Origin: a virus
Lineage: Duplodnaviria; Heunggongvirae; Uroviricota; Caudoviricetes
Length of the DNA: 64,000 nucleotides
Virus record (IMG/VR): IMGVR_UViG_3300043410_001642
Coordinates: 41,120 to 105,119 of that record
Direction: 5' to 3' (one strand)
How positions within the stretch are numbered: position 1 is the stretch's first letter; every line of letters starts with the position of its first letter. Shown here piece after piece: positions 1 through 64,000 of the stretch. The notes under the pieces are model-generated. The model was not told the origin of the DNA. It saw nothing but the letters and a program-made list of their open reading frames with translations, and searched no databases. The position numbers were made by a program, and so were the translations under genes.

Positions 1-3
1 TAA

Positions 4-846
4 ATGAATATGTTCTATGGTTATGAATTGTTCTATGTAAATGGAACATCTTATACGGAGGGTGGAGGTTTAGAAGAGCCTGAAAGAGTTGGGGAAGAGG
101 GTTCGGTATATCGTTTCTATAAAGAAATATATAACACCCCTAAATGGAATTCTCGTACTGAAGTAAACTATGGTGCCCGTTTGAGTGAGGAGTTGGAAAT
201 TCCTTGCGTTAATGAGGCACAAAGTGGTGGAAGTTGTGAGAGGATGGTAAGGATGACATATAACTTCTTATGGGAGAATTGGTATCGTAAGGATAGATTA
301 TTCCTTATTTTAGAGAACCCTGATGGTAGTAGAGGAGAAGTGTTTTATAGAGGTAATAAATCCCATTACATCGTTAATTCTATTATGAATGATAAGGGTG
401 ATGAACAAATTTTTTCTTATGCCACCAGAGGGTATTTTAATAAGGAAACCGAAAAGGAGGACTATGAATTACAACCCCTTTTTAAGAATTGGTATGAAAA
501 TCACTTTGGGATTAGGGAGAATTGGTTAAAGAGTGAGATGGGATTTGTAGGACTATATTCGTTTTGTAAGATGAATGGAATAAGGGTGTTCGTTCAGAAT
601 GCAAATAATATCATTTTCAGAGATACCTTCAGAGAAGAAGATATAATTAAATTTGGAAATGATGAAAAAAATTACGATATTAGTAGTTGGGCACATGATA
701 ATAACCACACCATAAAGGATGAAACCAATGGTTTATCTTCAGATGGTCATTGTGGGTATTATGGTAATATTGAATATGCTAAATTATTAAAAGGATTTTT
801 GGAAAAAAAGTTTACGAAAAAAGAAAAACAAAAAACAATTATATGA
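4..846 (+). CDS. hypothetical protein
   Basis: 280-aa ORF; stop overlaps next start (ATGA at 843); part of same-strand compact array. Confidence 0.5.
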   Translation: MNMFYGYELFYVNGTSYTEGGGLEEPERVGEEGSVYRFYKEIYNTPKWNSRTEVNYGARLSEELEIPCVNEAQSGGSCERMVRMTYNFLWENWYRKDRLFLILENPDGSRGEVFYRGNKSHYIVNSIMNDKGDEQIFSYATRGYFNKETEKEDYELQPLFKNWYENHFGIRENWLKSEMGFVGLYSFCKMNGIRVFVQNANNIIFRDTFREEDIIKFGNDEKNYDISSWAHDNNHTIKDETNGLSSDGHCGYYGNIEYAKLLKGFLEKKFTKKEKQKTII

Positions 847-1451
847 AAAAATTGATAGAAAAATTTACTTCATTATTTAGAAAAAGAAGTAAAAGTTTAG
901 ATGAATCAAAGGATATGGCGGAATGGTTTAGTGGGTTGAATGAAGAAAAGAAAGCCCGTTATATGCATACCGCTGGAATTAAAACTGCATCGGCAGATAT
1001 GCAGAAAAAATGGTTAGATGATAGAATTAAGAAAGAAGAAGAGCAGAAGAATCAAATGATTAAGAAAATGATGAATGCTAAACCAATTACAAAACCTGCT
1101 AATATAGATACAACATTTTCCGATGCTACATTAGGATATACTGCTAATGAACTTAGGTCTGGAATTAATATAAACAATTTAGAACAAAGATTAGAAAGAG
1201 AAAGAAAGCAGGCAGAGAAGGATTTCCAATTGAAAAAGGATATTGATTTTCAATCACTTCCATTTAGTAGAATAACAAATGAAACTAAAGCTAAAATTGC
1301 AGAGTTAGTTAGAGAAGATATTAAGAATCAGGCAGCGGAAAAATCAAAGTTATTTCCAGAACCTGAATTAAGTGATAACGATAAATTTGTAATGAGTTTA
1401 TTTGATGAAAAAAATGATGTTATAGTTAAGAAATCAAAAAAGAAAAAATAA
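843..1451 (+). CDS. hypothetical Lys/Glu-rich coiled-coil protein
   Basis: 202-aa ORF, charged low-complexity, translationally coupled to upstream ORF. Confidence 0.5.
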   Translation: MKKLIEKFTSLFRKRSKSLDESKDMAEWFSGLNEEKKARYMHTAGIKTASADMQKKWLDDRIKKEEEQKNQMIKKMMNAKPITKPANIDTTFSDATLGYTANELRSGININNLEQRLERERKQAEKDFQLKKDIDFQSLPFSRITNETKAKIAELVREDIKNQAAEKSKLFPEPELSDNDKFVMSLFDEKNDVIVKKSKKKK

Positions 1452-1452
1452 A

Positions 1453-1608
1453 ATGAAACAATTGATTGAAAAGATTCGTAAGTTCTTTGGTATTAAAACT
1501 AAAGCGGAAAAGGAAAAGGAAAAGAGAAGAGCTGAATTAGAAGCGGAATTCCAAAAGAAATTAGAAGAATTAAGAAAGAGAGATCCATTCGTATATCACA
1601 ATAGATAA
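1453..1608 (+). CDS. small hypothetical protein (51 aa)
   Basis: ATG 2 nt after upstream stop; N-terminus MKQLIEKI resembles upstream ORF N-terminus MKKLIEKF; not in ORF track (below 60 aa). Confidence 0.3.
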   Translation: MKQLIEKIRKFFGIKTKAEKEKEKRRAELEAEFQKKLEELRKRDPFVYHNR

Positions 1609-1609
1609 T

Positions 1610-2407
1610 ATGAAAAGAAAAGCAATCGCTACTTTAATACGAACTTCCGAACCAGGAGGAAATCAATGGTTTAATAGAATTGTTTATGTTAGGAATGAAT
1701 CTATTAAACGAAATCTTAAAGTAGATAGTAATAATGTAGATTTTATTTTCTTTCATGAAATTGGTTTTAGAGAAGAAGATAAAAAAGATTTATTAAGAGA
1801 TTTAAGGAGTAGAGAAATTCATAATAAAGTTAAATTTATAGAAGTTGGTGATTTCAAACCAACTACTGAAAAATTTAATTCTATAAAGAATGATTTGATA
1901 GATGAAAACATAATACATACAGGTTATTCTTCTATGTGTAGATTTTGGTCATATGGATTTATGAAGTATTTGGATGAATATGATTATGTAATTAGAATAG
2001 ATGATGATTGTATAGCACTTTCTGATGTAAATCTTATTTTTGATGAATTAGAAACTAGATACATATCATTTCCTTATTTATCCGGAGAAAATTTTAGACC
2101 AAATTTAAAGGAATTTATTAAATCTTATTTTACAAAAACATACCCAGATAGAGAGTTTGAAGAAAGTGAAAGAATAAGAGTTCCTTATACAAATTATTGT
2201 GGATTTAATTTGAATTTAATCAAACAAAATGAAATAATAATGAATTTTTTCAAACTTATAGAACAACGAGATTACATATATAAGTACACTTGGCAAGATA
2301 CTCAATTATGGGGGTTGATTATTAAATATATGCTTACATTAGACGATTGGAGTGAGAATAAAAAAGTTAAATATATTCACATGTCTCATTTATCTTATGT
2401 AAATTAA
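1610..2407 (+). CDS. putative glycosyltransferase-like protein
   Basis: 265 aa; DxD-like motif (YVIRIDDDC); weak assignment. Confidence 0.3.
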   Translation: MKRKAIATLIRTSEPGGNQWFNRIVYVRNESIKRNLKVDSNNVDFIFFHEIGFREEDKKDLLRDLRSREIHNKVKFIEVGDFKPTTEKFNSIKNDLIDENIIHTGYSSMCRFWSYGFMKYLDEYDYVIRIDDDCIALSDVNLIFDELETRYISFPYLSGENFRPNLKEFIKSYFTKTYPDREFEESERIRVPYTNYCGFNLNLIKQNEIIMNFFKLIEQRDYIYKYTWQDTQLWGLIIKYMLTLDDWSENKKVKYIHMSHLSYVN

Positions 2408-2462
2408 ATTTGGAAAATAGAAAAATAGTTAGTATATTTGTTAAAACTTAAAAAATAAAATT

Positions 2463-2684
2463 ATGGCAAAGTATTTCGAAGTATCCGTATCAGTTAATCA
2501 CGAAGTAGATGGTGGTAAAGGCGGAGTTAAAATCAAAAAAGTAAAAGAAAATTATTTAGTAGATGCTATGACTGTTACTGAAGCAGAAGCAAGAGTAGTT
2601 AAACAATTTGAAGAATCTGGTGTTCAATTAGATTATGAAGTTACCGGTGCAAGAGAATCTAAAATCATTCAAGTAATTGATTAA
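2463..2684 (+). CDS. hypothetical protein
   Basis: 73-aa ORF in operon-like array. Confidence 0.4.
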   Translation: MAKYFEVSVSVNHEVDGGKGGVKIKKVKENYLVDAMTVTEAEARVVKQFEESGVQLDYEVTGARESKIIQVID

Positions 2685-2935
2685 TGAATACGGAAATTAA
2701 AGAAGAATATACAACGATTCTTAAAAGAGTTCCGCCAGGTGATAGATGGGTATTTGCTGATGGTAATCCATCTGCTCTAATATATCCATCTCTTACTGAT
2801 GGTTTAGAAGGATGGTTTCAATCTAAAGGTGATACACAATTCTATATTGATGCTAAGAAAGGAATTGTTCAAATAGTTAAAAGAGAAGAAGTAGAAAAAC
2901 CGGTTACAAAGTATTCTTTATATGGAGAAGACTAA
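2684..2935 (+). CDS. hypothetical protein
   Basis: 83-aa ORF; TAATG overlap with upstream. Confidence 0.4.
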   Translation: MNTEIKEEYTTILKRVPPGDRWVFADGNPSALIYPSLTDGLEGWFQSKGDTQFYIDAKKGIVQIVKREEVEKPVTKYSLYGED

Positions 2936-3377
2936 GATATTAGTTATATGTAGTGGATATTTCAATCCTGTTCATAAAGGGCATATTGAATATCTGAAGA
3001 AAAGTAAAGAAGCGGGAACATACCTCTATGTAATTGTTAATAACGATTTACAAAGAGAAATGAAAGGTTCTGCACCATTTATGGAAGCTGAAGAAAGAAA
3101 GTTAATCATTGAATCACTTAAATTTGTAGATGAAGCAATGGTTGCGATTGATGATGATAGAATGGTTAATAGAAGTATTAAATGGATAATGGCCAAAATG
3201 GGTCATCAATTTGATTTAGTATATTTTGCAAATGGTGGAGACCAAAATAAAGATACAATTGGAGAAACTGAAATGTGTAACCAATTGGGTATTCAGTTAT
3301 TAGATAATTTAGGAGATAAAATTCAATCTTCATCATGGTTAATAAAAGATTCAAATGAGTTTCATAATAGGAAATAA
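2922..3377 (+). CDS. cytidylyltransferase-fold nucleotidyltransferase (HxGH family; RfaE domain II / TagD / NMNAT-like)
   Basis: N-terminal motif ICSGYFNPVHKGHIEYL...YVIVNNDL matches (T/H)xGH nucleotidyltransferase signature. Confidence 0.6.
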   Translation: MEKTKILVICSGYFNPVHKGHIEYLKKSKEAGTYLYVIVNNDLQREMKGSAPFMEAEERKLIIESLKFVDEAMVAIDDDRMVNRSIKWIMAKMGHQFDLVYFANGGDQNKDTIGETEMCNQLGIQLLDNLGDKIQSSSWLIKDSNEFHNRK

Positions 3378-3672
3378 ATGTATTGGATGTGTAGATGGTT
3401 CTTGTTTAAAAGTATGTCCAATAGATTGTATCCATGGGCCTATTTATATTGATAATATGGGTAGGGAATTGGAATCCGTTAGAAATGAAGGTGGAGTAGA
3501 AGGATTACAACTTTATATAGACCCAAAGGAATGTATTAATTGTGGTGCTTGTGTTCCGGAATGTCCAGTGGATGCTATTTATTCAACGGAAAAAGAAGCA
3601 ATTGCATTGGGAGATGAAAAATCAGTACATGATAATTATGAATTCTTCGGTATGAGTTATACGAAAAAATAA
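3355..3672 (+). CDS. 2x[4Fe-4S] ferredoxin
   Basis: Two CxxCxxCxxxCP motifs (CIGCVDGSCLKVCP; CINCGACVPECP). Confidence 0.75.
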   Translation: MSFIIGNKCIGCVDGSCLKVCPIDCIHGPIYIDNMGRELESVRNEGGVEGLQLYIDPKECINCGACVPECPVDAIYSTEKEAIALGDEKSVHDNYEFFGMSYTKK

Positions 3673-3708
3673 TATATTTATATTTAAATTTAACCTAAAC
3701 AAACAATT

Positions 3709-3972
3709 ATGAGCACAATCATTTTGGTAGTCGTTATTTTAGCAGTTGCTGGATTCGTTGGATACACTTTGACTAAAAAGGGTGTAATTAAAGACGAAAA
3801 CAACAACAACATTCCTGATGTAATTGAAGAAAAAATCAATGAAGTTGAGAAAGCTGTTGAAGTAGTTAAAACTACCGCAAAAAGAGCTAAAAAAGTAGCT
3901 AAAGAAGTAACTGAAGTTGCTGAAGTAGTAGCTAAACCTAAAAGAGGTAGAAAACCTGCTTCTCAAAAGTAA
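3709..3972 (+). CDS. membrane-anchored Lys-rich hypothetical protein
   Basis: N-terminal hydrophobic helix then K/E/V-rich tail. Confidence 0.4.
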   Translation: MSTIILVVVILAVAGFVGYTLTKKGVIKDENNNNIPDVIEEKINEVEKAVEVVKTTAKRAKKVAKEVTEVAEVVAKPKRGRKPASQK

Positions 3973-3991
3973 TAAGAAACATTAGAAGTTT

Positions 3992-4741
3992 ATGATTATC
4001 ACTCCTATATTGGAAAAATATACGGATACAAAATCCCTATATAATGAGTTCATTTCAAATGGGCCATTTCCTAATATAGAAATTCCTAATTTTCTTAACG
4101 ATGAATTGGTAATTAACATGAAAAATGAAATTACCGATTCCTATCGTAAACACAACCATCTTCTTAAGAATTTTACTAGAAATGGTTCTCACATGGTGGA
4201 GTTGTGTGAAGCAGGAGACATTTGTCCACTTGCTCACCAACTTATCGGTGATTTACATTCCAAATACTTTTTGGATTTCTTAGAAAAGGTAACGGGTATT
4301 GATGGATTAATTCCTGACCCCTGGTTAGTTGGAGCATCTTATATGAGATGTTATAGAGGAGATTCTCTTCAAGTTCACACTGATTTCAATTGGAACGAAA
4401 AATTAAAATTACATAGAGCACTAACATTAGTTATTTATCTGAATCCTATATGGGATGAAAGATGGAATGGTGATATACAATTGTGGGATAAAGATAGAAC
4501 ACGATGTGTTAAAAAATATTATCCTATGAGTGGTAATATGGTATTATGGGAATATAATAAACAGGCATTCCATGGCCACCCAAAACCATTAAATTGCCCA
4601 GAACATATTACGAGAGATGGTATTAGATTATTTTATTATACATCTGATGCTGAACATAAAAAAGATGACCCTCCACATCGTTCTCTATATTGGTATGATG
4701 AAAAAACTAAAGAATCCTTTGATAAAAGAGAAGAGTTCTAA
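3992..4741 (+). CDS. 2OG-Fe(II) oxygenase superfamily protein
   Basis: HxD...H arrangement (VHTDFN ... FHGHPKP) typical of prolyl-hydroxylase-like dioxygenases. Confidence 0.45.
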   Translation: MIITPILEKYTDTKSLYNEFISNGPFPNIEIPNFLNDELVINMKNEITDSYRKHNHLLKNFTRNGSHMVELCEAGDICPLAHQLIGDLHSKYFLDFLEKVTGIDGLIPDPWLVGASYMRCYRGDSLQVHTDFNWNEKLKLHRALTLVIYLNPIWDERWNGDIQLWDKDRTRCVKKYYPMSGNMVLWEYNKQAFHGHPKPLNCPEHITRDGIRLFYYTSDAEHKKDDPPHRSLYWYDEKTKESFDKREEF

Positions 4742-4750
4742 TACTTATTT

Positions 4751-4933
4751 TTGATGAGACGATTTTTCAGAACAAAAGATGAAAAGCGAGTATTCGGAGT
4801 TTGTGGTGGTTTATCATGTTATACCAACACTGACCCACTTATATGGAGATTAGTTTTCTTAGGGCTATTCTTTACTCCATTTCCGATTATCTCTGTCTAT
4901 ATTTTAACCACTATATTATCGGAATCCAAATGA
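4751..4933 (+). CDS. PspC-domain membrane protein
   Basis: RVFGVCGGLSCYTNTDPLIWRLVFL followed by a TM helix, matching the PspC N-terminal domain pattern. Confidence 0.55.
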   Translation: MMRRFFRTKDEKRVFGVCGGLSCYTNTDPLIWRLVFLGLFFTPFPIISVYILTTILSESK

Positions 4934-5130
4934 AAAAGATTCTACAATTGTTAATATATTGTGGATAACTTAAATTTGTAAATATGAAATATTATTCTTA
5001 CATTTGTTACATGAATTTAATTTTAGGGAATTATACAAACTTTTTAATATACGAATAGAAGTAATAGGTGAGGCGGCATCCTCGCCTATTTTTTTATATA
5101 AACAAAACAAAAACAAAAAAACAAACAATT

Positions 5131-7674
5131 ATGAAAAAAGCAGGATTATTGTTATCGGCTCTATTTGTTACCTTTGTTTCCTTCGGGCAAATTAAGGGTA
5201 GAGTAGTTGACGGAACAACAAAAGAAGTGCTAGTTGGTGCAACAATTAGTAATGGAAAAGGCGGCGTTACTTCAGGATTAGATGGAACTTTTGAATTTAA
5301 ATCAGCGAAAGTTGGTGATAAATTGAAAGCATCATTCGTAGGATATGCGCAAAAGGAAATAGTTGCGGCTAATGATATCACAATTGAATTACAATCAACT
5401 TCAATCGGTTTGAAAGAAGTAGCTGTAATTGCATCTTATGGTATCGATAGAAAAACACCAGCGGCTATCTCATCAATTTCAACAAAGTTTGCAGTTGAAA
5501 ACTTAGGTTCACAAGAATTACCTGAATTAGTAAAAATCACTCCATCTGCATTTATTACAAAAGGTGGTGGTGGAACTGGTGATTCTCGTATTAACATTAG
5601 AGGATTTGACCAAAAGAATGTGGCAATCTTAATTAATGGTGTGCCAGTAAATGATATGGAGAGTGGTTGGGTTTATTTCTCAAACTGGGCAGGTATCGGT
5701 GATGCATTAAAACAAATGCAAGTTCAAAGAGGTTTAGGAGCATCTAAATTAGCAATTCAATCAGTTGGTGGTACAATGAATATTATCACTAAAACTACTG
5801 ATGCTGAAAAGGGTGGTTCTATCCAACAATCATTAACTGATTATGGTATGAGTAAAACTACATTATCATTATCAACTGGTAATACTAAATACGGAGCATT
5901 TTCTTTCGTAGGTAGTAGAACTTTTGGTAATGGATATATTGATGGAACTTATACAAAAGCATATTCTTATTTCTTATCTTATGCCAAAGATTTAGGTAAG
6001 AATCATAAAATTCAATTCACTGCAATTGGAGCTCCACAAGAGCATGGCCAAAGAACATCTCGTTTAACTCCGGTAGAATATACAAAGTATGGTTTGAAAT
6101 ATAACAAGGATATCTACACTATCAATGGAGAACAAAACAATATCGCAACAAACTATTATCACAAACCAATTTTCAGTTTAAATCACTATTGGACAATTTC
6201 TCCAAAGACGACTTTAAATACTTCAGCTTATGCTTCAATTGGTCATGGTGGTGGTAGTGGTGCAATTGGTTCTTATGCTTCTACAATTGTTAGAGATGCA
6301 GAAGGTCATTTAGTATTAGACCCTCAAGTTGCAATTAACGCAGCATCTACAACGGGTTCTAAATATGGTATCCGTAACTCAATCAATAACCACACATGGT
6401 ATGGTGTGTTATCAACTTTAAATCATGATTTAACTGATAACTTAAACTTAACATTAGGTGTTGATGCGAGAACTTACAAAGGAACTCACTTCAGAGAAAT
6501 GAGAGATTTAATTGGTGGTTCTTATTACAAAGATATCTTTGTAACAAAAGCAACTGTTGACCCGAATGCAAGTGATTATATTGATATCACAAAGATTACT
6601 CCTGAAAATAATCGTGTTGCTTATGACAACGATGGTTTGGTTGATTACGAAGGTACATTCGGACAATTAGAGTATTCAAAAGATAAATTATCAGCATTCG
6701 TACAAGGTGCAATTTCTCAAACTCAATATCAAAGAGCAGATAGATATTATGCTAATCAAGTAGAACATTTATCAGAGAAAGTAAATATCACAGGATACAA
6801 CTATAAAGGTGGATTTAATTACAACTTTGATGGTAAAAACAATATCTTTGTTAATGCTGGTCAATATAGTAGAGCACCTTACTTCTCATTCATCTTCAAC
6901 GGAGCATCGCCAACTTCTGCTACTGCAATCAATAGTGGTAATGTGGTAAACTCTAACATTAAGAATGAAGAAGCAACTGCATATGAAGTAGGATATGGTT
7001 TCAGAAGTAGAGCATTCCGTTTCAAAGCAAATGCATACTATACCGATTTCGCAAATCGTTCTTTAACTTCTCCGTTATTAACAAATGCAGATGGAACACA
7101 ATATAGAGCTTTAATTACAGGTCAAGGTGCATTACACCAAGGTTTAGAATTTGAAGCGGCTGTTAAAGTAACTTCTAAATTAGACATCAATGGTTTCGCA
7201 TCATTTGGTGATTGGAAGTGGAAAGGTAATGCATCAGCAGTTATCAGAGATGAAGTTAAAAATACTGATGTTAAAACAAACATTTATTCCGATGGATTAT
7301 ATGTAGGTGACCAACCACAAACACAATTAGGTGCTTACGCAAGATATCAAGTAACGAAAGGATTGGATGTATCGGCAACTTATACTTACAATGATAAGTA
7401 TTTTGCTTACTATGACCCAACTTCTCGTACTAATCCTGCAATCACTGCACAACCTTATCAATTACCTGCATTTGGTGTAACTGATGCAAGAGTTGGATAT
7501 AAATTTAAATTAGGTAAGTATGAAACATATGCACAATATCAAGTGTATAACTTATTTAATGAAGATTATTGGGTTGAAGCAAATGATGCCGGCGGTACTG
7601 CAGTAGGTACATTAGGTAGTGGTTTCAAAGGATGGGGAATTAACCAAAACTTTAGTTTGAAAGTTAGTTTCTAA
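5131..7674 (+). CDS. TonB-dependent receptor-like outer membrane protein (SusC/CarbopepD_reg type)
   Basis: Signal peptide MKKAGLLLSALFVTFVSFGQ; N-terminal carboxypeptidase-regulatory-like domain (IKGRVVDG...); plug-like region; 868 aa track ORF ends in terminal F (KVSF). Track start 5068 is a GTG; ATG at 5131 preferred. Confidence 0.7.
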   Translation: MKKAGLLLSALFVTFVSFGQIKGRVVDGTTKEVLVGATISNGKGGVTSGLDGTFEFKSAKVGDKLKASFVGYAQKEIVAANDITIELQSTSIGLKEVAVIASYGIDRKTPAAISSISTKFAVENLGSQELPELVKITPSAFITKGGGGTGDSRINIRGFDQKNVAILINGVPVNDMESGWVYFSNWAGIGDALKQMQVQRGLGASKLAIQSVGGTMNIITKTTDAEKGGSIQQSLTDYGMSKTTLSLSTGNTKYGAFSFVGSRTFGNGYIDGTYTKAYSYFLSYAKDLGKNHKIQFTAIGAPQEHGQRTSRLTPVEYTKYGLKYNKDIYTINGEQNNIATNYYHKPIFSLNHYWTISPKTTLNTSAYASIGHGGGSGAIGSYASTIVRDAEGHLVLDPQVAINAASTTGSKYGIRNSINNHTWYGVLSTLNHDLTDNLNLTLGVDARTYKGTHFREMRDLIGGSYYKDIFVTKATVDPNASDYIDITKITPENNRVAYDNDGLVDYEGTFGQLEYSKDKLSAFVQGAISQTQYQRADRYYANQVEHLSEKVNITGYNYKGGFNYNFDGKNNIFVNAGQYSRAPYFSFIFNGASPTSATAINSGNVVNSNIKNEEATAYEVGYGFRSRAFRFKANAYYTDFANRSLTSPLLTNADGTQYRALITGQGALHQGLEFEAAVKVTSKLDINGFASFGDWKWKGNASAVIRDEVKNTDVKTNIYSDGLYVGDQPQTQLGAYARYQVTKGLDVSATYTYNDKYFAYYDPTSRTNPAITAQPYQLPAFGVTDARVGYKFKLGKYETYAQYQVYNLFNEDYWVEANDAGGTAVGTLGSGFKGWGINQNFSLKVSF

Positions 7675-7699
7675 TTTAAGAAATAAAAATAATAAAAAA

Positions 7700-7726
7700 C
7701 CCTCACTTATTGTGGGGGTTTTTATT
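7700..7726 (+). terminator. rho-independent terminator after TonB-dependent receptor gene
   Basis: CCCTCAC-TTATT-GTGGGGG hairpin + TTTTTATTTT. Confidence 0.6.
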
Positions 7727-7833
7727 TTAATGGTAATAGTCAAAGTTACAACTTCTATATTTATAGATGGTTATTTAAATTTTGTTTTGTAAATTGTTAT
7801 ATATTTGAGTTTTAAAAAAAAATATTTCGTTTT

Positions 7834-8484
7834 ATGAAACAAGCAGCATTACATTTAAAAAACAATATAGGAGATTACTTAGGTAAAGGATTTCTTATAT
7901 TAGTAGGGTTTTGGATATTATTTGCCCTATGTTTTCAATTATTCTTTGTTTATCTACATTTTTCTGGCAATGATGATTTAGGAACTAAAATTTCTAATGA
8001 AATTATGTGGAAAATTGATGGAACATTCAAAAATAATCCAGGTAACATTTGGTATAATGCCGAAGAGCATATTTGGGTTGAATCGGTAACCAATCAAGTT
8101 AAAATAGGAAAATTAGCCGGAAATAGAAATTTAGAATTCGGTTTAAAAAATATATTAGAAGAGTTTTTACAAGAGAAAGGTTTGGATTTAGCTCCAGATG
8201 CTACTCAAAAATTAAAAGTGGACATCGTTTATTTAGATGTTCTGACTACAAAAAAGAATATATCAGTATTCCACTCTAATGAGGAGGAAGTTGTTATCCG
8301 TTTAAGAGGAACACTCTATAAAAATGGTAAAAAAGACAAAGAGGTTATGGTTGAAGAAAGTTCATCGGAAATCTCTATGGCAACTTTGATAGTAGATGAG
8401 GGTGGTGGTTTCAACCAAACTTCCTTAAGTAATGCACTTAAGAAAGGTTGTGGAAAACTTGTAACCAAATTACTAGAAAAGTAA
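7834..8484 (+). CDS. hypothetical membrane protein
   Basis: 216 aa; hydrophobic N-terminal segment; TAnnTTTG box about 25 nt upstream. Confidence 0.4.
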   Translation: MKQAALHLKNNIGDYLGKGFLILVGFWILFALCFQLFFVYLHFSGNDDLGTKISNEIMWKIDGTFKNNPGNIWYNAEEHIWVESVTNQVKIGKLAGNRNLEFGLKNILEEFLQEKGLDLAPDATQKLKVDIVYLDVLTTKKNISVFHSNEEEVVIRLRGTLYKNGKKDKEVMVEESSSEISMATLIVDEGGGFNQTSLSNALKKGCGKLVTKLLEK

Positions 8485-8485
8485 A

Positions 8486-10174
8486 ATGAAAAAAATCTTA
8501 TTATTTTTAGGGGTATTGATGGTATCCCTATCATCGTTTGGTCAATTAACTATTAATAGAACGATATCACCAATATCTACAACATACAAAGTTGGTGATA
8601 CATTGACCGTAAAATATGTTATAGATAAAGGAACAAATCCTGTAACGACACCTCGTTATTTTTGGTTAAGATATCAGTATAGTAATAAATCATTATTATT
8701 ATTACCGAACTCTACAACTTATGGACAAGGAACTTCGGTGCAAACTTACAACACTGAATGGGCTAATTACAAATTCACTTCAAATTCAACTAAACCTGCG
8801 ACATCTTTATATGAGCAATATTTGGCATCACCATGGAGTTTTGTTGTAAATTCAGATTGGAATGTTGGACAATTGACTGTTCAGAGAACTGATGCATCTA
8901 TTAATGGTGAATTGGCATCTCAAAAATTTATTATTAAAGATAACCTATCTTATACTGATATTCATAGTTTAATATTAGCATATTCAATTGATGCAACTTC
9001 TGCGTATATTTCACCTATTACAACAACCGGTGATGTAATATCATTGGGTAATGTAAAAGGTGGTTCTTCATCGTTTAAAGTTAAAGTGGCATTCCCATCA
9101 ACTTATACTACAATCACCGACCATAATGTTCAATTGATGAGATTGAAAACGGATGGTAGTGGAACGATAGATTGGTCACAGCAACCTATCACAACTGCTC
9201 CATTGGATGCAAGCGGTGAGGCTACATTTACTACATTAAAGATTGGAGATTCAGTTGGTGTATTTGTCGCACCTGCATATCAAAAGACTTGGATGAATAA
9301 TGTTGTGACAGTATCAGATGCATATAAAGCATTCTTAGCAATTTCACAAGTTGATATTAATGGTAATCCTACATATTTCACATATCCTAATTTGGAAAAG
9401 AAAGTTGGTATAATTACAAAGAACAAAATGGCATTTAGTGAAAGTGATGGATATTATTTATTTTCTCATGTAATGGGAATTAATGTAGATTCAAATGCAA
9501 TGATTCCAACTGCAACTTCAACATCAGTTAGATGGTATAGTGGTTTATTGAATCAAGGCTGGTTAGATGGAACACCTACAAATAAAGTGGTAATAACTGC
9601 AAACACACAAACTGCTAATGCGGTATTTGCATGGGGTGGTGATTTAAACTGGTCACATTCAACTGATCCAGCGGTAGTTGCACAAAACATTTCAACTAAT
9701 ACAAATGTAACTAATTCAGTAAAATCATTAGGATTGATAACAATGAATATTAAAACTGCTGAAGCATCAGTTGGTGCAGCAGTTGGTGCATATCAAGTAG
9801 CTGAAAATCCAAAAGCAACTCTAAGTGTAAATTCATCATTGGTAGATGGTAAAGTAGTATTAACTACAACTTTAACAAAAGAAGGATTAGCTGGTTTAGA
9901 AGTAATTATGAATTATGATGATAGTAAATTAACTTTGGATAATGTAATATTTGATGCAGGTTCTACTATTACAAATTTCTCTACACATGATAATGGTAGA
10001 TTAACATTTGGTTCTATTGACCAATTGAAAACGGCAAGAATTAAAATAGGAACTCCATATAAATTAATATTTACTCCTAAGACATCTTTAACGAACACCG
10101 CAGGTTTATTCTACTTTGTATTATCAGATGCGGTAGATGCATCAGGAAATAAAATAGACTTAATTGTTGAATAA
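8486..10174 (+). CDS. secreted hypothetical protein
   Basis: 562 aa; signal peptide MKKILLFLGVLMVSLSSFGQ; T/S/N-rich beta-type composition. Confidence 0.45.
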   Translation: MKKILLFLGVLMVSLSSFGQLTINRTISPISTTYKVGDTLTVKYVIDKGTNPVTTPRYFWLRYQYSNKSLLLLPNSTTYGQGTSVQTYNTEWANYKFTSNSTKPATSLYEQYLASPWSFVVNSDWNVGQLTVQRTDASINGELASQKFIIKDNLSYTDIHSLILAYSIDATSAYISPITTTGDVISLGNVKGGSSSFKVKVAFPSTYTTITDHNVQLMRLKTDGSGTIDWSQQPITTAPLDASGEATFTTLKIGDSVGVFVAPAYQKTWMNNVVTVSDAYKAFLAISQVDINGNPTYFTYPNLEKKVGIITKNKMAFSESDGYYLFSHVMGINVDSNAMIPTATSTSVRWYSGLLNQGWLDGTPTNKVVITANTQTANAVFAWGGDLNWSHSTDPAVVAQNISTNTNVTNSVKSLGLITMNIKTAEASVGAAVGAYQVAENPKATLSVNSSLVDGKVVLTTTLTKEGLAGLEVIMNYDDSKLTLDNVIFDAGSTITNFSTHDNGRLTFGSIDQLKTARIKIGTPYKLIFTPKTSLTNTAGLFYFVLSDAVDASGNKIDLIVE

Positions 10175-10175
10175 T

Positions 10176-12482
10176 ATGAAAAGAATTGTTACACTTTTAT
10201 TCTTATTAACATCTTATTTTGGGTTTGGTCAGAGTGTATCTGCACCAGACCCTATTGTATTTACACAATCCACAAACGGACAAGATGCTAGTGGATTTGT
10301 ATTAAGTGGATTTAGTTCAACTGCAACTTTACTAACATCAATCAGTTTGGTAAATCCTCCAACTGGTACTACATTCTACCTAACTACAACAGCAGGATTA
10401 GCTGCAGCAAGTGGTTTTACATTGAGTGGTAATAAAACTCGTTTAGTATTTACTGGTACAATGGAAAACATTAACATTGCGTTAAATTCTTTGAAAGTAA
10501 ATACTGGTGTAACAAAAGGAGAAGTTAAATTATCAGTAGCAGCAACTGTCAATCCAACGGGATATTATTACAATGGTGTAAATGGACACTTCTATAAACC
10601 CGTAACAAACGGAAATACATATACGGGTGCAAGAGCAGCAGCCGAAGCAACAACATTCAAAGGGCAAACGGGATACTTAGTAACAATTACTTCTTCCGAT
10701 GAAGATGCTTTTATATATAACAATGTACCTCAATCACAAATATGGTTCGCATTAACCGATGAGGTTGTAGAAGGTAGATGGGTAATTGATGCTGGACCTG
10801 AAAAGGGAACTTTAATCAAAACATCAAACGGACAAACTGCGGGAAACATAGCTGGGCAATATAACAACTGGGCAGGTGGAGAGCCAAATAATAGTGGTAA
10901 TGAAGATTATGCAGTAACTAAATGGAATGGAACTCAATGGAACGATTTACCAAATGGATATTATTGTCCATATGTAATTGAATATGGAACTTGGTCCAAT
11001 CCCGATGATGCAACATTTACGGAGTTTTATACGAATTCAGTTTCTCATTCAAACGGACAAAGTTTAAGAGTTCAATTTAATTTTGATTTTGGCAATAATG
11101 TAGATGAAACAAAGTTTGCTACAAAAATGTACACAACTTCGGATTATGTAAACTATTCACCGGCAACAAACGCAGGATACAAATCACTAAATGGTTTGGG
11201 TAAAGTTGATATGAGTGCGGATATGGATACTGTAAAAGCAGCTACTGGGTTATATAAAGCAACTACAATTGGTGGACAAGCAGAATGGTGTGTAATATAC
11301 GATTATGATTTAACAAACCATAGATATAGAGTTGGTATTGATAGTAGAGAATTTATAGGTAGTTCTATAACTCCGAGTCAAATTTCTATTTTACAATTGT
11401 TTGATTTATATTATGGCAATGCTGAATTTGTATCATATGATCCAAATGGATGGGCTGAATATTATATCAATACAAATGTTGAATTTAATTTTGACCAATC
11501 AACATATGGAACTTATATTAGAAATGGTGGTTGGTATCGTGCGTTGAAAGCAGAGTTTTCATTTAGTGAATATTTGGCATATAAACAACATGATTTATTA
11601 TTTCAAGCATATAATGAAACTCAATTAGGTGCATTATATGGTCAAATAGTAACAGTATCGGATGTGTATTTAGCATTTAAGGAATTATCAAATAGTGGTA
11701 TATTTGGAAACCAAACCGGTAATGAATTTGCATATGGTATTCAATATGATAATGCTGATGTAAATGATGATGGATATTTTAACGAAACTGATACATATCT
11801 TTTATTGCAACACCTAACAGGTACAGGTACAAATCCTTTAGTAGCAGCAAATGTATTACCATATATGATGAAATTAGTACCACAAGAAACATATAACGAA
11901 ATTGGCAAGTCTAATTGGAACACTTTTCCATCTTTTCAGAGAGCAAAGTACCCAATTACATTTAATCCAACATCATTAAATGCATATAATGTAAGTGTAA
12001 CTTGGAAAGGAGATGTTAATTTATCACATTCAGCGATACCATCTGGAATTAATGCTACAAATTCAATTAATAATCAATTATCTCAAATAAAATCAATGTC
12101 GGTAACTACTAATTCAATTGGTGATGTAGAAGCTGATATTATGATGGAGAAAGTTGGTGATAGTGTTATTGCAACAATTAATTTAAATGCAAATGGAAAT
12201 CAGATAGGAGCTACACAATTTAATGTATTTTTTGATAATTCAGTTTTAGATTTTGTTAAAACGGAATATACTAATACAAAATCAACTAACTTTGGTAAAA
12301 ACAATGGTACATTCATTAGCGTGGGTTCATTAAATACATCAGGAGGTTCGGTTGATACTATTGGATATAAAATAACATTTAAACCAAAAGCAACTATTAC
12401 AAATATATTAGGATTGATTTCAGTGACAAGTGTTGAAACATTGGGAACTAACTTAAATAAATTAAATGTAAAGATACTATAA
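10176..12482 (+). CDS. secreted C-type lectin domain protein
   Basis: Signal peptide; WFALTDEVVEGRWV ... NNWAGGEPNN ... WNDLPNGYYC matches C-type lectin fold signature; track start 10164 is TTG, ATG at 10176 preferred. Confidence 0.6.
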   Translation: MKRIVTLLFLLTSYFGFGQSVSAPDPIVFTQSTNGQDASGFVLSGFSSTATLLTSISLVNPPTGTTFYLTTTAGLAAASGFTLSGNKTRLVFTGTMENINIALNSLKVNTGVTKGEVKLSVAATVNPTGYYYNGVNGHFYKPVTNGNTYTGARAAAEATTFKGQTGYLVTITSSDEDAFIYNNVPQSQIWFALTDEVVEGRWVIDAGPEKGTLIKTSNGQTAGNIAGQYNNWAGGEPNNSGNEDYAVTKWNGTQWNDLPNGYYCPYVIEYGTWSNPDDATFTEFYTNSVSHSNGQSLRVQFNFDFGNNVDETKFATKMYTTSDYVNYSPATNAGYKSLNGLGKVDMSADMDTVKAATGLYKATTIGGQAEWCVIYDYDLTNHRYRVGIDSREFIGSSITPSQISILQLFDLYYGNAEFVSYDPNGWAEYYINTNVEFNFDQSTYGTYIRNGGWYRALKAEFSFSEYLAYKQHDLLFQAYNETQLGALYGQIVTVSDVYLAFKELSNSGIFGNQTGNEFAYGIQYDNADVNDDGYFNETDTYLLLQHLTGTGTNPLVAANVLPYMMKLVPQETYNEIGKSNWNTFPSFQRAKYPITFNPTSLNAYNVSVTWKGDVNLSHSAIPSGINATNSINNQLSQIKSMSVTTNSIGDVEADIMMEKVGDSVIATINLNANGNQIGATQFNVFFDNSVLDFVKTEYTNTKSTNFGKNNGTFISVGSLNTSGGSVDTIGYKITFKPKATITNILGLISVTSVETLGTNLNKLNVKIL

Positions 12483-12838
12483 TGAAGTGGATTAGAATTA
12501 TATTATTGTGTTGTGTGGTATTTATGATTTCTTGTCATAAAGAAGAAATATTGCCAGTAACACCTCCGATAGCTAGAGTAGATGTATTTACTCAATCCGA
12601 TAATAGTGTATCTAATGGAGATGAAATTATGTTCAAACTAACATCTGATAGCACTTATATATTAAAGTTGGTAGATAAGGCTACAAATCAGGTAATAAGT
12701 AAAGAAAAGATAGTTGGTAAGATAGGAGAAAATAAACTTAATATATATACGAAATCAATACAAAGTAAATATTTATATTTGATTTTAGAGTCAATTGATA
12801 AAAAGGAAATAAAGAAAACAACAATAAACATAAATTAA
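12482..12838 (+). CDS. lipoprotein
   Basis: Lipobox-like MISCHKEE after signal peptide; C-terminal region resembles Bacteroidetes T9SS sorting domain. Confidence 0.45.
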   Translation: MKWIRIILLCCVVFMISCHKEEILPVTPPIARVDVFTQSDNSVSNGDEIMFKLTSDSTYILKLVDKATNQVISKEKIVGKIGENKLNIYTKSIQSKYLYLILESIDKKEIKKTTININ

Positions 12839-12839
12839 A

Positions 12840-13208
12840 ATGAAGAAATTATTGGTATTATTAGGAAGTGTTATGTTATTAGTTGCTTGCCATAAGGAAG
12901 ATTTACCATCTCCTGCGGTAAATGTAGCTGAAGATTTAAAGATAGCAAGTTCTACTGGTATCAAATTACAATCATCTTTCGTAACTTCAGAAGTTGCAAT
13001 GAATGTAAAAGCAGAAGTAGCAGGAAGTGTATCTATCAAAATATTAGATATTGCTAATAGAGTAGTATCAAAGGAAACGATGAATGTAAGTGCGGGTGAT
13101 AATGTATTAAAAGTATATACAACTGCATTACCTAAATCAGCATATAGAATTGCTTTATATAATTCTAATGGTTCTCTATTAGGAATTACAGATTTTAATA
13201 AGTTATAG
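12840..13208 (+). CDS. lipoprotein
   Basis: LLVACHKED lipobox; C-terminus (VSIKILDIANRVV...YRIALYNSNGSLLG) resembles T9SS C-terminal sorting domain. Confidence 0.45.
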   Translation: MKKLLVLLGSVMLLVACHKEDLPSPAVNVAEDLKIASSTGIKLQSSFVTSEVAMNVKAEVAGSVSIKILDIANRVVSKETMNVSAGDNVLKVYTTALPKSAYRIALYNSNGSLLGITDFNKL

Positions 13209-13236
13209 TAAAAACAACTAAAAAAACAAAAACAAA

Positions 13237-13554
13237 ATGGCAGAAGAACAAGAAGAATCAACTGGAAAATCCTTTAAGGGTATTTTAATTGGTTTAGCAA
13301 GCACAATCACTTTGGGAGTTGGTGGTTTCATCACTAACAAATTAACAGGTGGTGAAGAAAAGGAAACACCGGTTCAACAAGCGGCTCCGGTAATTAATAT
13401 CCAAAATACACAACAACAATCAGCGGGTAAGACTGTAATTGTAAATGGTGGTGGAAATGGTGGTGCAACTGCAAAACCAGCAGAGGCAAAACCAGCGGCA
13501 CCGGTTAAGAAAAAAGAAGGAGACGAATTCAAAGAGAAACCAGCTCAATGGTAA
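13237..13554 (+). CDS. hypothetical membrane protein
   Basis: 105 aa; one TM segment; Ala/Pro/Lys-rich tail. Confidence 0.4.
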   Translation: MAEEQEESTGKSFKGILIGLASTITLGVGGFITNKLTGGEEKETPVQQAAPVINIQNTQQQSAGKTVIVNGGGNGGATAKPAEAKPAAPVKKKEGDEFKEKPAQW

Positions 13555-13645
13555 TCTATGGATTGGTATAAAATAGGGGTTACGGGATTTTTTATATTGT
13601 TCTTTATTGGAACAATGTATATAGCAATAAAACAAAGAGAGAAAA

Positions 13646-14272
13646 ATGAGTAATCAACAACAACCGCCGAGTGGTTTCAAAGACCTATTAAATAAAATGA
13701 TGGCCAGAAGATGGTATATCACTGCATTAGTATTAGGTTCATTTGTAATAATTATCGGTGGTATATTTGCAGCAATTACTTCCAAAACACCTGCATCAGC
13801 AGAATGGAAGGAACTTTTATTATTAATGTTAGGTGCTTTCATTGGTTCTTATGGTAAAATCATTGACTATTGGTTTAGTGATACTGATAAGGATAAGATG
13901 TTAGTTCAAAAAATGGATGAAGAAGATGGTGTTACCCTTTCACATACAAATGATATGAAAGAAAGTAACAAAGAAATCGGACCAACCATTCCAGACGCAT
14001 TTATTAAAGCAGCTGAAAAAGCACAATCTGAACCAATTTTAAATGATACATTTCAACAAGTTCCTGCTACTCCAAAAGTAGAAGCAAAGAAAGGTGTTGA
14101 AATAGATGAGGATGGAGATGGTGTAATGGATGGTATTGATATTGATGGGGATGGTAAAATCGATGAATACTTTGCACATAGACAATGTGAGCATGTTTGG
14201 GGTGATGCTGATGGAGATGGACACGAAGAATGTCAAAAGTGTGGTTTGTTGAGAGAACAATATAACGGATAA
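13646..14272 (+). CDS. membrane protein with Asp-rich Ca-binding-like repeats
   Basis: TM helix then DEDGDGVMDGIDIDGDGKIDE and DADGDGHEEC repeats with CxxC. Confidence 0.4.
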   Translation: MSNQQQPPSGFKDLLNKMMARRWYITALVLGSFVIIIGGIFAAITSKTPASAEWKELLLLMLGAFIGSYGKIIDYWFSDTDKDKMLVQKMDEEDGVTLSHTNDMKESNKEIGPTIPDAFIKAAEKAQSEPILNDTFQQVPATPKVEAKKGVEIDEDGDGVMDGIDIDGDGKIDEYFAHRQCEHVWGDADGDGHEECQKCGLLREQYNG

Positions 14273-14316
14273 ATTAGTTACGGAATTGTTATAGTTAAAT
14301 GTTTAAATAAGAAACT

Positions 14317-14592
14317 ATGGGATTCTTTAAAGATTTAGTTAGTGATGAAAATCACATTAATGAAAAATCATTCATTGGTATTTGCTCATTCGGAGTAATG
14401 GTATTATGTATGATTGTTGATTTAGTAACAGGAGCACTTAACAAACCACTTTTAATTAATGAGTTTGTTTTTGATGCTTTTATGTATTTAACATTAGGGG
14501 CTTTTGGTATAGCTTCAGTGGATAAATTTATTAATAAAAAATCAATCACCGACAAAGCAAAAATAGATGCCGGTGTTGAAGAAGAAGGATAA
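14317..14592 (+). CDS. small membrane protein (holin-like candidate)
   Basis: 91 aa with two hydrophobic segments, upstream of the endolysin region. Confidence 0.35.
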   Translation: MGFFKDLVSDENHINEKSFIGICSFGVMVLCMIVDLVTGALNKPLLINEFVFDAFMYLTLGAFGIASVDKFINKKSITDKAKIDAGVEEEG

Positions 14593-14599
14593 TTAAATT

Positions 14600-15370
14600 A
14601 TGTATAAAGTAAGAGGATATTACAAACCGGAAGATTCTTTCCATACTATTAAAGAATGGGAAGAAATTTCTAAGCAATTTTTAGATTTAGAAAAGCAAGG
14701 GTTTGATACCAGAGGTGGAAACATTGATGGTAATCCTCAACTTATACAATTAATTCATAAGTATTTTGGATACCAACTTTATATTGAAACTGAACAATTT
14801 CCTTCTTTGACTAGAAAGAAAGTATTAGATTTTATTGAAGATTTTACTAATCATAGAGTATGGTCTATCAGAGATGAATTCAAAGATTATTTAGTTAATA
14901 TAGATAACGATAAGATTGCATTTTTCAACTCAAGAGATAATATAGAACCATATGTTCTTTTAGATGAACAATTTACAACTGATTTATATGGAAAAACTGA
15001 TTCTGAATTAGTAACATTCCATTGGACAGATAAAGCGGGATTAATTAATATAATAGATTCGGTAAAGAACGGATATAAATTTGAAATATCAACTTTCACA
15101 ACACAGGCAAAGGAATTTTTCAGACCAGAACAAAATGTGTTAGTTAAATTAAAAGGTGATTTAGTTGCAGCTTTCAAATCAGATGCAAAAACATATACAA
15201 CTGATAGAGGTAAGAAAGCGGCTAATATGTATAGATTGGGTTATCCGGAAGGTGAAAGTAATTTGTGTAGAAATCCAAATGATTGCACACAAAATAAAAC
15301 ATCATTATGGAATGAAATAATAATCAAACCAAAAGAGGTTATGGCATACAAAGAAATAAAAAAATATTAA
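14600..15370 (+). CDS. hypothetical protein
   Basis: 256-aa ORF ending 1 nt before the endolysin start. Confidence 0.45.
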   Translation: MYKVRGYYKPEDSFHTIKEWEEISKQFLDLEKQGFDTRGGNIDGNPQLIQLIHKYFGYQLYIETEQFPSLTRKKVLDFIEDFTNHRVWSIRDEFKDYLVNIDNDKIAFFNSRDNIEPYVLLDEQFTTDLYGKTDSELVTFHWTDKAGLINIIDSVKNGYKFEISTFTTQAKEFFRPEQNVLVKLKGDLVAAFKSDAKTYTTDRGKKAANMYRLGYPEGESNLCRNPNDCTQNKTSLWNEIIIKPKEVMAYKEIKKY

Positions 15371-15371
15371 A

Positions 15372-16208
15372 ATGTTATTAAAAAGAGGTGATAACAATGA
15401 AAGTGTAAAATTGTTACAAACAAAATTACATTTAGAACCAATAGGTAACTTTGGCCCTAAAACGGAAGATGCGGTTAAAGTATGGCAAGCGGCTCATGGT
15501 TTAACAGCAGATGGTATCGTAGGTGATAAGACATGGGCGATGATTATGGGAGATGAAGAGCACGAAGAAGTTAAACAACAAGTAGCGGCAGTAGCATCTT
15601 CAACTGGATTAAACTTAGCTAAATTAAAAGGGCATGTGCCGGATGCAGTAATTGCTATGATTCCTGATACGGCAGCTAAATTCCAAATCAATACTCCATT
15701 GAGATTAGCACACTTCTTAGCACAATGTGGTCATGAGAGTGGTGGGTTTAGAGTAACATCTGAAAACTTAAACTATTCTGCAAAGGGATTAAATGGTATA
15801 TTCAAAAAGTATTTCCCAACTGAAGCTGCAGCAGCGGCTTATGCTAGAAACCCACAAAAGATTGCTAACAAAGTATATGCAAATAGAATGGATAACGGAA
15901 GTGAAGCAAGTGGTGATGGATACAAATTCAGAGGAAGAGGATATATCCAATTGACAGGTAGAGCAAACTATACATTATTCGGTAAAGCAATCGGAGAAGA
16001 TATAGCAAACAATCCTGATTCAGTTAGTGGTAAGCATGCTTTATTATCAGCGGCATGGTTCTGGTCTAAAAACGGATTGAACAAATTAGCTGATGGAGGT
16101 GCTGGTGATTCAGTGGTAACATCTATTACTAAGAGAGTAAATGGTGGAACTATCGGATTAGCAGATAGAATTAAACATTTTAAAGAGTATTATTCTTTAT
16201 TATCATAA
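15372..16208 (+). CDS. endolysin: peptidoglycan-binding domain + glycoside hydrolase family 19-like lysozyme
   Basis: N-terminal PG_binding_1-like repeat (KLLQTKLHLEPIGNFGPKTEDAVKVWQAAHGLTADGIVGDKTW); catalytic region GHESGGFRV...YKFRGRGYIQLTGRANY typical of GH19 lysozyme/chitinase. Confidence 0.75.
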   Translation: MLLKRGDNNESVKLLQTKLHLEPIGNFGPKTEDAVKVWQAAHGLTADGIVGDKTWAMIMGDEEHEEVKQQVAAVASSTGLNLAKLKGHVPDAVIAMIPDTAAKFQINTPLRLAHFLAQCGHESGGFRVTSENLNYSAKGLNGIFKKYFPTEAAAAAYARNPQKIANKVYANRMDNGSEASGDGYKFRGRGYIQLTGRANYTLFGKAIGEDIANNPDSVSGKHALLSAAWFWSKNGLNKLADGGAGDSVVTSITKRVNGGTIGLADRIKHFKEYYSLLS

Positions 16209-16213
16209 TTTAA

Positions 16214-16241
16214 AAGGGAGAACATAGTTTTCCCTTTTTTT
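16214..16241 (+). terminator. rho-independent terminator after endolysin
   Basis: AAGGGA-GAACATAGTT-TTCCCTT + TTTTT. Confidence 0.55.
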
Positions 16242-16265
16242 ATATTTATACAAAACAAACAAACT

Positions 16266-17303
16266 ATGGGTAACATATTTGGTGATATAGGTGGTTGGAT
16301 TGATGATAACATTGTAAAACCAATTGATAATAACATCATAAAACCAATTGATGATGGTGCAAAGGATGTAATCCATATCGTAGTTGATGGGACGGTTCAA
16401 ACTTACAATGATGCTACAAAAGTAGTAAATGATGCTGGTAATTTTGTTGTTGATATTTCGAAAGATACATACAACTATTCAGTAGCATTTGCAATGGATA
16501 CCGCATATAGAACGGCAGATGCTGGTTCATATGTTGCAAGAAATACTGAAGATTTTAGTAAAGCGGGATTAGATGTAACTCAAAAGGAGTTTATCAATTT
16601 ATCTAAACAAGCAGAAACACAAATCATAAATGGAGTTGAAGTAATTAAATATGGTTTTGATTATGCATATAATTGGTTAGATGAAAATGCTTGTAGAATT
16701 GGATTAACTGCGGCTATCTCTATGGGATTTGTTGCAGCATTTTCACCATCAAATCCACAAGGTGCGGCTAAATCCACAAGTATTTCTGCTATGGTTATCA
16801 CAGCAGTTGAAAGTGCTGGTTCTGCGGCTAAGAAAACAGCAGTTAATACTGCATTAGCATATGCAGTAGCATTGGCAATAATTGAACCTATTTGGGCTAT
16901 TCCTGGAGTTGGAGGTTGTTGTGATAAAACATTATTAACGAATTGTATTTCAAATGCAATTTATTATTCATTTGATGTTAGTATGGAATTATGGATGTCC
17001 GGTGCGGGAGTTTGTATTGCATTAGGTGCAGCAGTTGCTCCAATCATCGCTACATACATTTGTACAAGAACGATGCCTAATGGATTTTCAAAAGCAATTA
17101 CTGATCCACATAGTAACGCAAATTCGTTGGAAACGCTTACACAATCCATTAAAAGTAGTGAAAAATGTTACAATAACTTACCAGTGGGTTGGTCTTCAAA
17201 AGCACCAAAAGGAGTGATGTATAGTTCAAATATGCCACCGGCTGGATATAAGTGGGTATATGGGCCAAAAAATGAAAGAGAAAAAGCTAGAATAGATTGT
17301 TAA
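16266..17303 (+). CDS. hypothetical membrane protein
   Basis: 345 aa with several Ala/Gly-rich hydrophobic stretches. Confidence 0.4.
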   Translation: MGNIFGDIGGWIDDNIVKPIDNNIIKPIDDGAKDVIHIVVDGTVQTYNDATKVVNDAGNFVVDISKDTYNYSVAFAMDTAYRTADAGSYVARNTEDFSKAGLDVTQKEFINLSKQAETQIINGVEVIKYGFDYAYNWLDENACRIGLTAAISMGFVAAFSPSNPQGAAKSTSISAMVITAVESAGSAAKKTAVNTALAYAVALAIIEPIWAIPGVGGCCDKTLLTNCISNAIYYSFDVSMELWMSGAGVCIALGAAVAPIIATYICTRTMPNGFSKAITDPHSNANSLETLTQSIKSSEKCYNNLPVGWSSKAPKGVMYSSNMPPAGYKWVYGPKNEREKARIDC

Positions 17304-17325
17304 ATTAATTAAATGAAAAAAGTAT

Positions 17326-18048
17326 ATGAAAAAATTGTTGGTATTTTTAAGCTTATTTTTATTAAGCAGTGTTGCGGTTGTTGCTCAAACGATAGGAAGC
17401 GTAAAAACGGAACAGTTCAAAGCATCATTCGAAACTAAATCAGATATTACTAAATTTTTAGATTATGATGGCCCTCAAATTCCGATACAAATTCTCAAAT
17501 GTGGCATCGGTGATGAGGTTTATGAGCAATATCCAGAGCTCAAGGAAAAGAAAGTGGGTTTGGGTGTGGCTAATATCACGCTTGAATATTTGGATAATCT
17601 TGGTAGATTTACATTTACGGAAGATAAAACAGAAATTAAAAATAGAATGGTAAAGCAATTCCAAGCATCTCAAGCAGGAATTTCTCAGGATAAATTAGAT
17701 GGTAGAGGTAAAATCCGTTTAGCTCATTACTTTGTTGAAATAGAAGTATATGATTATTCAGTATCGGAAGATGAAAGTATTAGTATGAAAGATGGTATTA
17801 AGGATAATATGGTAACTCGTATCGGTTTGCAAGTTAGATTTACTGATGCTGAAAATGGAACTATTATAGCAGCATCTGGATTAGGAGAAGCTACGACAAA
17901 TAGACAATTAACTTTATTATCAGATGCAACTGTGGATCCAATCAAATTTAATCAATCAACTATATCAATCTCTACTAAAAAAGCATTGGATATAGCTTGT
18001 GCGAATATATTATCTAAAATGGTTAAAAAAGGTGTATTCACTAAATAA
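17326..18048 (+). CDS. secreted hypothetical protein
   Basis: Signal peptide MKKLLVFLSLFLLSSVAVVAQ. Confidence 0.45.
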   Translation: MKKLLVFLSLFLLSSVAVVAQTIGSVKTEQFKASFETKSDITKFLDYDGPQIPIQILKCGIGDEVYEQYPELKEKKVGLGVANITLEYLDNLGRFTFTEDKTEIKNRMVKQFQASQAGISQDKLDGRGKIRLAHYFVEIEVYDYSVSEDESISMKDGIKDNMVTRIGLQVRFTDAENGTIIAASGLGEATTNRQLTLLSDATVDPIKFNQSTISISTKKALDIACANILSKMVKKGVFTK

Positions 18049-18052
18049 ATTA

Positions 18053-18160
18053 TGGCAAACAAAAAGAGTAAAAAAAGAGCTATGAGAAGTGTTAAATCTG
18101 GAGTGAAAACTTTAGAGTTAATAAAAAAGAATCAAGAAATATTAAATAAGTATAGATAAT
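18053..18160 (+). CDS. small basic protein (35 aa)
   Basis: MANKKSKKRAMRSVKSG...; short ORF not in track; low confidence. Confidence 0.25.
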
Positions 18161-18240
18161 TTCTTAATAATTTGTTAATATAAAAGTAACAAATTTAGAA
18201 CAATACTTTCCTACTTATTGTTGAACACAAAAACAACATA

Positions 18241-21200
18241 ATGAGGAAAGTATTTTTATTTATGATGATGTTAGTTTCTTTAACATCGTTTTCACAAATT
18301 ACAAACTCGAACATTTCGGGTAGAATTAAAGATAAAAAGGGAGAATCTATCCCTGGCACAACAATCCAACTAATCTTAAAATCAAATGGTGTAAAATACA
18401 ATACATCTACTGATGGCAGTGGTATTTATCATATCTACAATGCAAATGTAGGTGGGCCATATTCAATTAAGATTACATCAATTGGATTCAAACCTTATGA
18501 GAAATCTAATTTAGAATTCAATTTAGGTGATAACATTTTAGATGTAACATTAGAAGAAGAAAATACACAATTGAAAGAGGTTGTGGTAGTTGCACAAAGA
18601 AATGGTATTAAGGGTAGTGGTATGGTATTAGGAGAACAAAAAATAAGTTCTATACCAACTCTATCTCGTTCAATTACGGATTTCACAAAATTAGTTCCAC
18701 AATCAATAAATAACTCTTTTGCAGGAACAAACTTTCGTTACAACAATGTAACTATTGATGGAACAATTAATAATGATGCTATTGGGTTCTCTCCATCATT
18801 AGGTGGGCAAGCGGGAACATCTGGTATGCCTGGTTCATCAACTAGAACATCACCAATATCATTGGATGCAATACAAGATATACAAGTTTATGTTGCACCA
18901 TTTGATGTTAAGGTAGGTAACTTTTTAGGTGGTTCAATCAACGCAATTACAAGAAGTGGAACAAACGATGTAAAAGGTTCGGTATATGTTTATGGAAGAA
19001 ATAGTTCATTAGCAGGATTCAATACAACAAATGAATTCCATGATTATCAGACTGGATTCAGAATTGGATTACCATTAAAGAAAGATAAATTATTCTTATT
19101 CACATCGGGTGAAATTACAAATAGAAATGAACCTGTATTCTATGGTTCTAATAGTGGTGGATTAGTTTCTGATTCATTAGCAAATGTTATTTCTACATTT
19201 ACAAAAACTAAATACGGATACAATGTAGGTGATTACAAAGATTACTCAATCTATTCAAAATCACAAAAGATATTCAATAGATTAGATTGGAATATCAACT
19301 CTCATAATCAATTAACATTGAGAAACAACACTGTCTTTTCTGAAGCAACAAATTTAGAAAGAGATTTGGGTAATTTTCGTTTTGGTTCTATGGACTTCAA
19401 ACAAAACAATAACCAATCTTCAACAGTCGCAGAGTTAAGAACAAATGTAGGTAAAATATCAAATTCATTAATCATAGGTTATTCTAATATCAAAGATTTT
19501 AGAACTCCTTTATCTGAAAACATTTCATTCCCACAAACTGAAATTGCATACAATGGTGGAACTATCTTTATAGGAAACGAAAGAGAGGCTACCATATTTA
19601 ATATGAAACAAAAGACAACTGAATTTACTGATAATTTCAATTTTTCAGTTGGTACGCATAATATCTTAATTGGAACTCATAATGAATTTTACGATTTATC
19701 TTATGGGTTTGTGAATAGTTGGAATGGTAGAATTTCTTACAAATCAGTTGGAGATTATTTAGCAGGAAAAGTAAATAGAGTTAGAGGATTTTATTCATTT
19801 GGTAATAATGATAGAGATTACATATTTGATAATCCATATGCAAACTACAAAGTAAATTTATATAGTGGTTACTTACAGGATGAGATATTATTAGGTGATT
19901 TCAGAGTAACACCAGGTATTCGTTTTGACTATACTGGATTACCAAACAAACCAAACATATCTTCACAGGCACCAACACAATACACAAACGATTATTTCAA
20001 CAACTTAAACATATCACCAAGAATTGGATTTACATATAAAAACAATGGATGGAATATCAAAGGTGGTAGTGGTGTATTCGTAGGTAGAATTCCTTTTGCT
20101 TGGTTAGGATATGCATACTACAACGATGGTGTTGGATTTGGTTCATTTGATTTGAATAATAGAGCAACACTTACAAATGTTGGTGACCCAATTAAAGATG
20201 GTTCAAAAGTATGGGCATTCAATAACGGACAAAAGAATTTAGTTCAAATGGATATAATTGATAATGGATTTAAGATGCCGAAAGTATGGAGAAGTAATTT
20301 TGGTATTGATAAAACAATTGAAGGATATAAAATCGGAATAGAAGGATTATATACACAGGTTCTTACTGATTTGAAATTCCAACAAATAAATATCATAACT
20401 GATAATCCAACTTATTATTCATTTGATACTCAAAAGGAAATGCCAATTTATAGTGGAGCAAAAGTAAATTCAAATTTATCAAATGCTTACTTATTATCAA
20501 ATACGGATAAAGGATATAGATATCAAATTACAACTACATTAAATAAAAGATACCCATTTGGTTTAGATGTATATGGTGCATACACTTATGGTGTTGCAAA
20601 AGATGTAACAAATGGTATCAGAAATTCAATGGAATCAAACTGGCAGTTAAATCAATCCCTAACTCCAAATGACCCTCAATTATCATATTCAAACTTTGAT
20701 GTTAGACATAGAATCATTTCAACACTAACATATAGATTAAAAACAACACAAGTAACTATGGTATTAAACTCACAAAGTGGAGTACCATTTACTTGGGGAT
20801 TGGTAAATGGAACATTACAAAACAACCCACAATCTGCAGGATTAGTTTATATCTTTAAAGATAATGAGGTTAGTAAATACATAACAAACCCAACACAATC
20901 AACTGCATTTACGGAGTTCGTAAATGGTAATGAATATTTGAGTAGTAGAAAAGGAAGTTTCACCGAAAGAAATGGTGGAAGAACCCCATGGAGCACAACA
21001 TTGGATATGAAGATTACTCAAAATGTTGGAAAACATCTACAATTCACAGCTGATTTGTTTAACCTAACAAATCTATTAAATGAAGAGTGGGGGAAGATAT
21101 ACTTCGTATCAAATACATTCAATTCAACATCATCAGTTGGATTATCAAAAGTAAGTGGTGAGGTATTCAGTTTTACAAAACCAACTCAAACTCCATATTC

Positions 21201-21258
21201 AATAGACCCGATAAATAGTAAGTGGCAAGTTCAAATGGGAGTTAGATATAATTTTTAA
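18241..21258 (+). CDS. TonB-dependent receptor (SusC-like)
   Basis: Signal peptide; N-terminal CarbopepD_reg-like domain (ISGRIKDKKGESIPGTTIQL); plug-like region; 1005 aa; terminal F (VRYNF). Confidence 0.7.
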   Translation: MRKVFLFMMMLVSLTSFSQITNSNISGRIKDKKGESIPGTTIQLILKSNGVKYNTSTDGSGIYHIYNANVGGPYSIKITSIGFKPYEKSNLEFNLGDNILDVTLEEENTQLKEVVVVAQRNGIKGSGMVLGEQKISSIPTLSRSITDFTKLVPQSINNSFAGTNFRYNNVTIDGTINNDAIGFSPSLGGQAGTSGMPGSSTRTSPISLDAIQDIQVYVAPFDVKVGNFLGGSINAITRSGTNDVKGSVYVYGRNSSLAGFNTTNEFHDYQTGFRIGLPLKKDKLFLFTSGEITNRNEPVFYGSNSGGLVSDSLANVISTFTKTKYGYNVGDYKDYSIYSKSQKIFNRLDWNINSHNQLTLRNNTVFSEATNLERDLGNFRFGSMDFKQNNNQSSTVAELRTNVGKISNSLIIGYSNIKDFRTPLSENISFPQTEIAYNGGTIFIGNEREATIFNMKQKTTEFTDNFNFSVGTHNILIGTHNEFYDLSYGFVNSWNGRISYKSVGDYLAGKVNRVRGFYSFGNNDRDYIFDNPYANYKVNLYSGYLQDEILLGDFRVTPGIRFDYTGLPNKPNISSQAPTQYTNDYFNNLNISPRIGFTYKNNGWNIKGGSGVFVGRIPFAWLGYAYYNDGVGFGSFDLNNRATLTNVGDPIKDGSKVWAFNNGQKNLVQMDIIDNGFKMPKVWRSNFGIDKTIEGYKIGIEGLYTQVLTDLKFQQINIITDNPTYYSFDTQKEMPIYSGAKVNSNLSNAYLLSNTDKGYRYQITTTLNKRYPFGLDVYGAYTYGVAKDVTNGIRNSMESNWQLNQSLTPNDPQLSYSNFDVRHRIISTLTYRLKTTQVTMVLNSQSGVPFTWGLVNGTLQNNPQSAGLVYIFKDNEVSKYITNPTQSTAFTEFVNGNEYLSSRKGSFTERNGGRTPWSTTLDMKITQNVGKHLQFTADLFNLTNLLNEEWGKIYFVSNTFNSTSSVGLSKVSGEVFSFTKPTQTPYSIDPINSKWQVQMGVRYNF

Positions 21259-21260
21259 GG

Positions 21261-21287
21261 AAAGGGAGTTAAACTCCCTTTTTTTAT
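21261..21287 (+). terminator. rho-independent terminator after second TonB-dependent receptor
   Basis: AAGGGAGTT-AA-AACTCCCTT + TTTTTT. Confidence 0.65.
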
Positions 21288-21316
21288 ACTTATATGTGTA
21301 ACAAAATAAAACACAT

Positions 21317-21553
21317 ATGAAATACTTAATATTCTTTGTATTCTTATTTTTGGTAAGTTGCACACCCTCTAGAATTGTAAATGTATCATCTAGACACAAT
21401 TATTACAATAGACATAGAGCGGAAACCTTCACAAGACCAATGTGGATTCCTGGTCATGGAATAGTGTTATATACTGAAATTGCACCTAATTATCGTTTTT
21501 ATCAACCTCGTTATGCTCAACCACAAATTAGAGTTAGAAGAGGAAGACATTAA
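21317..21553 (+). CDS. small lipoprotein
   Basis: FLFLVSCTPS lipobox; Arg/Tyr-rich. Confidence 0.35.
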   Translation: MKYLIFFVFLFLVSCTPSRIVNVSSRHNYYNRHRAETFTRPMWIPGHGIVLYTEIAPNYRFYQPRYAQPQIRVRRGRH

Positions 21554-23046
21554 TGAAAAAATGGTTGTTATCACTTATTGTAATTGTTATTTCACTATTC
21601 GCTGAAAATGCGATAGGGCAAACATATACTCAAACATATGTAGATAAATGTAGTGGAGAAATTAAAATAGCTACAACTACAATGGTAAATGGAAATGCAA
21701 TAGTTTCTTTCTATAATGAAGTAAGAACATTTACACCCTTCGAAGTTCAGGCAGGAGCAATGAAAGTTTGGTTAGATGCAACATATCTTAAATACCAAAC
21801 TATGGGTTGTCCAACTAATATAGTAGTTCAACAAACTGTCCAACAAACCGTGAATACAGCCGTAACACAGGCGGCTTCAGCAGCGGCAACACAAGCAGCA
21901 AGTTCAGCAGCTTCGGCAGCAGCAAGTTCAGCGGCATCAACTGCGGCTTCATCAGCAGCTAGTAATGCAGCTTCTTCATCCGCATCTACGGCAGCGAGTA
22001 ATTCAGCGAGTTCAGCGGCTTCTTCATCTGCAAGTTCTGCATCATCAACTGCGGCAAGTAGTGGTGCATCGGCTTCAACATCATCTACATCTTCTGCACC
22101 GCCAGCAAGTAGTAGTTCATCATCTTCATCATCTAATAGTAGTAGTTCATCATCTAATAGTAATTCGTCTTCATCTGGAGAGAGTAAATCAGAAAGTAGT
22201 AGTTCAACCTCGTCTGAATCAAAATCGGAGACCAAATCGGAAACTAAGAGTGAATCTAAATCCGAAAGTAAATCAGAGGAAAAGAAATCAGAATCTAAAT
22301 CTGAAGAAAAGAAAGAAGAGAAGAAATCTGAAGAAAAGAAAGAAGAGAAGAAAGAGGAAAAGAAGGAAGAGAAGAAACAAAAGGCTCAAAATATGAATCC
22401 TTTGTTAATAGCATCGGATTTAACAACTGCTGAAAATGCAGATGGAACATATAATGCAATAGCTTCAGTTGGTGTTAGTAGAAGTTCAATGGCAGGTGAT
22501 ATATCATATTCATTAAACTCTATGATATGGAGTTCATTAGACCAATTTGCTCTAAGTGGGGGTGTAACTAAAATGAATTTTGAAGAAGGTAAATTAAATT
22601 CTATAAATTCTTATTCGGTAACATCTGCATACTTAAAAGGTAATTGGATGACATTGGCTGGATACACATGGATTAAACCACATCCTAAATACGGAGTATA
22701 TGGATACAATGTTGGAACAGTAATGTTAATGATGCCAGGTAGTGAGCAAAAATGGGATATATCACTATCTACATCAGCAGTAGCATTTTGGACTAAACCA
22801 TTTCAGTATAGTAAAAAATTAACTCTTTCTCCTCAAACATTTGTGATGTATTCACCATTAGGATATAATACATTTACAGGTAATACCGCGGTTGGAAGAC
22901 ACTTTGGATTTTTAGTGGGAAGTTCTTTTGATTACAAAATCAGTAAAAGATTCGGATTCAGTTTTAACTATAAGTTAAATATGAATACAATGCCTGGAAG
23001 TAAATTTACCAGTAACTTTTTGATTGGAACAAGAATGATGCTTTAA
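21553..23046 (+). CDS. secreted Ser/Ala-rich protein with C-terminal beta-rich domain
   Basis: Signal peptide; long AASSAAS and SKSE(T/S)K low-complexity repeats; about 230-aa C-terminal domain. Confidence 0.45.
   Translation: MKKWLLSLIVIVISLFAENAIGQTYTQTYVDKCSGEIKIATTTMVNGNAIVSFYNEVRTFTPFEVQAGAMKVWLDATYLKYQTMGCPTNIVVQQTVQQTVNTAVTQAASAAATQAASSAASAAASSAASTAASSAASNAASSSASTAASNSASSAASSSASSASSTAASSGASASTSSTSSAPPASSSSSSSSSNSSSSSSNSNSSSSGESKSESSSSTSSESKSETKSETKSESKSESKSEEKKSESKSEEKKEEKKSEEKKEEKKEEKKEEKKQKAQNMNPLLIASDLTTAENADGTYNAIASVGVSRSSMAGDISYSLNSMIWSSLDQFALSGGVTKMNFEEGKLNSINSYSVTSAYLKGNWMTLAGYTWIKPHPKYGVYGYNVGTVMLMMPGSEQKWDISLSTSAVAFWTKPFQYSKKLTLSPQTFVMYSPLGYNTFTGNTAVGRHFGFLVGSSFDYKISKRFGFSFNYKLNMNTMPGSKFTSNFLIGTRMML
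21840..22380. repeat. imperfect tandem coding repeats (Ala/Ser and Lys/Glu/Ser low-complexity tracts)
   Basis: Reiterated GCAGCnAGTTCAGCGGC-type and GAAGAAAAGAAAGAAGAGAAGAAA units inside CDS 21553-23046. Confidence 0.5.
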
Positions 23047-23316
23047 GAAAGCACATTCTTATCAATATCCAATGGTTCAGTATGTTGTCTTTGTTTTCTG
23101 AAACCATATTCAGTTGTTGTTTTTGAAATTACTGCTCCAAATGAGCTACACATTAAAAAGATTGCAATTATTAAGTTTATCATATATTATATTATTTTAA
23201 TATATATATTGACGGAAATAGTAAAAAACTAATAAAAATAGGATTTTCCCAATAAGTTGATGAAAGTTCTTTAAATTATACAAAACAATATTTATAGACA
23301 TAAATTATACAAACAT

Positions 23317-23697
23317 ATGAAATATATAAAAAATATCATATTAGTTGTTCTTATTGCTTTGGTAGGGTATAATATCTTTACCAACAATGGTATCCGTACC
23401 GATGTTGAAGCATATAACCGCAAAATTGATTCTCTACAAAATGAGATAGATTCGGTTGAAAATGCAAATGTGGTATTGGATGGTCACATTGATAAAGTAG
23501 ATAAAGAAATAACTCACATAGAAACAAAAGTAACAAAGATACAAGAAAACATAACTGAAATTAAAATCAATACACATGAAAAAGTTAATGCTGTTAATAA
23601 CTATACTGCTAACGACCTTATCTGGTTTTTCACAAACAGATACGAAAACGGACTCGATAGTACCATTAAAAGTACCGATAGCAAAATTAGTCATTAA
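23317..23697 (+). CDS. hypothetical coiled-coil protein
   Basis: 126 aa; N-terminal TM then heptad-like region; 3' end overlaps next ORF by 120 nt in another frame. Confidence 0.35.
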   Translation: MKYIKNIILVVLIALVGYNIFTNNGIRTDVEAYNRKIDSLQNEIDSVENANVVLDGHIDKVDKEITHIETKVTKIQENITEIKINTHEKVNAVNNYTANDLIWFFTNRYENGLDSTIKSTDSKISH

Positions 23698-23986
23698 GGA
23701 TATCCTTAGTGGTGATGGTGCTAAAGCAGAGTTGAAGGAAGTATATAAAATGTTAGATGAGAAGAATACTCAAATCGGTCTATATAAACAAAAGGATAGT
23801 TTGAAGGATGAAAAGATAACTAATCTTAATGTTATTATAGATAAGAAAGACCAACAATTTGCTTTAGAGAGAGAAAAATCAAATAGCCTACTAAAAGAAC
23901 TTAAGGTTCAGAAGTTTAAAACGGCTGTATATAAAGCAGGTTCTGGTATCGCTGTATTAATGACCATATTATTCTTAGTTAAATAA
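23576..23986 (+). CDS. secreted hypothetical protein
   Basis: Signal peptide MKKLMLLITILLTTLSGFSQ; C-terminal hydrophobic anchor. Confidence 0.4.
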   Translation: MKKLMLLITILLTTLSGFSQTDTKTDSIVPLKVPIAKLVIKDILSGDGAKAELKEVYKMLDEKNTQIGLYKQKDSLKDEKITNLNVIIDKKDQQFALEREKSNSLLKELKVQKFKTAVYKAGSGIAVLMTILFLVK

Positions 23987-24636
23987 TGAAGAAATACTTA
24001 GAAATAAAAAACATTATTATTGCGGTTTTAGTGATATTATTATCATTAGTATCATTTGACCCATTTGGTGTAATGCCCAATAGAAATAAAATTATTAAAA
24101 AGATAGTTAAAATTGACGGTCAATCTTTACATCCAATTCATGATACAATACCATTAGAAGTACCCGTTGATGTTCCTGTTCCTTATGAAGTTGAGAAACC
24201 AATACCATATGCGGTGCATGATACAATTCAGGCGGTAGTAGATACAAACTCTATTGTAAAACAATATTTGAGTAATATTAATGTATTTACAAACACATAT
24301 AAGTTTGATAAGAAACAAGGTTCAATTACAATAATCGATACTATAAGTAATAATAAAATAATAGGTAGAAAATATACAACTAAAATAACACCTAGAATAG
24401 ATACTCTTAGAATACCCGAACCTTTTAAAACAAAAGTATTTTTTGGGCTTGAAGGTGGATTTAGTAAAACCGATGTGGTATCTCATATAGGAACAGGATT
24501 TATACTAACTACCAAAAATGATAAATTATTTCATATTGGAGTTGGTGTTGCTAATAGAGTATTAGATGGAACAAATGGTGAGTTTACTCCATATGTAAAT
24601 GGTGGAGTGTATTGGAAAATTAAATTAAAAAAATAA
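23986..24636 (+). CDS. secreted hypothetical protein
   Basis: 216 aa; N-terminal hydrophobic signal/anchor; terminator hairpin follows. Confidence 0.4.
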   Translation: MKKYLEIKNIIIAVLVILLSLVSFDPFGVMPNRNKIIKKIVKIDGQSLHPIHDTIPLEVPVDVPVPYEVEKPIPYAVHDTIQAVVDTNSIVKQYLSNINVFTNTYKFDKKQGSITIIDTISNNKIIGRKYTTKITPRIDTLRIPEPFKTKVFFGLEGGFSKTDVVSHIGTGFILTTKNDKLFHIGVGVANRVLDGTNGEFTPYVNGGVYWKIKLKK

Positions 24637-24657
24637 TATAAATTATCAAAGAATTAA

Positions 24658-24689
24658 ATGGCTACTTCGAAGGTAGCCATTTTTTTTTA
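24658..24689 (+). terminator. rho-independent terminator
   Basis: ATGGCTAC-TTCGAAG-GTAGCCAT + TTTTTTTTT. Confidence 0.7.
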
Positions 24690-24749
24690 CTTTATACATA
24701 TTTATACCGAAATGAAAGGTTATATTAAGAGAATAATAAGAAAAGAAAT

Positions 24750-24899
24750 ATGTTAGACAAACTAAACAAAATTTTAATTGCATTAGAAGATGCAGTAGAT
24801 TCGGAGGATTGGACATTGGTTCAACACGCAATCGGTAAATTAGAAGAACTTTACGAAAAGATTGAAATGGAAGATCAATTCGGAGAATACGAAGACTAA
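24750..24899 (+). CDS. small acidic protein (49 aa)
   Basis: MLDKLNKILIALEDAVDSEDW...; not in ORF track. Confidence 0.3.
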   Translation: MLDKLNKILIALEDAVDSEDWTLVQHAIGKLEELYEKIEMEDQFGEYED

Positions 24900-24904
24900 T
24901 ACAA

Positions 24905-26089
24905 ATGAATAAAGGGTTAATTGTTACAAGAAAAAAATATCTGATTGGGTTATTGAATAACTCTAAAGTTATTAATAGTATAAAAGCAGACTCAATAGAT
25001 TTTGTAAATTTAGTGCAACTATTACCTCCTAATGTAAAATACATAGAATCATTAGGAAAATCTCCAGAAGAATTACGAAGTGAAATACATACTCATGATT
25101 ATGATTTTATCATATTCGATGAATTATCAATGTATGATTCAGCATTAGAACGAACTAATTTTTATTTTATTCCACCTATTGAATTTAATATAACTGACCC
25201 TTATATAAATGAGATATTTAAAATACCACATGAATTTAATGCACCTGCTATAAATTGGTGTAATGAAACTCATAAGAATTTATTCTTCTTAACTTCAACT
25301 ATGTTAGATATCCCTAACAATATAGTTGACTTATCTCTTATACTTAATCTAAATAACACATCTGAATTATGGGGTAAGTATCATTACTCTGCTAAAGATT
25401 TATTTTTATGCTCACCAAGAAAGCAAAGAAGATTAGATTATACATTTAGAGAAGTAAAAAAAGAAAATAGAGTTAGATTATTTTTGGATTTAATAAATGA
25501 ATTAACTGATTCCGAATTAAACAAAATAAAACTAAGTTGTCATTCTGGATTTTTAACTGATAAAGATTTATATGTTCAAACCCGAAGTTTTTTTGAATCT
25601 AAAAATGAATTGAGTTTATTTTTAGAATTGGAAAAGGTGGATGAAAAATTTCTAAGTTCAGATGAATTGGAGAATCATACACCTGGATATAATGCTTGGG
25701 TATTGAACAAAGTTTTCAATCATACTTTTTCATCGGATATATCAATTTATTTTGAAAGTGGTAGAGACGTAAAAGAAATCAGAAATACGATGAGTGATAT
25801 GATAACGGAAAAAACTATCGATAACATAACGATAGGAAAACCATTCATTCATTTAAGTCCGGTAGTTGATAGATTCTTAAAAAGGTTTGGATTCAAAAAC
25901 TATAATGTTGAGGTATTCGATAAAATAGATACAAATAAGGTTACTCTGATAAAGAAGATATTAGGGTATAATTACATACAATATGATATGATGGTTAAAC
26001 AACTGGATGGGTTACGAAATGAGAACCTGGCAGTGATGAATCGTTACTATAAAAACAACACATTCCTATATAATTTAATACATAACTGA
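24905..26089 (+). CDS. hypothetical protein
   Basis: 394-aa ORF. Confidence 0.45.
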   Translation: MNKGLIVTRKKYLIGLLNNSKVINSIKADSIDFVNLVQLLPPNVKYIESLGKSPEELRSEIHTHDYDFIIFDELSMYDSALERTNFYFIPPIEFNITDPYINEIFKIPHEFNAPAINWCNETHKNLFFLTSTMLDIPNNIVDLSLILNLNNTSELWGKYHYSAKDLFLCSPRKQRRLDYTFREVKKENRVRLFLDLINELTDSELNKIKLSCHSGFLTDKDLYVQTRSFFESKNELSLFLELEKVDEKFLSSDELENHTPGYNAWVLNKVFNHTFSSDISIYFESGRDVKEIRNTMSDMITEKTIDNITIGKPFIHLSPVVDRFLKRFGFKNYNVEVFDKIDTNKVTLIKKILGYNYIQYDMMVKQLDGLRNENLAVMNRYYKNNTFLYNLIHN

Positions 26090-26122
26090 TTGATTTTCAA
26101 TATCAATAAAAAATAATTCATA

Positions 26123-26180
26123 AAAGGCTTGTTTTTCTCAATTATTTTTCATAATTTAGTGATATAAAGATTGAGAGTTA
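26123..26180 (+). promoter_or_regulatory. 58-bp promoter/leader repeat, copy A (upstream of vWA gene)
   Basis: AAAGGCTTGTTTTTCTCAATTATTTTTCATAATTTAGTGATATAAAGATTGAGAGTTA; 57/58 identical to copy B. Confidence 0.5.
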
Positions 26181-28288
26181 TGAAAACACACAACACAAAA
26201 AATTACCATTCATCATTTTGGTATGATGATAACCAATTGGATGAGACCATTGTATTCTCATCAATGTCTGATAAAGCAGTAGATACCTTAAAAAAGTATC
26301 GATTATCTTCTGCTCGTAAAGCCATTTCAAATTTCGTATCAATTACAACTGGAAAAAACATTCCGGTTACATTTGCTACTAACAACTCCTTTACCGATGG
26401 TAAGACAGTTGTTATCAGTGGTGATATTGATAACCCAGAAAAATTTGATGTGGGTGTAGGTTTGGCTTTGCACGAAGGTTCTCACATTTTATTATCCGAT
26501 TTTGAAATCTTACACAAACTAAATAGTTTGATTCCTGCTTCTACTATGGTAAATGCTGAAAATAAGGGATTGAATCGTTATGAGGTTATTGATATGATTA
26601 AGAATCTTAATAACATTGTTGAAGATAGAAGAATTGATAATTACATTTACAAAAATGCTCCCGGTTATAGAGAGTATTATTTGAAATTATACAATCACTA
26701 CTTTGGTGATAAGGTAATTGAAAAGGGATTGGAAAGTGATGACTATAAGATTGAGAATGTTGAATCTTATATGTTCCGTTTAATTAACTTAATGAATGTG
26801 AAATCTGATTTAACTTCATTAAAAGGTTTAAGAAAGATTTATCAGATTTTAGATTTAAAAAACATCGATAGGTTAAAAAGTTCAAACGATGCATTGAATG
26901 TGGCAATTGAAATTGCTGATACTATCATTGATAGTATTGATGCGGTTGAAACTCCAAAAGATGGTAATAAATCTAATTCTGGCACTGAAGGTGAAAGTGG
27001 TGAGGGTTCTGAAGGTGAGAATGGAAATGCTAACGGAATGAATGGTGATTCATCTGAAGATAATAATGGTGGCCCTTCTATGAGTTCTGAAGGTGGAGAT
27101 GGTGAAAATGAGAGTGGCAGTGGTGAGGGTGATGCAACCGATGGTGAAGGTAGTGGTGAAGGTGAAGAAACTGAATCAACTTCCGATAATGCAGGAGGTA
27201 ATGGTAATCAACTTTCAGATGCTAATAAAAAGAAGTTAAAAAGAGTTTTAGGTAAGCAAAAGGATTTCTTAAATGGAGATACTCAAAAGAAAAAGATAAC
27301 TAAAACAATGGCTGAAGAAATTAAGGCCGCTGAATCTCAAGGTGCTGAAATTGTGAATGTTGCTGAAAACTTCAACGAAAGAGGTGCAAAAGGAACTAAT
27401 GTTCTTATCATCAAAAATCTTACTAAACAAATGTTGATGGATGATGAGTTTCATATGAGTTATTGTTATACTGATTACAAATCAAATGAGAAGAAATTAA
27501 GAGAGGCACTTAATGCTAATGAAATCTCTACTGCTGAAATGATGGGAACTATGTTAGGTAAGAAATTGCAAGTTCGTAATGAAAGTAGAGATACAATATT
27601 CAACCGCCAGAAGAATGGTAAGATTGATGGTAGAATGATTGCTTCTTTAGGATTTGATAATGAGAATGTTTTCTCTCAAATCTTCACTGATAAATTTAAG
27701 AAAGCTAACATTCACTTAAGTATTGATGCGAGTGGTTCGATGGGTGGAACTAAATGGAGACAAACGATGATAAATGCAATTGCTTTGGCAAAGGCAACAT
27801 CTATGATTTCTAACTTAGAGATGCAAATCACATTCCGATATTCGGATAATAACTTACCGATTATCATCTTTGCTTATGATAGTAGAAAAGATTCTTATCA
27901 GAAAGTAAAAAGTATTTTCCCTTACTTAAGAGAAACGGGAACTACTCCAGAGGGATTAACATTTGAAGCGATTTCAAAGATGTTAGTGCCAGCAGGTAAT
28001 GATATGGATTCGTTCTTTGTGAATATATCAGATGGTGAGCCGGCTTTTCAAAATAAAGATATCTACTACACAGGCCAACCAGCGGCTGAACATACGAGAA
28101 AGCAAGTTGAGAAAATTAAGGCCAATGGTATTGGAGTTCTTTCTTACTTCGTATCAGATAGTAGTTACGGAGCAGGTTCATCTATGGAACGATTTAAGAG
28201 AATGTATGGAGCAAATGCTAAGTTCATTGATATCAATTCAATCGGTGAAGTAACGAATACCTTAAATAAAATGTTCCTTACTAAATAG
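26180..28288 (+). CDS. von Willebrand factor A domain protein (CobT-like)
   Basis: MIDAS motif HLSIDASGSMGG; central acidic G/E/S linker; track start 26171 is TTG, ATG at 26180 preferred. Confidence 0.7.
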   Translation: MKTHNTKNYHSSFWYDDNQLDETIVFSSMSDKAVDTLKKYRLSSARKAISNFVSITTGKNIPVTFATNNSFTDGKTVVISGDIDNPEKFDVGVGLALHEGSHILLSDFEILHKLNSLIPASTMVNAENKGLNRYEVIDMIKNLNNIVEDRRIDNYIYKNAPGYREYYLKLYNHYFGDKVIEKGLESDDYKIENVESYMFRLINLMNVKSDLTSLKGLRKIYQILDLKNIDRLKSSNDALNVAIEIADTIIDSIDAVETPKDGNKSNSGTEGESGEGSEGENGNANGMNGDSSEDNNGGPSMSSEGGDGENESGSGEGDATDGEGSGEGEETESTSDNAGGNGNQLSDANKKKLKRVLGKQKDFLNGDTQKKKITKTMAEEIKAAESQGAEIVNVAENFNERGAKGTNVLIIKNLTKQMLMDDEFHMSYCYTDYKSNEKKLREALNANEISTAEMMGTMLGKKLQVRNESRDTIFNRQKNGKIDGRMIASLGFDNENVFSQIFTDKFKKANIHLSIDASGSMGGTKWRQTMINAIALAKATSMISNLEMQITFRYSDNNLPIIIFAYDSRKDSYQKVKSIFPYLRETGTTPEGLTFEAISKMLVPAGNDMDSFFVNISDGEPAFQNKDIYYTGQPAAEHTRKQVEKIKANGIGVLSYFVSDSSYGAGSSMERFKRMYGANAKFIDINSIGEVTNTLNKMFLTK

Positions 28289-28294
28289 TTGATT

Positions 28295-28336
28295 ATCAAC
28301 GACATATAAGTCGTTGATTTTCAATAAAAAATTTTG
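28295..28336 (+). terminator. palindromic hairpin/terminator after vWA gene
   Basis: ATCAACGAC-ATATAA-GTCGTTGAT followed by TTTCAATAAAAAATTTT. Confidence 0.5.
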
Positions 28337-28350
28337 AAAAATATTTGGTT

Positions 28351-28408
28351 AAAGGCTTGTTTTTCTCAATTATTTTTCCTAATTTAGTGATATAAAGATT
28401 GAGAGTTA
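28351..28408 (+). promoter_or_regulatory. 58-bp promoter/leader repeat, copy B (upstream of MoxR-like ATPase gene)
   Basis: Near-identical to 26123-26180. Confidence 0.5.
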
Positions 28409-28438
28409 AACAATTTAAAAATAGAGTTATGAAAAACC

Positions 28439-29646
28439 CAAAAAATGTTCCTTTAGAAATTGCACCTAATGAGGTTTGCAAAGTAGTTATGGTTGGTAAT
28501 AAGTTCCATATGGTTACATCCAATGGTACTGATATCGGATTCGGTGGTGCTAATACGGCCACTCGTAAAAAGGCTTATGATTCTAATAAGGCCTTAAAAA
28601 ATCAGTTAAATAAAGGTGGTAAATCTCAATGGAGACAAGTTGAGATGAATGAGTATAATATGCTCGTTCAACCTTTGAAAGAAAATGGTGAGGTGAATTT
28701 AGAACCTGCCAATTCTCATGATGAAATTAAAAAAATCATCCACGAAGATTCTATCAAATTAAAACCGGAGAGTTTAGTAATCAAAGATATCAAATGGAAA
28801 TATTTGATTCGTTCTGCGGTGCGTGGTAAAAATATTATGATGACAGGGCCTGCTGGTTGTGGTAAAACAATGGCGGCTAAGTTCTTAGTTACTCAATTAG
28901 AACGACCTGATTTCTACTTCAACTTAGGTTCTACGCAAGACCCGAGAGCAACTTTGGTTGGTAATACCCAATTCAACAAAGAGAGTGGAACTTACTTCTC
29001 TGAATCGGCTTTCGTTAAGGCAATCAAAACTCCTAAAGCAATCATCTTATTAGATGAGTTGAGTAGAGCTCACCCTGATGCTTGGAATATCTTAATGACG
29101 GTGTTAGACCAAAACCAACGATACCTTCGTTTGGATGAGGCTGAAGGTTCTCCAATTGTTAAGGTTGCTGAAGGTGTTACATTCATCGCAACTGCCAACA
29201 TCGGTAATGAATACACTGCGACAAGGGTGTTGGATAGAGCTATCTTAGACCGTTTCGTAATGATTGAGATGGATGTGTTGAATAGTGAAGAAGAGTTTGG
29301 ATTACTTAAGAAGATGTATCCAGAGGTTGTTGAAGATGATTTGAAAGCGGTTGCTGAGATTGCTCATCACTCAAGAGAGGTGAGCCGTTCAGAGGTTGCT
29401 AAATTAAGTAACATGATTTCAACGAGAGCTTCGGTTGAGATGGCTGGGTTGTTATATGATGGGTTCTCATTGATGGAGGCCGCAGAGGTTGCTATCTTAC
29501 CTTTCTTCTCTAACGATGGAGGTTTGGAAAGTGAAAGAACTTATGTGAAGCAGTTGGTTCAGAAATATATTAAGACAACTGATGATAATCTCTTCAACGA
29601 AATAAAAGAAGAAGAGAAAGAAAACGAAGAAACAATTGTTTGGTAA
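28439..29646 (+). CDS. MoxR/CbbQ-like AAA+ ATPase (CobS-like)
   Basis: Walker A MMTGPAGCGKTMAAKF; Walker B ILLDELSRA; sensor region TANIGNEYTATRVLDRA; ATG at 28439 preferred over track TTG 28399. Confidence 0.75.
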
Positions 29647-29709
29647 AATTTTCATAACTCGGGAGGTAGGGGGGAGCAATCCCCTCTTCTCTTATCTTAA
29701 ACCTAACCA

Positions 29710-30312
29710 ATGATTAAAAAAACTAAAAAAGAATTAGAATTCATTCAATTTGTAAAGGATGAATGTAAAAAATACGGAGTGAAATGCTCATTAAGAAATG
29801 TAAATTATGTAAAGTTAAGTGGTAATATTAAATGCAGTGGATGGTTCGATGAGACCGTTCCGGAGTTAGTATGTGCATTAAATAGGCCTGATTGGATTGA
29901 AATTCTTGCACATGAGTATTCACATTTAACACAATGGGTAGAAGGAATTGATTTGTGGAAGAAGTGTATGATATCAATGCCAAAAGTAGATGAATGGCTG
30001 GGAGGAAAGAATATCAGAAACATAGACAAGTATTTGAACGATAGTAGAGATTTAGAATTGGATAATGAAAAGAGAGCGGTTAAGTTGATTAAGAAATGGG
30101 AATTAGATGTTGATACTGACCATTACATTCAGAAAGCAAATGCTTATGTGCAGTTCTACAATTGGATGAAAGAAACCCGTAGATGGGCAACTCCTAAAAA
30201 TTCTCCATATCGAAATGAAACAATTATTTCATCAATGCCAAAAAAGTTCAATATGAACTATGAAATAATGGGAGAGAAATATCGCAAACTATATAAATCA
30301 GAAGGAATATAA
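29710..30312 (+). CDS. hypothetical protein with HExxH motif
   Basis: AHEYSHL motif; possible metallopeptidase fold. Confidence 0.4.
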   Translation: MIKKTKKELEFIQFVKDECKKYGVKCSLRNVNYVKLSGNIKCSGWFDETVPELVCALNRPDWIEILAHEYSHLTQWVEGIDLWKKCMISMPKVDEWLGGKNIRNIDKYLNDSRDLELDNEKRAVKLIKKWELDVDTDHYIQKANAYVQFYNWMKETRRWATPKNSPYRNETIISSMPKKFNMNYEIMGEKYRKLYKSEGI

Positions 30313-30313
30313 T

Positions 30314-30967
30314 ATGAATATCAAATATACAATTAAAGAAGTTAAACCTAATATCTTTGCAGTAATCGTTCCGGATGATTATCATAGACCTATGTTATTT
30401 TGTAGAGTGCAGGAATATTATGAATCTCCTAACAAAGCATTCAATCGTAGAGAGTTTAGTATATGGAATTTCATAGAATGGTATAGTAGAAAGAATTCGG
30501 ATTCATTTACATATGCATTTGATTGGGGTGGTTTCAATATTCCGTTTGATATAATGGAAGAGTGTATTACGACAACCGCATTTGAATCTCCATATGATAG
30601 TATAATGTTTAACATATATGCTGAAATTAAACTGATGAAGGGTGAAGGAAATGCATATGTAATTGGTGCGGATAATATGGAGAGTGAAACATTCTATCAT
30701 GAAGTTTGTCATGGTTTATATTCTACTAATCCTTTATATAAAAAATTAGCAGATGAAATCACTCAAACTATTCCAACTAAATTATATAAAAAATTAGTTG
30801 ATAACCTAATTGATTATGGATATTCAATGGAAGTAATGGATGATGAGATTCAGGCATTCCTAATGACAAATTGGTTTAGCACTAATATCACTAAGAAAAC
30901 TAATTTGAATGAAGTAAAGAAATTCAGTAATCTATATAAACAAACGCTTAATTCTTTTTTAAAATAA
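30314..30967 (+). CDS. hypothetical protein with HExxH motif
   Basis: FYHEVCHGLYS motif. Confidence 0.4.
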   Translation: MNIKYTIKEVKPNIFAVIVPDDYHRPMLFCRVQEYYESPNKAFNRREFSIWNFIEWYSRKNSDSFTYAFDWGGFNIPFDIMEECITTTAFESPYDSIMFNIYAEIKLMKGEGNAYVIGADNMESETFYHEVCHGLYSTNPLYKKLADEITQTIPTKLYKKLVDNLIDYGYSMEVMDDEIQAFLMTNWFSTNITKKTNLNEVKKFSNLYKQTLNSFLK

Positions 30968-30980
30968 AATATAAAACAAA

Positions 30981-31268
30981 ATGGGTAAAATTAAAAAGTA
31001 TCAAAAACAAATCTTCACATTCATAACAATCTTTTTGTTATTAGAATTCGGAGTATTTCCGTGTTTAACAATGGCTAATACATTTGCCAATATAATAGGA
31101 GCAGTTGCTCTTTTGGTATTGATATTGTGGGGCGGATTAGAATTGTATGATTATGTTAAAAATTCAGATGGGTTCGTTGATAAAAAAGAATTATCCGAAG
31201 CTGAACAAAAATGGAAAGAAAAAGTAGAAGCTAAACCAAAAAGAAAATACACTAAAAAAACAAAGTAA
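30981..31268 (+). CDS. small membrane protein
   Basis: Two hydrophobic helices, Lys-rich C-terminus. Confidence 0.4.
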   Translation: MGKIKKYQKQIFTFITIFLLLEFGVFPCLTMANTFANIIGAVALLVLILWGGLELYDYVKNSDGFVDKKELSEAEQKWKEKVEAKPKRKYTKKTK

Positions 31269-31269
31269 T

Positions 31270-31548
31270 ATGAAAGTATTTTTATTTAGTATAGTATTAT
31301 TATTTACCGCATGTAATTGTGTAGATACAAAAGAAAAGAGTGCTCAATACAAATATGAATTGGGTGATGTAGTATTAGTAAAGCCCGATTCAATGAAAGC
31401 AACTATAAATAGTAGATACTATTATGGAGCTGATGGGAGTGGTGATAATGGAATCCGTTACGAAATCCAATATTATGATAAGGATGGAGACCAACGGAGT
31501 GATTATGTAAAGGAATTTCAAATTTTTTCAAAACAAAACAATTATTAA
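31270..31548 (+). CDS. small lipoprotein
   Basis: LLFTACNC lipobox. Confidence 0.4.
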   Translation: MKVFLFSIVLLFTACNCVDTKEKSAQYKYELGDVVLVKPDSMKATINSRYYYGADGSGDNGIRYEIQYYDKDGDQRSDYVKEFQIFSKQNNY

Positions 31549-31549
31549 T

Positions 31550-32494
31550 ATGGCTACATTTGACAGATACAATTACCGATATGATGAATATGGTAATCGT
31601 AGAACGGAAGAACAATTACAACAATTAGAAAACGAATTCAATTTAAACGAACAATTAAAAATTAAAAAAATGATTAAAACAATCGGAGCAGGTATAGTAG
31701 GTTTTTTCCTATTAATCTTTTTATTCAAATCTTGTGAAAGAATTGATGCAGGGCATGTGGGTGTTAAAGTAAATCTTTATGGTGATAACAAAGGTGTAAG
31801 TGATGTAACTGAAGTAACTGGTATTGTGTTTTACAATCCATTTACACATAACATCTATGAATTTCCAACCTTTATTCAACACAAAGAATATACCGGAGAA
31901 AATTCATTCGTAGTAAATTCAAAAGATGGTAGTGAGTTCCATGTATCTCCTATTGTGAATTATTCAGTAAAGAGAGAGAAAGTTCCATACATCTTTGCTA
32001 AATATCGTAGAAGTTTAGAGCAAATCGAAGAAGGTTTCTTAAAGACCGCAGTGTATGATGCGTTCAGATTAGCAACTAACAAATATACGGCCGATGAATT
32101 GATTAGTAATAGAGCACAATTCGAAATCGAAGTTCGCAGATTATTAGAAGGGCAATTAATGAATGAAGGATTTATCGTTAATCAATTTACATCTAACTTA
32201 ATCTATCCCGAATCATTTAAGAACGCAATTAATGCTAAGAACAATGCAGTTCAGGCGGCATTAATGGCTGAGAATAAAGTTAAGCAGGCTGAAGCTGAAG
32301 CTAAAATTAAAGTGGCAACTGCCGAAGGTAACGCACAGGCATTACTTACTCAATCTAAAGCAGAAGCTGAAGCAAACCGAATGAAGCAGGCTACCTTAAC
32401 GGCATTGTTAATTCAACAACAATATATTGAGAAATGGAATGGAGTTTTACCACAATACGGACAAGTTCCAACATTGTTCAAAAACATCCAATAG
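31550..32494 (+). CDS. SPFH/band-7 (prohibitin/HflKC-like) domain protein
   Basis: N-terminal TM; IDAGHVGVKVNLYG core; Ala/Glu/Lys coiled coil (AENKVKQAEAEAKIKVATAEGNAQALL). Confidence 0.6.
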   Translation: MATFDRYNYRYDEYGNRRTEEQLQQLENEFNLNEQLKIKKMIKTIGAGIVGFFLLIFLFKSCERIDAGHVGVKVNLYGDNKGVSDVTEVTGIVFYNPFTHNIYEFPTFIQHKEYTGENSFVVNSKDGSEFHVSPIVNYSVKREKVPYIFAKYRRSLEQIEEGFLKTAVYDAFRLATNKYTADELISNRAQFEIEVRRLLEGQLMNEGFIVNQFTSNLIYPESFKNAINAKNNAVQAALMAENKVKQAEAEAKIKVATAEGNAQALLTQSKAEAEANRMKQATLTALLIQQQYIEKWNGVLPQYGQVPTLFKNIQ

Positions 32495-32518
32495 TATATA
32501 ATAAAATACTAATATGAA

Positions 32519-32544
32519 AGGGGGTAGAAATACTCCCTTTTTTG
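32519..32544 (+). terminator. rho-independent terminator after SPFH gene
   Basis: AGGGGGTA-GAAA-TACTCCCT (GNRA-like loop) + TTTTTGTTT. Confidence 0.65.
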
Positions 32545-32600
32545 TTTGGAAAAATCAACAATTTTTAGTATATTTGAAACATAAACAATAAAGCAATAAT

Positions 32601-32888
32601 ATGAGACCAGCAAACAATTTCAACATCGTAACATTCGATTTATTGAACTTTCAACCCCACCCAATGGGATATGGTAAACAATGTATAGTACAATTTCCAA
32701 ATGGTTATGGTGCTAGTATTGTACAAGGGCCATACACTTATGGAGGGGATAAAGGGTTATATGAATTAGCAGTATTTGGTAAGGATGGTAACATTACATA
32801 TGATACTCCTATTACTAACGATGTAGAGGGAAATTTGAGTGAATCTGATGTAGAATCTTTATTAACACAAATTAAAGGGTTGGTTTAA
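32601..32888 (+). CDS. hypothetical protein
   Basis: 95-aa ORF after terminator. Confidence 0.4.
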   Translation: MRPANNFNIVTFDLLNFQPHPMGYGKQCIVQFPNGYGASIVQGPYTYGGDKGLYELAVFGKDGNITYDTPITNDVEGNLSESDVESLLTQIKGLV

Positions 32889-32931
32889 TGAGGATGGTAC
32901 ATTCCGAATTGAATTAGTAAACTAATAAACT

Positions 32932-33315
32932 ATGACACTAAGAGAGTTAAAAGAAAGAATAGCACTTATTGATGAACGATATGATGATATAGAAGTATGT
33001 ATTCCAAACAATAAAGTTGGTATGGGTGGAACATCTGTAACATCCGTAAGACAAGCAGCAAGAGGTATTGATTGGGATGGTGGTAAGTTCATTCTATGGC
33101 CTGAAACGGAAATGATTGAAAGAACAAAGGATGATATTATAGATAAAGAAAAGTTAAGGGAAGAAGCTAAAAAGCACGCTGAACTTTGGAATAAACTATT
33201 CCCACCAAAACATCCAAATCTTTCAGATGATGAATTGGATAGATTAAAAGATGTTGCATTGGGTAGTCATTACAACGGATATATACAGGGATATGAGAAC
33301 GCCAAAAATAAATAA
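32932..33315 (+). CDS. hypothetical protein
   Basis: 127-aa ORF. Confidence 0.4.
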   Translation: MTLRELKERIALIDERYDDIEVCIPNNKVGMGGTSVTSVRQAARGIDWDGGKFILWPETEMIERTKDDIIDKEKLREEAKKHAELWNKLFPPKHPNLSDDELDRLKDVALGSHYNGYIQGYENAKNK

Positions 33316-33316
33316 T

Positions 33317-33811
33317 ATGGCTAAATATAACAAATATAGATGGTGGACACAGGGCAGACCTAATAAACCCCTTAAATCCGATGCTCCTCTCCTTTTAAAG
33401 ATTAGGAATGGGGATTTTGATTACTCTTATATGTTCAACGAAGCCAGGGGTGTTAGAGAGGATTCTAGGAGGGTTTATGAACAAACCTATAAGAACTATG
33501 GGGGAACGGATGAAAAGAATCGTAATGAGGCCGCATTGGAGGCCAGCAGGATGAGGAGATTAACTGCTATTAAGTTGGAGTTAGAAGCGGATAAGAATGA
33601 GAAAATGATACTATGGAGAATCCAAAATGAACTTAAAAAGGAGTTCGGTAAGGATTTGTGGGAAAAATCATTGGAAAGACAGAGAGGTAAAGGAGGATTG
33701 GAAGATTTATATTGGTGGTATAAAAAACAGGTAAAACAGGGAACTACTAAATCGGAGATGGATATCCAACTTAAGAGAGCTAATACTAAAGGATTTGAAT
33801 ACTTATTTTAA
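33317..33811 (+). CDS. hypothetical protein
   Basis: Start moved to internal ATG (MAKYNKYRWW) 1 nt after upstream stop. Confidence 0.4.
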   Translation: MAKYNKYRWWTQGRPNKPLKSDAPLLLKIRNGDFDYSYMFNEARGVREDSRRVYEQTYKNYGGTDEKNRNEAALEASRMRRLTAIKLELEADKNEKMILWRIQNELKKEFGKDLWEKSLERQRGKGGLEDLYWWYKKQVKQGTTKSEMDIQLKRANTKGFEYLF

Positions 33812-34368
33812 TGAGAATATTAGTATATAGTGGAGAAAGAACCGGTTCATATTCACTTTGTAAATGGATATCATCTGAATTGGGATTAAAATTTCTAACT
33901 GAATTGGAAGAATGGAATCCGGAAATGGATGAAGTGGTAGTAAAAAGAAGTGTCTATTTCAGAAACAATCCTGATTATTTTGATATACATTCTTCATTTC
34001 AGCATTTTGATAAGATAGTATTGTTATATAGAAATGATGTAGTTGCTCAATCAGAAAGCACTATATTTGCTGAAAGAAGAAAGAAATGGCATCATACTAA
34101 TGATATGGAGTTAGATGGATATTATACAATAGATAATACCTTTCTGAAAGAAAATGAAAGGGATATAGTAGCATTATCATATAAATTGGAAAAGGATAAA
34201 GATTTCATAACCGGATTGGATTATGGATTGAAAATAACATATGAAGAATTATATGGAACGAAAGCGGGTGAATTGAAAATGTATAAATATTTGGATATCA
34301 TTCCTACACTTAGATTAAATAACCCAGAATTAAAATTAAGAAAGGAAGCGGATAAAAAAATGATATAA
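33811..34368 (+). CDS. hypothetical protein
   Basis: 185-aa ORF, ATGA overlap. Confidence 0.4.
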   Translation: MRILVYSGERTGSYSLCKWISSELGLKFLTELEEWNPEMDEVVVKRSVYFRNNPDYFDIHSSFQHFDKIVLLYRNDVVAQSESTIFAERRKKWHHTNDMELDGYYTIDNTFLKENERDIVALSYKLEKDKDFITGLDYGLKITYEELYGTKAGELKMYKYLDIIPTLRLNNPELKLRKEADKKMI

Positions 34369-34723
34369 ATATTTGTTTTGGATACTTATAGAAAATAGGT
34401 TACACTACTAACGAAACCAACATAATATGGACGAAGGTGGCAGTAAAAAAAGCTCTACAAAAATTACAAAACAAAGAGACGAGGTTGATGTTATACAAAG
34501 ATATGGCATTAATGTTAGCTCTATTCTTCAATCCTTTTGGGTTCGATGCCGTTCAATTTTCCCTAATACTACTGACAGGAAGTTTATGGAAGGCGAACTT
34601 CGTATTGTATTGTATTGCGGGATTCTTTTTTGGATTCTACATTTACTTTTCCAGATTGTTAAGTAGGAAAACCTAATATCATTGTATTTATTAAAAATTA
34701 TTGTTTTACTAAAAGGTACTTAA

Positions 34724-34996
34724 ATGGAAAATGTTACCAATAGACATGGTGATGAGAGAACCATAGAACGAATCTCTCATGAAAGAATTAGAATTATGGG
34801 TAATTCTAAATTCATCAGAAAATCTTCAGATAGTGAAGGTTTAACAATGTTCGACTTTGAAGGAGGTCCTTGTTTAAATGTGGGTGGAAAAATTAAGTTT
34901 GAAAAAATGGATTGGTATATTCATGGAATCGAACAAGAAAACACAACTTACCCAGATTTCGCATCAGTTCAATTATTTGTATCACCGATTTATTAA
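34724..34996 (+). CDS. hypothetical protein
   Basis: 90-aa ORF opening the glycan island. Confidence 0.35.
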   Translation: MENVTNRHGDERTIERISHERIRIMGNSKFIRKSSDSEGLTMFDFEGGPCLNVGGKIKFEKMDWYIHGIEQENTTYPDFASVQLFVSPIY

Positions 34997-35013
34997 TCAC
35001 AATTTAATTTCAG

Positions 35014-36036
35014 ATGAGAGAGGTAGTATGTGCAGGTTGCTCATTTACCAATTTTAATACATTGGATAAAGATATGGCCTACAATGGTATAACACCCGAA
35101 GTGGATGGTGTTAAACCGATGGGATCATATCCTGAAGCAATTCATAGAAATTTTAAGAATAAGGTATATAATTTAGGAATGGCAGGTAATAACATTGCCA
35201 CATCCGTATTATCTCTTATTGCAACTGCTGATAGATTGTTGAAAGAAAAGAAGAATATATTTCTTATTCTTCAATGCACCGAATTCACAAGAAAAAGTTT
35301 TTATCTACCATCTTCTTTTCAAATACGAAAGAACATTGGAATAGATGATGCGGTTAGAAATAACAATTATCTATTTGATGAAGGCGGTAGTGGATTTTTT
35401 CAATTCGGAACATTGTCCGGAGCAAGAGATGGATTCTCTGCAATTGAATCTATAAAGAATATAGCAAAGAGTTATTCAGAACATGCTTATTCTATTGAGA
35501 GTGGATATATTGATTCCATTACTCACATCTTATTATTACAAAACTATTGTAAGGTAAATAACATTCCCTATAAAATATTTTTAAAAACGGAATCATTTAG
35601 TATTCCATTCCATCCCCTATTCAATATACCAAATGAAAAAGCGGGAATGGAAGATATATTTGATGCAATATTTGTAAGAAAGAAACTATTCAGAAAGAAT
35701 CCTTTAACATTTGTAAATTCTGACCCGTATATCAAAAACTTATTTGGTATGTTAGATTTAGATTCCTTTTGGTTCTTAGATGATGTTGATTGTAGATATG
35801 GTGGTATAACCGAATGGGTTTATGTTCGTAATCAATATAATAATGGTGATAAAACTTATATACCATTAGTTGTAGAAGATATAGACGAGCAACCTATTAA
35901 ACATACATACCAATACCCAATTGAGAGAGCAAAGGAAAAGATTAAGAATGGAACTTTTGATCCAAACGGGCATCCATCTTATTATTATTGGGATTTATTT
36001 GTTCAAAATGAAATGAGTAAATGGGGATTTCTATAA
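35014..36036 (+). CDS. hypothetical protein (distant SGNH-like paralog?)
   Basis: N-terminus VVCAGCSFTNF resembles degenerate GDSxT block of downstream paralogs. Confidence 0.35.
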   Translation: MREVVCAGCSFTNFNTLDKDMAYNGITPEVDGVKPMGSYPEAIHRNFKNKVYNLGMAGNNIATSVLSLIATADRLLKEKKNIFLILQCTEFTRKSFYLPSSFQIRKNIGIDDAVRNNNYLFDEGGSGFFQFGTLSGARDGFSAIESIKNIAKSYSEHAYSIESGYIDSITHILLLQNYCKVNNIPYKIFLKTESFSIPFHPLFNIPNEKAGMEDIFDAIFVRKKLFRKNPLTFVNSDPYIKNLFGMLDLDSFWFLDDVDCRYGGITEWVYVRNQYNNGDKTYIPLVVEDIDEQPIKHTYQYPIERAKEKIKNGTFDPNGHPSYYYWDLFVQNEMSKWGFL

Positions 36037-37166
36037 ACATATTGCCAGTATTATATGATGAAGGAACTGATGTAAAGTTTTCTCCTATAAAAGATTTCAA
36101 ACAAAGAGAATGGTTGGAAGGGAACAACTATTGGTTTAAGGAATTTGAAAAGCTAACTGGTGTAACTTTAAATTATTCTGAAACTGATACAACTCTTTTG
36201 ATATTATACAATGGACAATTAGAACCTATAATAACTGAAGGGAATTATTTCAAAGAGATTAAGAGAAAGATTGATATAGGAACATACAAAAAAGTTATAC
36301 TATATCAGAATGAAGTGAATTGGGATACATTTGAAAGATTATTAGATATAGAGGATTTCTTCTATGATATTTTTAGAAATGATAAACGATTCCTTTTTGT
36401 AAGAAATATATTTCAAAGTAGATTCAATTTTACAAAGATAAATTCTGAATTTACATTTGGTTGTTTTCCATTTCAAATACTTCATAACTTTAATGAAACG
36501 AATGATATCAATTGGGGTGTTGAAAAGAAACATTATCTATTTTCCGCTAATTGTAATGTTAAAGAAGAGAGATTACATTTCTATGAGTTTTTAGAAAAAG
36601 GAAACTATTGGGATAAATGTAATGTTTCATTCTTTTTACCATTGATGGGTATTCAGACAAAGAGATTTGTTCCATCGGAATACATAGGTAATTTGGGCAA
36701 ATTAGACTTGGATATACAATACTTGCCAAAGAAATTGAAATATGATGATGAGTTGAATGTAAAGAAGCTACCGATAAAAGATAGTTTAGAATGCTTATTT
36801 CAGATGATATTTGAAACTCGTTATCATTCACATTGTGGCATAGTATTAAGTGAGAAGTTATTCAAAGGATTTATGTATAGAACTCCTTTCATAGTATATG
36901 GACAACATGGTATATTGAAACTATTAAAAGAAAAAGGATTTAAAACTTTTGATTGGTTGATAGATGAGAGTTATGATTGGGAGATTGATAATATAAAAAG
37001 ATTAGAAATGGTTTTGAAAGAGATTGATAAATTATTAAACACTCCATTTGAAGCCATAGAACGATTGATAACACAACATCAACAGGATTTGGTTCATAAT
37101 AGATATTGGGCAGAAGAATTTGCTAAAACTGAAATTAATAAACTAAAAGAAATAATAACTAAATGA
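36021..37166 (+). CDS. glycosyltransferase, GT10 (fucosyltransferase)-like
   Basis: Paralog of 40563-41777; C-terminal FETRYHSHCGIVLSEKLFKGF...PFIVYG pattern resembling the FucT motif. Confidence 0.45.
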   Translation: MGISINILPVLYDEGTDVKFSPIKDFKQREWLEGNNYWFKEFEKLTGVTLNYSETDTTLLILYNGQLEPIITEGNYFKEIKRKIDIGTYKKVILYQNEVNWDTFERLLDIEDFFYDIFRNDKRFLFVRNIFQSRFNFTKINSEFTFGCFPFQILHNFNETNDINWGVEKKHYLFSANCNVKEERLHFYEFLEKGNYWDKCNVSFFLPLMGIQTKRFVPSEYIGNLGKLDLDIQYLPKKLKYDDELNVKKLPIKDSLECLFQMIFETRYHSHCGIVLSEKLFKGFMYRTPFIVYGQHGILKLLKEKGFKTFDWLIDESYDWEIDNIKRLEMVLKEIDKLLNTPFEAIERLITQHQQDLVHNRYWAEEFAKTEINKLKEIITK

Positions 37167-38422
37167 TAAACAAAGATACATTTTGTATTTTACCTTTTAT
37201 CCATCTATCGGTTTTCCAAGATGGTAAGGTGAAACCATGTTGTATGGCGGATTCATTTATTAAAGAAAACTATAATGATAGTGAAGGGTTTGAAGAATTC
37301 TTTCAAAATGAATCATACCAAAAATTAAGAGATGATTTAAAAAATGGAGTTAAGAATTCACTATGTGATGTTTGTTGGAAGAAAGAAGATTTAGGTGGTA
37401 GAAGTTTTAGACAAGAGAAGAATGCACACTTCAAAAAACAATATGATAAGTTTCTAAAAGATGAAGAGAGTAATCCGGAGTTAGTATTTTTGGATATACG
37501 ATTCTCTAACCAATGTAACTTTAAATGTAGAATGTGTGGTGAGAGAGATTCTACATCTTGGTATGAAGAGAGAGAAACATTTTGGAATGACGAGTGTGTA
37601 AAGCCGGTTTTAGAGAAATTGGTTAAAGGTGGAGGAGACCCAAAGGATTTATACAATTATATAAAACCATTTGATTCTAAAAAATTACACATCTTAAGAA
37701 AACAATTTACCGAACAGGAATTGAATGAATTAGAGTATGTGTATATAGCAGGTGGAGAACCATTGTATGCTAAAATGGTATGGGATTTTATAGAAAAGAT
37801 ACCACATCCAGAAAATGTAACACTCCAATTTCAGACAAACTTTTCATTGTTGGAATACAAAGATAAATCCATCTTTGAATTTACTAAAAACTTTAAACAA
37901 GTAGTCTATTCAATATCATTAGACGGATTGTTTGAAGTAGGAGAGTTTCAGAGAACTAATTTTAAAACCGATGTATTCTTAGCTAATCTTAATAGATTGA
38001 ACGAAGAGATTAAAACTAATTCAAACATTAGTTATGATTTCACCTATACTACATCATTGATAAATGTATTTAGTTTCTTTGAAACATTTGATTACTTAAT
38101 AGAGAATGGATATATAGAAGATTATTCTAACATTCGTCTTCAGATAGTTCAATGGCCTAAACATTTGGATGCAAAGAATTATCCACTATCAAATAGAATA
38201 AAGAAATATTATAGTAGAACAAATATAAAAGGTATCCATAAGAATCCTTTTTTAAAGGGAGATATTGATAACTTAATAAGGCATGTTGAACAAGGAATAG
38301 AAGGAGATTTGAATGAACATTTATTTGAATTGACACGAATGATACGATTCTCTTCTGAATACAACAATCTTACAATACCAGAGAACTTAAAAAATTTAGA
38401 TAACTTAAAAAAAATAATTTAA
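37163..38422 (+). CDS. radical SAM domain protein
   Basis: CxxxCxxC motif (FSNQCNFKCRMCGE) with additional Cys clusters; ATGA overlap with upstream. Confidence 0.55.
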   Translation: MINKDTFCILPFIHLSVFQDGKVKPCCMADSFIKENYNDSEGFEEFFQNESYQKLRDDLKNGVKNSLCDVCWKKEDLGGRSFRQEKNAHFKKQYDKFLKDEESNPELVFLDIRFSNQCNFKCRMCGERDSTSWYEERETFWNDECVKPVLEKLVKGGGDPKDLYNYIKPFDSKKLHILRKQFTEQELNELEYVYIAGGEPLYAKMVWDFIEKIPHPENVTLQFQTNFSLLEYKDKSIFEFTKNFKQVVYSISLDGLFEVGEFQRTNFKTDVFLANLNRLNEEIKTNSNISYDFTYTTSLINVFSFFETFDYLIENGYIEDYSNIRLQIVQWPKHLDAKNYPLSNRIKKYYSRTNIKGIHKNPFLKGDIDNLIRHVEQGIEGDLNEHLFELTRMIRFSSEYNNLTIPENLKNLDNLKKII

Positions 38423-38423
38423 A

Positions 38424-38837
38424 ATGGAAAGAAAGTATTTGCCAACATTAGCTGAATTAATTGATAGATTAAGCATCACTCAATTAAAAGAGGTATTCAT
38501 CACTGACCACAAAGAAGAATATTCAAAAGAGATAGCAGATATTGTGCATGATATTGATGTTATATTACAAGAAAGAGTGGATATTCAAGGAGGTGATATT
38601 ACAGGTGAAACTATTAGAGCAATCATAGTATTGGCACAAATGAATTTACACATCTGGCATAATGAATCAAATGTTAGAAATGGCAGTGAAGGTCCGAATG
38701 CATTGGCATTAACTCATGGATTGAATGGAATCCGTAATACTGCTAAGAATAGAATACAAGAAGTTGTGGGTGGTAGAAAAGATTACAAAATAGATTGTTT
38801 AGCAGCAGATTTCAAAGATTGGGAAATCAGTTGGTAA
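38424..38837 (+). CDS. hypothetical protein
   Basis: 137-aa ORF. Confidence 0.4.
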   Translation: MERKYLPTLAELIDRLSITQLKEVFITDHKEEYSKEIADIVHDIDVILQERVDIQGGDITGETIRAIIVLAQMNLHIWHNESNVRNGSEGPNALALTHGLNGIRNTAKNRIQEVVGGRKDYKIDCLAADFKDWEISW

Positions 38838-38860
38838 GATATATATCATAAAGAAGGTTT

Positions 38861-39595
38861 ATGAAAATTTTAGTTATAGGAGATAGTTGCACTGATATAT
38901 TCATCTATGGTAATGTAAATAGATTATGTCCAGAAGCACCCGTTCCAGTATTTGAACCATCAAGAACAATTACAAATGATGGTATGGCAGGTAATGTTAG
39001 AGCAAATTTGGAATCATTGGGGGCAAGAGTAGAACTTATTACCAACAAAGAACAAATCACAAAGACAAGATATGTAGATGGTAAATCTAATCAAATGTTT
39101 ATCAGAGTTGATACATTGGATAAGGTTAAATCTGCATTTGATATTAATAGAGTAGATTGGAATGTAGATGCGGTAATCGTATCAGATTATGACAAGGGAT
39201 TCTTAACTGAAGATGATATTCATCAGATAAGTAAAAAACATCCACTCACATTTATTGATACAAAGAAACCAATAAACTTACAAACATTTTCCGATTACAC
39301 TTATATCAAAATGAATGAGTGGGAATGGGAATTGTGTGAGAGAAAGGGTGCTAAATACGAAGATTGGGCAGACAAACTTATTATTACAATGAGTGAAAGA
39401 GGATGTTTATATCAGAACAAAGTGTATCCTGTAAATAGAGATATTGAGGTAAGAGATTTAAGCGGTGCAGGTGATACATTTATGGCATCATTGGTATTCA
39501 AATATATTGAAACCAAAAACTTAATAGAATCAATTAAATTTGCTAACGATTGTGCAACTAAGGTTGTGCAAAAAAGAGGAGTTACTACAATATGA
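38861..39595 (+). CDS. PfkB-family sugar kinase, HldE/RfaE domain I-like
   Basis: ILVIGDSCTDIF...PEAPVPV motif and C-terminal GAGDTF anion-hole motif. Confidence 0.65.
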   Translation: MKILVIGDSCTDIFIYGNVNRLCPEAPVPVFEPSRTITNDGMAGNVRANLESLGARVELITNKEQITKTRYVDGKSNQMFIRVDTLDKVKSAFDINRVDWNVDAVIVSDYDKGFLTEDDIHQISKKHPLTFIDTKKPINLQTFSDYTYIKMNEWEWELCERKGAKYEDWADKLIITMSERGCLYQNKVYPVNRDIEVRDLSGAGDTFMASLVFKYIETKNLIESIKFANDCATKVVQKRGVTTI

Positions 39596-40566
39596 ATGTA
39601 ATAGATTTCTTTGGGTGTAGTTTTACTGAAGCACCTAAACTTCCATACAAACCATCAGTTGATAAATTTGATATAGAATTATATTCTATGCATTGTCATG
39701 TAACGAAACCTATGAGCGGATTTTTGGAATTTGATATGGCATATAATAATTGTAATGATTATCAAATAAACAATTATGGTAAGGGAAGTTTTGGTAACTT
39801 TACTATAAAGAATGTAATATCCAATAAGGTAAAGAAATTAAATAAAGAAGATAATAATATTGCAATAGTTCAATTATCAGCCTTATTAAGAAACGAACAT
39901 AGTTGGGAATGTATTCAAGAAAAGGGGAGATATCAAAACGAAGATAAGGAAGTATTTGATATAGATTTCAATGCGGTTAAACCGGATTATATAGTAGAGG
40001 TTTCATCTATGGAAGAATATTATCAATCACATATTGATAATCTAAAATCTATACTTAGTTTATTAAAAGAAAACTATAATAGATATATTATATTTTTTGG
40101 ATGGGATGTATCAACTAAAGAATTTGCGAAAGTGGCAAATGAAGTTGGATTGTATGATGAGATATTAAACTACATATATGATTATCCATTATCCAAAAGA
40201 GAATACTTTGAGAATAATGATTCGTTCAACGATTTCATAAAAAGATGTAGAGGTAAGAGAGGAGGATTGTTGGAATATTCAGCCAATAAACTTCCTGAAG
40301 AAATTAGATATGCCGGTGAGAGAGACCATCATCCATCTTATTTTTCAAACAAAGTATTCTATGAAGAAGTAATAAAACCATTTTTAACTACTGATATAAA
40401 ATTAGATAAGGAATACTTCAATGAAGATGTAGTTGTTCAGTTTGAAGAATTTTTAAAACAATTGTGTGCAAAGAAATTAAAAGGTGGTGATTGGGAAGAA
40501 TATAACTATTCACAACTACAAATGGAATCAATTGGATATGTTAGAAAAACAATATTAAAGAAATGA
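39592..40566 (+). CDS. hypothetical protein (distant SGNH-like paralog?)
   Basis: N-terminus FFGCSFTEAP; ATGA overlap. Confidence 0.35.
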   Translation: MNVIDFFGCSFTEAPKLPYKPSVDKFDIELYSMHCHVTKPMSGFLEFDMAYNNCNDYQINNYGKGSFGNFTIKNVISNKVKKLNKEDNNIAIVQLSALLRNEHSWECIQEKGRYQNEDKEVFDIDFNAVKPDYIVEVSSMEEYYQSHIDNLKSILSLLKENYNRYIIFFGWDVSTKEFAKVANEVGLYDEILNYIYDYPLSKREYFENNDSFNDFIKRCRGKRGGLLEYSANKLPEEIRYAGERDHHPSYFSNKVFYEEVIKPFLTTDIKLDKEYFNEDVVVQFEEFLKQLCAKKLKGGDWEEYNYSQLQMESIGYVRKTILKK

Positions 40567-41777
40567 AAAATTTAGTTTTTTATAGATACTTTTCTAATCA
40601 TAAAAGAGAAGTTGAGTTTGAAGATTTTAATATAGATTCGGAATACTTTGCTGAAAGGGAATTATTCTCATTAAGAAAGAATTATTTTTTCACAACACTA
40701 AGTGATTACAATATTGTTACAAACGAATCTGATGTAAATGGATTAAATGATTTCACTCTATTGATTGGGTTTGACCCTTCATTCAAAGAAATGTTTGAAT
40801 TGATTGAGAGAGAAGATTTTAATAACATAATAGACCAGAATATATCAAAGATAAAAAAGATTATATTTTGGGAAATGGATACAGGATGGACAAACTATTC
40901 TTACAATGAATATCAATCTTTATCAGTTCCATTTAAACAATGGTTCAGTGATAAGAACATAGAGATTGAAATATTCACAAATGCTATGTCATTTAAGTAT
41001 GATGAAGAAGTTAAGTATTGGCCTTCACATAACTCAATGGTAATAGAAAGATTAGTTAGAGAATTGGAAAAGGCTAACTATTATGATATGGAGTTTGATA
41101 GAACTAAATACTTCTATGCAACTTCCAATTCATTGAATGTAGATAGATTACACTTCTACAAATATATGCATGATAATAAGATTTGGGAAAAGAATAACAT
41201 TGCTTTATTCTCTACATTTAGAAATAGTGAGCATGATGGAGGATTCCCTTACTCATATGTTAGAGAGATAAGAGGTAATTGTGGATTGGATGATATTGGA
41301 GATGATTACATATTCTATCCAAAACCATTCAAAGATGAAAACTTTCAAACTATGAATTATTCGGTATTATCAAATATTCAGAAGTTAAGAGAATGTTATT
41401 TTGAAATGGTGTTTGAAACGATATACGAAGCAAATGAAAATATGATAATCCAAACATCGGAAAAGACATGGAAACCTTTGGCTCAAAAGATACCATTTAT
41501 TACATTCTCATATGGTGATGTATTGAAAGAGTTTAAGAAATTAGGATTTAAAACATTTGATTTCATATTTGATGAGAGTTATGACAATGAAAGAAATACT
41601 CATAAAAGATTGTATAAAGTATTAGAGCAAATCGGAAAGGTTTGTAATATGAGTTTAGATGAGTTAAAGGAATATGAAAGTGAAATAAAAGCGGTAACGG
41701 ATTACAATTTTAATAACTTAAAAGAGGTCTTTTCTCTATGGAGAAATAGACTAAGAGATGCAGTTTATTATGAGTAA
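40563..41777 (+). CDS. glycosyltransferase, GT10 (alpha-1,3-fucosyltransferase)-like
   Basis: FETIYEANENMIIQTSEKTWKPLAQKIPFITFSYG resembles FucT FENS...ITEKLWK...VPVV motif; paralog of 36021-37166. Confidence 0.5.
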   Translation: MKNLVFYRYFSNHKREVEFEDFNIDSEYFAERELFSLRKNYFFTTLSDYNIVTNESDVNGLNDFTLLIGFDPSFKEMFELIEREDFNNIIDQNISKIKKIIFWEMDTGWTNYSYNEYQSLSVPFKQWFSDKNIEIEIFTNAMSFKYDEEVKYWPSHNSMVIERLVRELEKANYYDMEFDRTKYFYATSNSLNVDRLHFYKYMHDNKIWEKNNIALFSTFRNSEHDGGFPYSYVREIRGNCGLDDIGDDYIFYPKPFKDENFQTMNYSVLSNIQKLRECYFEMVFETIYEANENMIIQTSEKTWKPLAQKIPFITFSYGDVLKEFKKLGFKTFDFIFDESYDNERNTHKRLYKVLEQIGKVCNMSLDELKEYESEIKAVTDYNFNNLKEVFSLWRNRLRDAVYYE

Positions 41778-42477
41778 GATGATTTTTTTAGGTGATAGTT
41801 TCACTTGGGGACAGGGTCTTTATTTCTATAAATGGAGAGATGAAGGTAGAAAATTTGAAGGTGAATTGGGTGGTATGTATGATTCTCATTCAAACTATGT
41901 AACTCCTGAAGATGTTATATATAAAGATAATCTATCATACACAGGATTGGTATCAAGTTATTACAATACATCTCAATTCAAACGAACAAGAAACGGAGGA
42001 AGTAATACTGATATAGTGTTGGATATGATTCCTATGATAGATAGAGAAAACAATGATATAGATAAATTGGTATTTCAATTTACTACTATATCAAGATACT
42101 TCTTCAGAGATTTGAATATGTCTCATATTGAAATTGTATATAAAGATGGAGAGAATAGGTATATTGATGATATTATTCAAGAAAGAGCTAGAAATTTCTT
42201 TAACTATATAGATGGGATATTAACATATTTTTCAAACCTGTATAAGTTTGAATATTGTTATTTAGATTGGTTGGGAGATTTTTATCAATTCAACCCCGAT
42301 AAGTTTGTAACATATAATGTAAATGAAAAGGAATATAAACATTTCCATCCGTTCTTAGAACAATATAAAATAGATATGTTTGTGGATAATAGAGCGATAA
42401 TAGATTTACATCTAAACAAAGAGGGGCAACAAATTTTATCAAGAGGAATAATAAATCATTTTAATGGCAAGGGATAA
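41758..42477 (+). CDS. SGNH/GDSL hydrolase-like protein
   Basis: Block I FLGDSFTWGQG. Confidence 0.5.
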   Translation: MQFIMSKMIFLGDSFTWGQGLYFYKWRDEGRKFEGELGGMYDSHSNYVTPEDVIYKDNLSYTGLVSSYYNTSQFKRTRNGGSNTDIVLDMIPMIDRENNDIDKLVFQFTTISRYFFRDLNMSHIEIVYKDGENRYIDDIIQERARNFFNYIDGILTYFSNLYKFEYCYLDWLGDFYQFNPDKFVTYNVNEKEYKHFHPFLEQYKIDMFVDNRAIIDLHLNKEGQQILSRGIINHFNGKG

Positions 42478-43261
42478 ATACATACTATTTTTAGGTGATA
42501 GTTTCACTTGGGGGCAGGGATTATATCTACCATCTTGGGTTGAAAGAAAACCAGAAGTTCTCCATCAGTTTTTAGAAACTCATAAAGGAAGTGCATATGA
42601 AATTGCTATGCAATGGGTTGAGCAAGAACCTCATTTTGATTTGGAAGATGCTAAAATAAAAGAAAAGTTATCCTTTACCGGAATAGTGGGGCATAGATTA
42701 GATAGAAAGGTTATTAAAAAGGCAAATAATGGAGGTTCTATAACTACAAATTTAGTTCAATTGAATAATAAAGTATTCCCATATTATATAAATGATGATA
42801 TGGAAATAGGGTATATTGATTTGTATGATAGATTCCTACCAAAAGATTGTATTATAGTTTTCCAATTTTCATCAGTAGGGAGAGAAGATTTTGATAATTT
42901 AACTGAAGAAGAAATGAATATGGTATTTGAAACATCTAAATCTTTCAAAGATATTATATATGATAGAATAAAAGGATTGTTTGACAAAGTTGATTCTAAA
43001 TTAATGGAAATTGAGAAAAAGTATGGATTCAAATATTATTATTTAGATTGGTTAGGAGATTTCTATGATTTTAAGCCAGAGAAATTCATAACTATAAATG
43101 GTCATCATTATTTCAATACGATGACTGCTACAAATTACATAAAAGTTCCATATAAGGATAAGTTTGTATGCGATGGACATATAAATGAATATGGTAATAT
43201 GATAATTGCTAAAAACATCTTAAAAAAAATAAATGAAGATAATTTGGATAATTCCAAATAA
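42464..43261 (+). CDS. SGNH/GDSL hydrolase-like protein
   Basis: Block I FLGDSFTWGQG; paralog of upstream gene (shared YYLDWLGDFY motif). Confidence 0.5.
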   Translation: MARDKYILFLGDSFTWGQGLYLPSWVERKPEVLHQFLETHKGSAYEIAMQWVEQEPHFDLEDAKIKEKLSFTGIVGHRLDRKVIKKANNGGSITTNLVQLNNKVFPYYINDDMEIGYIDLYDRFLPKDCIIVFQFSSVGREDFDNLTEEEMNMVFETSKSFKDIIYDRIKGLFDKVDSKLMEIEKKYGFKYYYLDWLGDFYDFKPEKFITINGHHYFNTMTATNYIKVPYKDKFVCDGHINEYGNMIIAKNILKKINEDNLDNSK

Positions 43262-43289
43262 TTTTGTATATTTGTAAAAACAATAAATC

Positions 43290-43586
43290 ATGATAGAGTT
43301 CATCAAAAAACATTACGGAAAAATTGGAATGAGTTTTGCATTAGTTATGTTGGTTATTAACTATTTTCAAAGACAAGAATTAGCAGAATTAAGAGCTAAA
43401 GTAAATACGGAAGTAGTTGTGGGCGGTGATATTCAAAAAGCGGAAGTAATTGATTCATTAGAAAATGAAGTATTCAATTTACAAACAATCAATGGTAGGT
43501 ATGAAATGGCTTTGGAAATCTTAAAAGAAGATGATAAGAAAGCTGCCGATAAATTTGAATTAATATTATCAACACAAACCGAATAG
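43290..43586 (+). CDS. hypothetical protein
   Basis: 98 aa, TM + coiled-coil. Confidence 0.35.
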   Translation: MIEFIKKHYGKIGMSFALVMLVINYFQRQELAELRAKVNTEVVVGGDIQKAEVIDSLENEVFNLQTINGRYEMALEILKEDDKKAADKFELILSTQTE

Positions 43587-43712
43587 AGTTATGAAAAACT
43601 TATTAGAAAAAATCGAATTATGGTTCGATATTCATGTTGTTTATTTTTTATTCAACGGAAATAAACAAAATCGTTATTATGATTATTTGAGAAAAAAGTG
43701 GGGAAATAAATT

Positions 43713-44204
43713 ATGAGAAAGGAAAAGATTTTTTTGTATTTGGATGATGTAAGAACTCCAACTGATGAAGGATGGCAAGTAGTTAGAAATTATGATGAGT
43801 TTGTAGCACATATTAGATTAAACGGAATAGAAAACTATGAAGTAATTTCTTTGGATCATGATTTAGGAGAAGCAGCAATGGTTGAGTATTATACTAATGT
43901 AAAACCAAACTATGAATTGGATTACAATAGAATAGACGAAAAGACTGGGTATGATTGTGCTAAGTTTTTAGTTGCAGAAGCAATGACTAAGAACATACCA
44001 CTACCTGCAATCTATGTTCATTCTGCTAATCCAATTGGTTCAGCTAATATGATGGGATATATTAACAACTATTATAGAAATCATAAAATGCCAGAAGTAT
44101 GCACAAAGGTAAATATTGAACATACTTATGCACCCGAAGTTGTATTAACACCGGAGGAAAGAAATGCTAGATGGAATATTATGAAAGATGCTCGTAAAAA
44201 GTAA
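43713..44204 (+). CDS. hypothetical protein
   Basis: 163-aa ORF. Confidence 0.4.
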   Translation: MRKEKIFLYLDDVRTPTDEGWQVVRNYDEFVAHIRLNGIENYEVISLDHDLGEAAMVEYYTNVKPNYELDYNRIDEKTGYDCAKFLVAEAMTKNIPLPAIYVHSANPIGSANMMGYINNYYRNHKMPEVCTKVNIEHTYAPEVVLTPEERNARWNIMKDARKK

Positions 44205-44207
44205 TCT

Positions 44208-44507
44208 ATGACAGAAAAGAAAAAAGAAGCAGAATTTCACATTGGAGATGGAAAACATTTAACTGTAAAAAGTTCAACAACTGCATTAATGAAAGACCAA
44301 TTGAAATTAATGATTGGTGATGGAAAGAGTATTACATTAGATGTAGAAATTAAAGCTGATTTTGAAAAAATACCAACTGAATATCATTACTTATTCATAC
44401 AAATGATGCAGGTTAGATATGGAAGTATAATAAACTTATGGGATAATACCCAACCATTTGCTAAACCAGATGTTAAGAAAAAGAAATGGTATCAGTTTTG
44501 GAAATAA
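44208..44507 (+). CDS. hypothetical protein
   Basis: 99-aa ORF. Confidence 0.4.
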   Translation: MTEKKKEAEFHIGDGKHLTVKSSTTALMKDQLKLMIGDGKSITLDVEIKADFEKIPTEYHYLFIQMMQVRYGSIINLWDNTQPFAKPDVKKKKWYQFWK

Positions 44508-44517
44508 AAAATAGTAT

Positions 44518-44769
44518 ATGGAATTTATATTAGCAGTATTGGTATTAACTATAATTTTTGGAATAGGTTATTTAGTTGGTGCTAAACAAGAAGGTAAAAA
44601 GATTGAAAAGCATTTCTACAATGCAAAAGCAAAAGAAATTTGCGAAGAAGTGGATTCAATAGTAGTTCAAACATTAGTTGAAATGGCTAAGCAAACACCT
44701 TCTAAAAAGAGAAAGAAAAAGACCGTCCAACAATGGGAAGAAGAAATTGATTTGGGTGGTAATGAATAA
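44518..44769 (+). CDS. hypothetical membrane protein
   Basis: 83 aa with N-terminal TM. Confidence 0.35.
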   Translation: MEFILAVLVLTIIFGIGYLVGAKQEGKKIEKHFYNAKAKEICEEVDSIVVQTLVEMAKQTPSKKRKKKTVQQWEEEIDLGGNE

Positions 44770-44805
44770 GAATTTTTATTAACAATTTAAACATGGAGAA
44801 AAACT

Positions 44806-45039
44806 ATGAAGTGTATTAAGTGTATCAAAGTAGCCAAAGGTTATGAATTAGATGAAATCCGTAGAGTTGATGATGTAGAAGCGGAAGAAAGAGTTAAAGG
44901 TGGATATTGGAAATTTGTTCCAAAATCAGAATGGAAAGCAACCAAATCTCCTGCTAAAAAAGTAGAAGATAAAGTTGAAGTAGATGTAGAAGTATCGGTA
45001 AAAGAACCGAAGGAAAAGAAAAAGAAAAAAGATAAATAG
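44806..45039 (+). CDS. hypothetical protein
   Basis: 77 aa, CxxC at N-terminus, Lys/Glu-rich. Confidence 0.35.
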   Translation: MKCIKCIKVAKGYELDEIRRVDDVEAEERVKGGYWKFVPKSEWKATKSPAKKVEDKVEVDVEVSVKEPKEKKKKKDK

Positions 45040-45069
45040 TAATATATTTATATCAAAATAAAATAGTAT

Positions 45070-45471
45070 ATGGCGTATTCAGATAAGGTATTAGACCATT
45101 ATAGTAATCCCAAAAATGTTGGAACTCTGGATAAGAGTAAAGATAATGTAGGAACTGGATTGGTAGGAGCACCTGAATGTGGAGATGTTATGAGGTTACA
45201 AATAGAAGTAAACGACGGTATAATAACCGATGCCAAATTCAAAACATTTGGTTGTGGTTCAGCTATCGCCGCTTCTTCTCTTGCAACCGAATGGTTAAAG
45301 GGTAAGAGTGTGGAGGAAGCCATCACAATTGATAATATGGATTTGGTAGAAGAACTAAACCTACCACCTGTTAAGATTCATTGTTCAGTATTAGCGGAAG
45401 ATGCTATAAAATCTGCTATTAATGATTATAGAATTAAAAACGGAATGGAGGAATTGGTTTTTGAAAACTAA
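45070..45471 (+). CDS. iscU: Fe-S cluster assembly scaffold IscU
   Basis: Near full-length match to IscU signature (MAYSDKVLDHYSNPKNVG...GAPECGDVMRLQI...FKTFGCGSAIASS...PPVKIHCSVLAEDAIKSAI); three conserved Cys and LPPVK motif. Confidence 0.85.
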   Translation: MAYSDKVLDHYSNPKNVGTLDKSKDNVGTGLVGAPECGDVMRLQIEVNDGIITDAKFKTFGCGSAIAASSLATEWLKGKSVEEAITIDNMDLVEELNLPPVKIHCSVLAEDAIKSAINDYRIKNGMEELVFEN

Positions 45472-45478
45472 ACCCTAA

Positions 45479-46114
45479 ATGAAAAAATTGTTAATGGTGG
45501 CTACCTTATTGTGTGTAATGGTAGTAGTAAAGGCACAAGATGTAGTTGAATTAAAACATATCAACTACACAACACACTTCAGTAAATCAAAGAAATATCC
45601 TGTAATGGTAGAGTGGTGGGAAACCAAAATAAAAATTGGTTGTGAAACACCATTACCTAGAAAGGATAACTTCAAACCAGACCCATTATTACCAAACGAA
45701 ACTAACATTGGTCAGGATTATGTAAATAGTGGATATGATAGAGGTCACTTAATGCCGGCAAAATCAAACCAATGCCAAACTACTGCGGTGCAAGATGAAT
45801 GTTTCTATTATTCTAATATGGCTGCACAAACACATAGATTAAATGCAGGTGATTGGAAATCATTAGAAACTTTAACACGAGAATTAGCAGTTAAAGAAGA
45901 TTCGGTTCATGTTTGGGCTGGTAATGTTGGTGAGATTAAAAAGATAGGTACAACATCAGTTCCAAAACAATGTTGGAAAGTTGTTCATATTAAGAAAACA
46001 AATGAGTGGATGTTCTTCTTATTTGAAAATGATTTATCAGCACCGGATGGTATTAATAACAATAAGGTGTTAAGAGAAGATATAGAAAAATTAACAGGTT
46101 TTAAATTTAATTAA
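45479..46114 (+). CDS. secreted DNA/RNA non-specific endonuclease (Serratia NucA / EndoG family)
   Basis: Signal peptide; active-site motif GYDRGHLMPA. Confidence 0.7.
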   Translation: MKKLLMVATLLCVMVVVKAQDVVELKHINYTTHFSKSKKYPVMVEWWETKIKIGCETPLPRKDNFKPDPLLPNETNIGQDYVNSGYDRGHLMPAKSNQCQTTAVQDECFYYSNMAAQTHRLNAGDWKSLETLTRELAVKEDSVHVWAGNVGEIKKIGTTSVPKQCWKVVHIKKTNEWMFFLFENDLSAPDGINNNKVLREDIEKLTGFKFN

Positions 46115-46115
46115 A

Positions 46116-46439
46116 ATGATTACCGTCACTGAAACGGCTAGTAAAAAAATACAAACTCTTGTAGAAGAAAGTGGTTATACTACTCCTTATTTAAGAGTTG
46201 CAGTTAAAGGAGGAGGTTGTAGTGGATTATCATACGACCTCTCCTTTGATACTGATATGAAACCATCTGATATGTTATTTGAAGACAAAGATGTAAAAGT
46301 ATTAGTAGATAATAAATCCCTTCTTTATTTATTTGGAACTGAATTAGATTATTCTGATGGCTTAAATGGTAAAGGATTTGAGTTTAAGAATCCAAATGCA
46401 TCCCGAACTTGTGGATGTGGAGAAAGCTTTGCGGTATAA
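46116..46439 (+). CDS. iscA: Fe-S cluster A-type carrier (IscA/ErpA/HesB family)
   Basis: ITVTETASKKI...VKGGGCSGLSYDL...C-terminal TCGCGESF, the three conserved Cys of A-type carriers. Confidence 0.8.
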   Translation: MITVTETASKKIQTLVEESGYTTPYLRVAVKGGGCSGLSYDLSFDTDMKPSDMLFEDKDVKVLVDNKSLLYLFGTELDYSDGLNGKGFEFKNPNASRTCGCGESFAV

Positions 46440-47305
46440 TGAAACAATTTGACACAATTTATATAAACGGAAGTAGTTTAAGTTGTGGAGGTGGATTGGA
46501 ACCTGATTCTCCACCATACAAACATTATGTTTATACTGAAAATATTAAACAATGGTCTAATAGTAAAAGTGTATCATATGGTAATGTATTGGGTGATATG
46601 TTAGGAAAAGAAGTTATCAATGAATCCAAACAGGGCGGAGGATTAGATAGACTTATCAGAAAAACATATGATTTTATATTAAACACTCCAATTGATAAAT
46701 TAGAAAAAATATTATTTCTTTTTGATATACCCCTACAACCTACTAGAATAGAAATATATTCTAATCAATATGAAGATTATTTAGTGTGTTCAGTTGCATT
46801 AGATTCTAATGGTAATCAATCGACCGTTGAGGTTAGAAGTGAAGGGAAATGGTGGGATTCTAAATTATCAATATCAAGAGGGTTTTTCAGACCAGAATTG
46901 AGAATACCTTATGTTGAGTATGTAAAACACGATAAGATATTAAATGATTACATAACTGGATACTACAATAAAGAAATAGAAATAAGAAGAATGATGAGAG
47001 AACTTACAATGTTCTATTCATTTATGGATTCATTTAAGTTGAATTATGTTAGAGATAGCACTGATAATTTGTTTGCAGCATCTTCTAATATAAATGATGA
47101 GAAACTAAAAATGGATTACTTAAAAAGAATGGAAGAGCATGCAAGTTTTAATCCTAATGTAATAGATTGTCAATCTATATGGGGATTATCCCAAAAAATG
47201 AAATGGACTATTGCCGATGAAACTCCTATAAATGATGCTCACTTAGGATATTATGGAAATAAAAAATACGCCGAATATCTCTTTGAAAAAATTAAATATT
47301 TATAG
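46439..47305 (+). CDS. hypothetical protein (distant SGNH-like paralog?)
   Basis: ATG at 46439 (MKQFDTIYINGSSLSCGGG) preferred over track TTG 46409; ATGA... overlap with iscA stop. Confidence 0.4.
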   Translation: MKQFDTIYINGSSLSCGGGLEPDSPPYKHYVYTENIKQWSNSKSVSYGNVLGDMLGKEVINESKQGGGLDRLIRKTYDFILNTPIDKLEKILFLFDIPLQPTRIEIYSNQYEDYLVCSVALDSNGNQSTVEVRSEGKWWDSKLSISRGFFRPELRIPYVEYVKHDKILNDYITGYYNKEIEIRRMMRELTMFYSFMDSFKLNYVRDSTDNLFAASSNINDEKLKMDYLKRMEEHASFNPNVIDCQSIWGLSQKMKWTIADETPINDAHLGYYGNKKYAEYLFEKIKYL

Positions 47306-47322
47306 AATATAATTCTATAAAA

Positions 47323-47427
47323 ATGGCACTAACAAAAAGAGAAAAAGTAAATGCAAATCGTAAAAAGATTGCAAAAAAGACTCGTAAAGAGCAGCAAAGA
47401 GCGGGTATCTTTAAGAAAAAAACTTAA
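47323..47427 (+). CDS. small basic protein (34 aa)
   Basis: MALTKREKVNANRKKIAKKTRKEQQRAG...; followed by strong terminator; not in track. Confidence 0.3.
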   Translation: MALTKREKVNANRKKIAKKTRKEQQRAGIFKKKT

Positions 47428-47446
47428 CCCCTTGCATCCCAACTAA

Positions 47447-47472
47447 CCCTCTACAAAATAGAGGGTTTTTTA
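47447..47472 (+). terminator. rho-independent terminator
   Basis: CCCTCTA-CAAAA-TAGAGGG + TTTTTTATTT. Confidence 0.7.
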
Positions 47473-47518
47473 TTTGGAAATGTCACAAATTTTTACTATA
47501 TTTGTTAAAAATGATTTT

Positions 47519-48028
47519 ATGGCAAAATTTATACCTACAATTGATGAATCTGGTAATACAACTTATTTTACGGATCAGGTTCGTAAAAGAGGATTGGAAC
47601 TAGAAGATAGAGTTGATTCTTATTTAAAATCCATGCATATTCAATATAAAAGAAATCGCCAAAATGGTATAGATTTTGTTATAGAAGGTCATATGTATAT
47701 GGATTGTGTGGCACAAGGAGTAGCGGGTAGCATAGGTGATAAATTGCCAACTAAATGTTTTAAATATATTAAACGATATTCGTTAAAACAAATTTATATA
47801 TTACATCCATATTGTCCAATTAGTCAAACAGTAGCAGAACATTTAGAACATCTTGAAAAAACATTAGATTGTGTAATTCATATATTAGATTGGGCTGATT
47901 TTACATATCTAATGAATGGTGGTAAATTTGAAAAACGAAAGGCATATAATCCTGTTAGAGATAATGTTAGTGTCATAAACTCTAAAACAAATACTATTAA
48001 ATTAAATAAATTTTTTAAGTTCAAATAG
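47519..48028 (+). CDS. hypothetical protein
   Basis: Track ORF 47474-48028 begins inside the terminator T-tract; internal ATG (MAKFIP) preferred. Confidence 0.4.
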   Translation: MAKFIPTIDESGNTTYFTDQVRKRGLELEDRVDSYLKSMHIQYKRNRQNGIDFVIEGHMYMDCVAQGVAGSIGDKLPTKCFKYIKRYSLKQIYILHPYCPISQTVAEHLEHLEKTLDCVIHILDWADFTYLMNGGKFEKRKAYNPVRDNVSVINSKTNTIKLNKFFKFK

Positions 48029-48031
48029 AAT

Positions 48032-48289
48032 ATGGCTAAGCAAGAACCCTCTATGAAGGATAAACCTAGAAAATTCCAACATGTCTATAAAGATGCGGAT
48101 GGAACGGAAGCGGTATGGAAATACGATTTAGACAAGTTTCCTAACGGCCCAATATCAGTTGAAATAAAATACCCACCTTACTATGAAAAGGCTCTTAAAA
48201 AGCAACAAAAGGAGGCCAAATTGGAAAGGAGCAAATCAACATTAGAATTGGCTAAAGAAGGTAAATTAAAAGAAAGAAAGTTTTGGTAA
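48032..48289 (+). CDS. hypothetical protein
   Basis: 85-aa charged ORF. Confidence 0.4.
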   Translation: MAKQEPSMKDKPRKFQHVYKDADGTEAVWKYDLDKFPNGPISVEIKYPPYYEKALKKQQKEAKLERSKSTLELAKEGKLKERKFW

Positions 48290-48328
48290 TATCAAATATT
48301 TTTCGTATCTTTACCAAAATATAATAAT

Positions 48329-48466
48329 ATGAAATTCTATTTAATCGGATTATTGTTAAGTTTTGTGATAATAGCGTATGAAATATACACTGCACCATTA
48401 ATGGATGAGAATGGTAGAATTATTAAAGAAGGTAAAAAGTTAAAAGATTTATTCAAACGAAAATAA
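48329..48466 (+). CDS. small membrane protein (45 aa)
   Basis: MKFYLIGLLLSFVIIAYEIY...; TAATG overlap with next gene; not in track. Confidence 0.3.
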   Translation: MKFYLIGLLLSFVIIAYEIYTAPLMDENGRIIKEGKKLKDLFKRK

Positions 48467-49101
48467 TGAAAGTAGAAATTAAAGATACATTCTTTGAGAG
48501 TGTAGAGAAATTAATTTGGTATGATACTAAACTATGGAAAGTATGGGAATTTATTAGAAGAGGTATTCCAACATTTTTTGGAAACATTTGGCGTTTCCGT
48601 AAAGAGTTATATTCACATCAATGGTGGGATTATCGTTTCACATTAGAAATGTTATATCGTTCTATTTCTATTATGGAAAAGGGGATAAGTGAAAGAGGTA
48701 TTGAAGTAGATGGTTCTCGTGGTAAGAAAGTAGAGGCAATGAGGAGAGTATTGGAATTGCTGAAACATAAATTAGATGATGATTATATTGAAAGAGCTGA
48801 AGAGAAATTTGGATCACTGAATTTAAGAGAGTGGGAATTTGAAGCAATTGAAGGAAGTGATGGATATAGATTAGTTGATAATGATACTCCACAAGAAAAG
48901 GCACATCATAGAAAAATATTCAACTATGCTAAAAGATTAGAAGATAAAGAGTGGAGAGAAATTTGGGGAATAATAAAAGGAAACCAAAATGATAGTGATT
49001 GGAAAAAAATAATTAAATCTCTTACACCTGAAGAAAGGTATTCACATGATGTTTATACTAAATGGTTTAATGGTTCAGATATGAGAGGTTGGTGGGATTA
49101 A
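48466..49101 (+). CDS. hypothetical protein
   Basis: 211-aa ORF. Confidence 0.4.
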   Translation: MKVEIKDTFFESVEKLIWYDTKLWKVWEFIRRGIPTFFGNIWRFRKELYSHQWWDYRFTLEMLYRSISIMEKGISERGIEVDGSRGKKVEAMRRVLELLKHKLDDDYIERAEEKFGSLNLREWEFEAIEGSDGYRLVDNDTPQEKAHHRKIFNYAKRLEDKEWREIWGIIKGNQNDSDWKKIIKSLTPEERYSHDVYTKWFNGSDMRGWWD

Positions 49102-49102
49102 T

Positions 49103-49573
49103 ATGAAAAGAATAATAATACTATGGATATGTGTGTTATGGGCATATTTTGTAAATGCACAAACTGCTGAAAATGGATTCAATGATGTAATCACAACTGA
49201 TACTACATTGAATAACTTTATGACACATTGGATGCGAAAGCCATATAAATTGGGAGGAAGCACTGAAAGAGGTATTGATTGCTCACAATTCACAAAGAGA
49301 TTGTATATGGATGTATATAATAAACAATTGGCGAATGTAGCGTATAAACAATGGAATCAAACTGAAAGAGTTAAAAAGGATAGTTTGGTAGTTGGAGATT
49401 TAGTATTCTTCAGAAGCAAAGTATCACCATCGGGGTGGCATTGTGGATTGTATATTGGTAATACATATTTTATTCATGCCTCCAACAAAATTGAAGGTGT
49501 AAAGATTAGTAGTTTAAACGAACCCCGATATAAACGGGCATATAAAGGAGCAGGAAGATTAAAAGATAAATAA
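49103..49573 (+). CDS. secreted NlpC/P60-family cell-wall peptidase
   Basis: Signal peptide; catalytic Cys in GIDCSQFT and His in HCGLYIGNTYFIHAS. Confidence 0.6.
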   Translation: MKRIIILWICVLWAYFVNAQTAENGFNDVITTDTTLNNFMTHWMRKPYKLGGSTERGIDCSQFTKRLYMDVYNKQLANVAYKQWNQTERVKKDSLVVGDLVFFRSKVSPSGWHCGLYIGNTYFIHASNKIEGVKISSLNEPRYKRAYKGAGRLKDK

Positions 49574-49574
49574 A

Positions 49575-49751
49575 ATGGAATACATACCAGTTTTTTTAAT
49601 AATGGGTTTGGTGGTTGGAATAATATCATGGAGATGGGTAGTGGGTATTGATTATATGCAAAAGAATCATCCGGATTACAAAGCAGATGATTGGTTAAAT
49701 TGGAATAACGATAAGGAAGAAAACGATAACGATAAAACACAAATACTATAA
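49575..49751 (+). CDS. small membrane protein (58 aa)
   Basis: MEYIPVFLIMGLVVGIISW...; fills gap between flanking genes; not in track. Confidence 0.3.
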   Translation: MEYIPVFLIMGLVVGIISWRWVVGIDYMQKNHPDYKADDWLNWNNDKEENDNDKTQIL

Positions 49752-49752
49752 T

Positions 49753-50085
49753 ATGAAAAGAAACATTATTGTTGATTACATTGATTACTCATTAACGGAT
49801 GATAGAGTATTCGTTGAGAATGAAAAGGTAGCATACCAAATCAAAGATGCAACCGGTAGAGAATACTTTGCAATCGGCGAAATTGGAAATTTACAGGGTT
49901 CAATGGTTGAAAAGATTTGGTCTATTGAATCAGAAGAAGATTTAACCGATTCTATCTTTCCAGAAGGAGTAGAATATGATGATGAGTATTACAAATCAAA
50001 TTATCATCCAACTATTGAGGAAGAAGAAGCGGCTAGAAAATTATTTGAAGAATTAGAAAACACTGAACAAAATGGAGGAAACTAA
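49753..50085 (+). CDS. hypothetical acidic protein
   Basis: 110-aa ORF. Confidence 0.4.
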   Translation: MKRNIIVDYIDYSLTDDRVFVENEKVAYQIKDATGREYFAIGEIGNLQGSMVEKIWSIESEEDLTDSIFPEGVEYDDEYYKSNYHPTIEEEEAARKLFEELENTEQNGGN

Positions 50086-50254
50086 TTATTACCCACTTGA
50101 AGTGTTGCAAAAAGCAGAATCAGTATTGATGCAACGAATCCGTAAAATGAAGGATGGAGAACCTAAATATGCAGCATCTGAAAGATTGAGAGATATCAGA
50201 AATGTAATGAATGTTGTAAAGAAGCAATGTATTCCTGCACTATCCCAAAATTAA
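50072..50254 (+). CDS. hypothetical protein
   Basis: 60-aa ORF overlapping upstream stop. Confidence 0.35.
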   Translation: MEETNYYPLEVLQKAESVLMQRIRKMKDGEPKYAASERLRDIRNVMNVVKKQCIPALSQN

Positions 50255-50303
50255 CCTATAATAATTTTTCTAATATTTATATACTAAAAGATATAATTAA
50301 ATT

Positions 50304-51164
50304 ATGGAGTTAATCACTGAATTAAAGAATATTGAAAATCTATCTGAAGAGATTAGTTTAATAGAAAGTGCTATTATGGCACAATTAATGGTAGAAGGGG
50401 TAGATGATCCTGGTATCTTAAAATGTATCTTTATGGCAGGTGGTCCTGGTAGCGGTAAATCATTCGTTGCACAGGAGTTATTCGGTATAGATAAACAATT
50501 AAAATCATCATTTGGTGCAGCAGGATTAAAGGTAGTAAACTCTGACCCTGCATTTGAGAACCAATTAAAGAAGAATGGTATAGACCCAAAGGATTTAGGA
50601 AGAATTGAAAAGGAAGACCCTAAATTATGGGATTTCATTACTAAATCAAAAGGTGGCCCTAGAGATATAGCTAAACAACAAATGGTTATGTTGAAAGGAT
50701 TTTATGAAGCTGGTAGATTGGGTATGATTATTGATGGAACTGGTGATGATTTCGATAAAATTCAGAGACAAAAGAAAGAAGCAGAAACATTGGGATATGA
50801 TACATATATGGTATTCGTTAATACATCTTTGGAAGTTGCTTTAATTAGAAATGCTGAAAGAGATAGAACTCTACCAGAAGATTTAGTAACTGGGAGTTGG
50901 AAAGAATGTCAGGAGAATATGGGTAAATTCCAATCTCTATTTGGAGGTGGTAAATTTACAATTGTAGATAACACTGAATATAAAAAGGGTGATTATGTTT
51001 TCAAACATAAAAAAACCGGTAAGACAGTTTCTGCATCAATGCCATTACAACCTCAAGTTAGAAAAGCAATTCAACAATTTATAGCTAAACCATTGTATAA
51101 TGCAATTGGTAAAAAATGGATTGAAACTGCTAGAAAGTTAAAAAACGCAAACATAATTAAATAA
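50304..51164 (+). CDS. P-loop NTPase / nucleotide kinase-like protein
   Basis: Walker A FMAGGPGSGKSFVAQE; downstream MIIDGTGDD (Walker B-like). Confidence 0.5.
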   Translation: MELITELKNIENLSEEISLIESAIMAQLMVEGVDDPGILKCIFMAGGPGSGKSFVAQELFGIDKQLKSSFGAAGLKVVNSDPAFENQLKKNGIDPKDLGRIEKEDPKLWDFITKSKGGPRDIAKQQMVMLKGFYEAGRLGMIIDGTGDDFDKIQRQKKEAETLGYDTYMVFVNTSLEVALIRNAERDRTLPEDLVTGSWKECQENMGKFQSLFGGGKFTIVDNTEYKKGDYVFKHKKTGKTVSASMPLQPQVRKAIQQFIAKPLYNAIGKKWIETARKLKNANIIK

Positions 51165-51499
51165 TGTTTAAGTTAAATAATTTATTAAAATCATTTGTTT
51201 TCCCAATATTATTAGTTGCGGATTATTCATGGATGTTAGGATTCAGTTCAATAAGTTTATTATCATTTATTGCATTAATAGTAATAGGATTTGTTTTAAT
51301 AGGTTATTCAGCCGGTATTAAAAAAAGTAAGTATTTAGTATTATTGTCATTGATATTGGGAAACGCTTCTTTAATGATTCATGAATTATTTGAAGTGAGA
51401 TGGATAAACTTTTCAGCAATATCAATGTTTTTCTTTACCATAGGATTATTCTTATCAATTAGATTAATAGTAGATTCCATAGAAGAATTTAATAATTGA
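51164..51499 (+). CDS. hypothetical membrane protein
   Basis: 111 aa, three hydrophobic helices. Confidence 0.4.
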   Translation: MFKLNNLLKSFVFPILLVADYSWMLGFSSISLLSFIALIVIGFVLIGYSAGIKKSKYLVLLSLILGNASLMIHELFEVRWINFSAISMFFFTIGLFLSIRLIVDSIEEFNN

Positions 51500-51549
51500 T
51501 AACTCATTGATTATCAATACATAAGAAATTTTTTAAAAATATTTTGAAA

Positions 51550-51578
51550 AAGGCTTGGATTTTCCAAGCCTTTTTTGT
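51550..51578 (+). terminator. rho-independent terminator
   Basis: AGGCTTGGA-TTT-TCCAAGCCT + TTTTTT. Confidence 0.65.
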
Positions 51579-51607
51579 AGTTTTACTATGTAATAAAAGA
51601 TGAGAAT

Positions 51608-51976
51608 ATGGAAAATCTAATTGGTAAAATGGTTCATGTAGTGGTTTCCAAAGATGGTAAAAAGGGAACTAAATTTCTTAAAGTTTGTAAGGTTAAGGCT
51701 CGTTCAGTTCTATTCATTGAAGTGGATAGAGAAAATCGTAAAAACATCTTCCGTAAGGTTGCTAAAAAGGATATTACACCCATTGGGTTGATTGGTGATT
51801 CTCCTGCGTTTTCTATTAAAGATGGCGTGTTGCCTGATAAATGGGAATCCGAATGGGATGCAATTTCAACGAATCCAGTCAAAATGAGTCCGTATGGTAG
51901 ACAATCACTCACTAGATATTCAAGTTATATGAAACCTTCAACTACAAATTCATCCGTTGGATTTCCAATGGTATAA
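51608..51976 (+). CDS. hypothetical protein
   Basis: 122-aa ORF preceded by conserved leader TTTACTATGTAATAAAAGAT. Confidence 0.4.
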   Translation: MENLIGKMVHVVVSKDGKKGTKFLKVCKVKARSVLFIEVDRENRKNIFRKVAKKDITPIGLIGDSPAFSIKDGVLPDKWESEWDAISTNPVKMSPYGRQSLTRYSSYMKPSTTNSSVGFPMV

Positions 51977-51987
51977 AATACAAAGTT

Positions 51988-52200
51988 ATGAAAATCACAA
52001 AAATCAGTCAATTAACAGGCATTGAACACACTATGGATATTGATGTTGATCAATATCAAATGATACGAATAGAAAATCGTTATCATAGTAAAGAGTTGAT
52101 TCAGAATATTGTTCCTAACTTAACTATGGGTGAAAGAGAGTTCTTAATGACAGGTATTACTGAAGAGGAGTGGAATAATACCTTTGGAGAAAATGATTAA
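51988..52200 (+). CDS. hypothetical protein
   Basis: 70-aa ORF. Confidence 0.35.
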   Translation: MKITKISQLTGIEHTMDIDVDQYQMIRIENRYHSKELIQNIVPNLTMGEREFLMTGITEEEWNNTFGEND

Positions 52201-52221
52201 TAAAATTTAAAATATAAAATT

Positions 52222-52482
52222 ATGGATATTAGACAAAAAATGAGAGAGCGAGCTATTGAATTCGCTAATGATTGGAAAAATGAATTTCCAGAAGTAACGG
52301 AACATAATATTGATATTATGGTTTCAATTATGGCGACAAGAGACAAGAGTTCCTATCCTGGAGGTGGGTTTGTTGAAGCAGTATGTGAGAATAACCTATA
52401 TCAGGCAATAACAAGGGCAGATTCATCCAATCTTAAGGTATTGAAGTTGTTGGTATTATGCCATCGTAATTGTTTTCTATAA
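52222..52482 (+). CDS. hypothetical protein
   Basis: 86-aa ORF. Confidence 0.35.
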   Translation: MDIRQKMRERAIEFANDWKNEFPEVTEHNIDIMVSIMATRDKSSYPGGGFVEAVCENNLYQAITRADSSNLKVLKLLVLCHRNCFL

Positions 52483-52586
52483 CTCATTGATTTTCAATAA
52501 AAAAATACTGAAAATAATTGATTAAATGCTTGGAAAATTCAAACTTATTTACTACCTTTATTAAGTAATCAAAAGAGATAATAATT

Positions 52587-52946
52587 ATGAGCTTACCATT
52601 TAATTTGAACGCTGTTTATGAATCTTCTAAATTAGTAGAAGGTTGGGTTAAAATCGCAAGTGCTTTCCCTGTGGAAGGTAGATTTACCAAAAGGGTTATT
52701 ACTTATTCAGAGGCCGTTTTTGAGGCTCTAAATGATGTTGCTGAAGATTATTCAGATTGGCCTGAAGACCAGGGGTTTGGTAGTTCAGATATGACTTATG
52801 TTCGTAAATCGTTCATAGATTCAATGATTTCTTTGGCGAATCTTAATGGATATTATGATACGGCGTTTCAACCTTACTTAAAAGTGGTTGAGTATTCGGA
52901 GTATGATAAGGAAGAATATGATTTGAGAAGAGAACAAGGATTGTAA
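52587..52946 (+). CDS. hypothetical protein
   Basis: 119-aa ORF. Confidence 0.4.
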   Translation: MSLPFNLNAVYESSKLVEGWVKIASAFPVEGRFTKRVITYSEAVFEALNDVAEDYSDWPEDQGFGSSDMTYVRKSFIDSMISLANLNGYYDTAFQPYLKVVEYSEYDKEEYDLRREQGL

Positions 52947-52976
52947 TTTAAACTATAAAATATAAAATTTAATACT

Positions 52977-53351
52977 ATGGGATGCTTCAGTTTTATTTGT
53001 AAAGAGAGTGGTTTGCCAGTTGCTTCATCTTCATTTGATGGTGATGCTTGTAGAATGTATCTATTGAAAGATGGTAAAGTAATTGAAGAAATGCGTGGGC
53101 ATTATGATTCGTATGGTAGAGTGTTTACGGATTCTACTTATGAAGATTCGTTTGAGTGGAAAATGGATTGGCATGAAGTAGTTGATTTGATGTTCCATAA
53201 GGATGAAAGTAATGGAATTGCGGTGATATTAGAAAAATATTTCACTGGCAATATTCCAACAACTCGAAGTGAGGGTGATCCGAATCAAGGTTGGGGAAAG
53301 CGTAATGGTGGTAGAAAGAAAATCAAAGCACCAATTCATTTAGTATATTAA
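52977..53351 (+). CDS. hypothetical protein
   Basis: 124-aa ORF. Confidence 0.4.
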   Translation: MGCFSFICKESGLPVASSSFDGDACRMYLLKDGKVIEEMRGHYDSYGRVFTDSTYEDSFEWKMDWHEVVDLMFHKDESNGIAVILEKYFTGNIPTTRSEGDPNQGWGKRNGGRKKIKAPIHLVY

Positions 53352-53376
53352 TCATTAAAATTTAAAAGATAAAGTT

Positions 53377-53835
53377 ATGGGATTAGACATGTATTTGTAT
53401 AAAAAGAATTACATTTGGCAAGGTGATTGGATTAAAGAAGAAGCCAAACAAGAAGTAATTGTTAAGAAGGGTGGTGAGGTTGATACCAAAATCAAACCCG
53501 AAAGAGTTAAGTATGTAGTGGAAGAAGTTGGTTATTGGCGTAAAGCTAACCAAATTCATAAATGGTTTGTTGATGTAGTACAAGAAGGCAACGATAATTG
53601 TGGGAACTACTATGTGAGTAGAGATACTTTGGAAGAGTTGCTAGATATTTGTAAGCAAATTAGAGATGACCATTCTAAAGCAGACAAGTTATTGCCAACT
53701 CAAAGTGGATTCTTCTATGGTGGTACTGAATATGATGAATGGTACTTCACTGATATTGATAACACAATCAAAATTATTGAAGAGTGTTTAGAAGATGAAA
53801 ATGCGGATGAGTTTGAATATAGTTCTTCTTGGTAA
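53377..53835 (+). CDS. hypothetical protein
   Basis: 152-aa ORF. Confidence 0.4.
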   Translation: MGLDMYLYKKNYIWQGDWIKEEAKQEVIVKKGGEVDTKIKPERVKYVVEEVGYWRKANQIHKWFVDVVQEGNDNCGNYYVSRDTLEELLDICKQIRDDHSKADKLLPTQSGFFYGGTEYDEWYFTDIDNTIKIIEECLEDENADEFEYSSSW

Positions 53836-53961
53836 TATGAGGGTATATGATTTTTGGGATTATTCAGTTGTAGCAGTTGAAGTAATCCATTTTGCTTGTT
53901 TGCTGGGGGTAGCAGCATTTATGTTCTACCTATTAAATAACGAAATAAAAAAGTTCAAATA

Positions 53962-55059
53962 ATGAAACGAATAATAACATCATTCTGCATCCTGACAATG
54001 TTGGGATGTAGTAAAGATGATATCATAACTCCAAACCCAATTGAGACAATTGTAGGATATAAAAATCAAACTACAAATTCAATCAGATTACAATCTAAAG
54101 TTTGGCAATGGTATAATGAGAATACATCTTTTTATGCTGATATAAATTTGGATGGTAAGGAAGAAGTTTTTATTGCAAATGAAAATTCAAAACCAATAGT
54201 AATGTGGAATGATAATACATCTACAACTATTTCAGATGGTCTTAATATCTTTCCTCGTTCAATTATAGGAAATGATTTTAATGGAGATGGTTATATTGAT
54301 TTCGTAGTAATGGTTCATAACAATGAGCAACTACAACCAAACCCAGGAGAAATACCAAACTTATATTTGAATGATAAGAAAGGTGGATTCATAGTAAGCA
54401 AGTTAAATCTAAAATCAGCATTTTGGCATTTAGGATCATCTGCGGATATTGATAAGGATGGTGATATAGATTTAGTAGTATGCACTGCCGGTTCAGTTAA
54501 TATAATGATTAACGACGGCAAAGGTGGATTTACATTAGATAATAGTAGAATACCTTCAACATATACAAACTCACATTATATAGGAGGAATGTTGGAGGAT
54601 ATCAACGGAGATGGTTATATAGATTTATTGGTATATGGAGCAGAGTTTAATTCATTACCTAATAACACCGGTTTCGGCAAAGATAATCCATCTAAAACAA
54701 GAATACTATGGGGTAATAGTTCATTCAGCTACACCGAAGCAAATTCTATGATATTGCCAAATGATTCAGATGGATTTGGATTGATAATAGATGCCGTTTG
54801 TGTTGATTTAAATGATGATGGGAAGAAAGAAATTATATTGGATAGAACCGGTGACCCATTAAACTTTACATTCTATAAAGGATATAAGATTCAAATATTA
54901 ACGGAAGGCAATGATGTAACTAATAACTTTATTTCAAATGCTAGTTCAAAGACTGATGATTGGATTGTTTGGTTGAAAGTTATGGATGTTAATGGTGATT
55001 ACAAAAAAGATGTATTGGAAGGTAATAAAAGAAGAGTAAAATATTTTTTACAAAAATAG
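53962..55059 (+). CDS. FG-GAP/VCBS-repeat lipoprotein (beta-propeller-like)
   Basis: Lipobox LTMLGCSKDD; six DxNxDGxxD-type repeats (DINLDGKEEVF, DFNGDGYIDFVV, DIDKDGDIDLVV, DINGDGYIDLLV, DLNDDGKKEIIL, DVNGDYKKDVL). Confidence 0.55.
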   Translation: MKRIITSFCILTMLGCSKDDIITPNPIETIVGYKNQTTNSIRLQSKVWQWYNENTSFYADINLDGKEEVFIANENSKPIVMWNDNTSTTISDGLNIFPRSIIGNDFNGDGYIDFVVMVHNNEQLQPNPGEIPNLYLNDKKGGFIVSKLNLKSAFWHLGSSADIDKDGDIDLVVCTAGSVNIMINDGKGGFTLDNSRIPSTYTNSHYIGGMLEDINGDGYIDLLVYGAEFNSLPNNTGFGKDNPSKTRILWGNSSFSYTEANSMILPNDSDGFGLIIDAVCVDLNDDGKKEIILDRTGDPLNFTFYKGYKIQILTEGNDVTNNFISNASSKTDDWIVWLKVMDVNGDYKKDVLEGNKRRVKYFLQK

Positions 55060-55133
55060 TTAATTTTTTATCGTTTTGTAAAATTACTTTATATATATCT
55101 ATATACAAATATATAATAGAAAAAAATAATTGA

Positions 55134-55180
55134 AAAATTATTAGGAAATGTGAAAATCATTTCGTATATTTGTAAAACAA
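55134..55180 (+). promoter_or_regulatory. promoter-like direct repeat copy 1 (TATATTTG -7 box) upstream of initiator tRNA
   Basis: ATTAGGAAATGTGAAAATCATTTCGTATATTTGTAAAACAA; matches Bacteroidetes TAnnTTTG -7 consensus. Confidence 0.5.
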
Positions 55181-55207
55181 TAAGGAAATAAGTTCTTTAA
55201 CATATAT

Positions 55208-55279
55208 CGCGGGGTAGAGCAGTGGTAGCTTGGTGGGCTCATAACCCATAGGTCGGTGGTTCGAATCCATCCTCCGCAA
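55208..55279 (+). tRNA. tRNA-fMet (CAT), initiator-like
   Basis: C1xA72 unpaired acceptor end, three consecutive G-C pairs in anticodon stem, loop CTCATAA, T-arm GGTGGTTCGAATCCATC. Confidence 0.8.
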
Positions 55280-55284
55280 CTAAA

Positions 55285-55340
55285 AAAATATTACAAATAA
55301 TTAGGAAATGTGAAAATCATTTCGTATATTTGTAAAACAA
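55285..55340 (+). promoter_or_regulatory. promoter-like direct repeat copy 2
   Basis: AAATATTACAAATAATTAGGAAATGTGAAAATCATTTCGTATATTTGTAAAACAA. Confidence 0.5.
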
Positions 55341-55445
55341 AATGAGATAGTGGTTGAAGCCAACATCTAATAAAACCGAATGTGTGACTACTTCCTCCAT
55401 ATGCAGGGGGTTAAATAAAGCCGGATATCACTAAAACATTTTGTA

Positions 55446-55498
55446 AAAAATATTACAAATAATTAGGAAATGTGAAAATGTTTTCGTATATTTGTAAA
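55446..55498 (+). promoter_or_regulatory. promoter-like direct repeat copy 3
   Basis: Same repeat with 3 substitutions (…AAAATGTTTTCGTATATTTGTAAAG). Confidence 0.5.
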
Positions 55499-55608
55499 GT
55501 TGACCAGAAGTAGGAAGGCAATATAGTCTAAACAATGCTACTCTCCCACTATTGGAGAGATGAGTATAAAAAGGATATCCGAAAATGTTCAACAAAAAAA
55601 AGATAAAA

Positions 55609-55662
55609 AATATTTAAAGAAATATTTGGAAATGTGAAAATCATTTCGTATCTTTACGAAGT
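55609..55662 (+). promoter_or_regulatory. promoter-like direct repeat copy 4 (diverged -7 region)
   Basis: AAATATTTGGAAATGTGAAAATCATTTCGTATCTTTACGAAG directly upstream of ORF-free 1.5 kb segment. Confidence 0.4.
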
Positions 55663-55664
55663 AA

Positions 55665-57184
55665 TTATGAAACTCATAGGTGATGAAAGATACTCGGTAT
55701 TCATAATAACAAAAAAGTTCTTTAAAAGATTGAAATTATATTCTATATAGTAACCTTGTGTTACATAATAGAGTGGCCGCATATGGTCGTTAAATAAACT
55801 ACGAAAGTAGGATAAAGTGGAATGGTTTGGTTTAATCATTCTGCGGCTTTTCACCCGTAAGGGAGTTGAGCTCAAGTATGCAAGTGAGATATCGCTTTGG
55901 CTTTGTAGGTGGGGGTAACACTATCATCGAAGAGTTGGAGTGACTGGGCAAATGTAGATTGTTCAGTTGAGTTGGGAACAACAATAAGAATAACTCATAG
56001 AATTTATGCAAGAAGTTGAAACTTAATCCCTTTCAATCATTGCGTGATTCAATACAAAAGTGGTCTTAACATCAAATTGGGGAAACCCTTTAAGATAAGA
56101 CTGTGTACAGGTGGTGCTGTTACTATCCTTTTATAGAGTTTACCAAAACCTATAAATGAAGATGACTTGAAGTATGATGATAGGGATATCATATCGGGTA
56201 GTAAAGTATTCCGTTGTTCAAAAGATAGCGGAGCTTATGGCAAACCACTACCTGAAACCATCTACAAAACCAAACTCATTTGCATTTGGATTGCAAAATC
56301 ATAAAATCAAGTAAGAAAAAGAGTTTGCCAGTTGTATCCGAAAGGTGTCTACATAGTAATGAGATGTTCATTGCCACAAACCTCCTCAAGGGGAATGTGA
56401 TTCATCTGAAAGGTTTCTAACACCGCAAGTGTGAATTAGCTCGGCAGAGTTGAAGAAAATAAGTATGGTGAGAGTAGGATATAACTCTAAGATTGGTTGG
56501 CTATACCGACCGACATTGAATTGGTACTTCTCAAAAGGAAGTGGAAACGAAAGGAACTAATAATCTTTCTAAAGCTGGTTCACAATATGGAGTATTCTCA
56601 TCCTTATTTTATTATCTAAATGGTTAAAGTTGGTTCGATTCCAATATAGATAACTTCGTAGTGGTTTAACGGCAGAAAAATAGATGTACCTTCTAGAGAC
56701 TGAAAGTTCCACTTAAATAAAATCGACAAATATATGATGGTATGGTTTTCCGTAGGGGATTTTTACCTTAAACAATCTCAACCAATGCGAATTAGTGTTG
56801 ATGGTAACAACGGCTGTAGCTAGGCCATTTGAAAGAACCACCCTACAAAATCTTTCTTTTTAGCTAAAGTGAAAGTAGTTTAATGAGGCTTATATTAACC
56901 GGTGCATGACACGACGTGGCGTATTTTGAAATTAAATTACTTTTTTTATTATTAAAAAAAATATTGTTATACTTATTATAGAAAACTAAAGATGAAAACT
57001 TTAACATTACATACAATCAATCAACTGCCAACACAAAGATGTGAATGGACGGGGATTCGTATGTTTAGTGTGATAGCGAATCCGGCAACCTTGAATTTTG
57101 GCAAGGTGGATTATATTAGCACGAAGATGTTAGAGGATACTGATGTAGGATAAAATGTAACAATTTTAGAACAATATTGAAAAA
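55665..57184 (+). ncRNA. candidate large non-coding RNA (ORF-free, promoter-to-terminator segment)
   Basis: No + strand ORF of 60 aa or more over about 1.5 kb in an otherwise coding-dense region; promoter repeat at 5' end, terminator at 57185-57215; internal hairpins and a tRNA T-arm-like GGTTCGATTCC at 56632. Confidence 0.4.
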
Positions 57185-57215
57185 CCTCTAACTCACAAAG
57201 TTAGGGGTTTTTTAG
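57185..57215 (+). terminator. rho-independent terminator
   Basis: CCTCTAACT-CACAA-AGTTAGGGG hairpin followed by TTTTTT. Confidence 0.6.
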
Positions 57216-57224
57216 TTTTTATAT

Positions 57225-57296
57225 GTTGGTGTAGCTCAATGGTAGAGCAACGGACTGTTAATCCGTAGGTTGTAGGTTCGAATCCTTCCACCAACG
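57225..57296 (+). tRNA. tRNA-Asn (GTT)
   Basis: Perfect 7-bp acceptor GTTGGTG/CACCAAC, anticodon loop CTGTTAA, T-loop TTCGAAT (one T-stem mismatch). Confidence 0.8.
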
Positions 57297-57328
57297 CAAG
57301 AAAGGTTCTTTGACATTATGGGAAAAGC

Positions 57329-57402
57329 AGGAGATTAGCTCAGTCGGTTAGAGCATCGCCCTTACATGGCGAGGGTCATAGGTTCGAATCCTATATCTCC
57401 TA
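57329..57402 (+). tRNA. tRNA-Val (TAC)
   Basis: Acceptor AGGAGAT/ATCTCCT, D-arm TAGCTCAGTCGGTTAGAGC, anticodon loop CTTACAT, T-arm ATAGGTTCGAATCCTAT. Confidence 0.85.
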
Positions 57403-57498
57403 CTAATGTGGTAATCACTCCATAGAAATATGGTAAGCATCCGATAGTAACATCGGACTGGCAATGTGGTTATTAAGAGGTAAGGAAAAGACTAAATT

Positions 57499-57578
57499 GG
57501 GAGTATCGCATAGCGGCAATTGCGGCTGACTGTAAATCAGCTCCTTCGGGTTCAGTGGTTCGAGTCCACTTACTCCCA
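57499..57578 (+). tRNA. tRNA-Tyr (GTA), class II with long variable arm
   Basis: Acceptor GGGAGTA/TACTCCC, anticodon loop CTGTAAA, variable arm CTCCTTCGGGTTC, T-arm GTGGTTCGAGTCCAC. Confidence 0.85.
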
Positions 57579-57583
57579 CAATT

Positions 57584-57656
57584 GGAGGTGAAGCTAACTT
57601 GGTAGAAGCGCTGGACTGAAAATCCAGAGGAAGTGGTTCGATTCCACTCACCTCCA
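57584..57656 (+). tRNA. tRNA-Phe (GAA)
   Basis: Acceptor GGAGGTG/CACCTCC, anticodon loop CTGAAAA, T-arm AGTGGTTCGATTCCACT. Confidence 0.85.
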
Positions 57657-57662
57657 CACAAT

Positions 57663-57737
57663 GAATCCGTAGCTCAGTTGGTTTAGAGCACCTCACTTTT
57701 AATGAGGGAGTCAATGGTTCGAGTCCATTCGGGTTCA
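57663..57737 (+). tRNA. tRNA-Lys (TTT)
   Basis: Acceptor GAATCCG/CGGGTTC, anticodon stem-loop CCTCA-CTTTTAA-TGAGG, T-arm AATGGTTCGAGTCCATT. Confidence 0.85.
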
Positions 57738-57792
57738 CATAGTAGTTTTGAGGTTGGCGAATTCTACTTTAAAAAAATAATCCATCCACCAA

Positions 57793-57868
57793 CGGAATGT
57801 AGAGGAGTCCGGTCTATCTCGCCACATTTGGGATGTGGAGCACGCAGGTTCGAATCCTGCTATTCCGA
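57793..57868 (+). tRNA. tRNA-Pro (TGG)
   Basis: Acceptor CGGAATG/TATTCCG, anticodon stem-loop CCACA-TTTGGGA-TGTGG, T-arm GCAGGTTCGAATCCTGC. Confidence 0.8.
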
Positions 57869-57915
57869 CAGATATGGTTCGCACTAGACAATGCGTGAAA
57901 ATAGGAAGTGCAAAT

Positions 57916-57989
57916 TGGTAGTTAGCTCATTTGGTTAGAGCATCTCGCTGATACCGAGAAGGTGGCAGGTTCGAATCCCGCACTACCAA
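57916..57989 (+). tRNA. tRNA-Ile (GAT)
   Basis: Acceptor TGGTAGT/ACTACCA, anticodon stem-loop TCTCG-CTGATAC-CGAGA, T-loop TTCGAAT (one A-C mismatch in T-stem). Confidence 0.8.
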
Positions 57990-58067
57990 CAATACGAATC
58001 AACCGGGTGGCTGAAACCTGACTAGTAGTGGAGAATACCCACAACCCGGTCAATGTTCGTATTAATT

Positions 58068-58138
58068 ATCTCTTTGGTGCAATGGTAGCATATCGGTCTC
58101 CAAAACCGCAGATGAAAGTTCGAATCTTTCAGGGGGTG
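58068..58138 (+). tRNA. tRNA-Trp (CCA), acceptor stem with three G-U pairs
   Basis: Body aligns to bacterial tRNA-Trp (GGTCTCCAAAACCG anticodon arm, T-arm GAAAGTTCGAATCTTTC); 5' strand ATCTCTT pairs with AGGGGGT only via wobbles. Confidence 0.55.
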
Positions 58139-58152
58139 CAAAATGTAAAACT

Positions 58153-58443
58153 ATGAAAAAAGTATTATTAGGATTAATGATGGTAGTTAGTTTGAATGGT
58201 TATTCACAAATTCAATCAGATTCGGTTAGAATAAATCAAATCGATAGTACATTGAGAGAATATGGTAAACAACAAACGATAGCTAATAAGATTACATTGG
58301 TAAGTATTGGAACAATTGTAATCGGTACTGCAATAGGAATACCAGCAGCACCTTTGTTGATTGTAAATACGATAGCTGATTTAACCACTATAATCATAAG
58401 TGGAAAATCTAATAGAAGATTAGCAAAACATAAAAGTAAGTAA
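58153..58443 (+). CDS. hypothetical membrane protein
   Basis: 96 aa with two TM segments, inside tRNA island. Confidence 0.35.
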   Translation: MKKVLLGLMMVVSLNGYSQIQSDSVRINQIDSTLREYGKQQTIANKITLVSIGTIVIGTAIGIPAAPLLIVNTIADLTTIIISGKSNRRLAKHKSK

Positions 58444-58493
58444 ACTATGAAACAATTATTTGACAAACATTAGGTAAACAAACCTAATGTAAA

Positions 58494-58691
58494 ATGACAA
58501 ACAAAGAAAGAAAAGTAAAAGAAATGAATGAAACATATTGTTATTGTTTCATTTGTAACAAAAGAAATGGAAGTTGGTATTACGATTGTCATCCATCATC
58601 ATTCAGTGCAAAAAGACATGGTAATGGTAAAATCGTAAATCAAAGAGAGTGTAGAAGTTGGAAACACAACCGAAAGACTCAATGGAAATAA
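58494..58691 (+). CDS. hypothetical Cys-rich small protein
   Basis: 65 aa, CYCFICNKRNGSWYYDCH zinc-ribbon-like. Confidence 0.3.
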   Translation: MTNKERKVKEMNETYCYCFICNKRNGSWYYDCHPSSFSAKRHGNGKIVNQRECRSWKHNRKTQWK

Positions 58692-58697
58692 AAGGAT

Positions 58698-58769
58698 GGC
58701 TCTATGGTGTAATGGATAGCACCTTTGACTACGGATCAAAAAGTAAGGGTTCGAATCCTTTTGGAGCTA
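58698..58769 (+). tRNA. tRNA-Arg (ACG)
   Basis: Acceptor GGCTCTA/TGGAGCT (2 G-U), anticodon stem-loop TTTGA-CTACGGA-TCAAA, T-arm AAGGGTTCGAATCCTTT. Confidence 0.8.
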
Positions 58770-58776
58770 CAAATAA

Positions 58777-58847
58777 GGTCGGTTGTCCGAGCGGCTAGGT
58801 GGAGCACTGCAAACGCTTTTAGATAGGTTCAACTCCTATACTGACCT
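58777..58847 (+). ncRNA. degenerate tRNA-like element (no canonical anticodon arm)
   Basis: 7-bp acceptor GGTCGGT/ACTGACC, D-arm TCCGAGCGGCTAGGTGGA, T-arm ATAGGTTCAACTCCTAT, but the 19-nt middle segment cannot form a 5-bp/7-nt anticodon stem-loop. Confidence 0.3.
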
Positions 58848-58918
58848 CAACCGGTGAAGGATACTGGATGTATCGCCTGGCATTAGAGCTGGGAAAGTGG
58901 TTCGATTCCACATTTTAT

Positions 58919-58986
58919 TGCGGGGAGAGAGGTTTCCCACCGGTCTCATAAGCCGAGTGTTCTAGGTTCGATTCCTAGCCCCGCAA
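58919..58986 (+). tRNA. tRNA (CAT), short D-arm; Met or Ile2(lysidine)
   Basis: Perfect acceptor TGCGGGG/CCCCGCA, loop CTCATAA, T-arm CTAGGTTCGATTCCTAG; only 68 nt. Confidence 0.55.
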
Positions 58987-58991
58987 CATAT

Positions 58992-59063
58992 GGTGTTTAT
59001 TGTGTAAGGGTAGCACGACAGATTGTGGTTCTGTTAGTATGGGTTCGAATCCCATTATTCACC
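58992..59063 (+). tRNA. tRNA-His (GTG) with G-1
   Basis: Anticodon stem-loop ACAGA-TTGTGGT-TCTGT, T-arm ATGGGTTCGAATCCCAT, discriminator C; acceptor GTGTTTA/TATTCAC has two T-T mismatches. Confidence 0.6.
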
Positions 59064-59069
59064 CCAAAT

Positions 59070-59159
59070 AGAGAGTTACCCAAGTTGGTGAAGGGGCCTC
59101 ATTGCTAACGAGGTAGGTCGGATAAAACCGGCGCAAGAGTTCGAACCTCTTACTCTCTA
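59070..59159 (+). tRNA. tRNA-Ser (GCT), class II
   Basis: Acceptor AGAGAGT/ACTCTCT, anticodon stem-loop CCTCA-TTGCTAA-CGAGG, long variable arm, T-arm AAGAGTTCGAACCTCTT. Confidence 0.85.
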
Positions 59160-59167
59160 CTGAAAAT

Positions 59168-59241
59168 GTCCGTATGGCGTAATTGGCAACCGCACTGGTC
59201 TTAGAAACCAGTTTGTGTAGGTTCGAATCCTACTATGGACA
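59168..59241 (+). tRNA. tRNA with Leu anticodon TAG but class-I (short variable arm) architecture
   Basis: Acceptor GTCCGTA/TATGGAC, anticodon stem-loop CTGGT-CTTAGAA-ACCAG, 5-nt variable region TTTGT, T-arm GTAGGTTCGAATCCTAC, discriminator A. Confidence 0.6.
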
Positions 59242-59279
59242 CTTAAAAACGAAATTGTTAATATGTAAAAATAAAGTAT

Positions 59280-59735
59280 ATGGAATACAAAAGGCTATAC
59301 GATGGAGAAAAAGTAAATCTAATACAATATGTAGGGGATTACTTAACAACAAAAGAAAATGTAGAAATACTGATTGGTTGTGATTCACAAAACTTTTCCG
59401 ATAAAACTATCTATGCCATTGTTGTAGCCCTATACGATAAAGGTAAAGGAGCACATGTTTTATATAAGAAATGGAAAACTGATAGAGAATGGACAAGAAA
59501 TATCAGATTACTAAACGAAGTGTGGTATGCAGTAGAAGTTGCAGAGGCAATGAAAGCAGCAGGATTACCAAAAGTTAAATGGATTGATATTGATATTAAC
59601 CCAGACCCAAGATACAAATCAAATGAAGTGTTAAGACAAGCAGTTGGTATGGTAGAAGGAATGGGATATAAAGTGAGATACAAAACATTAGGCCCAATTG
59701 CAACATATTGTGCTGACCATTTGGTAAAATTATAG
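59280..59735 (+). CDS. hypothetical protein
   Basis: 151-aa ORF between tRNA groups. Confidence 0.4.
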   Translation: MEYKRLYDGEKVNLIQYVGDYLTTKENVEILIGCDSQNFSDKTIYAIVVALYDKGKGAHVLYKKWKTDREWTRNIRLLNEVWYAVEVAEAMKAAGLPKVKWIDIDINPDPRYKSNEVLRQAVGMVEGMGYKVRYKTLGPIATYCADHLVKL

Positions 59736-59756
59736 AGAAAAGTTTTGGATATATCA

Positions 59757-59782
59757 GATAATTTTCGTATATTTGTAATGTT
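59757..59782 (+). promoter_or_regulatory. partial copy of promoter repeat (TTTTCGTATATTTGTAATG) immediately upstream of ATG 59783
   Basis: Shares TCGTATATTTGTAA core with 55.1-55.7 kb repeats. Confidence 0.4.
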
Positions 59783-60208
59783 ATGAGAATAAAAGGTTGG
59801 GATAAATTAAGATATCAATTTGTAGCAGTTGCTGGTGCTAAATTAGTTATTGATTCAACCTGGTCGGTAGATAATAGTGAAGACAAAAAGGTTACTTATG
59901 TTTTAACTCTATGTGATTCTGATAATGTTGGAGAAGATTTAATAAAGGTAATGTTGGCAGAAGGGATTGGGGATGAATTTCATATGACAGTGGAATTGCT
60001 TCCTCAACAAATAACACCAAACATTAAAAGGGTCTTTAGAAGAAAAGACCTGATAGATATGAGAGGATTTTTGAATGATATGTTAGTGGAATTGAGTAAA
60101 AATGGTATGATATATAGTTATCTATCATTGGTTGGGGATATTCAGACACAAAGGGTGATGAATGCTCCTTCTATGAATACATTTTCATCTCATTCATTTA
60201 ATCCATAA
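59783..60208 (+). CDS. hypothetical protein
   Basis: 141-aa ORF. Confidence 0.4.
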   Translation: MRIKGWDKLRYQFVAVAGAKLVIDSTWSVDNSEDKKVTYVLTLCDSDNVGEDLIKVMLAEGIGDEFHMTVELLPQQITPNIKRVFRRKDLIDMRGFLNDMLVELSKNGMIYSYLSLVGDIQTQRVMNAPSMNTFSSHSFNP

Positions 60209-60210
60209 TT

Positions 60211-60282
60211 GCAGCTATGGACTAGGGGTTAGGTCACATCCCTTTCACGGATGTAGCACGGGTTCGAATCCCGTTAGCTGTA
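60211..60282 (+). tRNA. tRNA-Glu (TTC)
   Basis: Acceptor GCAGCTA/TAGCTGT, anticodon stem-loop CATCC-CTTTCAC-GGATG, T-arm ACGGGTTCGAATCCCGT. Confidence 0.85.
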
Positions 60283-60380
60283 CAAGACATACATCACATT
60301 CGGTCAAGCCACATTGAGCCGTTAGTGTATGGAATAGGTAAGAGAGAGGTGGTGGCTGGAACATCTCTCTTACTACAACT

Positions 60381-60453
60381 GCCGGAGTAGCTCAATTGGT
60401 AGAGCAACTGATTTGTAATCAGTAGGTTGCGGGTTCGAGTCCCATCTCTGGCT
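60381..60453 (+). tRNA. tRNA-Thr (TGT)
   Basis: Acceptor GCCGGAG/CTCTGGC, anticodon stem-loop ACTGA-TTTGTAA-TCAGT, T-loop TTCGAGT. Confidence 0.8.
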
Positions 60454-60524
60454 CAAGTGGATTCATCAGTTGATGAAAACCAATCGGGGGTTGTCCCACT
60501 AGAATGGAAACATCCCCTGCAACC

Positions 60525-60598
60525 GGTGCTTTGGTGTAGAGGCCTAACATGCTTCCCTGTCACGGAAGAGACCACGAGTTCGAATCTCGTAAGCACCG
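60525..60598 (+). tRNA. tRNA-Asp (GTC)
   Basis: Acceptor GGTGCTT/AAGCACC, anticodon stem-loop CTTCC-CTGTCAC-GGAAG, T-arm ACGAGTTCGAATCTCGT. Confidence 0.85.
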
Positions 60599-60611
60599 CA
60601 GTATTTTTTTT

Positions 60612-60685
<74 letters not shown>

Positions 60686-60704
60686 CTAACCAAATGTTAT
60701 ATTT

Positions 60705-61106
60705 ATGAGTTTTATTAACTTTCTATTTGTAATTAATTTGTTTATTCCGAATGAAACTGGCGAAGGAGCAGATTTCACTGATTCGTATGAAGTAATGGAA
60801 GTAACCGCTACAACATACACTCCTTCAGTAAGAGAAACGGATTCAACACCATTAGTTACTGCAAGTGGATTTAAGATTAACCCAAAGAGAGCAAAGCAAC
60901 ATCGTATTATTGCGGTGAGCAGAGATTTGAAACGAAAGTATAAGTTCGGAACAAGGGTTAAAATCAGTGGTGCAGGAAAGTACAGTGGGGAGTATGTAGT
61001 GAGAGATGTAATGAATAAAAGATACAAAAAAAGAATTGATATCTTAATTGGTAGAAAAGATAAACAAACTAAATTTAAGAATGTAAAAATTCGTAAGGTT
61101 AGTTAA
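60705..61106 (+). CDS. 3D-domain (MltA/YuiC-like) protein
   Basis: N-terminal hydrophobic segment; TATTYTPSVRETDSTPLVTASG...IAVS...GTRV...GEYVVRDV resembles 3D-domain double-psi barrel proteins. Confidence 0.45.
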   Translation: MSFINFLFVINLFIPNETGEGADFTDSYEVMEVTATTYTPSVRETDSTPLVTASGFKINPKRAKQHRIIAVSRDLKRKYKFGTRVKISGAGKYSGEYVVRDVMNKRYKKRIDILIGRKDKQTKFKNVKIRKVS

Positions 61107-61112
61107 TCTAAT

Positions 61113-61197
61113 AGGCGTGTGGCGTAATGGTAGCCGCGAGAGACTTAAAATCTCTTGTTCAGTAATGAGCGTGCCGGTTCGAATCCGGCCATGCCTA
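61113..61197 (+). tRNA. tRNA-Leu (TAA), class II
   Basis: Acceptor AGGCGTG/CATGCCT, anticodon stem-loop AGAGA-CTTAAAA-TCTCT, long variable arm, T-arm GCCGGTTCGAATCCGGC. Confidence 0.85.
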
Positions 61198-61305
61198 CTA
61201 AAAAACATGGAAGGTGTAATGAAGTGCATTGCCTAACATCGTTAGGAGGAGTAGGTTTGATTCCTACAAAATGTTTTTTTATTTTCAACTCATTAATAAA
61301 TTAGT

Positions 61306-61875
61306 ATGTTAAGAGAATTTAAATTAAATTGGACATTAGATTCTAACTTAAATGATGTAGATGAAAAGGATAAAATCATATATCAGTTGATTGAAGAAAC
61401 TGCTAACGATTCAAATTCATCTAAATTTAGAGAAGATGTTACTAAATGGATTGTTGGATTGGAAGCATCTGAAGGTAAACATGGATATGATGATGATTTT
61501 GAAGCAATTGAAGTAAAGCCGAAAAACTTTACTGGAAAAACAAAATTAAATGGAGGTGGTCAATTTACTGATTTTACTTGGAAAAGAGATGAAAAATATT
61601 CTAATGATAAAGTTGTAATGATGGTTAGTGGATTTTGTTATGGTAAATTAGTGTTCGTAGTTGAATTTAAATATGAAGATATTAAAAGTAAAATACAATC
61701 TAAATTAAGCAGAATTCTTCCAGATGGAGATTTGCCAAATAGATATGTTCGTTCTGCTAGTTTTTCATATTTAGATTGGAAGAATTCATTTGAATTGAAA
61801 TATATTTCACCAAATTTTGAATCATTCAAACATAGTATGGTAGTTGGATTATATAATTTATTAAGTAACAAATGA
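61306..61875 (+). CDS. hypothetical protein (possible partner of downstream methyltransferase)
   Basis: 189-aa ORF overlapping MTase start by 4 nt. Confidence 0.4.
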   Translation: MLREFKLNWTLDSNLNDVDEKDKIIYQLIEETANDSNSSKFREDVTKWIVGLEASEGKHGYDDDFEAIEVKPKNFTGKTKLNGGGQFTDFTWKRDEKYSNDKVVMMVSGFCYGKLVFVVEFKYEDIKSKIQSKLSRILPDGDLPNRYVRSASFSYLDWKNSFELKYISPNFESFKHSMVVGLYNLLSNK

Positions 61876-62882
61876 TAGAGAAATTTTTAAATATAAAAAA
61901 TAGTTTAAGAAATTTATCGGAAGAAGAATTTGAATCATTGTTGCCGATATTAGCAAATGAATTAGAATCCGTAAATTATATACCAATATTTTCTGACAAA
62001 GATTTATATGATGATTGGATGAAATTAGTTGGGTGGAATTCAAATGTGAACTCAATTGCATCTGCTCAAAGAATTGGTATGAAATTATGTGAACATTTTT
62101 TTCCTAATTTCTATGATATAGAGAATAAAAAAGGAGATTCTTTTAAAACACTATGGAAATCTGATAAATTAGGTAAAATATTAAAATGGAATCGTAGCTC
62201 ACATACAACTCCATATCTTTCAGAGTTAAAGCGTGGTATATATTTTAATTATGGGTTAGCAAAATCAACTATGTATAGACCACAAATGGCTAAAATGGTT
62301 GTTAGTAATTTGGGAGCAAAGAGAGTATTAGACCCTTGTGCTGGTTGGGGTGGTAGAATGTTAGGAACAATTTCAGCTGGGGCTGAATATGTAGCATTTG
62401 AACCAAATACCGAAACATATAAAGGTTTATTGAGATTGGTAAAGTTTTTGAATATAGAAGATAAAGTAAGAATTGTAAATGATTCTGCTTTGGAAATGAA
62501 TAAATATGATATTGGTGAATTTGATTTGGTATTAACATCACCACCATATTTTGATTTAGAAGTTTATTCTCATGAAGATACTCAATCGGTAAAAGGATGT
62601 GATACTTATTCAATGTGGGTTAATAATTTTCTAAAACCATTGATTGAATTGGCAATATCACATATGAAAGAAGATGGTTGGAGTTGCTGGAATGTTCATA
62701 ATGTTGGTAAAATGAAAATGATTGATGATATAAAAGAAATACACGATGAATACAAAACTCAAAGAGTATTTTCAATAACATCATCAAAAAGACAGACAAA
62801 CCAAACTGATTCCGAAAAAAAGAATAAAGATGTAACAATATGTTATTCTAAATCGGAGAAAAGAGAAAATATATTTTTTTAA
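61872..62882 (+). CDS. DNA amino-methyltransferase (N6-adenine or N4-cytosine)
   Basis: AdoMet motif I VLDPCAGWGGRMLG and catalytic motif IV LTSPPYFD. Confidence 0.7.
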   Translation: MIEKFLNIKNSLRNLSEEEFESLLPILANELESVNYIPIFSDKDLYDDWMKLVGWNSNVNSIASAQRIGMKLCEHFFPNFYDIENKKGDSFKTLWKSDKLGKILKWNRSSHTTPYLSELKRGIYFNYGLAKSTMYRPQMAKMVVSNLGAKRVLDPCAGWGGRMLGTISAGAEYVAFEPNTETYKGLLRLVKFLNIEDKVRIVNDSALEMNKYDIGEFDLVLTSPPYFDLEVYSHEDTQSVKGCDTYSMWVNNFLKPLIELAISHMKEDGWSCWNVHNVGKMKMIDDIKEIHDEYKTQRVFSITSSKRQTNQTDSEKKNKDVTICYSKSEKRENIFF

Positions 62883-62884
62883 AT

Positions 62885-62958
62885 GGGGATGTAGTTCAGT
62901 TGGCTAGAACGCTTGATTTGCATTCAAGAGGTCGTGGGTTCGACTCCCTCCATCTCCA
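62885..62958 (+). tRNA. tRNA-Ala (TGC)
   Basis: Acceptor GGGGATG/CATCTCC with G3-U70, anticodon stem-loop CTTGA-TTTGCAT-TCAAG, T-loop TTCGACT. Confidence 0.8.
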
Positions 62959-63139
62959 CATATGCCAGAGTGGCGGAAAGAATAGTTTGAATTCGAATAA
63001 AAACTATTAGACGTCCCGTAATTCTAGAAAGGTGGTGTATCCGAAATGGACATCGTGTGAGTAACCAATCTCTCCTCTGGCACCTTATTTATCGTTGAAA
63101 GAAACGATAAAGTTAATTATCGTTAATATTAACGATTAA

Positions 63140-63213
63140 GGGCTTGTAGCTCATTCGGTTAGAGCAACGCACTCATAATGCGGAGGTAATAGGTTCGATT
63201 CCTATCTGGCCCA
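63140..63213 (+). tRNA. tRNA (CAT), elongator Met or Ile2
   Basis: D-arm TAGCTCATTCGGTTAGAGC, loop CTCATAA, T-arm ATAGGTTCGATTCCTAT; acceptor GGGCTTG/CTGGCCC with one mismatch. Confidence 0.7.
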
Positions 63214-63291
63214 CAAACTAAGTGGTTAAAATAGTGGGCATCCGATGGAGTGCCGAAAAGAGAATAGGTGTTTTCTATCCATCATTTTTAA

Positions 63292-63363
63292 GCAGATGTC
63301 GTATAATGGTCATTACTCCTTCCTTCCAAGTAGGAGACGTAGGTTCGATTCCTATCATCTGCT
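63292..63363 (+). tRNA. tRNA-Gly (TCC)
   Basis: Acceptor GCAGATG/CATCTGC, anticodon loop CTTCCAA (stem CCTTC/GTAGG with one T-T), T-arm GTAGGTTCGATTCCTAT. Confidence 0.6.
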
Positions 63364-63444
63364 CAACTCAAGTACCCATACCGCTAACGATGGGCTAAGT
63401 AAGATACAATTCCGTACTGCGGGGAGTAGAATGCTTGAGATTAT

Positions 63445-63515
63445 TGCCCGATGGTGTAGCGGTAGCACAAATGTTTTTGGTGCATTTAGGGTTGGTTCGA
63501 ATCCAGCTCGGGTAA
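63445..63515 (+). tRNA. tRNA-Gln (TTG)
   Basis: Acceptor TGCCCGA/TCGGGTA, anticodon stem-loop AATGT-TTTTGGT-GCATT, T-arm GTTGGTTCGAATCCAGC. Confidence 0.7.
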
Positions 63516-63629
63516 CATTTCCCATAAGTCATTGATTCTTAATGACATATTTCATTAAAATAACTTCATTTTTATTTGGAAAATTCAAATGTTTTTCCTA
63601 TCTTTACTATGTAATAAAAGATAAGAAAT

Positions 63630-63956
63630 ATGAATAACATTAATTGGATTAATTCCGAAGAAATCCTTAAAGAAGTATCGGAGATTGGTAATTTCAAAGG
63701 TAGTATTGATAATATGTCTGGCACTTTGGAATGGTATGATAAAGAAAGAGAACTTAGTATTTACGCCACTCCAAATTGGGATGGTAATGATGGAGAAGTT
63801 CCGTTTGATGTGATGTATGGTGATGATGATTATCACGTTTGTACAATTAAAATGGTGAAGGGTAGTAAATCCGAACAATATATTCACTATTTGAATGTAT
63901 TGATGATGATTATGAATCACTACAATGGATATCCAAAGTATGAACCAAAATACTAA
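63630..63956 (+). CDS. hypothetical protein
   Basis: 108-aa ORF preceded by the same conserved leader as 51608. Confidence 0.4.
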   Translation: MNNINWINSEEILKEVSEIGNFKGSIDNMSGTLEWYDKERELSIYATPNWDGNDGEVPFDVMYGDDDYHVCTIKMVKGSKSEQYIHYLNVLMMIMNHYNGYPKYEPKY

Positions 63957-64000
63957 TTGAAATGAGAACTGATATAAGTAAAGAATTAAGACAACTACAA

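Follow-up and report, generated by a model that had tools for sequence, protein, structure and literature searches.

Cyanophage pstS is an experimentally supported case in which a phage carries its own version of a host uptake gene for the cell envelope and expresses it in infection to relieve a nutrient limit on replication. Its product is a periplasmic phosphate-binding protein, whereas the window described here (the whole stretch analysed, 64,000 nt of the IMG/VR record IMGVR_UViG_3300043410_001642) encodes two predicted TonB-dependent outer-membrane barrels, TBDR1 and TBDR2. TonB-dependent transporters (TBDTs) of phages have already been annotated in a few cases and read as uptake genes (PMC9723777; bioRxiv 10.64898/2026.05.02.722434). 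Michniewski et al. 2021 (PMC9723777) reported a putative 'SusC' TonB-dependent receptor in the marine megaphage Mar_Mega_1 and in the huge phage LR745206, and TBDTs were also described in phages of ammonia-oxidising bacteria, alongside iron/heme auxiliary genes (bioRxiv 10.64898/2026.05.02.722434). The latter have Proteobacteria hosts and transporters of the siderophore/heme type without the Bacteroidota N-terminal extension, and by this description they are set apart from those of the window.

Mar_Mega_1 is likewise a very large phage of a predicted Bacteroidota host, and its TBDT was regarded as an uptake-enhancing auxiliary gene (PMC9723777). A protein of this type is the only other one with a TBDT fold in BFVD, a library of viral structures (E 1.5e-36; 13% identity in structural alignment), and the plug region of TBDR1 has matches in LR745206 and LR756501-3. 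However, the Mar_Mega_1 gene is single-copy and SusC by annotation, whereas the window carries two transporters of different families without the SusC signature or a SusD, and its phage is smaller and of a different, Immutovirus-related lineage. Beyond this precedent, the window adds evidence from selection and gene linkage, and both of its transporters are intact and strongly conserved.

Phage origin of the window

The source of the window is a large phage, probably a jumbo and virulent one. All genes are located on one strand, most ORFs are orphans, and 23 tRNA genes are present; the domain searches revealed neither housekeeping genes nor an integrase. About nine ORFs are common to the cultured Flavobacterium myovirus immuto (vB_FspM_immuto, NC_055915), which is probably a distant relative; the predicted hosts are probably Flavobacteriales-like Bacteroidota. 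The nearest relatives of the window reside on metagenomic contigs of 140-330 kb, several of them classed as viral in IMG/VR; relatives on contigs of 177-330 kb are surrounded by many orphan ORFs and by genes of phage lysozyme, holins, DNA polymerase, RNR and GroES/EL. Together with the endolysin, these features bear out the phage-like same-strand block described in the initial annotation.

Table 1. Features of the window discussed in the text
Feature	Position	Strand	Evidence and remarks
4Fe-4S dicluster ferredoxin	3355..3672	+	Pfam Fer4_10 2.7e-11 and related models
2OG-Fe(II) oxygenase	3992..4741	+	Pfam 2OG-FeII_Oxy_3 4.6e-14
PspC-domain membrane protein, directly 5' of TBDR1	4754..4933	+	Pfam PspC 6.1e-15
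Promoter-like site, Bacteroidota-type, TTTG-N20-TACATTTG	4975..5006	+	Pattern search; consensus match only; 5' of TBDR1
Strong hairpin with T-run, 40 nt 5' of TBDR1 start codon	5063..5090	+	Terminator scan, 11 pairs
TBDR1, classical TBDT, 847 aa	5131..7674	+	Pfam, PDB-sequence profile search, AF2, Foldseek
Intrinsic-terminator-like hairpin directly 3' of TBDR1	7695..7723	+	12-pair stem and T-run
216-aa protein, N-terminally anchored; first gene of module	7834..8484	+	TM segment 14-32; weak Lipoprotein_16-like Pfam 9e-5, below cutoff
Secreted 562-aa protein	8486..10174	+	Signal peptide; no Pfam match
Secreted C-type-lectin and cohesin-domain protein	10176..12482	+	Lectin_C 3e-5; C-terminal Cohesin 4.5e-7
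Two small lipoproteins, beta-sandwich type	12482..12838, 12840..13208	+	Lipoboxes ISC/VAC
Lysis-type cassette within module	13237..16238	+	Membrane proteins, holin-like ORF, endolysin, terminator
Two N-terminally anchored membrane proteins	13237..13554, 13646..14272	+	
2-TM holin-like ORF	14317..14592	+	
ORF, no assigned function	14600..15370	+	
Endolysin, PG_binding_1 and GH19	15372..16208	+	phrog_181 2.5e-75
Terminator	16212..16238	+	
Secreted 240-aa protein, module core	17326..18048	+	Very highly conserved
TBDR2, large TBDT, 1005 aa	18241..21258	+	Pfam, hhalign, AF2, Foldseek, synteny with L143
Secreted 497-aa protein, low-complexity region; last gene of module	21553..23046	+	Signal peptide
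NifU/IscU-like (45070..45471) and IscA-like (46116..46439) genes around a nuclease	45070..46439	+	NifU_N 3.6e-50, Fe-S_biosyn 9e-20
Array of 23 tRNA genes	55208..63516	+	ARAGORN; large-phage hallmark

Two TonB-dependent transporters

TBDR1 carries a signal peptide (residues 1-19; the N-terminus, MKKAGLLLSALFVTFVSFGQ, is signal-peptide-like), a CarbopepD_reg extension (21-99), a TonB-box-like motif (LKEVAVIAS, 94-102), a Plug (107-215) and a barrel of the 22-strand type ending in Phe847 (...LKVSF). Its Pfam domains are TonB_dep_Rec_b-barrel (1.4e-17), Plug (1e-11) and CarbopepD_reg_2 (4e-10). The AF2 model (pLDDT 78.6) matched Fiu, PqqU, FecA and FhuA in Foldseek at E 1e-31 to 1e-38, with a target-length TM-score of 0.64-0.82 among the matches listed. 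The plug/barrel fold and the TonB box before the plug are shared with classical TBDTs (Fiu, FhuA, FecA and YncD of E. coli, PqqU, and FemA and PfeA of P. aeruginosa), but identity to these structural neighbours is just 12-15%, and TBDR1 has in addition the extension typical of Bacteroidota. In a profile search against PDB sequences this extension matched those of the SusC/RagA structures 9hfj, 6ytc and 6sli, glycan and peptide importers in which the TonB box also follows the extension. Both receptors had been labelled SusC-type, which proved to be incorrect: no SusC/RagA model of NCBIfam was matched, and no SusD-like neighbour was present. Compared with SusC/RagA proteins, TBDR1 lacks the family signature and a SusD-like partner, is ~150-250 aa shorter and has a siderophore-type barrel fold, its model resembling small-substrate transporters.

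TBDR2 is a TBDT of a lineage unrelated to TBDR1. Its signal-peptide-like N-terminus is followed by a CarboxypepD_reg extension (25-116; Pfam 6e-14), a TonB-box-like motif (LKEVVVVAQ, 111-119), a plug-like region to about residue 256 and an OMP_b-brl_4 barrel (PF25183, 7e-26) with a terminal Phe (...VRYNF). Pfam Plug gave no score at E<=0.01; residues 1-256 align to the extension, TonB box and plug of the TBDR1 family in a profile-profile comparison (hhalign, 97.9%, E 3.7e-13). The AF2 model is of low confidence (pLDDT 60.9), with a poor plug region, and its Foldseek matches, to be read with this in mind, are YddB, PfeA, FusA and BtuB. The PF25183 barrel is presumably the barrel type of the Oar-like proteins of ~1000 aa. 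The order of PF13620 extension, plug and barrel in both phage proteins is also that of Oar from Myxococcus xanthus (PMC6434023). A syntenic 195-kb viral contig (L143) has a TBDR2 gene at the same position.

Thus, the signal peptides, CarbopepD_reg-like N-domains and terminal Phe noted in the initial annotation were recovered in both ORFs, and the TonB box which it proposed to look for lies between extension and plug in each. The tail-fibre beta-helix alternative was checked by profile and structure searches (Pfam, Foldseek, hhalign), in which both proteins proved to be genuine TonB-dependent barrels.

Distribution and selection

Relatives of the TBDR1 family were found on at least 65 IMG/VR contigs and those of the TBDR2 family on at least 17. 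The view that a phage-encoded receptor is rare therefore holds for BFVD and for the cultured phages of the searched collection, among which no TBDT was found, but not for metagenomic viral contigs, and published precedent exists. Relatives of TBDR1 with at least 65% identity were found only in phage-like contexts, the bacterial homologues in clearly chromosomal contexts having 50% identity, while TBDR2 groups with chromosomal bacterial orthologues (62-66%), the host-type orthologue being single-copy. In the best explanation, to which we would give an even chance as a whole, TBDR1 comes from an old clade kept in phages and TBDR2 was captured from the host lineage.

TBDR1 is under purifying selection, with a dN/dS of 0.09-0.15 versus phage homologues. 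In the same genome pairs it is conserved at 90% and 86%, versus 73% and 71% for the endolysin, and TBDR2 in L143 (77%) equals the most conserved neighbour. The C-terminal Phe is retained in 27 of 28 TBDR1 and 25 of 26 TBDR2 homologues, as is the TonB-box motif in both sets.

Gene neighbourhood and possible role in uptake

Genes of a ferredoxin and a 2OG-Fe(II) oxygenase are located just 5' of TBDR1, and the window also encodes a radical-SAM enzyme besides NifU and IscA. Ferredoxin homologues are found ~1-2.5 kb from TBDR1 in contigs L014, L062/L063 and L081/L082, with NifU, ferredoxin and IscA directly upstream of it in L062; homologues of the PspC protein lie ~3 kb away in L002 and L068. In L072 a TBDR1-like gene is found within an RNR/ThyX/queuosine module, and a TBDR2-like gene of L154 is flanked by a B12-type RNR gene on one side and by genes of thioredoxin, dUTPase, IscA and a 2OG-Fe(II) oxygenase on the other; L070 has a heme oxygenase close to TBDR2. 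These iron-related neighbours vary by lineage, and the linkage may represent inherited synteny, not common function.

Both TBDTs may be auxiliary metabolic genes for metal or cofactor import via the Sec, BAM and TonB machineries of the host, a reading that we consider about evenly balanced between right and wrong. Each pre-protein would be exported by host Sec during infection; host BAM would recognise its C-terminal Phe and fold it into the outer membrane, and host TonB-ExbBD would energise it through the conserved TonB box. One point against this reading is that the window yielded no TonB, ExbB or ExbD of the phage itself. The extra import capacity, escaping host regulation, would supply a scarce substrate needed by phage-encoded enzymes, most likely iron or an iron chelate, or alternatively cobalamin or another cofactor. 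A link to iron or cofactors and not to glycans is suggested by the lack of SusD, CAZymes and the SusC signature. A further point against it is that the sequence gives away no substrate: the best NCBIfam matches (heme/transferrin, B12 and siderophore models) cover the plug only and lie far below cutoffs, and the structural neighbours are just 12-15% identical. The hairpins on both sides of TBDR1 were counted in favour of uptake genes as moron-like insulation; hairpins with differing stems occupy the same position before TBDR1 in L062, L002, L068 and L081. Against uptake, the neighbourhoods of the bacterial orthologues are housekeeping and give no substrate clue. Bacteroidota hosts have many TBDTs of their own, so that it is hard to see what one or two further ones would add, and the poor plug region of the TBDR2 model also counts against uptake. 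Among the three roles suggested in the initial annotation, nutrient uptake is the best supported, for iron or a cofactor instead of a glycan, and a virion role is disfavoured.

TBDTs serve classically as phage receptors, and the phage barrels might thus act in superinfection exclusion or receptor manipulation, replacing, masking or out-competing a host TBDT to which this phage or its competitors bind, or serving as decoys on debris or vesicles. This is unlikely, since known exclusion factors are small blockers and not complete transporters, even though the structural neighbours include FhuA bound to T5 pb5 and FhuA bound to the exclusion lipoprotein Llp. The closeness of TBDR2 to a single-copy chromosomal host-type orthologue (62-66%) and the other envelope-directed proteins around both genes are consistent with such a function; however, a decoy would need neither the TonB box nor the plug, both under strong purifying selection, an extra receptor would trap progeny on debris, and the linkage to Fe-S and nucleotide-metabolism genes would be left unexplained.

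Exported-protein module

The initial annotation correctly listed a secreted 562-aa protein, a C-type-lectin protein, two lipoproteins, membrane proteins and the endolysin between the receptors, all on the plus strand. Its T9SS-like C-terminal domains of the small lipoproteins found no counterpart, as Por_Secre_tail/TIGR04183 gave no match at E<=0.01 (Pfam, NCBIfam). The receptors and this suite do not form one unit either: the lectin/cohesin/lipoprotein genes are a conserved module separate from the TBDTs, whose neighbourhoods differ between relatives. The same genes follow one another as gp013-gp018 in immuto, where a C-type lectin protein is succeeded by a cohesin-domain protein, a small protein, a homologue (238 aa) of the 240-aa protein and a ~475-aa protein, but immuto has no TBDT, whereas the module of the window is split by the lysis cassette and TBDR2.

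The lectin domain is 41% identical to that of immuto gp013, and the most likely start of its gene is ATG 10176, which yields a signal peptide, and not TTG 10164. The C-terminal ~290 aa of the 562-aa protein are paralogous to the lectin protein (blastp E 3e-10). The two lipoproteins are paralogues of each other (E 3e-6), the second resembling the CarboxypepD_reg domain of TBDR2 (30% over 73 aa, E 1.6e-5). The 240-aa protein is 53% identical to immuto gp017 and has 4247 homologues, the best 120 of which are all at least 82% identical; searches of Pfam, PHROG, NCBIfam and PDB sequences gave no match to it. Homologues of the 216-aa protein occur in L008, L009 and L062, and those of the 497-aa protein adjoin the gene of the 240-aa protein in L008, L009, L142 and L143.

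TBDR2 lies inside this module, between the genes of the 240-aa and 497-aa proteins, as in the syntenic L142/L143, and it, or both TBDTs, might carry the Sec-exported phage proteins encoded nearby (lectin/cohesin proteins, lipoproteins and the 240-aa protein) through the outer membrane or to its surface. Oar, of the same architecture, is required for secretion of the PopC protease, but this architecture is the commonest in Bacteroidota (PMC6434023) and thus carries no functional information. The exported proteins have no recognisable T9SS signal, and the protein-transporting YddB and FusA are among the top neighbours of the low-confidence TBDR2 model; on the other hand, immuto and L008/L009 have the module in the absence of a TBDT, and TBDR2 relatives occur in unrelated neighbourhoods (L070, L144, L145, L154). 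Such an export function is considered even less likely than exclusion.

Other explanations and lysis genes

It is very improbable that the TBDT genes are host DNA, whether from a bacterial island, from the flank of a prophage or from a chimeric assembly. Some IMG/VR contigs are misclassified, and bacterial homologues exist in clearly chromosomal contexts (50% for TBDR1, 62-66% for TBDR2), but both genes lie in the unbroken same-strand block with phage genes on either side and without the housekeeping or integrase genes sought there, their G+C contents (34.5% and 30.8%) fit that of the window (31.7%), and they recur in independent assemblies and phage-like contexts, with synteny kept in L062 and L143. 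It is scarcely credible that the barrels or their N-terminal domains were repurposed as receptor-binding or structural virion proteins, as CarboxypepD_reg-like and Ig-like domains of phage tail proteins (a few weak BFVD matches) might suggest, because the cleavable signal peptide, TonB box, plug and BAM-type C-terminus are all kept under purifying selection, no tail-fibre or baseplate profile matched (Pfam, PHROG), and the region around the genes is non-structural, with lysis and metabolic genes next to them. In the lysis cassette, the holin-like ORF and the endolysin have counterparts in immuto gp192/gp191, which are adjacent there.

Domain architecture and fold of the two transporters

The two large ORFs of the region, TBDR1 (847 aa) and TBDR2 (1005 aa), had been described in the initial annotation as TonB-dependent barrels with a signal peptide, a CarbopepD_reg-type N-terminal domain and a terminal Phe, and all of these attributes were recovered by Pfam and by inspection of the sequence. 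In TBDR1 the Plug domain (PF07715, E 1e-11, 45.7 bits against a cutoff of 23.9) is followed on the C-terminal side by the barrel domain TonB_dep_Rec_b-barrel (PF00593, 1.4e-17, 65.2 bits against a cutoff of 27), and the N-terminal extension matches CarbopepD_reg_2 (PF13715, 4e-10), also above threshold. The protein starts with a typical Bacteroidota (Sec) signal peptide, MKKAGLLLSALFVTFVSFG|Q, and 27 of the 28 family members end in Phe, the C-terminal aromatic residue for BAM recognition. A TonB-box-like motif, LKEVAVIAS (residues 94-102), is located between the extension and the plug, and its L-x-E-V-x-V pattern is kept in 28 homologues. The AlphaFold2 model (pLDDT 78.6) is superposable on Fiu, PqqU, FemA, FecA, FhuA and YncD, with Foldseek E-values between 1e-31 and 1e-38 and target-length-normalised TM-scores of 0.64-0.82 among the listed matches, and it can be aligned with FhuA, FecA and Fiu over about 770-790 columns. 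Searching PDB sequences with phmmer gave zero matches for either protein, and profile searches were needed; a profile built from TBDR1 relatives matched SusC and RagA N-terminal-extension structures at residues 20-100, and in addition plugs, namely those of PfeA, FecA, Cir and BtuB. TBDR1 is, judging by its sequence and predicted fold, a member of the TonB-dependent transporter (TBDT) superfamily with a plug, a 22-strand-type barrel and a predicted TonB box.

TBDR2 carries the large outer-membrane barrel PF25183 (7e-26, 91 bits against a cutoff of 30) and a CarboxypepD_reg extension (PF13620, 6e-14), and it also has a typical Bacteroidota signal peptide and a terminal Phe, the latter kept across its family. 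The domain search proposed in the initial annotation thus found all three expected families in TBDR1, but in TBDR2 the Pfam Plug was missing at E<=0.01. A plug-like region was indicated by hhalign profile-profile comparison, in which residues 1-256 of TBDR2 matched the TBDR1 family over its extension, TonB box and plug (97.9%, E 3.7e-13). The TonB-box-like motif LKEVVVVAQ (residues 111-119), placed between extension and putative plug as in TBDR1, is kept across the family. The AlphaFold2 model is of low confidence (pLDDT 60.9, and below 50 at residues 108-306) and matched only TonB-dependent transporters in Foldseek, with YddB, PfeA, FusA and BtuB at the top (E 1e-13 to 1e-18). The barrel of TBDR2 is thus assigned to the TBDT type. 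Tail-fibre beta-helices had been named as the finding that would overturn the barrel prediction; Pfam, Foldseek, hhalign and the TonB-box-like motifs all indicate that both proteins are TBDTs.

The SusC-type label, given to both receptors at first, is not retained. The SusC/RagA model (TIGR04056-type signature) was unmatched in the NCBIfam scan of the two proteins, in which TBDR1 matched heme, B12 and siderophore models below threshold and in the plug only, and TBDR2 matched nothing relevant. The SusD Pfam family was found neither in any ORF from 7834 to 23046 nor upstream, the genes downstream of TBDR1 encoding unrelated proteins, and the size and fold of TBDR1 in Foldseek are like those of small-substrate transporters.

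Features of the window, with coordinates relative to its first nucleotide
Feature	Coordinates	Strand	Remark
4Fe-4S ferredoxin	3355-3672		upstream of TBDR1
2OG-Fe(II) oxygenase	3992-4741		upstream of TBDR1
PspC	4754-4933		upstream of TBDR1
Hairpin with T-run	5063-5090		before TBDR1
TBDR1	5131-7674		847 aa
Hairpin with T-run	7695-7723		after TBDR1
Module member	7834-8484		weak Lipoprotein_16 match
Module member	8486-10174		562-aa protein
Module member	10176-12482		768-aa lectin protein
Module member, lipobox	12482-12838		lipoprotein
Module member, lipobox	12840-13208		lipoprotein
Lysis cassette	13237-16238		holin-like ORF, endolysin
Module member, core	17326-18048		secreted 240-aa protein; most conserved gene of the region
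TBDR2	18241-21258		1005 aa; extension at 18313-18588
Module member	21553-23046		497-aa protein
MoxR/CbbQ-type AAA+ ATPase	28399-29646		AAA_5 1.9e-17; phrog_249
SPFH/prohibitin-like protein	31550-32494		phrog_200 1.3e-67
Radical-SAM/SPASM enzyme	37163-38422		
NifU/IscU-like and IscA-like genes	45070-46439		Fe-S cluster assembly
FG-GAP-repeat protein	53962-55059		2.2e-25
tRNA array	55208-63516		23 tRNA genes for 19 amino acids in one array, small ORFs interspersed
Promoter-like motif	2409-2440, 32545-32576, 43243-43274, 47473-47504, 59744-59775	+	looser copies at 48282, 63575
Tandem promoter-like motifs	55141, 55301, 55463, 55625		within 55141-55656, ~160 bp apart

Phage identity and evolution of the transporter genes

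The window is almost certainly phage DNA. It has about 31% G+C, practically all sizeable ORFs lie on the + strand, most of them lack a family match, and the endolysin (PG_binding_1 and GH19; phrog_181, 2.5e-75) is preceded by a holin-like ORF with two transmembrane segments. Megablast of 5000-21500 against deposited phages gave no nucleotide-level match. Homologues of about nine ORFs are present in immuto (vB_FspM_immuto, NC_055915, 160 kb), a cultured Flavobacterium myovirus; they include a nuclease, two small ORFs next to each other, DUF4494, a lectin domain and the 240-aa protein, and the holin-like ORF and endolysin stand in the same order there. The closest relatives of both transporters are encoded on contigs of 140-330 kb, several of them in IMG/VR, in phage-like neighbourhoods of orphan ORFs, endolysins, holins, Mom, ThyA/ThyX, ribonucleotide reductase (RNR), family-B DNA polymerase and GroES/EL, together with queuosine genes and a heme oxygenase with bilin reductase. 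Over 12482-23046 the window is collinear with a viral contig of 195 kb (L143), where TBDR2 also lies between the genes of the 240-aa and 497-aa proteins.

About 77 database clusters are 65-92% identical to TBDR1, and all contexts examined in this range were phage-like (P0004, P0008, P0056; IMG/VR contigs L001-L004, L081, L082). At about 50% identity the family has members in phages (P0085/L072, L005) as well as in bacteria, the latter clearly chromosomal (P0098/L075, P0120/L076), and a third group, at 34-36%, was found on IMG/VR viral contigs L006-L012. In a pattern-limited scan of GTDB species representatives none was closer to TBDR1 than about 51-53%, all of these being Flavobacteriales-type MAGs. 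The phage copies of TBDR2 (70-86% identity) are interleaved with chromosomal orthologues (62-66%) in a neighbour-joining tree, which, like the others made here, is a rough distance tree that serves for grouping only and not for counting transfer events. The chromosomal orthologues adjoin parAB/dapB or mreC/PBP2/rodA, and named Cytophagales proteins come next, at 53-57%. From these contexts and identities TBDR2 seems to derive from hosts, and TBDR1 to be an old clade maintained by phages. Pattern-limited scans of IMG/VR yielded at least 65 contigs with TBDR1-family and at least 17 with TBDR2-family members.

In pairs with unsaturated synonymous sites dN/dS was 0.09-0.15, which is clearly purifying selection. 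Conservation is at least as high as in adjoining phage genes: TBDR1 is 90% and 86% identical in shared genome pairs, against 73% and 71% for the endolysin. Two marks of an auxiliary metabolic gene or moron, location in a phage and maintenance by selection, are found here.

A conserved module of exported proteins

The other exported proteins form a conserved module, which is distinct from the receptors and is now separated from them as a very highly conserved set common to a cultured phage. Two loci (L008/L009) have it in the same order beside a distant TBDR1-family gene, and it is partly present in L010-L015; in the window it is broken by the lysis cassette and by TBDR2. Its core, the secreted 240-aa protein, has 4247 homologues, with at least 82% identity in each of the best 120, and shares 53% identity with gp017 of immuto. 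It gave no match in Pfam (also with relaxed thresholds), PHROGs, NCBIfam or a profile search of PDB sequences; by eye, its sequence pattern looks CsgG/LpoB/TolB-N-like and may be that of a CsgG/LpoB-type alpha/beta fold, and the first protein of the module shows what looks like a similar pattern.

For the lectin gene, 10176 is the most plausible start. Its product contains Lectin_C and a C-terminal cohesin domain, and its last ~290 residues are common to the 562-aa protein; a relaxed Pfam search (E<=5) of the C-termini of both gave the cohesin of the lectin protein as the sole match. The two lipobox proteins are paralogous. The T9SS-like C-terminal domains attributed to them found no match at E<=0.01 in Pfam or NCBIfam, either to Por_Secre_tail (PF18962), to TIGR04183 or to the type B sorting domain; apart from this label and that of SusC, the initial annotation was largely right. 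The second lipoprotein resembles the CarboxypepD_reg extension of TBDR2, 5 kb downstream (30% over 73 aa, E 1.6e-5), which could reflect a domain duplication, or the lipoprotein could be a partner or competitor for whatever binds the extension.

Neighbouring genes and possible substrates

The substrate cannot be read from the sequence or model of either transporter; instead, certain neighbour genes recur. In two loci (L062/L063) a 90%-identical TBDR1 is immediately preceded by genes for NifU, ferredoxin and IscA, and the same NifU- and IscA-like genes occur in the window. A ferredoxin is located 1-2.5 kb from TBDR1 in L014 and L081/L082, and in L072 the TBDR1-family gene is surrounded by RNR, ThyX and queuosine genes. 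In the 105-kb IMG/VR viral contig L154 (IMGVR_UViG_3300008111_000005, 1098-8590) a TBDR2-family gene, 37% identical, directly follows a B12-type (class II) RNR; thioredoxin, dUTPase, IscA and a 2OG-Fe(II) oxygenase come after it, an arrangement that hints at cobalamin as the possible substrate in this lineage. In L070 (ERZ4229229 NODE_23, 177 kb) a heme oxygenase gene lies 7.5 kb from TBDR2. The source names 'Fe transport' and 'cobalamin receptor' were rejected as substrate evidence, being generic.

Two side observations concern these genes. NifU-like genes of 73% identity are present in a few deposited phages, e.g. in the records of Phage C48C1 and Acinetobacter phage MD-2021a. The heme oxygenase of L070 is accompanied by a ferredoxin-dependent bilin reductase (20560-21664) on a contig that is otherwise Bacteroidota-phage-like; the two are typical cyanophage auxiliary genes.

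Proposed role and alternative explanations

Chances are about even, in our estimate, that both genes are functional auxiliary genes which raise the import of a limiting metal or cofactor through host machinery. We infer expression, localisation, TonB coupling and substrate as follows. Both genes would be expressed in the infected cell, and their pre-proteins would be exported by Sec and inserted by BAM. The barrels would then be energised through their TonB boxes by host TonB; TonB, ExbB and ExbD genes were not found in the window, so the host components would be required. Import of the metal or cofactor would increase in favour of the phage Fe-S, 2OG-Fe(II), radical-SAM and nucleotide-synthesis enzymes that consume it, with iron or an iron chelate as the most likely substrate and cobalamin as the alternative. 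Of the roles initially proposed, nutrient uptake is unproven but the best supported, given the company of iron and cofactor genes.

Phage barrels inserted in this way might instead bring about superinfection exclusion or manipulate receptors, which is unlikely beside that gene company. That the barrels carry exported phage proteins outward, after the manner of Oar, a TBDT-architecture protein of Myxococcus xanthus with a role in secretion, is rather improbable; the CarboxypepD_reg-plug-barrel order that TBDR1 and TBDR2 share with Oar is dominant in Bacteroidota (PMC6434023), and in immuto the module (gp013-gp018) is present without a transporter. A bolder version, to which we give little credence, is that the two barrels and the lectin/cohesin/lipoprotein module make up an outer-membrane remodelling system of the phage, in which an Oar-like TBDR2 would use host TonB energy outward to deliver or display Sec-exported phage proteins on the surface of the infected cell; if true, it would be the first route encoded by a virus for exporting proteins across the outer membrane. 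That the transporter genes are host DNA or a chimera is very improbable, even with chromosomal orthologues of TBDR2: their G+C content (34.5% for TBDR1, 30.8% for TBDR2) fits the window, phage genes (the endolysin, the tRNA array and genes shared with immuto) lie on both sides, and the same genes recur in independent phage-like contigs. A role as virion components is scarcely credible; structural hallmark genes were not found in the 64 kb, which span non-structural genes only.

If the transporters work as inferred for the import reading, widespread large aquatic phages alter the uptake of their flavobacterial hosts during infection, and TonB-energised outer-membrane import, probably of iron or a cofactor, would join the nutrient fluxes under viral control. 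To our knowledge, none of the published phage-borne TBDTs has been tested experimentally. The TBDR1 clade suits a first experiment, owing to its phage contexts, strong conservation, a cultured relative devoid of TBDTs and genetically tractable Flavobacterium hosts.

A 'SusC' TBDT was annotated earlier in the marine megaphage Mar_Mega_1 and in LR745206 (PMC9723777), and six TBDTs were reported in phages of ammonia oxidisers (preprint, bioRxiv 10.64898/2026.05.02.722434); two further papers (PMC6784887, PMC12494485) mention TBDTs for hosts only, not for phages. BFVD, a library of viral structures, has no TBDT fold other than the Mar_Mega_1-type protein, and the match of LR745206 and its relatives to TBDR1 is confined to the plug. 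The architecture, fold, context, conservation and linkage observed here add as new points a phage with a pair of transporters from different families, a TBDR1 clade (at least 65% identity) with phage contexts only among those examined, a numerical estimate of purifying selection and recurrent linkage to iron- and cofactor-dependent genes.

Regulatory elements and other genes

Strong hairpins with T-runs stand on either side of TBDR1, an insulated layout typical of morons. The upstream one, ~35-45 nt before the start, is kept in position in five phages (the window, L062, L002, L068 and L081) with differing stems, and is followed by a conserved A/C-rich leader; it may be merely the terminator of the upstream gene, or an attenuator. 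An Rfam riboswitch or leader before either transporter was rejected, the only matches being sub-threshold ones of amino-acid leaders to the terminator after TBDR1. A sigma-70 promoter scan gave fewer matches than shuffled sequences and is uninformative for Bacteroidota.

A 32-nt promoter-like motif of Bacteroidota type, TTTGGAwAw.TCA.A.AwTTTT.GTATATTTG (-33 TTTG / -7 TAnnTTTG), occurs in intergenic positions, with 21 matches at up to two mismatches against 7.7 +/- 2.5 in shuffles. It probably represents one temporal class of phage promoters, which a host sigma factor would read. The four tandem copies lie where the tRNA array begins, around tRNA-Met (55208-55280), and their arrangement points to a repeated promoter-containing unit.

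Elsewhere in the window, a MoxR/CbbQ-type ATPase and an FG-GAP-repeat protein are encoded, and the SPFH/prohibitin-like protein matched 803 phage records and is 45-48% identical to crAss-like phage and Lak megaphage proteins.

What the first reader, a model, noticed from the sequence alone, without database searches (positions are those of the whole stretch)
34724..43261. Glycan-modification island with paralog expansions: two GT10-like glycosyltransferases, a radical SAM enzyme, an HldE-like sugar kinase and several SGNH/GDSL-like proteins
Ten translationally coupled genes (ATGA/overlap junctions) include two clear paralogs with fucosyltransferase-like C-terminal motifs (36021, 40563) and two near-identical GDSL proteins with FLGDSFTWGQG (41758, 42464). 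At least three more ORFs share the same N-terminal G(C/S)S(F/L)T architecture (35014, 39592; also 46439 elsewhere). A radical SAM protein and a PfkB/HldE-type kinase with the PEAPVPV motif are also present. Phages use such modules to glycosylate their DNA (hypermodified bases), their virions, or to remodel host surface polysaccharide. The combination with a radical SAM enzyme and duplicated esterase/acyl-transferase-like genes is not a described pathway.
Basis: partly seen in the sequence, partly recalled or inferred. Interest (0 to 1): 0.7.

Follow-up and report, generated by a model that had tools for sequence, protein, structure and literature searches.

The report
Phage operon for a tailored glycan
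An uncultured large aquatic phage carries a conserved ten-gene operon of sugar-handling enzymes, most from families with no name and no relative in any cultured phage, that probably builds and decorates a sugar chain on a target that is still unknown.

Summary
The ten ORFs exist and form one tight + strand block: 6 of 9 junctions overlap. The block is syntenic in six independent metagenome contigs.

- **Profile searches:** these name only two genes, an N-terminal-twitch radical SAM enzyme (NF033640) and an HldA/HldE-like PfkB kinase.
- **Structure prediction:** this resolves two more families. 36021 and 40563 are GT-B glycosyltransferases of an unclassified family, not GT10 members. 41758 and 42464 are SGNH-fold enzymes closest to carbohydrate esterases. 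They are 30% identical, not near-identical.
- **Profile-profile comparison:** this ties 35014, 39592 and 46409 to the same SGNH-like superfamily.
- **Distribution:** the GT, radical SAM and SGNH-like families recur together, often in multiple copies, in many uncultured viral contigs. There they sit among nucleotide-sugar dehydratases, epimerases and carbamoyltransferases. That fixes the glycan context.
- **Gene 38424:** it encodes an extraordinarily conserved 137-aa protein of unknown function.

All the enzymes are soluble. No flippase, polymerase or priming transferase is present, and no dCMP hydroxymethylase was found. I favour glycosylation of phage proteins. Host envelope remodelling and DNA modification are not excluded.

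Verdict: a new variant of the known "phage glycan island" kind, of moderate interest.

The parts
34437..34676 (+). Small probable 2-TM membrane protein (79 aa, GTG start), the left-hand neighbour of the block
   Evidence: This frame, not the overlapping 34427 ATG frame, is the one conserved with the more distant relative L010. It has the only TM-like segment in the region (KD19 1.67). Membership of the operon is inferred.
34724..34996 (+). Conserved 90-aa protein of unknown function, the first gene of the block
   Evidence: No Pfam or PHROG hit. It is 74-79% identical and in the same position in L001/L003/L010. Found only in this phage lineage.
35014..36036 (+). SGNH-like protein A (340 aa, G-C-S block I)
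   Evidence: hhalign against independent family alignments: 98.1% to the 46409 family, 95.7% to 39592, 94.2% to 41758. Ser10 and His320 are invariant in 12/12 family members. No Pfam hit.
36021..37166 (+). GT-B fold glycosyltransferase 1 (381 aa), unclassified family
37163..38422 (+). Radical SAM enzyme with an N-terminal twitch (auxiliary Fe-S) domain
   Evidence: NCBIfam NF033640 at 278 bits (cut-off 170). Pfam Radical_SAM covers residues 113-289 and SPASM residues 8-72. CX3CX2C at 118-125; C26, C27, C68 and C71 are invariant.
38424..38837 (+). Ultra-conserved 137-aa protein of unknown function
   Evidence: More than 8000 clusters, and the best 120 are all >=80% identical. 54 invariant columns. 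No family, PDB or cultured-phage hit. It is 64-78% identical in viral loci whose GTs are only 27-43% identical.
38861..39595 (+). HldA/HldE-domain-I-like PfkB sugar(-phosphate) kinase, short form (244 aa)
   Evidence: Pfam PfkB at 63.4 bits. rfaE_dom_I at 128 bits, below the 345 cut-off. Best solved relative is heptose 7-phosphate kinase 4e84. It is 40-49% identical to the 'carbohydrate kinase' of cyanomyovirus sugar clusters.
39592..40566 (+). SGNH-like protein B (324 aa, G-C-S block I)
   Evidence: hhalign 95.7% to the 35014 family over the N-terminal 93 residues. Ser10 and His247 are invariant in 4/4. It is cut in two in the near-identical relative L008.
40563..41777 (+). GT-B glycosyltransferase 2 (404 aa), paralog of 36021
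   Evidence: BLASTP E=6e-26 over the C-terminal (donor-side) halves only; the N-terminal halves are not alignable. It aligns in family A1.
41758..42477 (+). SGNH-fold protein C (239 aa, GDS)
   Evidence: Paralog of 42464, with hhalign 100%. Ser14, Asn79-Gly-Gly, Asp216 and His218 are invariant in 15/15.
42464..43261 (+). SGNH-fold protein D (265 aa, GDS)
46409..47305 (+). SGNH-like protein E, outside the block (likely start at ATG 46439)
   Evidence: hhalign 98.1% to the 35014 family and 97.7% to the 41758 family. Ser23 and His278 are invariant in 9/9. A homolog sits in the same place in L010.
2922..3377 (+). rfaE-domain-II-like nucleotidyltransferase, the likely partner of the kinase (distant in the genome)
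   Evidence: TIGR00125 at 58.5 bits (cut-off 27.7). rfaE_dom_II at 55 bits, below its cut-off. GYFNPVHKGH motif. In cyanophages the kinase homolog sits beside such a gene. Its link to the island is inferred.
3355..3672 (+). 4Fe-4S ferredoxin, a possible reductant for the radical SAM enzyme
   Evidence: FdxA-type hits. Its role is inferred.
45070..46439 (+). IscU (45070-45471) and IscA (46116-46439) Fe-S assembly proteins, with an NS endonuclease between them
   Evidence: NifU_N at 3.6e-50 and Fe-S_biosyn at 9e-20. The same genes lie next to the island in L010 and L091. That they support the radical SAM enzyme is inferred.

Best explanation
The block is a phage-encoded, cytoplasmic machine for assembling and tailoring a glycan.

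Proposed flow:
- **Sugar activation.** The HldA-like kinase (38861), with the rfaE-II-like nucleotidyltransferase elsewhere in the genome (2922), activates a sugar phosphate to a nucleotide sugar. A heptose-type sugar is the closest analogy.
- **Transfer.** The two GT-B transferases share a donor-binding C-terminal half but have unrelated acceptor-side N-terminal halves. They would add sugars at two successive or different positions.
- **Radical SAM tailoring.** The N-terminal-twitch radical SAM enzyme performs a radical modification of a sugar residue, such as oxidation or epimerisation. It would be supplied by the phage's own ferredoxin and IscU/IscA.
- **Acyl tailoring.** The four to five SGNH-fold enzymes keep their Ser and His. 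They would add or remove O-acyl groups.
- **Unknown step.** The ultra-conserved 137-aa protein performs a step I cannot name.

What is shown: the folds and family memberships, the conserved catalytic residues, the synteny, and the co-occurrence with nucleotide-sugar genes in other viruses.

What is inferred: the order of the steps, the identity of the sugar, and the chemistry of the radical SAM and SGNH steps.

The acceptor is not established. I rank phage (virion) proteins first. I put about 0.75 on the pathway-level reading and about 0.45 on that reading with the phage-protein acceptor.
For: Glycan context:
- GT-B fold and SGNH carbohydrate-esterase-like fold.
- PfkB/HldA kinase and N_Twi_rSAM.
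- In the 80 best IMG/VR loci fetched with the GT family, 42 also carry N-twitch radical SAM genes and 44 carry SGNH-like genes.
- Of 142 neighbouring ORFs there, 29 are NDP-sugar dehydratases or epimerases, 10 are RmlC-type epimerases and 8 are carbamoyltransferases. Split TPP enzymes, GT7 and methyltransferases also occur.
- GT relatives occur fused to a DegT aminotransferase (P0081), to a UDP-glucose dehydrogenase and to a dTDP-glucose dehydratase.

Cytoplasmic and self-contained:
- No island enzyme has a TM segment or signal-like N-terminus.
- The catalytic GDS sits at residues 11-13.

Phage-intrinsic acceptor:
- Gene order is fixed across relatives whose island proteins are about 37-88% identical. 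Meanwhile a heme oxygenase/bilin reductase cassette comes and goes inside the block.
- The same GT family occurs in giant viruses of eukaryotes. Examples are an NCLDV-like contig next to UDP-glucose dehydrogenase, and Mimivirus LCMiAC02 at E=1.3e-13 and Bodo saltans virus. Bacterial LPS is not an available target there.
Against: - No acceptor is identified and no structural gene is linked to the island.
- The closest analogy for the kinase, ADP-heptose synthesis, is classically an LPS-core pathway.
- The kinase and the nucleotidyltransferase both score below the equivalog cut-offs. No GmhA or GmhB was seen in the window. So the sugar is unknown.
- Bacterial homologs of the radical SAM enzyme lie in heterogeneous contexts: ACP/ketosynthase/GT2 in one case, dioxygenase/ABC/methyltransferase in another. 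Its chemistry therefore cannot be read from context.
- Only 64 kb of a genome of at least 141 kb was seen.
Confidence: 0.45

Rival explanations
1. Host envelope remodelling. The enzymes act at the cytoplasmic face on host LPS-core, O-unit or capsule intermediates. The infected cell's surface changes, which gives superinfection exclusion or avoids adsorption of progeny to debris.
For: - The kinase and nucleotidyltransferase resemble the two halves of HldE, an LPS-core heptose enzyme.
- Homologous kinases sit in cyanomyovirus clusters annotated as LPS or capsule genes.
- This is the published interpretation for pelagimyophage GT, rfaE and radical SAM cassettes (PMC7029224).
Against: - No priming phosphoglycosyltransferase, flippase, polymerase, ligase or GtrABC-type membrane component is in the island.
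- Cytoplasmic SGNH enzymes are unusual for surface-glycan O-acetylation. That step is normally periplasmic and coupled to a membrane acyltransferase (established knowledge).
- The GT family also occurs in viruses of eukaryotes.
- The block is conserved, not hypervariable, within this lineage.
Confidence: 0.27
2. DNA hypermodification. The transferases glycosylate a modified base in phage DNA, and the other enzymes tailor the attached sugar.
For: - All the enzymes are cytoplasmic.
- Multi-sugar DNA glycans made by phage GTs are reported (Pyle et al. 2024). I know this paper only from the reference list of PMC12619734 and did not read it.
Against: - hhalign of the GT family against T4 BGT gives 0.3% probability.
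- No dCMP or dUMP hydroxymethylase-like sequence is found in the window, in six related loci, or in the ORFs of the phage loci held.
- No Thymidylat_synt appears among the window's listed Pfam families.
- The neighbours in other phages look like polysaccharide-type sugar pathways.
Confidence: 0.1
3. A free or lipid-linked glycoconjugate metabolite, such as a glycolipid or small glycoside, is made during infection rather than a modification of a macromolecule.
Against: The island has no carrier protein, ketosynthase, exporter or lipid-handling gene. The viral neighbourhoods are dominated by nucleotide-sugar enzymes and transferases.
Confidence: 0.08
4. A modified peptide. The 90-aa product of 34724 is a precursor or carrier that the twitch radical SAM enzyme and the transferases modify, as in a glycosylated RiPP.
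For: SPASM and twitch radical SAM enzymes often modify peptides (PMC9012708). A small conserved ORF opens the operon.
Against: The 34724 family is confined to this lineage. The radical SAM, GT and SGNH triad is widespread without it. There is no protease or exporter. At 90 aa with no recognisable leader/core pattern, it is atypical.
Confidence: 0.05

Closest known systems
Carbohydrate ('LPS-like') gene clusters of T4-like cyanomyoviruses (S-SM2, P-TIM68, P-SSM2) and the host-recognition-cluster GT/rfaE/radical SAM cassettes of pelagimyophages
   Same: These are large aquatic phages with many tightly packed sugar genes. The kinase is 40-49% identical to the cyanophage 'carbohydrate kinase', which sits beside an rfaE-II-like nucleotidyltransferase. 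GTs, rfaE and radical SAM cassettes are noted in pelagimyophages.
   Different: The two GTs and gene 38424 have no tblastn hit in 50,697 cultured-phage records. The radical SAM gene has only 20-24% identical hits there, in Vibrio phages. The SGNH-like genes were not searched there. This lineage is not T4-like by the markers seen, and its host is probably Bacteroidota. Here the block is conserved rather than hypervariable.
Virus-encoded virion glycosylation machineries: giant-virus fibril and capsid glycans, and mycobacteriophage capsid/tail glycosylation
   Same: Both have soluble virus-encoded GTs together with sugar-tailoring genes. GT-family relatives occur in Mimiviridae-like genomes, some fused to nucleotide-sugar enzymes.
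   Different: No glycosylated virion protein is known for this lineage. The similarity is at family and fold level only. What I state about those systems rests on my own knowledge, plus the citation of Freeman et al. 2023 in PMC12619734.
T4 alpha- and beta-glucosyltransferases (DNA glucosylation)
   Different: Identity is 7%. hhalign probability is 0.3%. No hydroxymethylase was found.
GT10 alpha-1,3-fucosyltransferases
ADP-heptose pathway enzymes HldA/HldE
   Same: The N-terminal PEAPVPV lid segment and the C-terminal GAGD motif align to B. cenocepacia HldA 4e84. A separate rfaE-II-like transferase is encoded.
   Different: The protein is 244 aa against about 315. It scores 128 bits against an equivalog cut-off of 345. 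No GmhA or GmhB was seen in the window.
BtrN, a twitch radical SAM dehydrogenase acting on an aminocyclitol
   Same: A radical SAM core plus a one-cluster twitch domain acting on a sugar-like substrate (PMC9012708).
   Different: Here the twitch domain is N-terminal (residues 8-72). There is no detectable sequence relative in the PDB. The reaction is unknown.
CE2/CE3 SGNH carbohydrate acetylesterases
   Different: There is no sequence-level hit in Pfam, NCBIfam (42464 only) or the PDB. Block V is D-x-H, not D-x-x-H. The proteins are cytoplasmic and have long helical insertions.

Membership tests
CAZy GT10 fucosyltransferase | Sequence match to the Glyco_transf_10 profile | tested here: not met
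   No Pfam hit for 36021 or 40563 at E<=1. No NCBIfam hit.
CAZy GT10 fucosyltransferase | GT-B fold with GT10 enzymes as the nearest structures | tested here: not met
CAZy GT10 fucosyltransferase | GDP-fucose as the donor | not testable with these tools
   Needs an enzyme assay.
GT-B fold glycosyltransferases (superfamily) | Two Rossmann-like domains, with conserved acidic and basic donor-binding residues in the C-terminal domain | tested here: met
SGNH/GDSL hydrolases | SGNH alpha/beta/alpha fold | tested here: met
SGNH/GDSL hydrolases | Block I: Gly-x-Ser nucleophile near the N-terminus | tested here: met
   The Ser is invariant within each of the five families, at 12/12, 4/4, 9/9, 15/15 and 6/6.
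SGNH/GDSL hydrolases | Block III: Gly/Asn oxyanion residues | tested here: met
   N-G-G is invariant in the 41758 and 42464 families. It is less clear in 35014, 39592 and 46409.
SGNH/GDSL hydrolases | Block V: Asp-x-x-His | tested here: inconclusive
   The His is invariant in all five families. But the Asp lies two residues before the His (D-x-H), not three, and it is Asn in 35014. The top structural matches (CE2) are reported to work with a Ser-His dyad (own knowledge).
SGNH/GDSL hydrolases | Sequence match to Lipase_GDSL profiles | tested here: not met
   No Pfam hit for any of the five. No NCBIfam hit for the four scanned; 41758 was not scanned. No PDB hit with the 41758/42464 family profile. 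JGI names two homologs 'lysophospholipase L1-like esterase'.
Radical SAM, N-terminal twitch subfamily (NF033640) | CX3CX2C cluster motif and a score above the curated cut-offs | tested here: met
   C118, C122 and C125. Pfam 32.7 bits against 29.5. NF033640 278 bits against 170.
Radical SAM, N-terminal twitch subfamily (NF033640) | Cys-rich auxiliary-cluster domain placed N-terminal to the core | tested here: met
   SPASM profile at residues 8-72. C26, C27, C68 and C71 are invariant in 7 relatives.
HldE domain I / HldA heptose-7-phosphate kinase | PfkB fold signature (GAGD anion hole) and the HldA-type N-terminal segment | tested here: met
   Pfam PfkB at 63.4 bits. Aligns to 4e84 over residues 2-60 and 170-244, including SGAGDT.
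HldE domain I / HldA heptose-7-phosphate kinase | Equivalog-level score and full length | tested here: not met
   TIGR02198 at 128 bits against a cut-off of 345; 244 aa against a 315-position profile.
T4-type DNA glucosyltransferase system | A hydroxymethyl-pyrimidine synthase encoded together with the transferase | tested here: not met
   tblastn and phmmer with T4 gp42 find nothing in the window, in six related loci, or in the ORFs of the phage loci held. The rest of the genome was not seen.
Phage glycan ('LPS-like') islands of large aquatic phages | A cluster of transferases and sugar-activation genes in a large aquatic phage genome, with homologs in described clusters | tested here: met
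   Kinase homologs lie inside the S-SM2, P-TIM68 and P-SSM2 clusters. Pelagimyophage clusters are described in PMC7029224.

The most novel reading that the evidence does not exclude
Three families form a virus-specific glycosylation system that has never been studied: the unclassified GT-B family, the N-terminal-twitch radical SAM enzymes and the cytoplasmic SGNH-like enzymes. They recur together, often in 2-7 copies each, across many uncultured viral contigs. In this system, radical SAM chemistry would tailor sugars after or during transfer. The ultra-conserved 137-aa protein would be a new enzyme or an obligatory cofactor protein. The product would be an unusual glycan that coats the virions of abundant large aquatic phages.
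Probability: 0.25. Interest if true: 0.8.

Novelty: new variant of a known kind. Interest (0 to 1): 0.55.

Why it matters
Large aquatic phages devote tens of kilobases to sugar genes, and no one has shown what those genes do.

This block is a compact, conserved and therefore tractable version of a widespread module: ten soluble proteins.

- **If the product decorates virions**, it would extend virus-made glycans from giant viruses and mycobacteriophages to abundant marine and freshwater phages. That would bear on host recognition, grazing, aggregation and antibody-like defences.
- **The families themselves are open questions.** The radical SAM and SGNH families would add new sugar-tailoring chemistry. 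The 137-aa protein is among the most conserved unnamed proteins I saw in these searches.

Tried and rejected
Searches that found nothing or nothing useful:
- Megablast of the island against cultured phages: no match.
- tblastn of the GT and of 38424 against cultured phages: no match.
- tblastn of the radical SAM gene: only 20-24% identity, to Vibrio schizoT4 phages.
- PDB sequence searches with the GT, 38424 and SGNH profiles and with the radical SAM protein: nothing significant.
- Promoter and terminator scan: 79 promoter-like sites against 76.6 expected, and no terminators, so uninformative.
- Literature on DUF4254: nothing useful.

Ideas tested and dropped:
- My by-eye idea that upstream ORF 33811 is a sulfotransferase found no support.
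- Fused relatives of 38424 gave only weak DUF4254, methyltransferase or HNH hits.
- Bacterial neighbourhoods of the radical SAM homologs are too heterogeneous to assign a reaction.
- T4 gp42, gp56 and BGT searches in the lineage gave only noise. That includes a repeated weak BGT match to the N-terminus of 38424 (E 0.2-1.4), which I treat as chance.

- The AFDB fold library was unavailable.
- Attempts to walk beyond the window failed: one returned only a 3-kb contig and the other had no record.

Full report
**What is there**

The window is about 30% G+C, with genes almost all on the + strand. Between 34724 and 43261 lie ten ORFs. Their junctions are overlaps of 16, 4, 4, 4, 20 and 14 nt and gaps of 17, 1 and 23 nt. 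Three junctions are ATGA. No terminator-like site lies inside the block, and the promoter scan is at background.

The island has no megablast match among 50,697 cultured-phage records. The product of 42464 is 100% identical to a JGI protein reported on a 141-kb contig.

The same ten genes occur in the same order on contigs from six different samples:
- ENA ERZ4224772, ERZ4224604 and ERZ4229229
- JGI 3300047560, 3300013126 and 3300032280

The last of these is a 293-kb contig.

Identity to the window ranges widely across the block:

| Gene | Identity to relatives |
|---|---|
| Kinase (38861) | 83-88% |
| 38424 | 82-83% |
| 34724 | 74-79% |
| Radical SAM (37163) | 63-68% |
| 39592 | 44-47% |
| 42464 | 37-43% |

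In three relatives, a heme oxygenase plus bilin reductase cassette is inserted between the 39592 and 40563 homologs. The rest of the block is undisturbed.

**Gene by gene**

Pfam, PHROGs and NCBIfam name only two products.

*The radical SAM enzyme (37163).* It passes NF033640, 'twitch domain-containing radical SAM protein', at 278 bits against a cut-off of 170. The SPASM/twitch profile lies at residues 8-72, ahead of the core at 113-289. The CX3CX2C motif is at 118-125, and C26, C27, C68 and C71 are invariant.

*The kinase (38861).* It is a PfkB kinase whose best solved relative is the heptose 7-phosphate kinase HldA (4e84). The alignment covers the PEAPVPV segment and the GAGD motif. But it is short, at 244 aa, and scores below the rfaE-domain-I equivalog cut-off (128 against 345 bits).

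*The two transferases (36021 and 40563).*
- They are paralogs only over their C-terminal halves (E=6e-26).
- A 49-sequence alignment gave an AF2 model with pLDDT 87.8.
- The scores are too close to assign a CAZy family.
- There is no GT10 profile hit. The family profile does not align to T4 BGT (hhalign 0.3%).
- In GT-B enzymes the C-terminal domain binds the donor and the N-terminal domain the acceptor (established knowledge). I therefore infer a related donor and different acceptors for the two paralogs.

*The SGNH-fold pair (41758 and 42464).*
- They share the FLGDSFTWGQGLY motif but are only 30% identical.
- G-D-S, N-G-G and D-x-H are invariant.

*The three other SGNH-like proteins (35014, 39592, 46409).*
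- BLAST does not connect them to each other or to the pair.
- Profile-profile comparison does, using alignments built from non-overlapping sets of homologs:

| Pair compared | hhalign probability |
|---|---|
| 35014 and 46409 | 98.1% |
| 46409 and 41758 | 97.7% |
| 35014 and 39592 | 95.7% |
| 35014 and 41758 | 94.2% |

- In every one of the five families the block-I Ser and the C-terminal His are invariant. So these look like active enzymes rather than decayed copies.

*Localisation.* None of the island's enzymes has a TM segment or a signal-like N-terminus. The only membrane candidate is the small ORF at 34437.

**Wider distribution**

The GT family has 115 relatives in the word-indexed protein search, none with a Pfam GT domain. 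It has more than 534 relatives in IMG/VR. The best IMG/VR relative is only about 30% identical, so the window's own lineage was not among those returned.

In the 80 best viral loci:
- 42 carry N-twitch radical SAM genes, up to five copies each
- 44 carry SGNH-like genes, up to seven copies each
- 12 carry a 38424 homolog

The other genes in those loci fix the biochemical context. Of 142 neighbouring ORFs:
- 29 are NDP-sugar 4,6-dehydratase, epimerase or reductase proteins
- 10 are RmlC-type 3,5-epimerases
- 8-10 are split transketolase/E1-type TPP enzymes
- 8 are NodU/CmcH-type carbamoyltransferases

2OG oxygenases, GT7 transferases and methyltransferases also occur.

GT relatives are sometimes fused to sugar enzymes. 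They also occur in giant-virus-like genomes.

Bacterial relatives of the radical SAM enzyme are about 30% identical and are found in Flavobacteriales, Bdellovibrionota, Saprospiraceae and Paenibacillus. They lie in mixed contexts and carry no 38424 homolog. Two contigs binned as Haliscomenobacter carry the whole triad plus a carbamoyltransferase.

**The unexplained gene (38424)**

Gene 38424 returned the search's maximum of 8000 candidates, all significant. The best 120 are all at least 80% identical. The family has 559 representatives at 50% identity and 54 invariant columns among 22 sequences.

It is 64-78% identical in viral loci where the GT is 27-43% identical.

It has only a sub-threshold DUF4254 match (17.5 bits against 27). 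It has no PHROG, NCBIfam or PDB sequence hit, and no hit in cultured phages.

**Elsewhere in the window**

- An rfaE-domain-II-like nucleotidyltransferase lies at 2922-3377, followed by a ferredoxin.
- IscU and IscA lie at 45070 and 46116 and recur next to the island in relatives.
- Together with the kinase, the first of these reproduces the split-HldE pair seen in cyanomyovirus sugar clusters.
- The Fe-S genes plausibly serve a multi-cluster radical SAM enzyme. This is inference.
- A SusC-like TonB-dependent receptor at 5068-7674 points to a Bacteroidota host.

**How it most likely works**

Shown:
- two GT-B transferases
- one twitch radical SAM enzyme
- one HldA-like kinase
- four to five SGNH-fold enzymes with intact Ser and His
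- all soluble, co-transcribable and co-inherited
- belonging to families that live among nucleotide-sugar genes in other viruses

Inferred sequence of events:
1. The kinase and the nucleotidyltransferase activate a sugar.
2. The two GTs transfer sugar to two acceptor positions.
3. The radical SAM enzyme oxidises or epimerises a residue. BtrN is the precedent for twitch enzymes on sugar-like substrates (PMC9012708).
4. The SGNH enzymes add or remove O-acyl groups.

The island lacks a priming transferase, flippase, polymerase or ligase. So it cannot make a surface polysaccharide on its own.

The acceptor is open. I rank the candidates as follows.
- **Phage proteins, first.** The block is fixed within the lineage, the enzymes are cytoplasmic, and the GT family is shared with viruses of eukaryotes.
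- **Host LPS or capsule intermediates, second.** This is the usual published reading for such genes.
- **DNA, third.** No hydroxymethylase was found in the sequence available.

**Comparison and novelty**

The kind is known: sugar-gene islands in large aquatic phages, and virus-encoded glycosylation more generally.

What is new is the composition:
- an unclassified GT-B family
- radical SAM enzymes with an N-terminal twitch domain
- a cytoplasmic SGNH-like superfamily in several copies
- an ultra-conserved unnamed protein

The GTs and 38424 have no relative in cultured phages. The radical SAM gene has only distant ones. The SGNH-like genes were not searched there. A recently described lineage of large Flavobacteriia-associated phages lists four core glycosyltransferase groups (PMC12619734). 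I did not test whether this window belongs to that lineage.

I rate the finding a new variant of a known kind, with moderate interest.

Noticed in passing
window 5068-7674: An 868-aa phage-encoded TonB-dependent receptor with SusC-like architecture (CarboxypepD_reg, Plug, beta-barrel). It is an unusual phage gene and a hint that the host is a member of the Bacteroidota.
   Followed up: partly
window 55208-63516: An array of 23 tRNA genes with 22 different anticodons, on the + strand.
   Followed up: no
window 3355-3672, 45070-45471, 46116-46439: The phage encodes its own ferredoxin, IscU and IscA. IscU and IscA also flank the island in relatives L010 and L091.
   Followed up: partly
window 43713-44204: A cREC_REC (cyclic-phosphate processing receiver) domain protein is a conserved right-hand neighbour of the island in L001, L002, L008, L010 and L091. 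Its function here is unknown.
   Followed up: no
L001 14450-15696; L002 5891-7137; L091 12110-13356: Relatives carry a heme oxygenase plus ferredoxin-dependent bilin reductase cassette inserted inside the island, between the 39592 and 40563 homologs. The window lacks it.
   Followed up: partly
L008 7151-8103: In a near-identical relative, the 39592 homolog is split into 252 aa and 34 aa pieces. The region is also 22 nt out of register with the window. This is either a pseudogene or an assembly error.
   Followed up: no
L128 and L142 (contigs binned as Haliscomenobacter sp.): Arrays of 5-6 N-twitch radical SAM genes are interleaved with 3-4 GT-family genes, an SGNH-like gene and a carbamoyltransferase. 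This is either a bacterial counterpart of the viral module or phage DNA mis-binned into the MAG.
   Followed up: partly
L004/L005 10001-11293: A GT-family relative sits next to a UDP-glucose dehydrogenase on a 224-kb contig that also encodes RNA polymerase Rpb6, UvdE and a lipase. The contig looks like a giant virus of eukaryotes.
   Followed up: no
window 34427-34676: Two overlapping 79-aa ORFs lie in different frames, and gene callers disagree between contigs. The 34437 GTG frame, a 2-TM protein, is the one conserved in the more distant relative L010.
   Followed up: partly
window 28399-29646: A MoxR/CobS-like AAA ATPase. Its best cultured-phage relatives are Microcystis phage Mel-JY01 (56% identity) and an uncultured 484-kb phage. 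This is one of only two links to a cultured phage found for this lineage; the other is the kinase's 40-49% identity to cyanomyovirus kinases.
   Followed up: no
window 31550-32494 and 45479-46114: A Band 7/SPFH membrane-scaffold protein lies upstream of the island. A DNA/RNA non-specific endonuclease with a signal-like N-terminus lies between IscU and IscA.
   Followed up: no

Follow-up and report, generated by a model that had tools for sequence, protein, structure and literature searches.

Why would a phage encode both the scaffold and the A-type carrier of iron–sulfur (Fe-S) cluster assembly but no desulfurase, and why should an exported nuclease lie between the two? The question arises from three consecutive genes in a 64-kb stretch of viral DNA (64,000 nucleotides, hereafter the window), which an initial annotation had read as one tight unit raising Fe-S supply for the phage's own Fe-S enzymes during infection. 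The three open reading frames are real and share the plus strand. They are listed in Table 1 with the other features discussed here.

Table 1. Features of the window relevant to Fe-S cluster assembly (positions refer to the window; empty cells, no entry).
Feature	Position	Strand	Length, evidence or context
Candidate promoter −7-like element, ATATTTAT	45044..45051	+	26 nt upstream of iscU ATG
iscU, Fe-S cluster assembly scaffold, Bacteroidota type	45070..45471	+	133 aa; TIGR01999, PDB alignments
DRGH (beta-beta-alpha-Me) non-specific nuclease, putatively exported	45479..46114	+	211 aa; Pfam PF01223 E=8.8e-32
iscA, A-type Fe-S carrier, ErpA-like by score	46116..46439	+	107 aa; TIGR00049, NF010147
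Downstream gene, SGNH-hydrolase-like end motifs	46439..47305	+	ATG overlaps carrier stop
7Fe-type ferredoxin	3355..3672	+	Fer4 family Pfam, weak FdxA-like NCBIfam matches
2OG-Fe(II) oxygenase	3992-4741		
TonB-dependent receptor, Plug plus barrel	5068-7674		
Second large outer-membrane barrel	18241-21258		
Twitch-domain radical SAM enzyme	37163..38422	+	NF033640 277.9 bits, cut-off 170

The window is probably part of a large uncultured phage that infects a freshwater member of the Bacteroidota, probably of the order Chitinophagales, and it is likely to be only a fraction of a genome longer than 140 kb. All of its large open reading frames lie on one strand, its GC content is ~31%, and it encodes 23 tRNA genes as well as lysin domains detected in Pfam scans. 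Structural hallmark genes (capsid, terminase, or tail) were not recognized when more than 40 window ORFs were scanned against PHROGs and Pfam, and the phage assignment rests on such indirect features and on the IMG/VR classification of syntenic relatives, which are contigs of 100–335 kb without host operon context. Among these relatives are IMGVR_UViG_3300042391_000634 (335 kb), 3300046820_001270 (334 kb), 3300021962_000021 (238 kb), and 3300043395_001986 (237 kb), and many of the IMG/VR contigs seem to derive from a Lake Mendota series. Megablast of 25 kb of the window against cultured phages gave zero matches, and a ‘distant’ search gave short matches only; that collection contains no cultured phage related to the lineage. 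The CobS-like ATPase, used as a tblastn query, gave no assignment to a known phage family. The freshwater habitat of the lineage is itself probable. In a study of freshwater jumbo phages carrying bS21 (PMC9723584), genes for iron, Fe-S, TonB, or nuclease functions go unmentioned. Several sequence features point to a Bacteroidota host: the closest cellular IscU and the IscU C-terminal tail (both described below), CarboxypepD_reg domains at the N-terminus of the window receptors, A-rich leaders without a Shine-Dalgarno sequence, and a Gln immediately after the predicted cleavage site of three putatively exported proteins, which follows the Bacteroidetes Q-rule (PMC5837995).

The scaffold is full length, the initial annotation having noted a near full-length signature. 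IscU scores 215 bits against NCBIfam TIGR01999 iscU (cut-off 192.4), its residues 3–124 covering profile positions 1–123 of 124, and matches Pfam NifU_N with E=3.6e-50 over profile positions 1–125 of 127. In alignments with H. influenzae IscU (1q48) and human ISCU, the cluster ligands C37, D39, C62, and H104-C105 are kept, as is LPPVK, the Hsp70-type chaperone motif, at residues 98–102. The initial annotation had allowed that careful alignment might reveal a pseudo-IscU without its conserved cysteines; every one of them is in place. Among the 80 viral copies examined, the ligands and LPPVK show 100% conservation, and the ligands are likewise 100% conserved in ~80 cellular copies. Purifying selection is strong on both viral genes, with pN 0.09, pS 0.73, and dN/dS ≤0.04 for iscU (80 viral copies compared) and pN 0.18, pS 0.68, and dN/dS ≤0.16 for iscA (viral copies); synonymous sites approach saturation in both, whereas the protein sequences have changed little. 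Only 2 of 133 positions distinguish the viral from the cellular IscU consensus. The phage protein ends in a C-terminal tail, G-M-E-E-L-V-F-E-N, shared with Bacteroidota IscU and absent from the Acinetobacter IscU used for comparison, which is 73% identical to the phage protein.

The second Fe-S gene encodes an A-type carrier, and here too the original reading of an IscA/ErpA protein with a CxnCGC triad holds. The protein scores 124.7 bits against TIGR00049 (cut-off 58.8) and 71.4 bits against Pfam Fe-S_biosyn (E=9.2e-20, cut-off 26.3). It passes the ErpA equivalog NF010147 barely, at 118.5 against a cut-off of 117, and falls below the cut-offs of the IscA equivalogs (102 versus 150.6–181) and of SufA (96 versus 136.2); by position, it is the gene that follows iscU in the host operon. 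Its best PDB match is HI1723 (2apn), and alignment to HI1723 and E. coli IscA places the triad at C35 and C99-G-C101, all three cysteines being 100% conserved in viral copies. Mean identity is 71% among viral carriers versus 81% among cellular ones; the phage carrier has diverged faster. In a homologue search, the best 120 matches were all at least 76% identical, including one exact match in an independent contig; these matches probably belong to the same lineage and therefore do not help toward a closer cellular donor.

The partners of the ISC pathway are missing, as initially stated for IscS, HscAB, and Fdx: tblastn of the 64-kb window with IscS, IscR, HscA, HscB, and [2Fe-2S] Fdx returned nothing below E=0.2. 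More broadly, none of the 80 best viral IscU loci has iscS within 6 kb. Viral desulfurases do exist. An earlier single-sequence scan for IscS found three distant matches only and was too insensitive, so it was replaced by an alignment-based scan with two IscS/NifS-specific peptide patterns, which placed IscS on 111 viral contigs. The best 80 of these were compared with the 80 IscU contigs, and a by-eye comparison found no contig name common to both lists. Where IscU does lie beside a viral IscS (n=25), it is of a divergent type, 52–81% identical: 23 of the 25 best match Acinetobacter IscU, and two best match the window IscU at 52–54%. The absence of a neighboring IscS is a feature of operon context, which leaves IscU family membership unaffected. 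A divergent or SufS-type desulfurase may be encoded elsewhere in the phage genome; nevertheless, we infer that the phage IscU uses the IscS of its host.

Where, then, did the pair come from? The closest cellular IscU proteins are 81–90% identical and nearly all from Bacteroidota, mostly Chitinophagales. Of 80 cellular loci, 78 have the order iscS-iscU-iscA, and neither hscBA nor fdx lies within 6 kb; the phage pair corresponds to this Bacteroidota operon minus iscS. In a neighbor-joining tree, 80 of 81 viral IscU sequences fall into one pure clade, although viral monophyly has a bootstrap support of 41%. Cellular IscA sequences are monophyletic and separate from the viral ones in 88 of 100 bootstraps, and viral IscA is not monophyletic under an Acinetobacter root (4% support). 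Given support that is weak for IscU and absent for IscA, a single capture of the pair is the most parsimonious account, not a result. Of the marks of an auxiliary metabolic gene, a cellular origin and selective maintenance in the virus are both shown by the sequences, and location in a true virus genome is probable.

The gene order in viral relatives defines what has been maintained. IscU of the window type occurs on at least 591 contigs of IMG/VR, the longest of which measures 335 kb, and the best 80 of these were compared. The order iscU…iscA is found in 73 of the 80, with a gap of <50 bp in 45. The junction between the two genes is an insertion hot spot; the inserts seen there in relatives are a ferredoxin gene, cassettes for sugar modification, or the gene of a small membrane protein. 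The conserved unit is therefore iscU-iscA, not the three genes seen in the window.

The reading that we favor, and consider probable, is that a phage lineage captured iscU and its carrier from a host operon without iscS, that both products raise or sustain Fe-S assembly on the IscS of the host, and that the nuclease is incidental. In general terms, the proposed sequence of events can be rationalized into seven steps. (i) Capture: an ancestral phage would have acquired iscU together with its neighbor, the A-type carrier gene, out of a host iscS-iscU-iscA operon, leaving iscS behind. (ii) Retention: the pair has stayed in the lineage under strong purifying selection. (iii) Docking: the phage IscU would bind the host cysteine desulfurase IscS, on which it presumably depends. 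(iv) Assembly: on IscS, it would build [2Fe-2S] and [4Fe-4S] clusters. (v) Delivery: the phage carrier would hand these clusters to apo-proteins, if transfer runs in that direction. (vi) Supply: Fe-S capacity would thereby be raised or sustained as host gene expression fails and demand rises, assuming expression at that stage of infection, the likely recipients being the phage ferredoxin(s), the radical SAM enzyme, and those host Fe-S enzymes that the phage needs. (vii) Insertion: in this sub-lineage, the nuclease gene would have relocated into the junction, where it would be co-transcribed while remaining functionally outside the module.

One likely recipient is the ferredoxin, whose Cys motifs are CX2CX4CX3CP and CX2CX2CX3CP. 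The commonest insert at the viral junction, found in 20 of the 80 best loci, is a 102-aa paralogue of this protein lying between iscU and iscA. The window ferredoxin's own cluster lies directly after iscU-iscA-w48032 in three loci (L296, L314, L295), and in two others (L322, L323) the ferredoxin adjoins a homologue of the TonB receptor. The ferredoxin is likely a client of the phage Fe-S module and is possibly its reductant; however, the region is plastic, and the linkage may reflect synteny alone, without functional coupling. A stronger version of the reductant idea holds that a very abundant lineage of freshwater jumbo phages infecting Chitinophagales has inherited iscU-(7Fe ferredoxin)-iscA vertically as a near-core module of three parts for Fe-S maturation, in which the ferredoxin serves as the cluster-assembly reductant on the phage IscU and replaces the Isc-type [2Fe-2S] ferredoxin absent from Bacteroidota isc operons. 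Were this true, the phage would supply everything but the desulfurase, yet we regard it as doubtful. The radical SAM enzyme carries a CX3CX2C motif at residue 118. A single-sequence scan found no relatives of it in viral contigs, so it cannot be a conserved client and was dropped as such; it may be a [4Fe-4S] client peculiar to the genome at hand.

All the iron-related genes that the initial annotation listed elsewhere in the window (the ferredoxin, radical SAM enzyme, 2OG-Fe oxygenase, TonB receptor, and second large outer-membrane barrel) are real, but its proposal that the pair supplies the phage's own Fe-S enzymes stands only in part. The ferredoxin and the radical SAM enzyme are both encoded, and the former repeatedly lies inside or beside the pair in relatives, whereas the single-sequence scan of viral contigs gave no relative of the latter. 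The oxygenase does not belong among the Fe-S clients at all, as the cofactor of 2OG oxygenases is mononuclear Fe, not an Fe-S cluster. One could extend the list into a phage ‘iron island’, in which TonB receptors import iron that IscU and IscA route into Fe-S and Fe enzymes. The presence of the receptor, the second barrel, the oxygenase, and the ferredoxin in one window fits this notion, as do the conservation of the receptor (65–92% identity on contigs up to 330 kb) and the ferredoxin beside receptor homologues noted above. However, the receptor matches generic models only and stays far short of all substrate-specific NCBIfam cut-offs (52 bits where 323.75 is required), and the ‘Fe transport’ names given to it are automatic JGI labels; iron uptake is therefore not supported. 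In Bacteroidota, the substrates of many TonB-dependent receptors are glycans or vitamins. Moreover, the receptor lies 38 kb from iscU in the window, and no siderophore, haem, or Fur-related genes were seen. We consider an iron island unlikely.

Slightly less likely still is that the phage IscU serves mainly to occupy host IscS, competing with other partners or acting as a decoy, and so redirects sulfur between Fe-S assembly and tRNA thiolation, thiamine synthesis, or molybdopterin synthesis instead of simply enlarging scaffold capacity. IscU without IscS is the conserved state in these phages, and a protein nearly identical to the host consensus should bind host IscS. The 23 tRNA genes of the phage are consistent with such a role, and IscS partners are known to compete for binding sites (PMC11302051). 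A mere binder, however, would have no need of the cluster ligands, D39 included, or of LPPVK, all of which are kept without exception. Their retention, together with the co-conserved dedicated carrier beside IscU and the linked ferredoxin, argues for productive cluster synthesis and delivery.

The nuclease brings us back to the three-gene unit. The initial call of a DRGH-motif nuclease is borne out by the Pfam Endonuclease_NS domain (Table 1), a match to the nuclease family phrog_14168, DRGH at residues 87–90, and SNM at 112–114; the metal-site region SNM...Q...N..W..LE aligns to Anabaena NucA and EXOG. As for the signal peptide also called initially, the N-terminus, MKKLLMVATLLCVMVVVKA|QD, shows by eye an n/h/c arrangement like that of Sec signal peptides. 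Hydropathy peaks at 3.1 over residues 7–17, and the putative cleavage pattern, again read by eye, is VKA|Q. The predicted mature part contains four Cys. The genes are tightly packed: 7 nt separate iscU from the nuclease gene and 1 nt separates the latter from iscA, whose stop codon overlaps the next ATG (TAATG, 46437–46441), the stop/start overlap initially described. The downstream gene is probably co-transcribed with the carrier gene and is not an Fe-S gene; it is a paralogue of window positions 4–846 (E=2e-18), and a homologue also follows IscA in loci L034 and L254. Upstream of iscU, ATATTTAT is a weak promoter candidate. The motif lies at a similar distance from iscU in many relatives with different upstream genes, and further copies precede the window genes at 16266, 23317, and 50304. 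Over the whole window, however, it shows no enrichment (14 found, 21 expected).

Such packing would suit a single functional unit of iscU, exported nuclease, and iscA, for instance one scavenging extracellular or periplasmic nucleic acids for nutrients and iron. The short gaps and probable co-transcription favor it, and the order iscU-nuclease-iscA recurs in locus L254 and in an independent JGI contig. In addition, a nuclease gene directly follows iscA in L079 and L270, and a distant nuclease (28% identity) directly precedes iscU in L034. We nonetheless judge a single unit very unlikely. The window's order recurs in those two contigs only, and in none of the 80 best viral IscU loci does the nuclease gene separate iscU from iscA, which sets aside the claim of one tight three-gene unit. 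In 39 of 41 viral nuclease loci, the nuclease occurs in other contexts, of which there are at least five, the commonest being after a homologue of window 21553–23046 (12 loci), and within single contigs it can lie 84–175 kb from iscU. The junction accepts other inserts in relatives, and the beta-beta-alpha-Me nuclease family is Mg2+-dependent, not Fe-S. The nuclease thus appears to be a separate gene, relocated to the iscU|iscA junction in this sub-lineage only, that would have no Fe-S function. Its position would be an accident of gene shuffling, which cautions against equating tight packing in phage accessory regions with function.

Finally, that the genes are non-viral (host DNA, a chimeric assembly, or decaying captures without function) is extremely improbable, despite the lack of recognizable structural hallmark genes and the IscU identity to cellular copies, given that in the loci compared iscS accompanies the cellular genes but never the viral ones, that the neighboring genes are common to 100–335-kb IMG/VR contigs, that an independent assembly has the identical order, and that the proteins are conserved despite nearly saturated synonymous sites.

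Fe-S assembly genes are recurrent auxiliary metabolic genes in ocean viromes. To our knowledge, almost nothing is known of how such viral genes work, and cultured examples are lacking. The captured pair is a clear-cut example, as its donor operon can be identified, and the scaffold and the carrier were seemingly taken while the desulfurase was left. A scaffold nearly identical to that of the host predicts direct use of host IscS, and the recurrent ferredoxin link provides a testable client or partner.

Among the close known systems is the iscS-iscU-iscA operon found in Chitinophagales and elsewhere in the Bacteroidota (e.g., Ilyomonas limi, L098; Parasediminibacterium paludis, L100; and Sediminibacterium MAGs), with which the phage shares the IscU identity and tail given above, a carrier 55–68% identical, and the iscU-then-carrier order. 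It differs in that the phage lacks iscS, its junction takes inserts, and its carrier has diverged faster. The ISC systems of E. coli and H. influenzae (IscU 1q48, 2l4x, 3lvl; IscA/ErpA 1r94, 2apn) share the cluster ligands and LPPVK, but neither the phage nor the Bacteroidota genes have hscBA, a [2Fe-2S] fdx, or iscR nearby, and the phage carrier lies above the ErpA cut-off and below that of IscA. The nuclease resembles Anabaena NucA (1zm8), Serratia nuclease (1ql0), EXOG, and the ‘periplasmic DNA/RNA non-specific endonuclease’ of the Klebsiella jumbo phages K64-1 and RaK2 in DRGH, the metal-site Asn region, and its predicted export, although it is only ~25–35% identical to characterized or deposited phage members.

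‘Acinetobacter phage MD-2021a’ at first seemed to be a phage precedent for IscU and IscA but was rejected, since the contig turned out to be bacterial chromosomal DNA with a full iscRSUA-hscBA-fdx operon; its proteins were used only as an outgroup and as queries. Phage C48C1 (OQ984149, Kyanoviridae), the sole clearly phage-context record among 17 deposited matches, carries a NifU-like protein, an IscU-type gene product of 73% identity encoded among replication genes; unlike the window, it lacks a carrier gene next to its iscU, and it represents another phage family and another IscU lineage (an outgroup in the tree). PHROGs has families for both proteins and files IscU (phrog_8429) under auxiliary metabolic genes. 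Proteins of the HesB/IscA/SufA family ranked among the most numerous in a metatranscriptome of the viral fraction from Lake Baikal (PMC9611531). The idea of viral Fe-S assembly genes is already known from marine viromes: Nishimura et al. (2017, PMC5332604), citing earlier virome studies, described marine viral genomes with IscU and A-type carriers and proposed that such genes meet the Fe-S demand of infection. As here, those viruses encode an IscU and/or carrier of cellular origin without a full ISC system, beside radical SAM-type Fe-S proteins. Their IscU is gammaproteobacterial-like and scattered among relatives that lack it, whereas the lineage described here has a Bacteroidota source, an adjacent pair in 73 of the 80 best-matching loci from at least 591 contigs, and a recurrent 7Fe ferredoxin. 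It adds detail to an established theme and does not open up a new one.

The three same-strand reading frames at 45070-46439 encode an IscU scaffold, a DNA/RNA non-specific endonuclease and an A-type carrier (here iscA), and family scores bear out in full the initial annotation, which had placed two Fe-S cluster assembly genes on either side of a nuclease. IscU matches Pfam NifU_N over profile positions 1-125 of 127 (E=3.6e-50), exceeds the curated cut-off of NCBIfam TIGR01999 (215 bits, cut-off 192.4) and, by structure-sequence alignment, matches H. influenzae IscU (1q48; E=3e-59). The carrier scores 124.7 against TIGR00049 (cut-off 58.8), passes the ErpA equivalog narrowly (118.5 vs 117) and falls below the IscA and SufA equivalog cut-offs; its top solved-structure match is HI1723 (2apn). 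Family alignment, the check proposed at the outset, found the conserved residues intact: IscU retains C37, D39, C62, LPPVK and H104-C105 (aligned to 1q48 and human ISCU), and C35 and C99-G-C101 are in place in the carrier. The nuclease matches PF01223 (E=8.8e-32), with DRGH at residues 87-90, an Asn-containing metal site that aligns with NucA and EXOG, four Cys in its mature part and an N-terminus, MKKLLMVATLLCVMVVVKA/QD, that reads by eye like a Sec signal peptide. The tight packing also holds, with intergenic gaps of 7 nt and 1 nt and a TAATG overlap between the carrier stop and the next ATG. As claimed, the partners IscS, HscAB and Fdx are missing from the window: tblastn with IscS of Acinetobacter and Chitinophagales, and with IscR, HscB, HscA and Isc ferredoxin of Acinetobacter, found no further homologues there.

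Features of the window, with strand and basis of assignment
Feature	Coordinates	Strand	Basis
iscU	45070-45471	+	133 aa; NifU_N, TIGR01999
DNA/RNA non-specific endonuclease	45479-46114	+	211 aa; PF01223
A-type carrier	46116-46439	+	107 aa; TIGR00049
TonB-dependent receptor	5068-7674 (ATG at 5131)	+	CarboxypepD_reg + Plug + barrel
Second outer-membrane barrel, ~1000 aa	18241-21258	+	domain hits
Lysin-type PG_binding + GH19	15372-16208		domain hits
Lysin-type NlpC/P60	49103-49573		domain hits
705-aa protein	26171-28288		PHROG matches, all of unknown function
CobS/MoxR-like AAA ATPase	28399-29646		phrog_249 'porphyrin biosynthesis', E=1.5e-30
Gene run with overlapping starts	35014-43261
Twitch radical SAM	37163-38422		NF033640
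PfkB-like kinase	38861-39595
cREC_REC domain protein	43713-44204		E=3e-24
Lys-rich protein	44208-44507		99 aa, no Cys
FG-GAP repeat protein	53962-55059
tRNA array	55208-63516		23 tRNA genes
RNaseH-like protein	59280-59735
DNA methylase-like gene	61872-62882

The window has several further features. The frames at 46439-47305 and 4-846 (E=2e-18 to each other), and perhaps 42464-43261, form a paralogous family without a Pfam hit, whose N-terminal (G/N)(D/G)S...GGGL and C-terminal D-x-H...YGN motifs are reminiscent of SGNH/GDSL hydrolases; copies are dispersed among relatives at 26-48% identity. In 37 of 80 related loci, a gene for the Lys-rich protein precedes iscU by no more than ~0.5 kb. The sequence ATATTTAT, at 45044-45051 and also at 16242, 23288 and 50273, lies 24-31 nt ahead of several start codons and is kept ahead of iscU in many relatives; it shows no overall enrichment in the window and may be a promoter element.

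What relatives conserve is the iscU-iscA pair rather than the trio. An IMG/VR scan with the window IscU found relatives on at least 591 contigs, the best 80 of which (86-94% identity) were compared. An IscA homologue follows IscU in 73 of these 80 loci, with a gap below 50 bp in 45, and loci lacking it mostly stop just past iscU; the nuclease lies between the two genes in none of the 80. Scanning IMG/VR with the nuclease gave 41 viral contigs, on 12 of which it follows a homologue of window 21553-23046; elsewhere it lies after an outer-membrane barrel, after w44208/w43290, near w51608/w52587 (window ORFs named by start position) or near a GH19 lysin. Its distance from iscU on a single contig reaches 84 kb (3300046820_001270) and 175 kb (3300043395_001986). 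The window order recurs only in L254 (IMGVR_UViG_3300043567_000596) and in an independent JGI contig whose carrier is identical to that of the window, so this order is genuine and passed down within a small sub-lineage. A nuclease gene also sits right behind iscA in loci L079 and L270, and a distant one right before iscU in L034, which we attribute to both genes residing in the same plastic accessory region. The nuclease is thus an incidental neighbour. On LR756504.1, a 636-kb 'huge phage' in which IscU was not detected, an A-type carrier (57% identity) has a distant non-specific nuclease (25.5%) 1.6 kb downstream, at 393370-395833.

The iscU-iscA junction is itself a recurrent insertion site. 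It is empty in 45 viral loci and holds a 102-aa ferredoxin in 20; other inserts include a small membrane protein related to window 43290-43586, an exported protein of 285 aa and, in some relatives, 4-5 kb cassettes of sugar-nucleotide and glycosyltransferase-type genes, recognised by eye. Among the junctions of L003-L082, cassettes occur, for example, in L006 (6396-10543), L081 and L082, and their products, again by eye, include an NAD-dependent epimerase, GT2-like glycosyltransferases, methyltransferase-like proteins and a nucleotidyltransferase. The L082 cassette also encodes a 394-aa protein with a RuBisCO-large-subunit-like GGAIHGHPDG motif.

Of the 80 closest cellular loci, 78 read iscS-iscU-iscA, with neither hscB or hscA nor Isc ferredoxin or iscR detectable within 6 kb, so the phage pair looks like that operon stripped of iscS. 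Mean identity is 0.89 among viral IscU, 0.87 among cellular IscU and 0.83 between them, and the corresponding values for IscA are 0.71, 0.81 and 0.60. A neighbour-joining (NJ) tree gathers 80 of 81 viral IscU into a single, purely viral clade that branches from within the cellular sequences; for IscA, viral and cellular copies stay apart. Bootstrap values are modest (viral IscU monophyly 41/100, cellular IscA monophyly 88/100), and viral IscA is not monophyletic with the Acinetobacter root. The most economical explanation of these data is that the two neighbouring genes were captured together once, long ago, though this is not proven. Compared with the window copy, viral IscU has pN 0.09 and pS 0.73 (dN/dS ~0.04 where dS is finite) and viral IscA pN 0.18 and pS 0.68 (dN/dS ~0.16); the ligand residues, D39 and LPPVK are 100% conserved across viral copies. 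The viral and cellular IscU consensus sequences differ at just 2 of 133 positions, and from this near-identity the phage IscU would be expected to bind host IscS and chaperone. The labels of three deposited records are problematic. L107 (CAIRSV010000294.1), a 'Bacteroidetes' MAG contig, has iscU without iscS, groups with L156 beside the viral IscU of that tree and may therefore be mis-binned phage; L083 (CALRMK020000004.1), a Caulobacter-labelled MAG, carries a Bacteroidota-type iscSUA; and L002 (CAKLQF020000009.1), 'Acinetobacter phage MD-2021a', was rejected as a phage, its contigs being bacterial chromosome.

IscS is missing from the surroundings of viral iscU as well: a 6-kb search at the 80 viral loci found none. 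A scan of IMG/VR with an IscS alignment, using two IscS/NifS-type peptide patterns, gave 111 contigs; comparison by eye of the 80 listed of these 111 with the best 80 IscU contigs, five of which span 209-335 kb, found no common contig name. Where IscU accompanies viral IscS it is of a divergent type (52-81% identity): 23 of 25 best match Acinetobacter IscU, and 2 of 25 match window IscU at 52-54%.

A ferredoxin is a recurrent companion of the pair. The window ferredoxin (105 aa) has the CX2CX4CX3CP + CX2CX2CX3CP pattern of 7Fe ferredoxins and occurs on 64 viral contigs, several also with IscU; the 102-aa junction ferredoxin is its paralogue, found in 20 of the best 80 viral loci. The cluster w2463-w2684-w2922-ferredoxin, at 2463-3672 and 42 kb from the pair in the window, lies directly behind iscU-iscA-w48032 in loci L296, L295 and L314. 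L314 (IMGVR_UViG_3300027963_000034, 528-3312) reads iscU-fdx-iscA-w48032-w2463-w2684-cytidylyltransferase-like-fdx, with two ferredoxin paralogues in one locus. No such ferredoxin lies near the cellular isc loci compared. In E. coli, A-type carriers are established as delivering clusters to [4Fe-4S]/[3Fe-4S] proteins, and the link would fit, speculatively, a route from scaffold to carrier to such a protein, with ferredoxin as recipient; equally speculatively, ferredoxin might be the reductant for assembly. The twitch-domain radical SAM enzyme (277.9 bits vs 170) was not found among relatives in a single-sequence scan of viral contigs. The gene run around it, most members of which lack a family match, resembles an operon for biosynthesis or modification.

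Among more than 40 ORFs of the 64-kb window scanned against PHROGs and Pfam, none could be recognised as a capsid, terminase or tail gene, so the assignment of the element to a phage is indirect, but it is consistent: every large ORF is on the + strand, GC is ~0.27-0.39, two lysin-type genes and 23 tRNA genes are present, and homologues of window genes lie on IMG/VR contigs up to 335 kb. The tRNA array has anticodons for 20 amino acids (two each of Met, Arg and Leu) and is interspersed with small ORFs and the RNaseH-like and methylase-like genes. Megablast of 25 kb of the window found no DNA similarity to deposited phages; the sole match to a cultured phage is 53 nt at 87% between the cREC_REC (cyclic-phosphate processing receiver domain) gene and Flavobacterium phage vB_FspM_immuto. 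The CobS/MoxR-like ATPase is 56% identical to a Microcystis phage Mel-JY01 protein, and the 705-aa protein ahead of it may be its partner. At its N-terminus, MKRIITSFCILTMLGC/SKDD, the FG-GAP repeat protein combines a lipoprotein signal with a K-D-D stretch behind it, a layout resembling the Bacteroidota surface-lipoprotein export signal.

Several lines of evidence indicate a host in the Bacteroidota. The closest cellular IscU are nearly all Bacteroidota-labelled, chiefly Chitinophagales (Sediminibacterium, Ferruginibacter, Ilyomonas), and share with the phage a C-terminal tail that Acinetobacter IscU lacks; the receptors carry CarboxypepD_reg domains, and gene leaders are A-rich without Shine-Dalgarno sequences. 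Gln directly follows the predicted cleavage sites of the nuclease (VKA/QD, 45479) and the barrels (SFG/QI, 5131; SFS/QI, 18241), as in the Bacteroidetes Q-rule for signal-peptidase I (PMC5837995), a handy host-phylum marker that matches here.

The initial annotation further proposed that the element boosts iron and Fe-S supply. The Fe-S part is plausible, with earlier cases on record; the nuclease drops out of it as incidental, and the iron-uptake link is unsupported. The TonB-dependent receptor, at 65-92% identity within its lineage on metagenomic contigs as long as 330 kb, scores far under the cut-offs of substrate-specific models, its 'Fe transport' names are automatic JGI labels, and nothing links it specifically to iron. 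Phage-encoded TonB-dependent receptors seem unusual.

Viral IscU and carrier genes are already known from marine viromes and complete environmental viral genomes, with the carrier gene in 14 genomes and IscU, grouping with gammaproteobacterial homologues, in 6, and with the same functional proposal (PMC5332604). HesB/IscA/SufA-family proteins are among the most numerous of one category in one Lake Baikal viral-fraction metatranscriptome (PMC9611531). PHROGs files the IscU family (phrog_8429) as an auxiliary metabolic gene and holds a carrier family (phrog_17776), and the deposited phage C48C1 has IscU alone. Particular to this lineage are that its genes have a Bacteroidota source, that they form a clean operon-minus-iscS structure, that 73 of the 80 best-matching IscU loci keep the two genes as an adjacent pair, that a ferredoxin is linked to them and that their junction serves as an insertion site.
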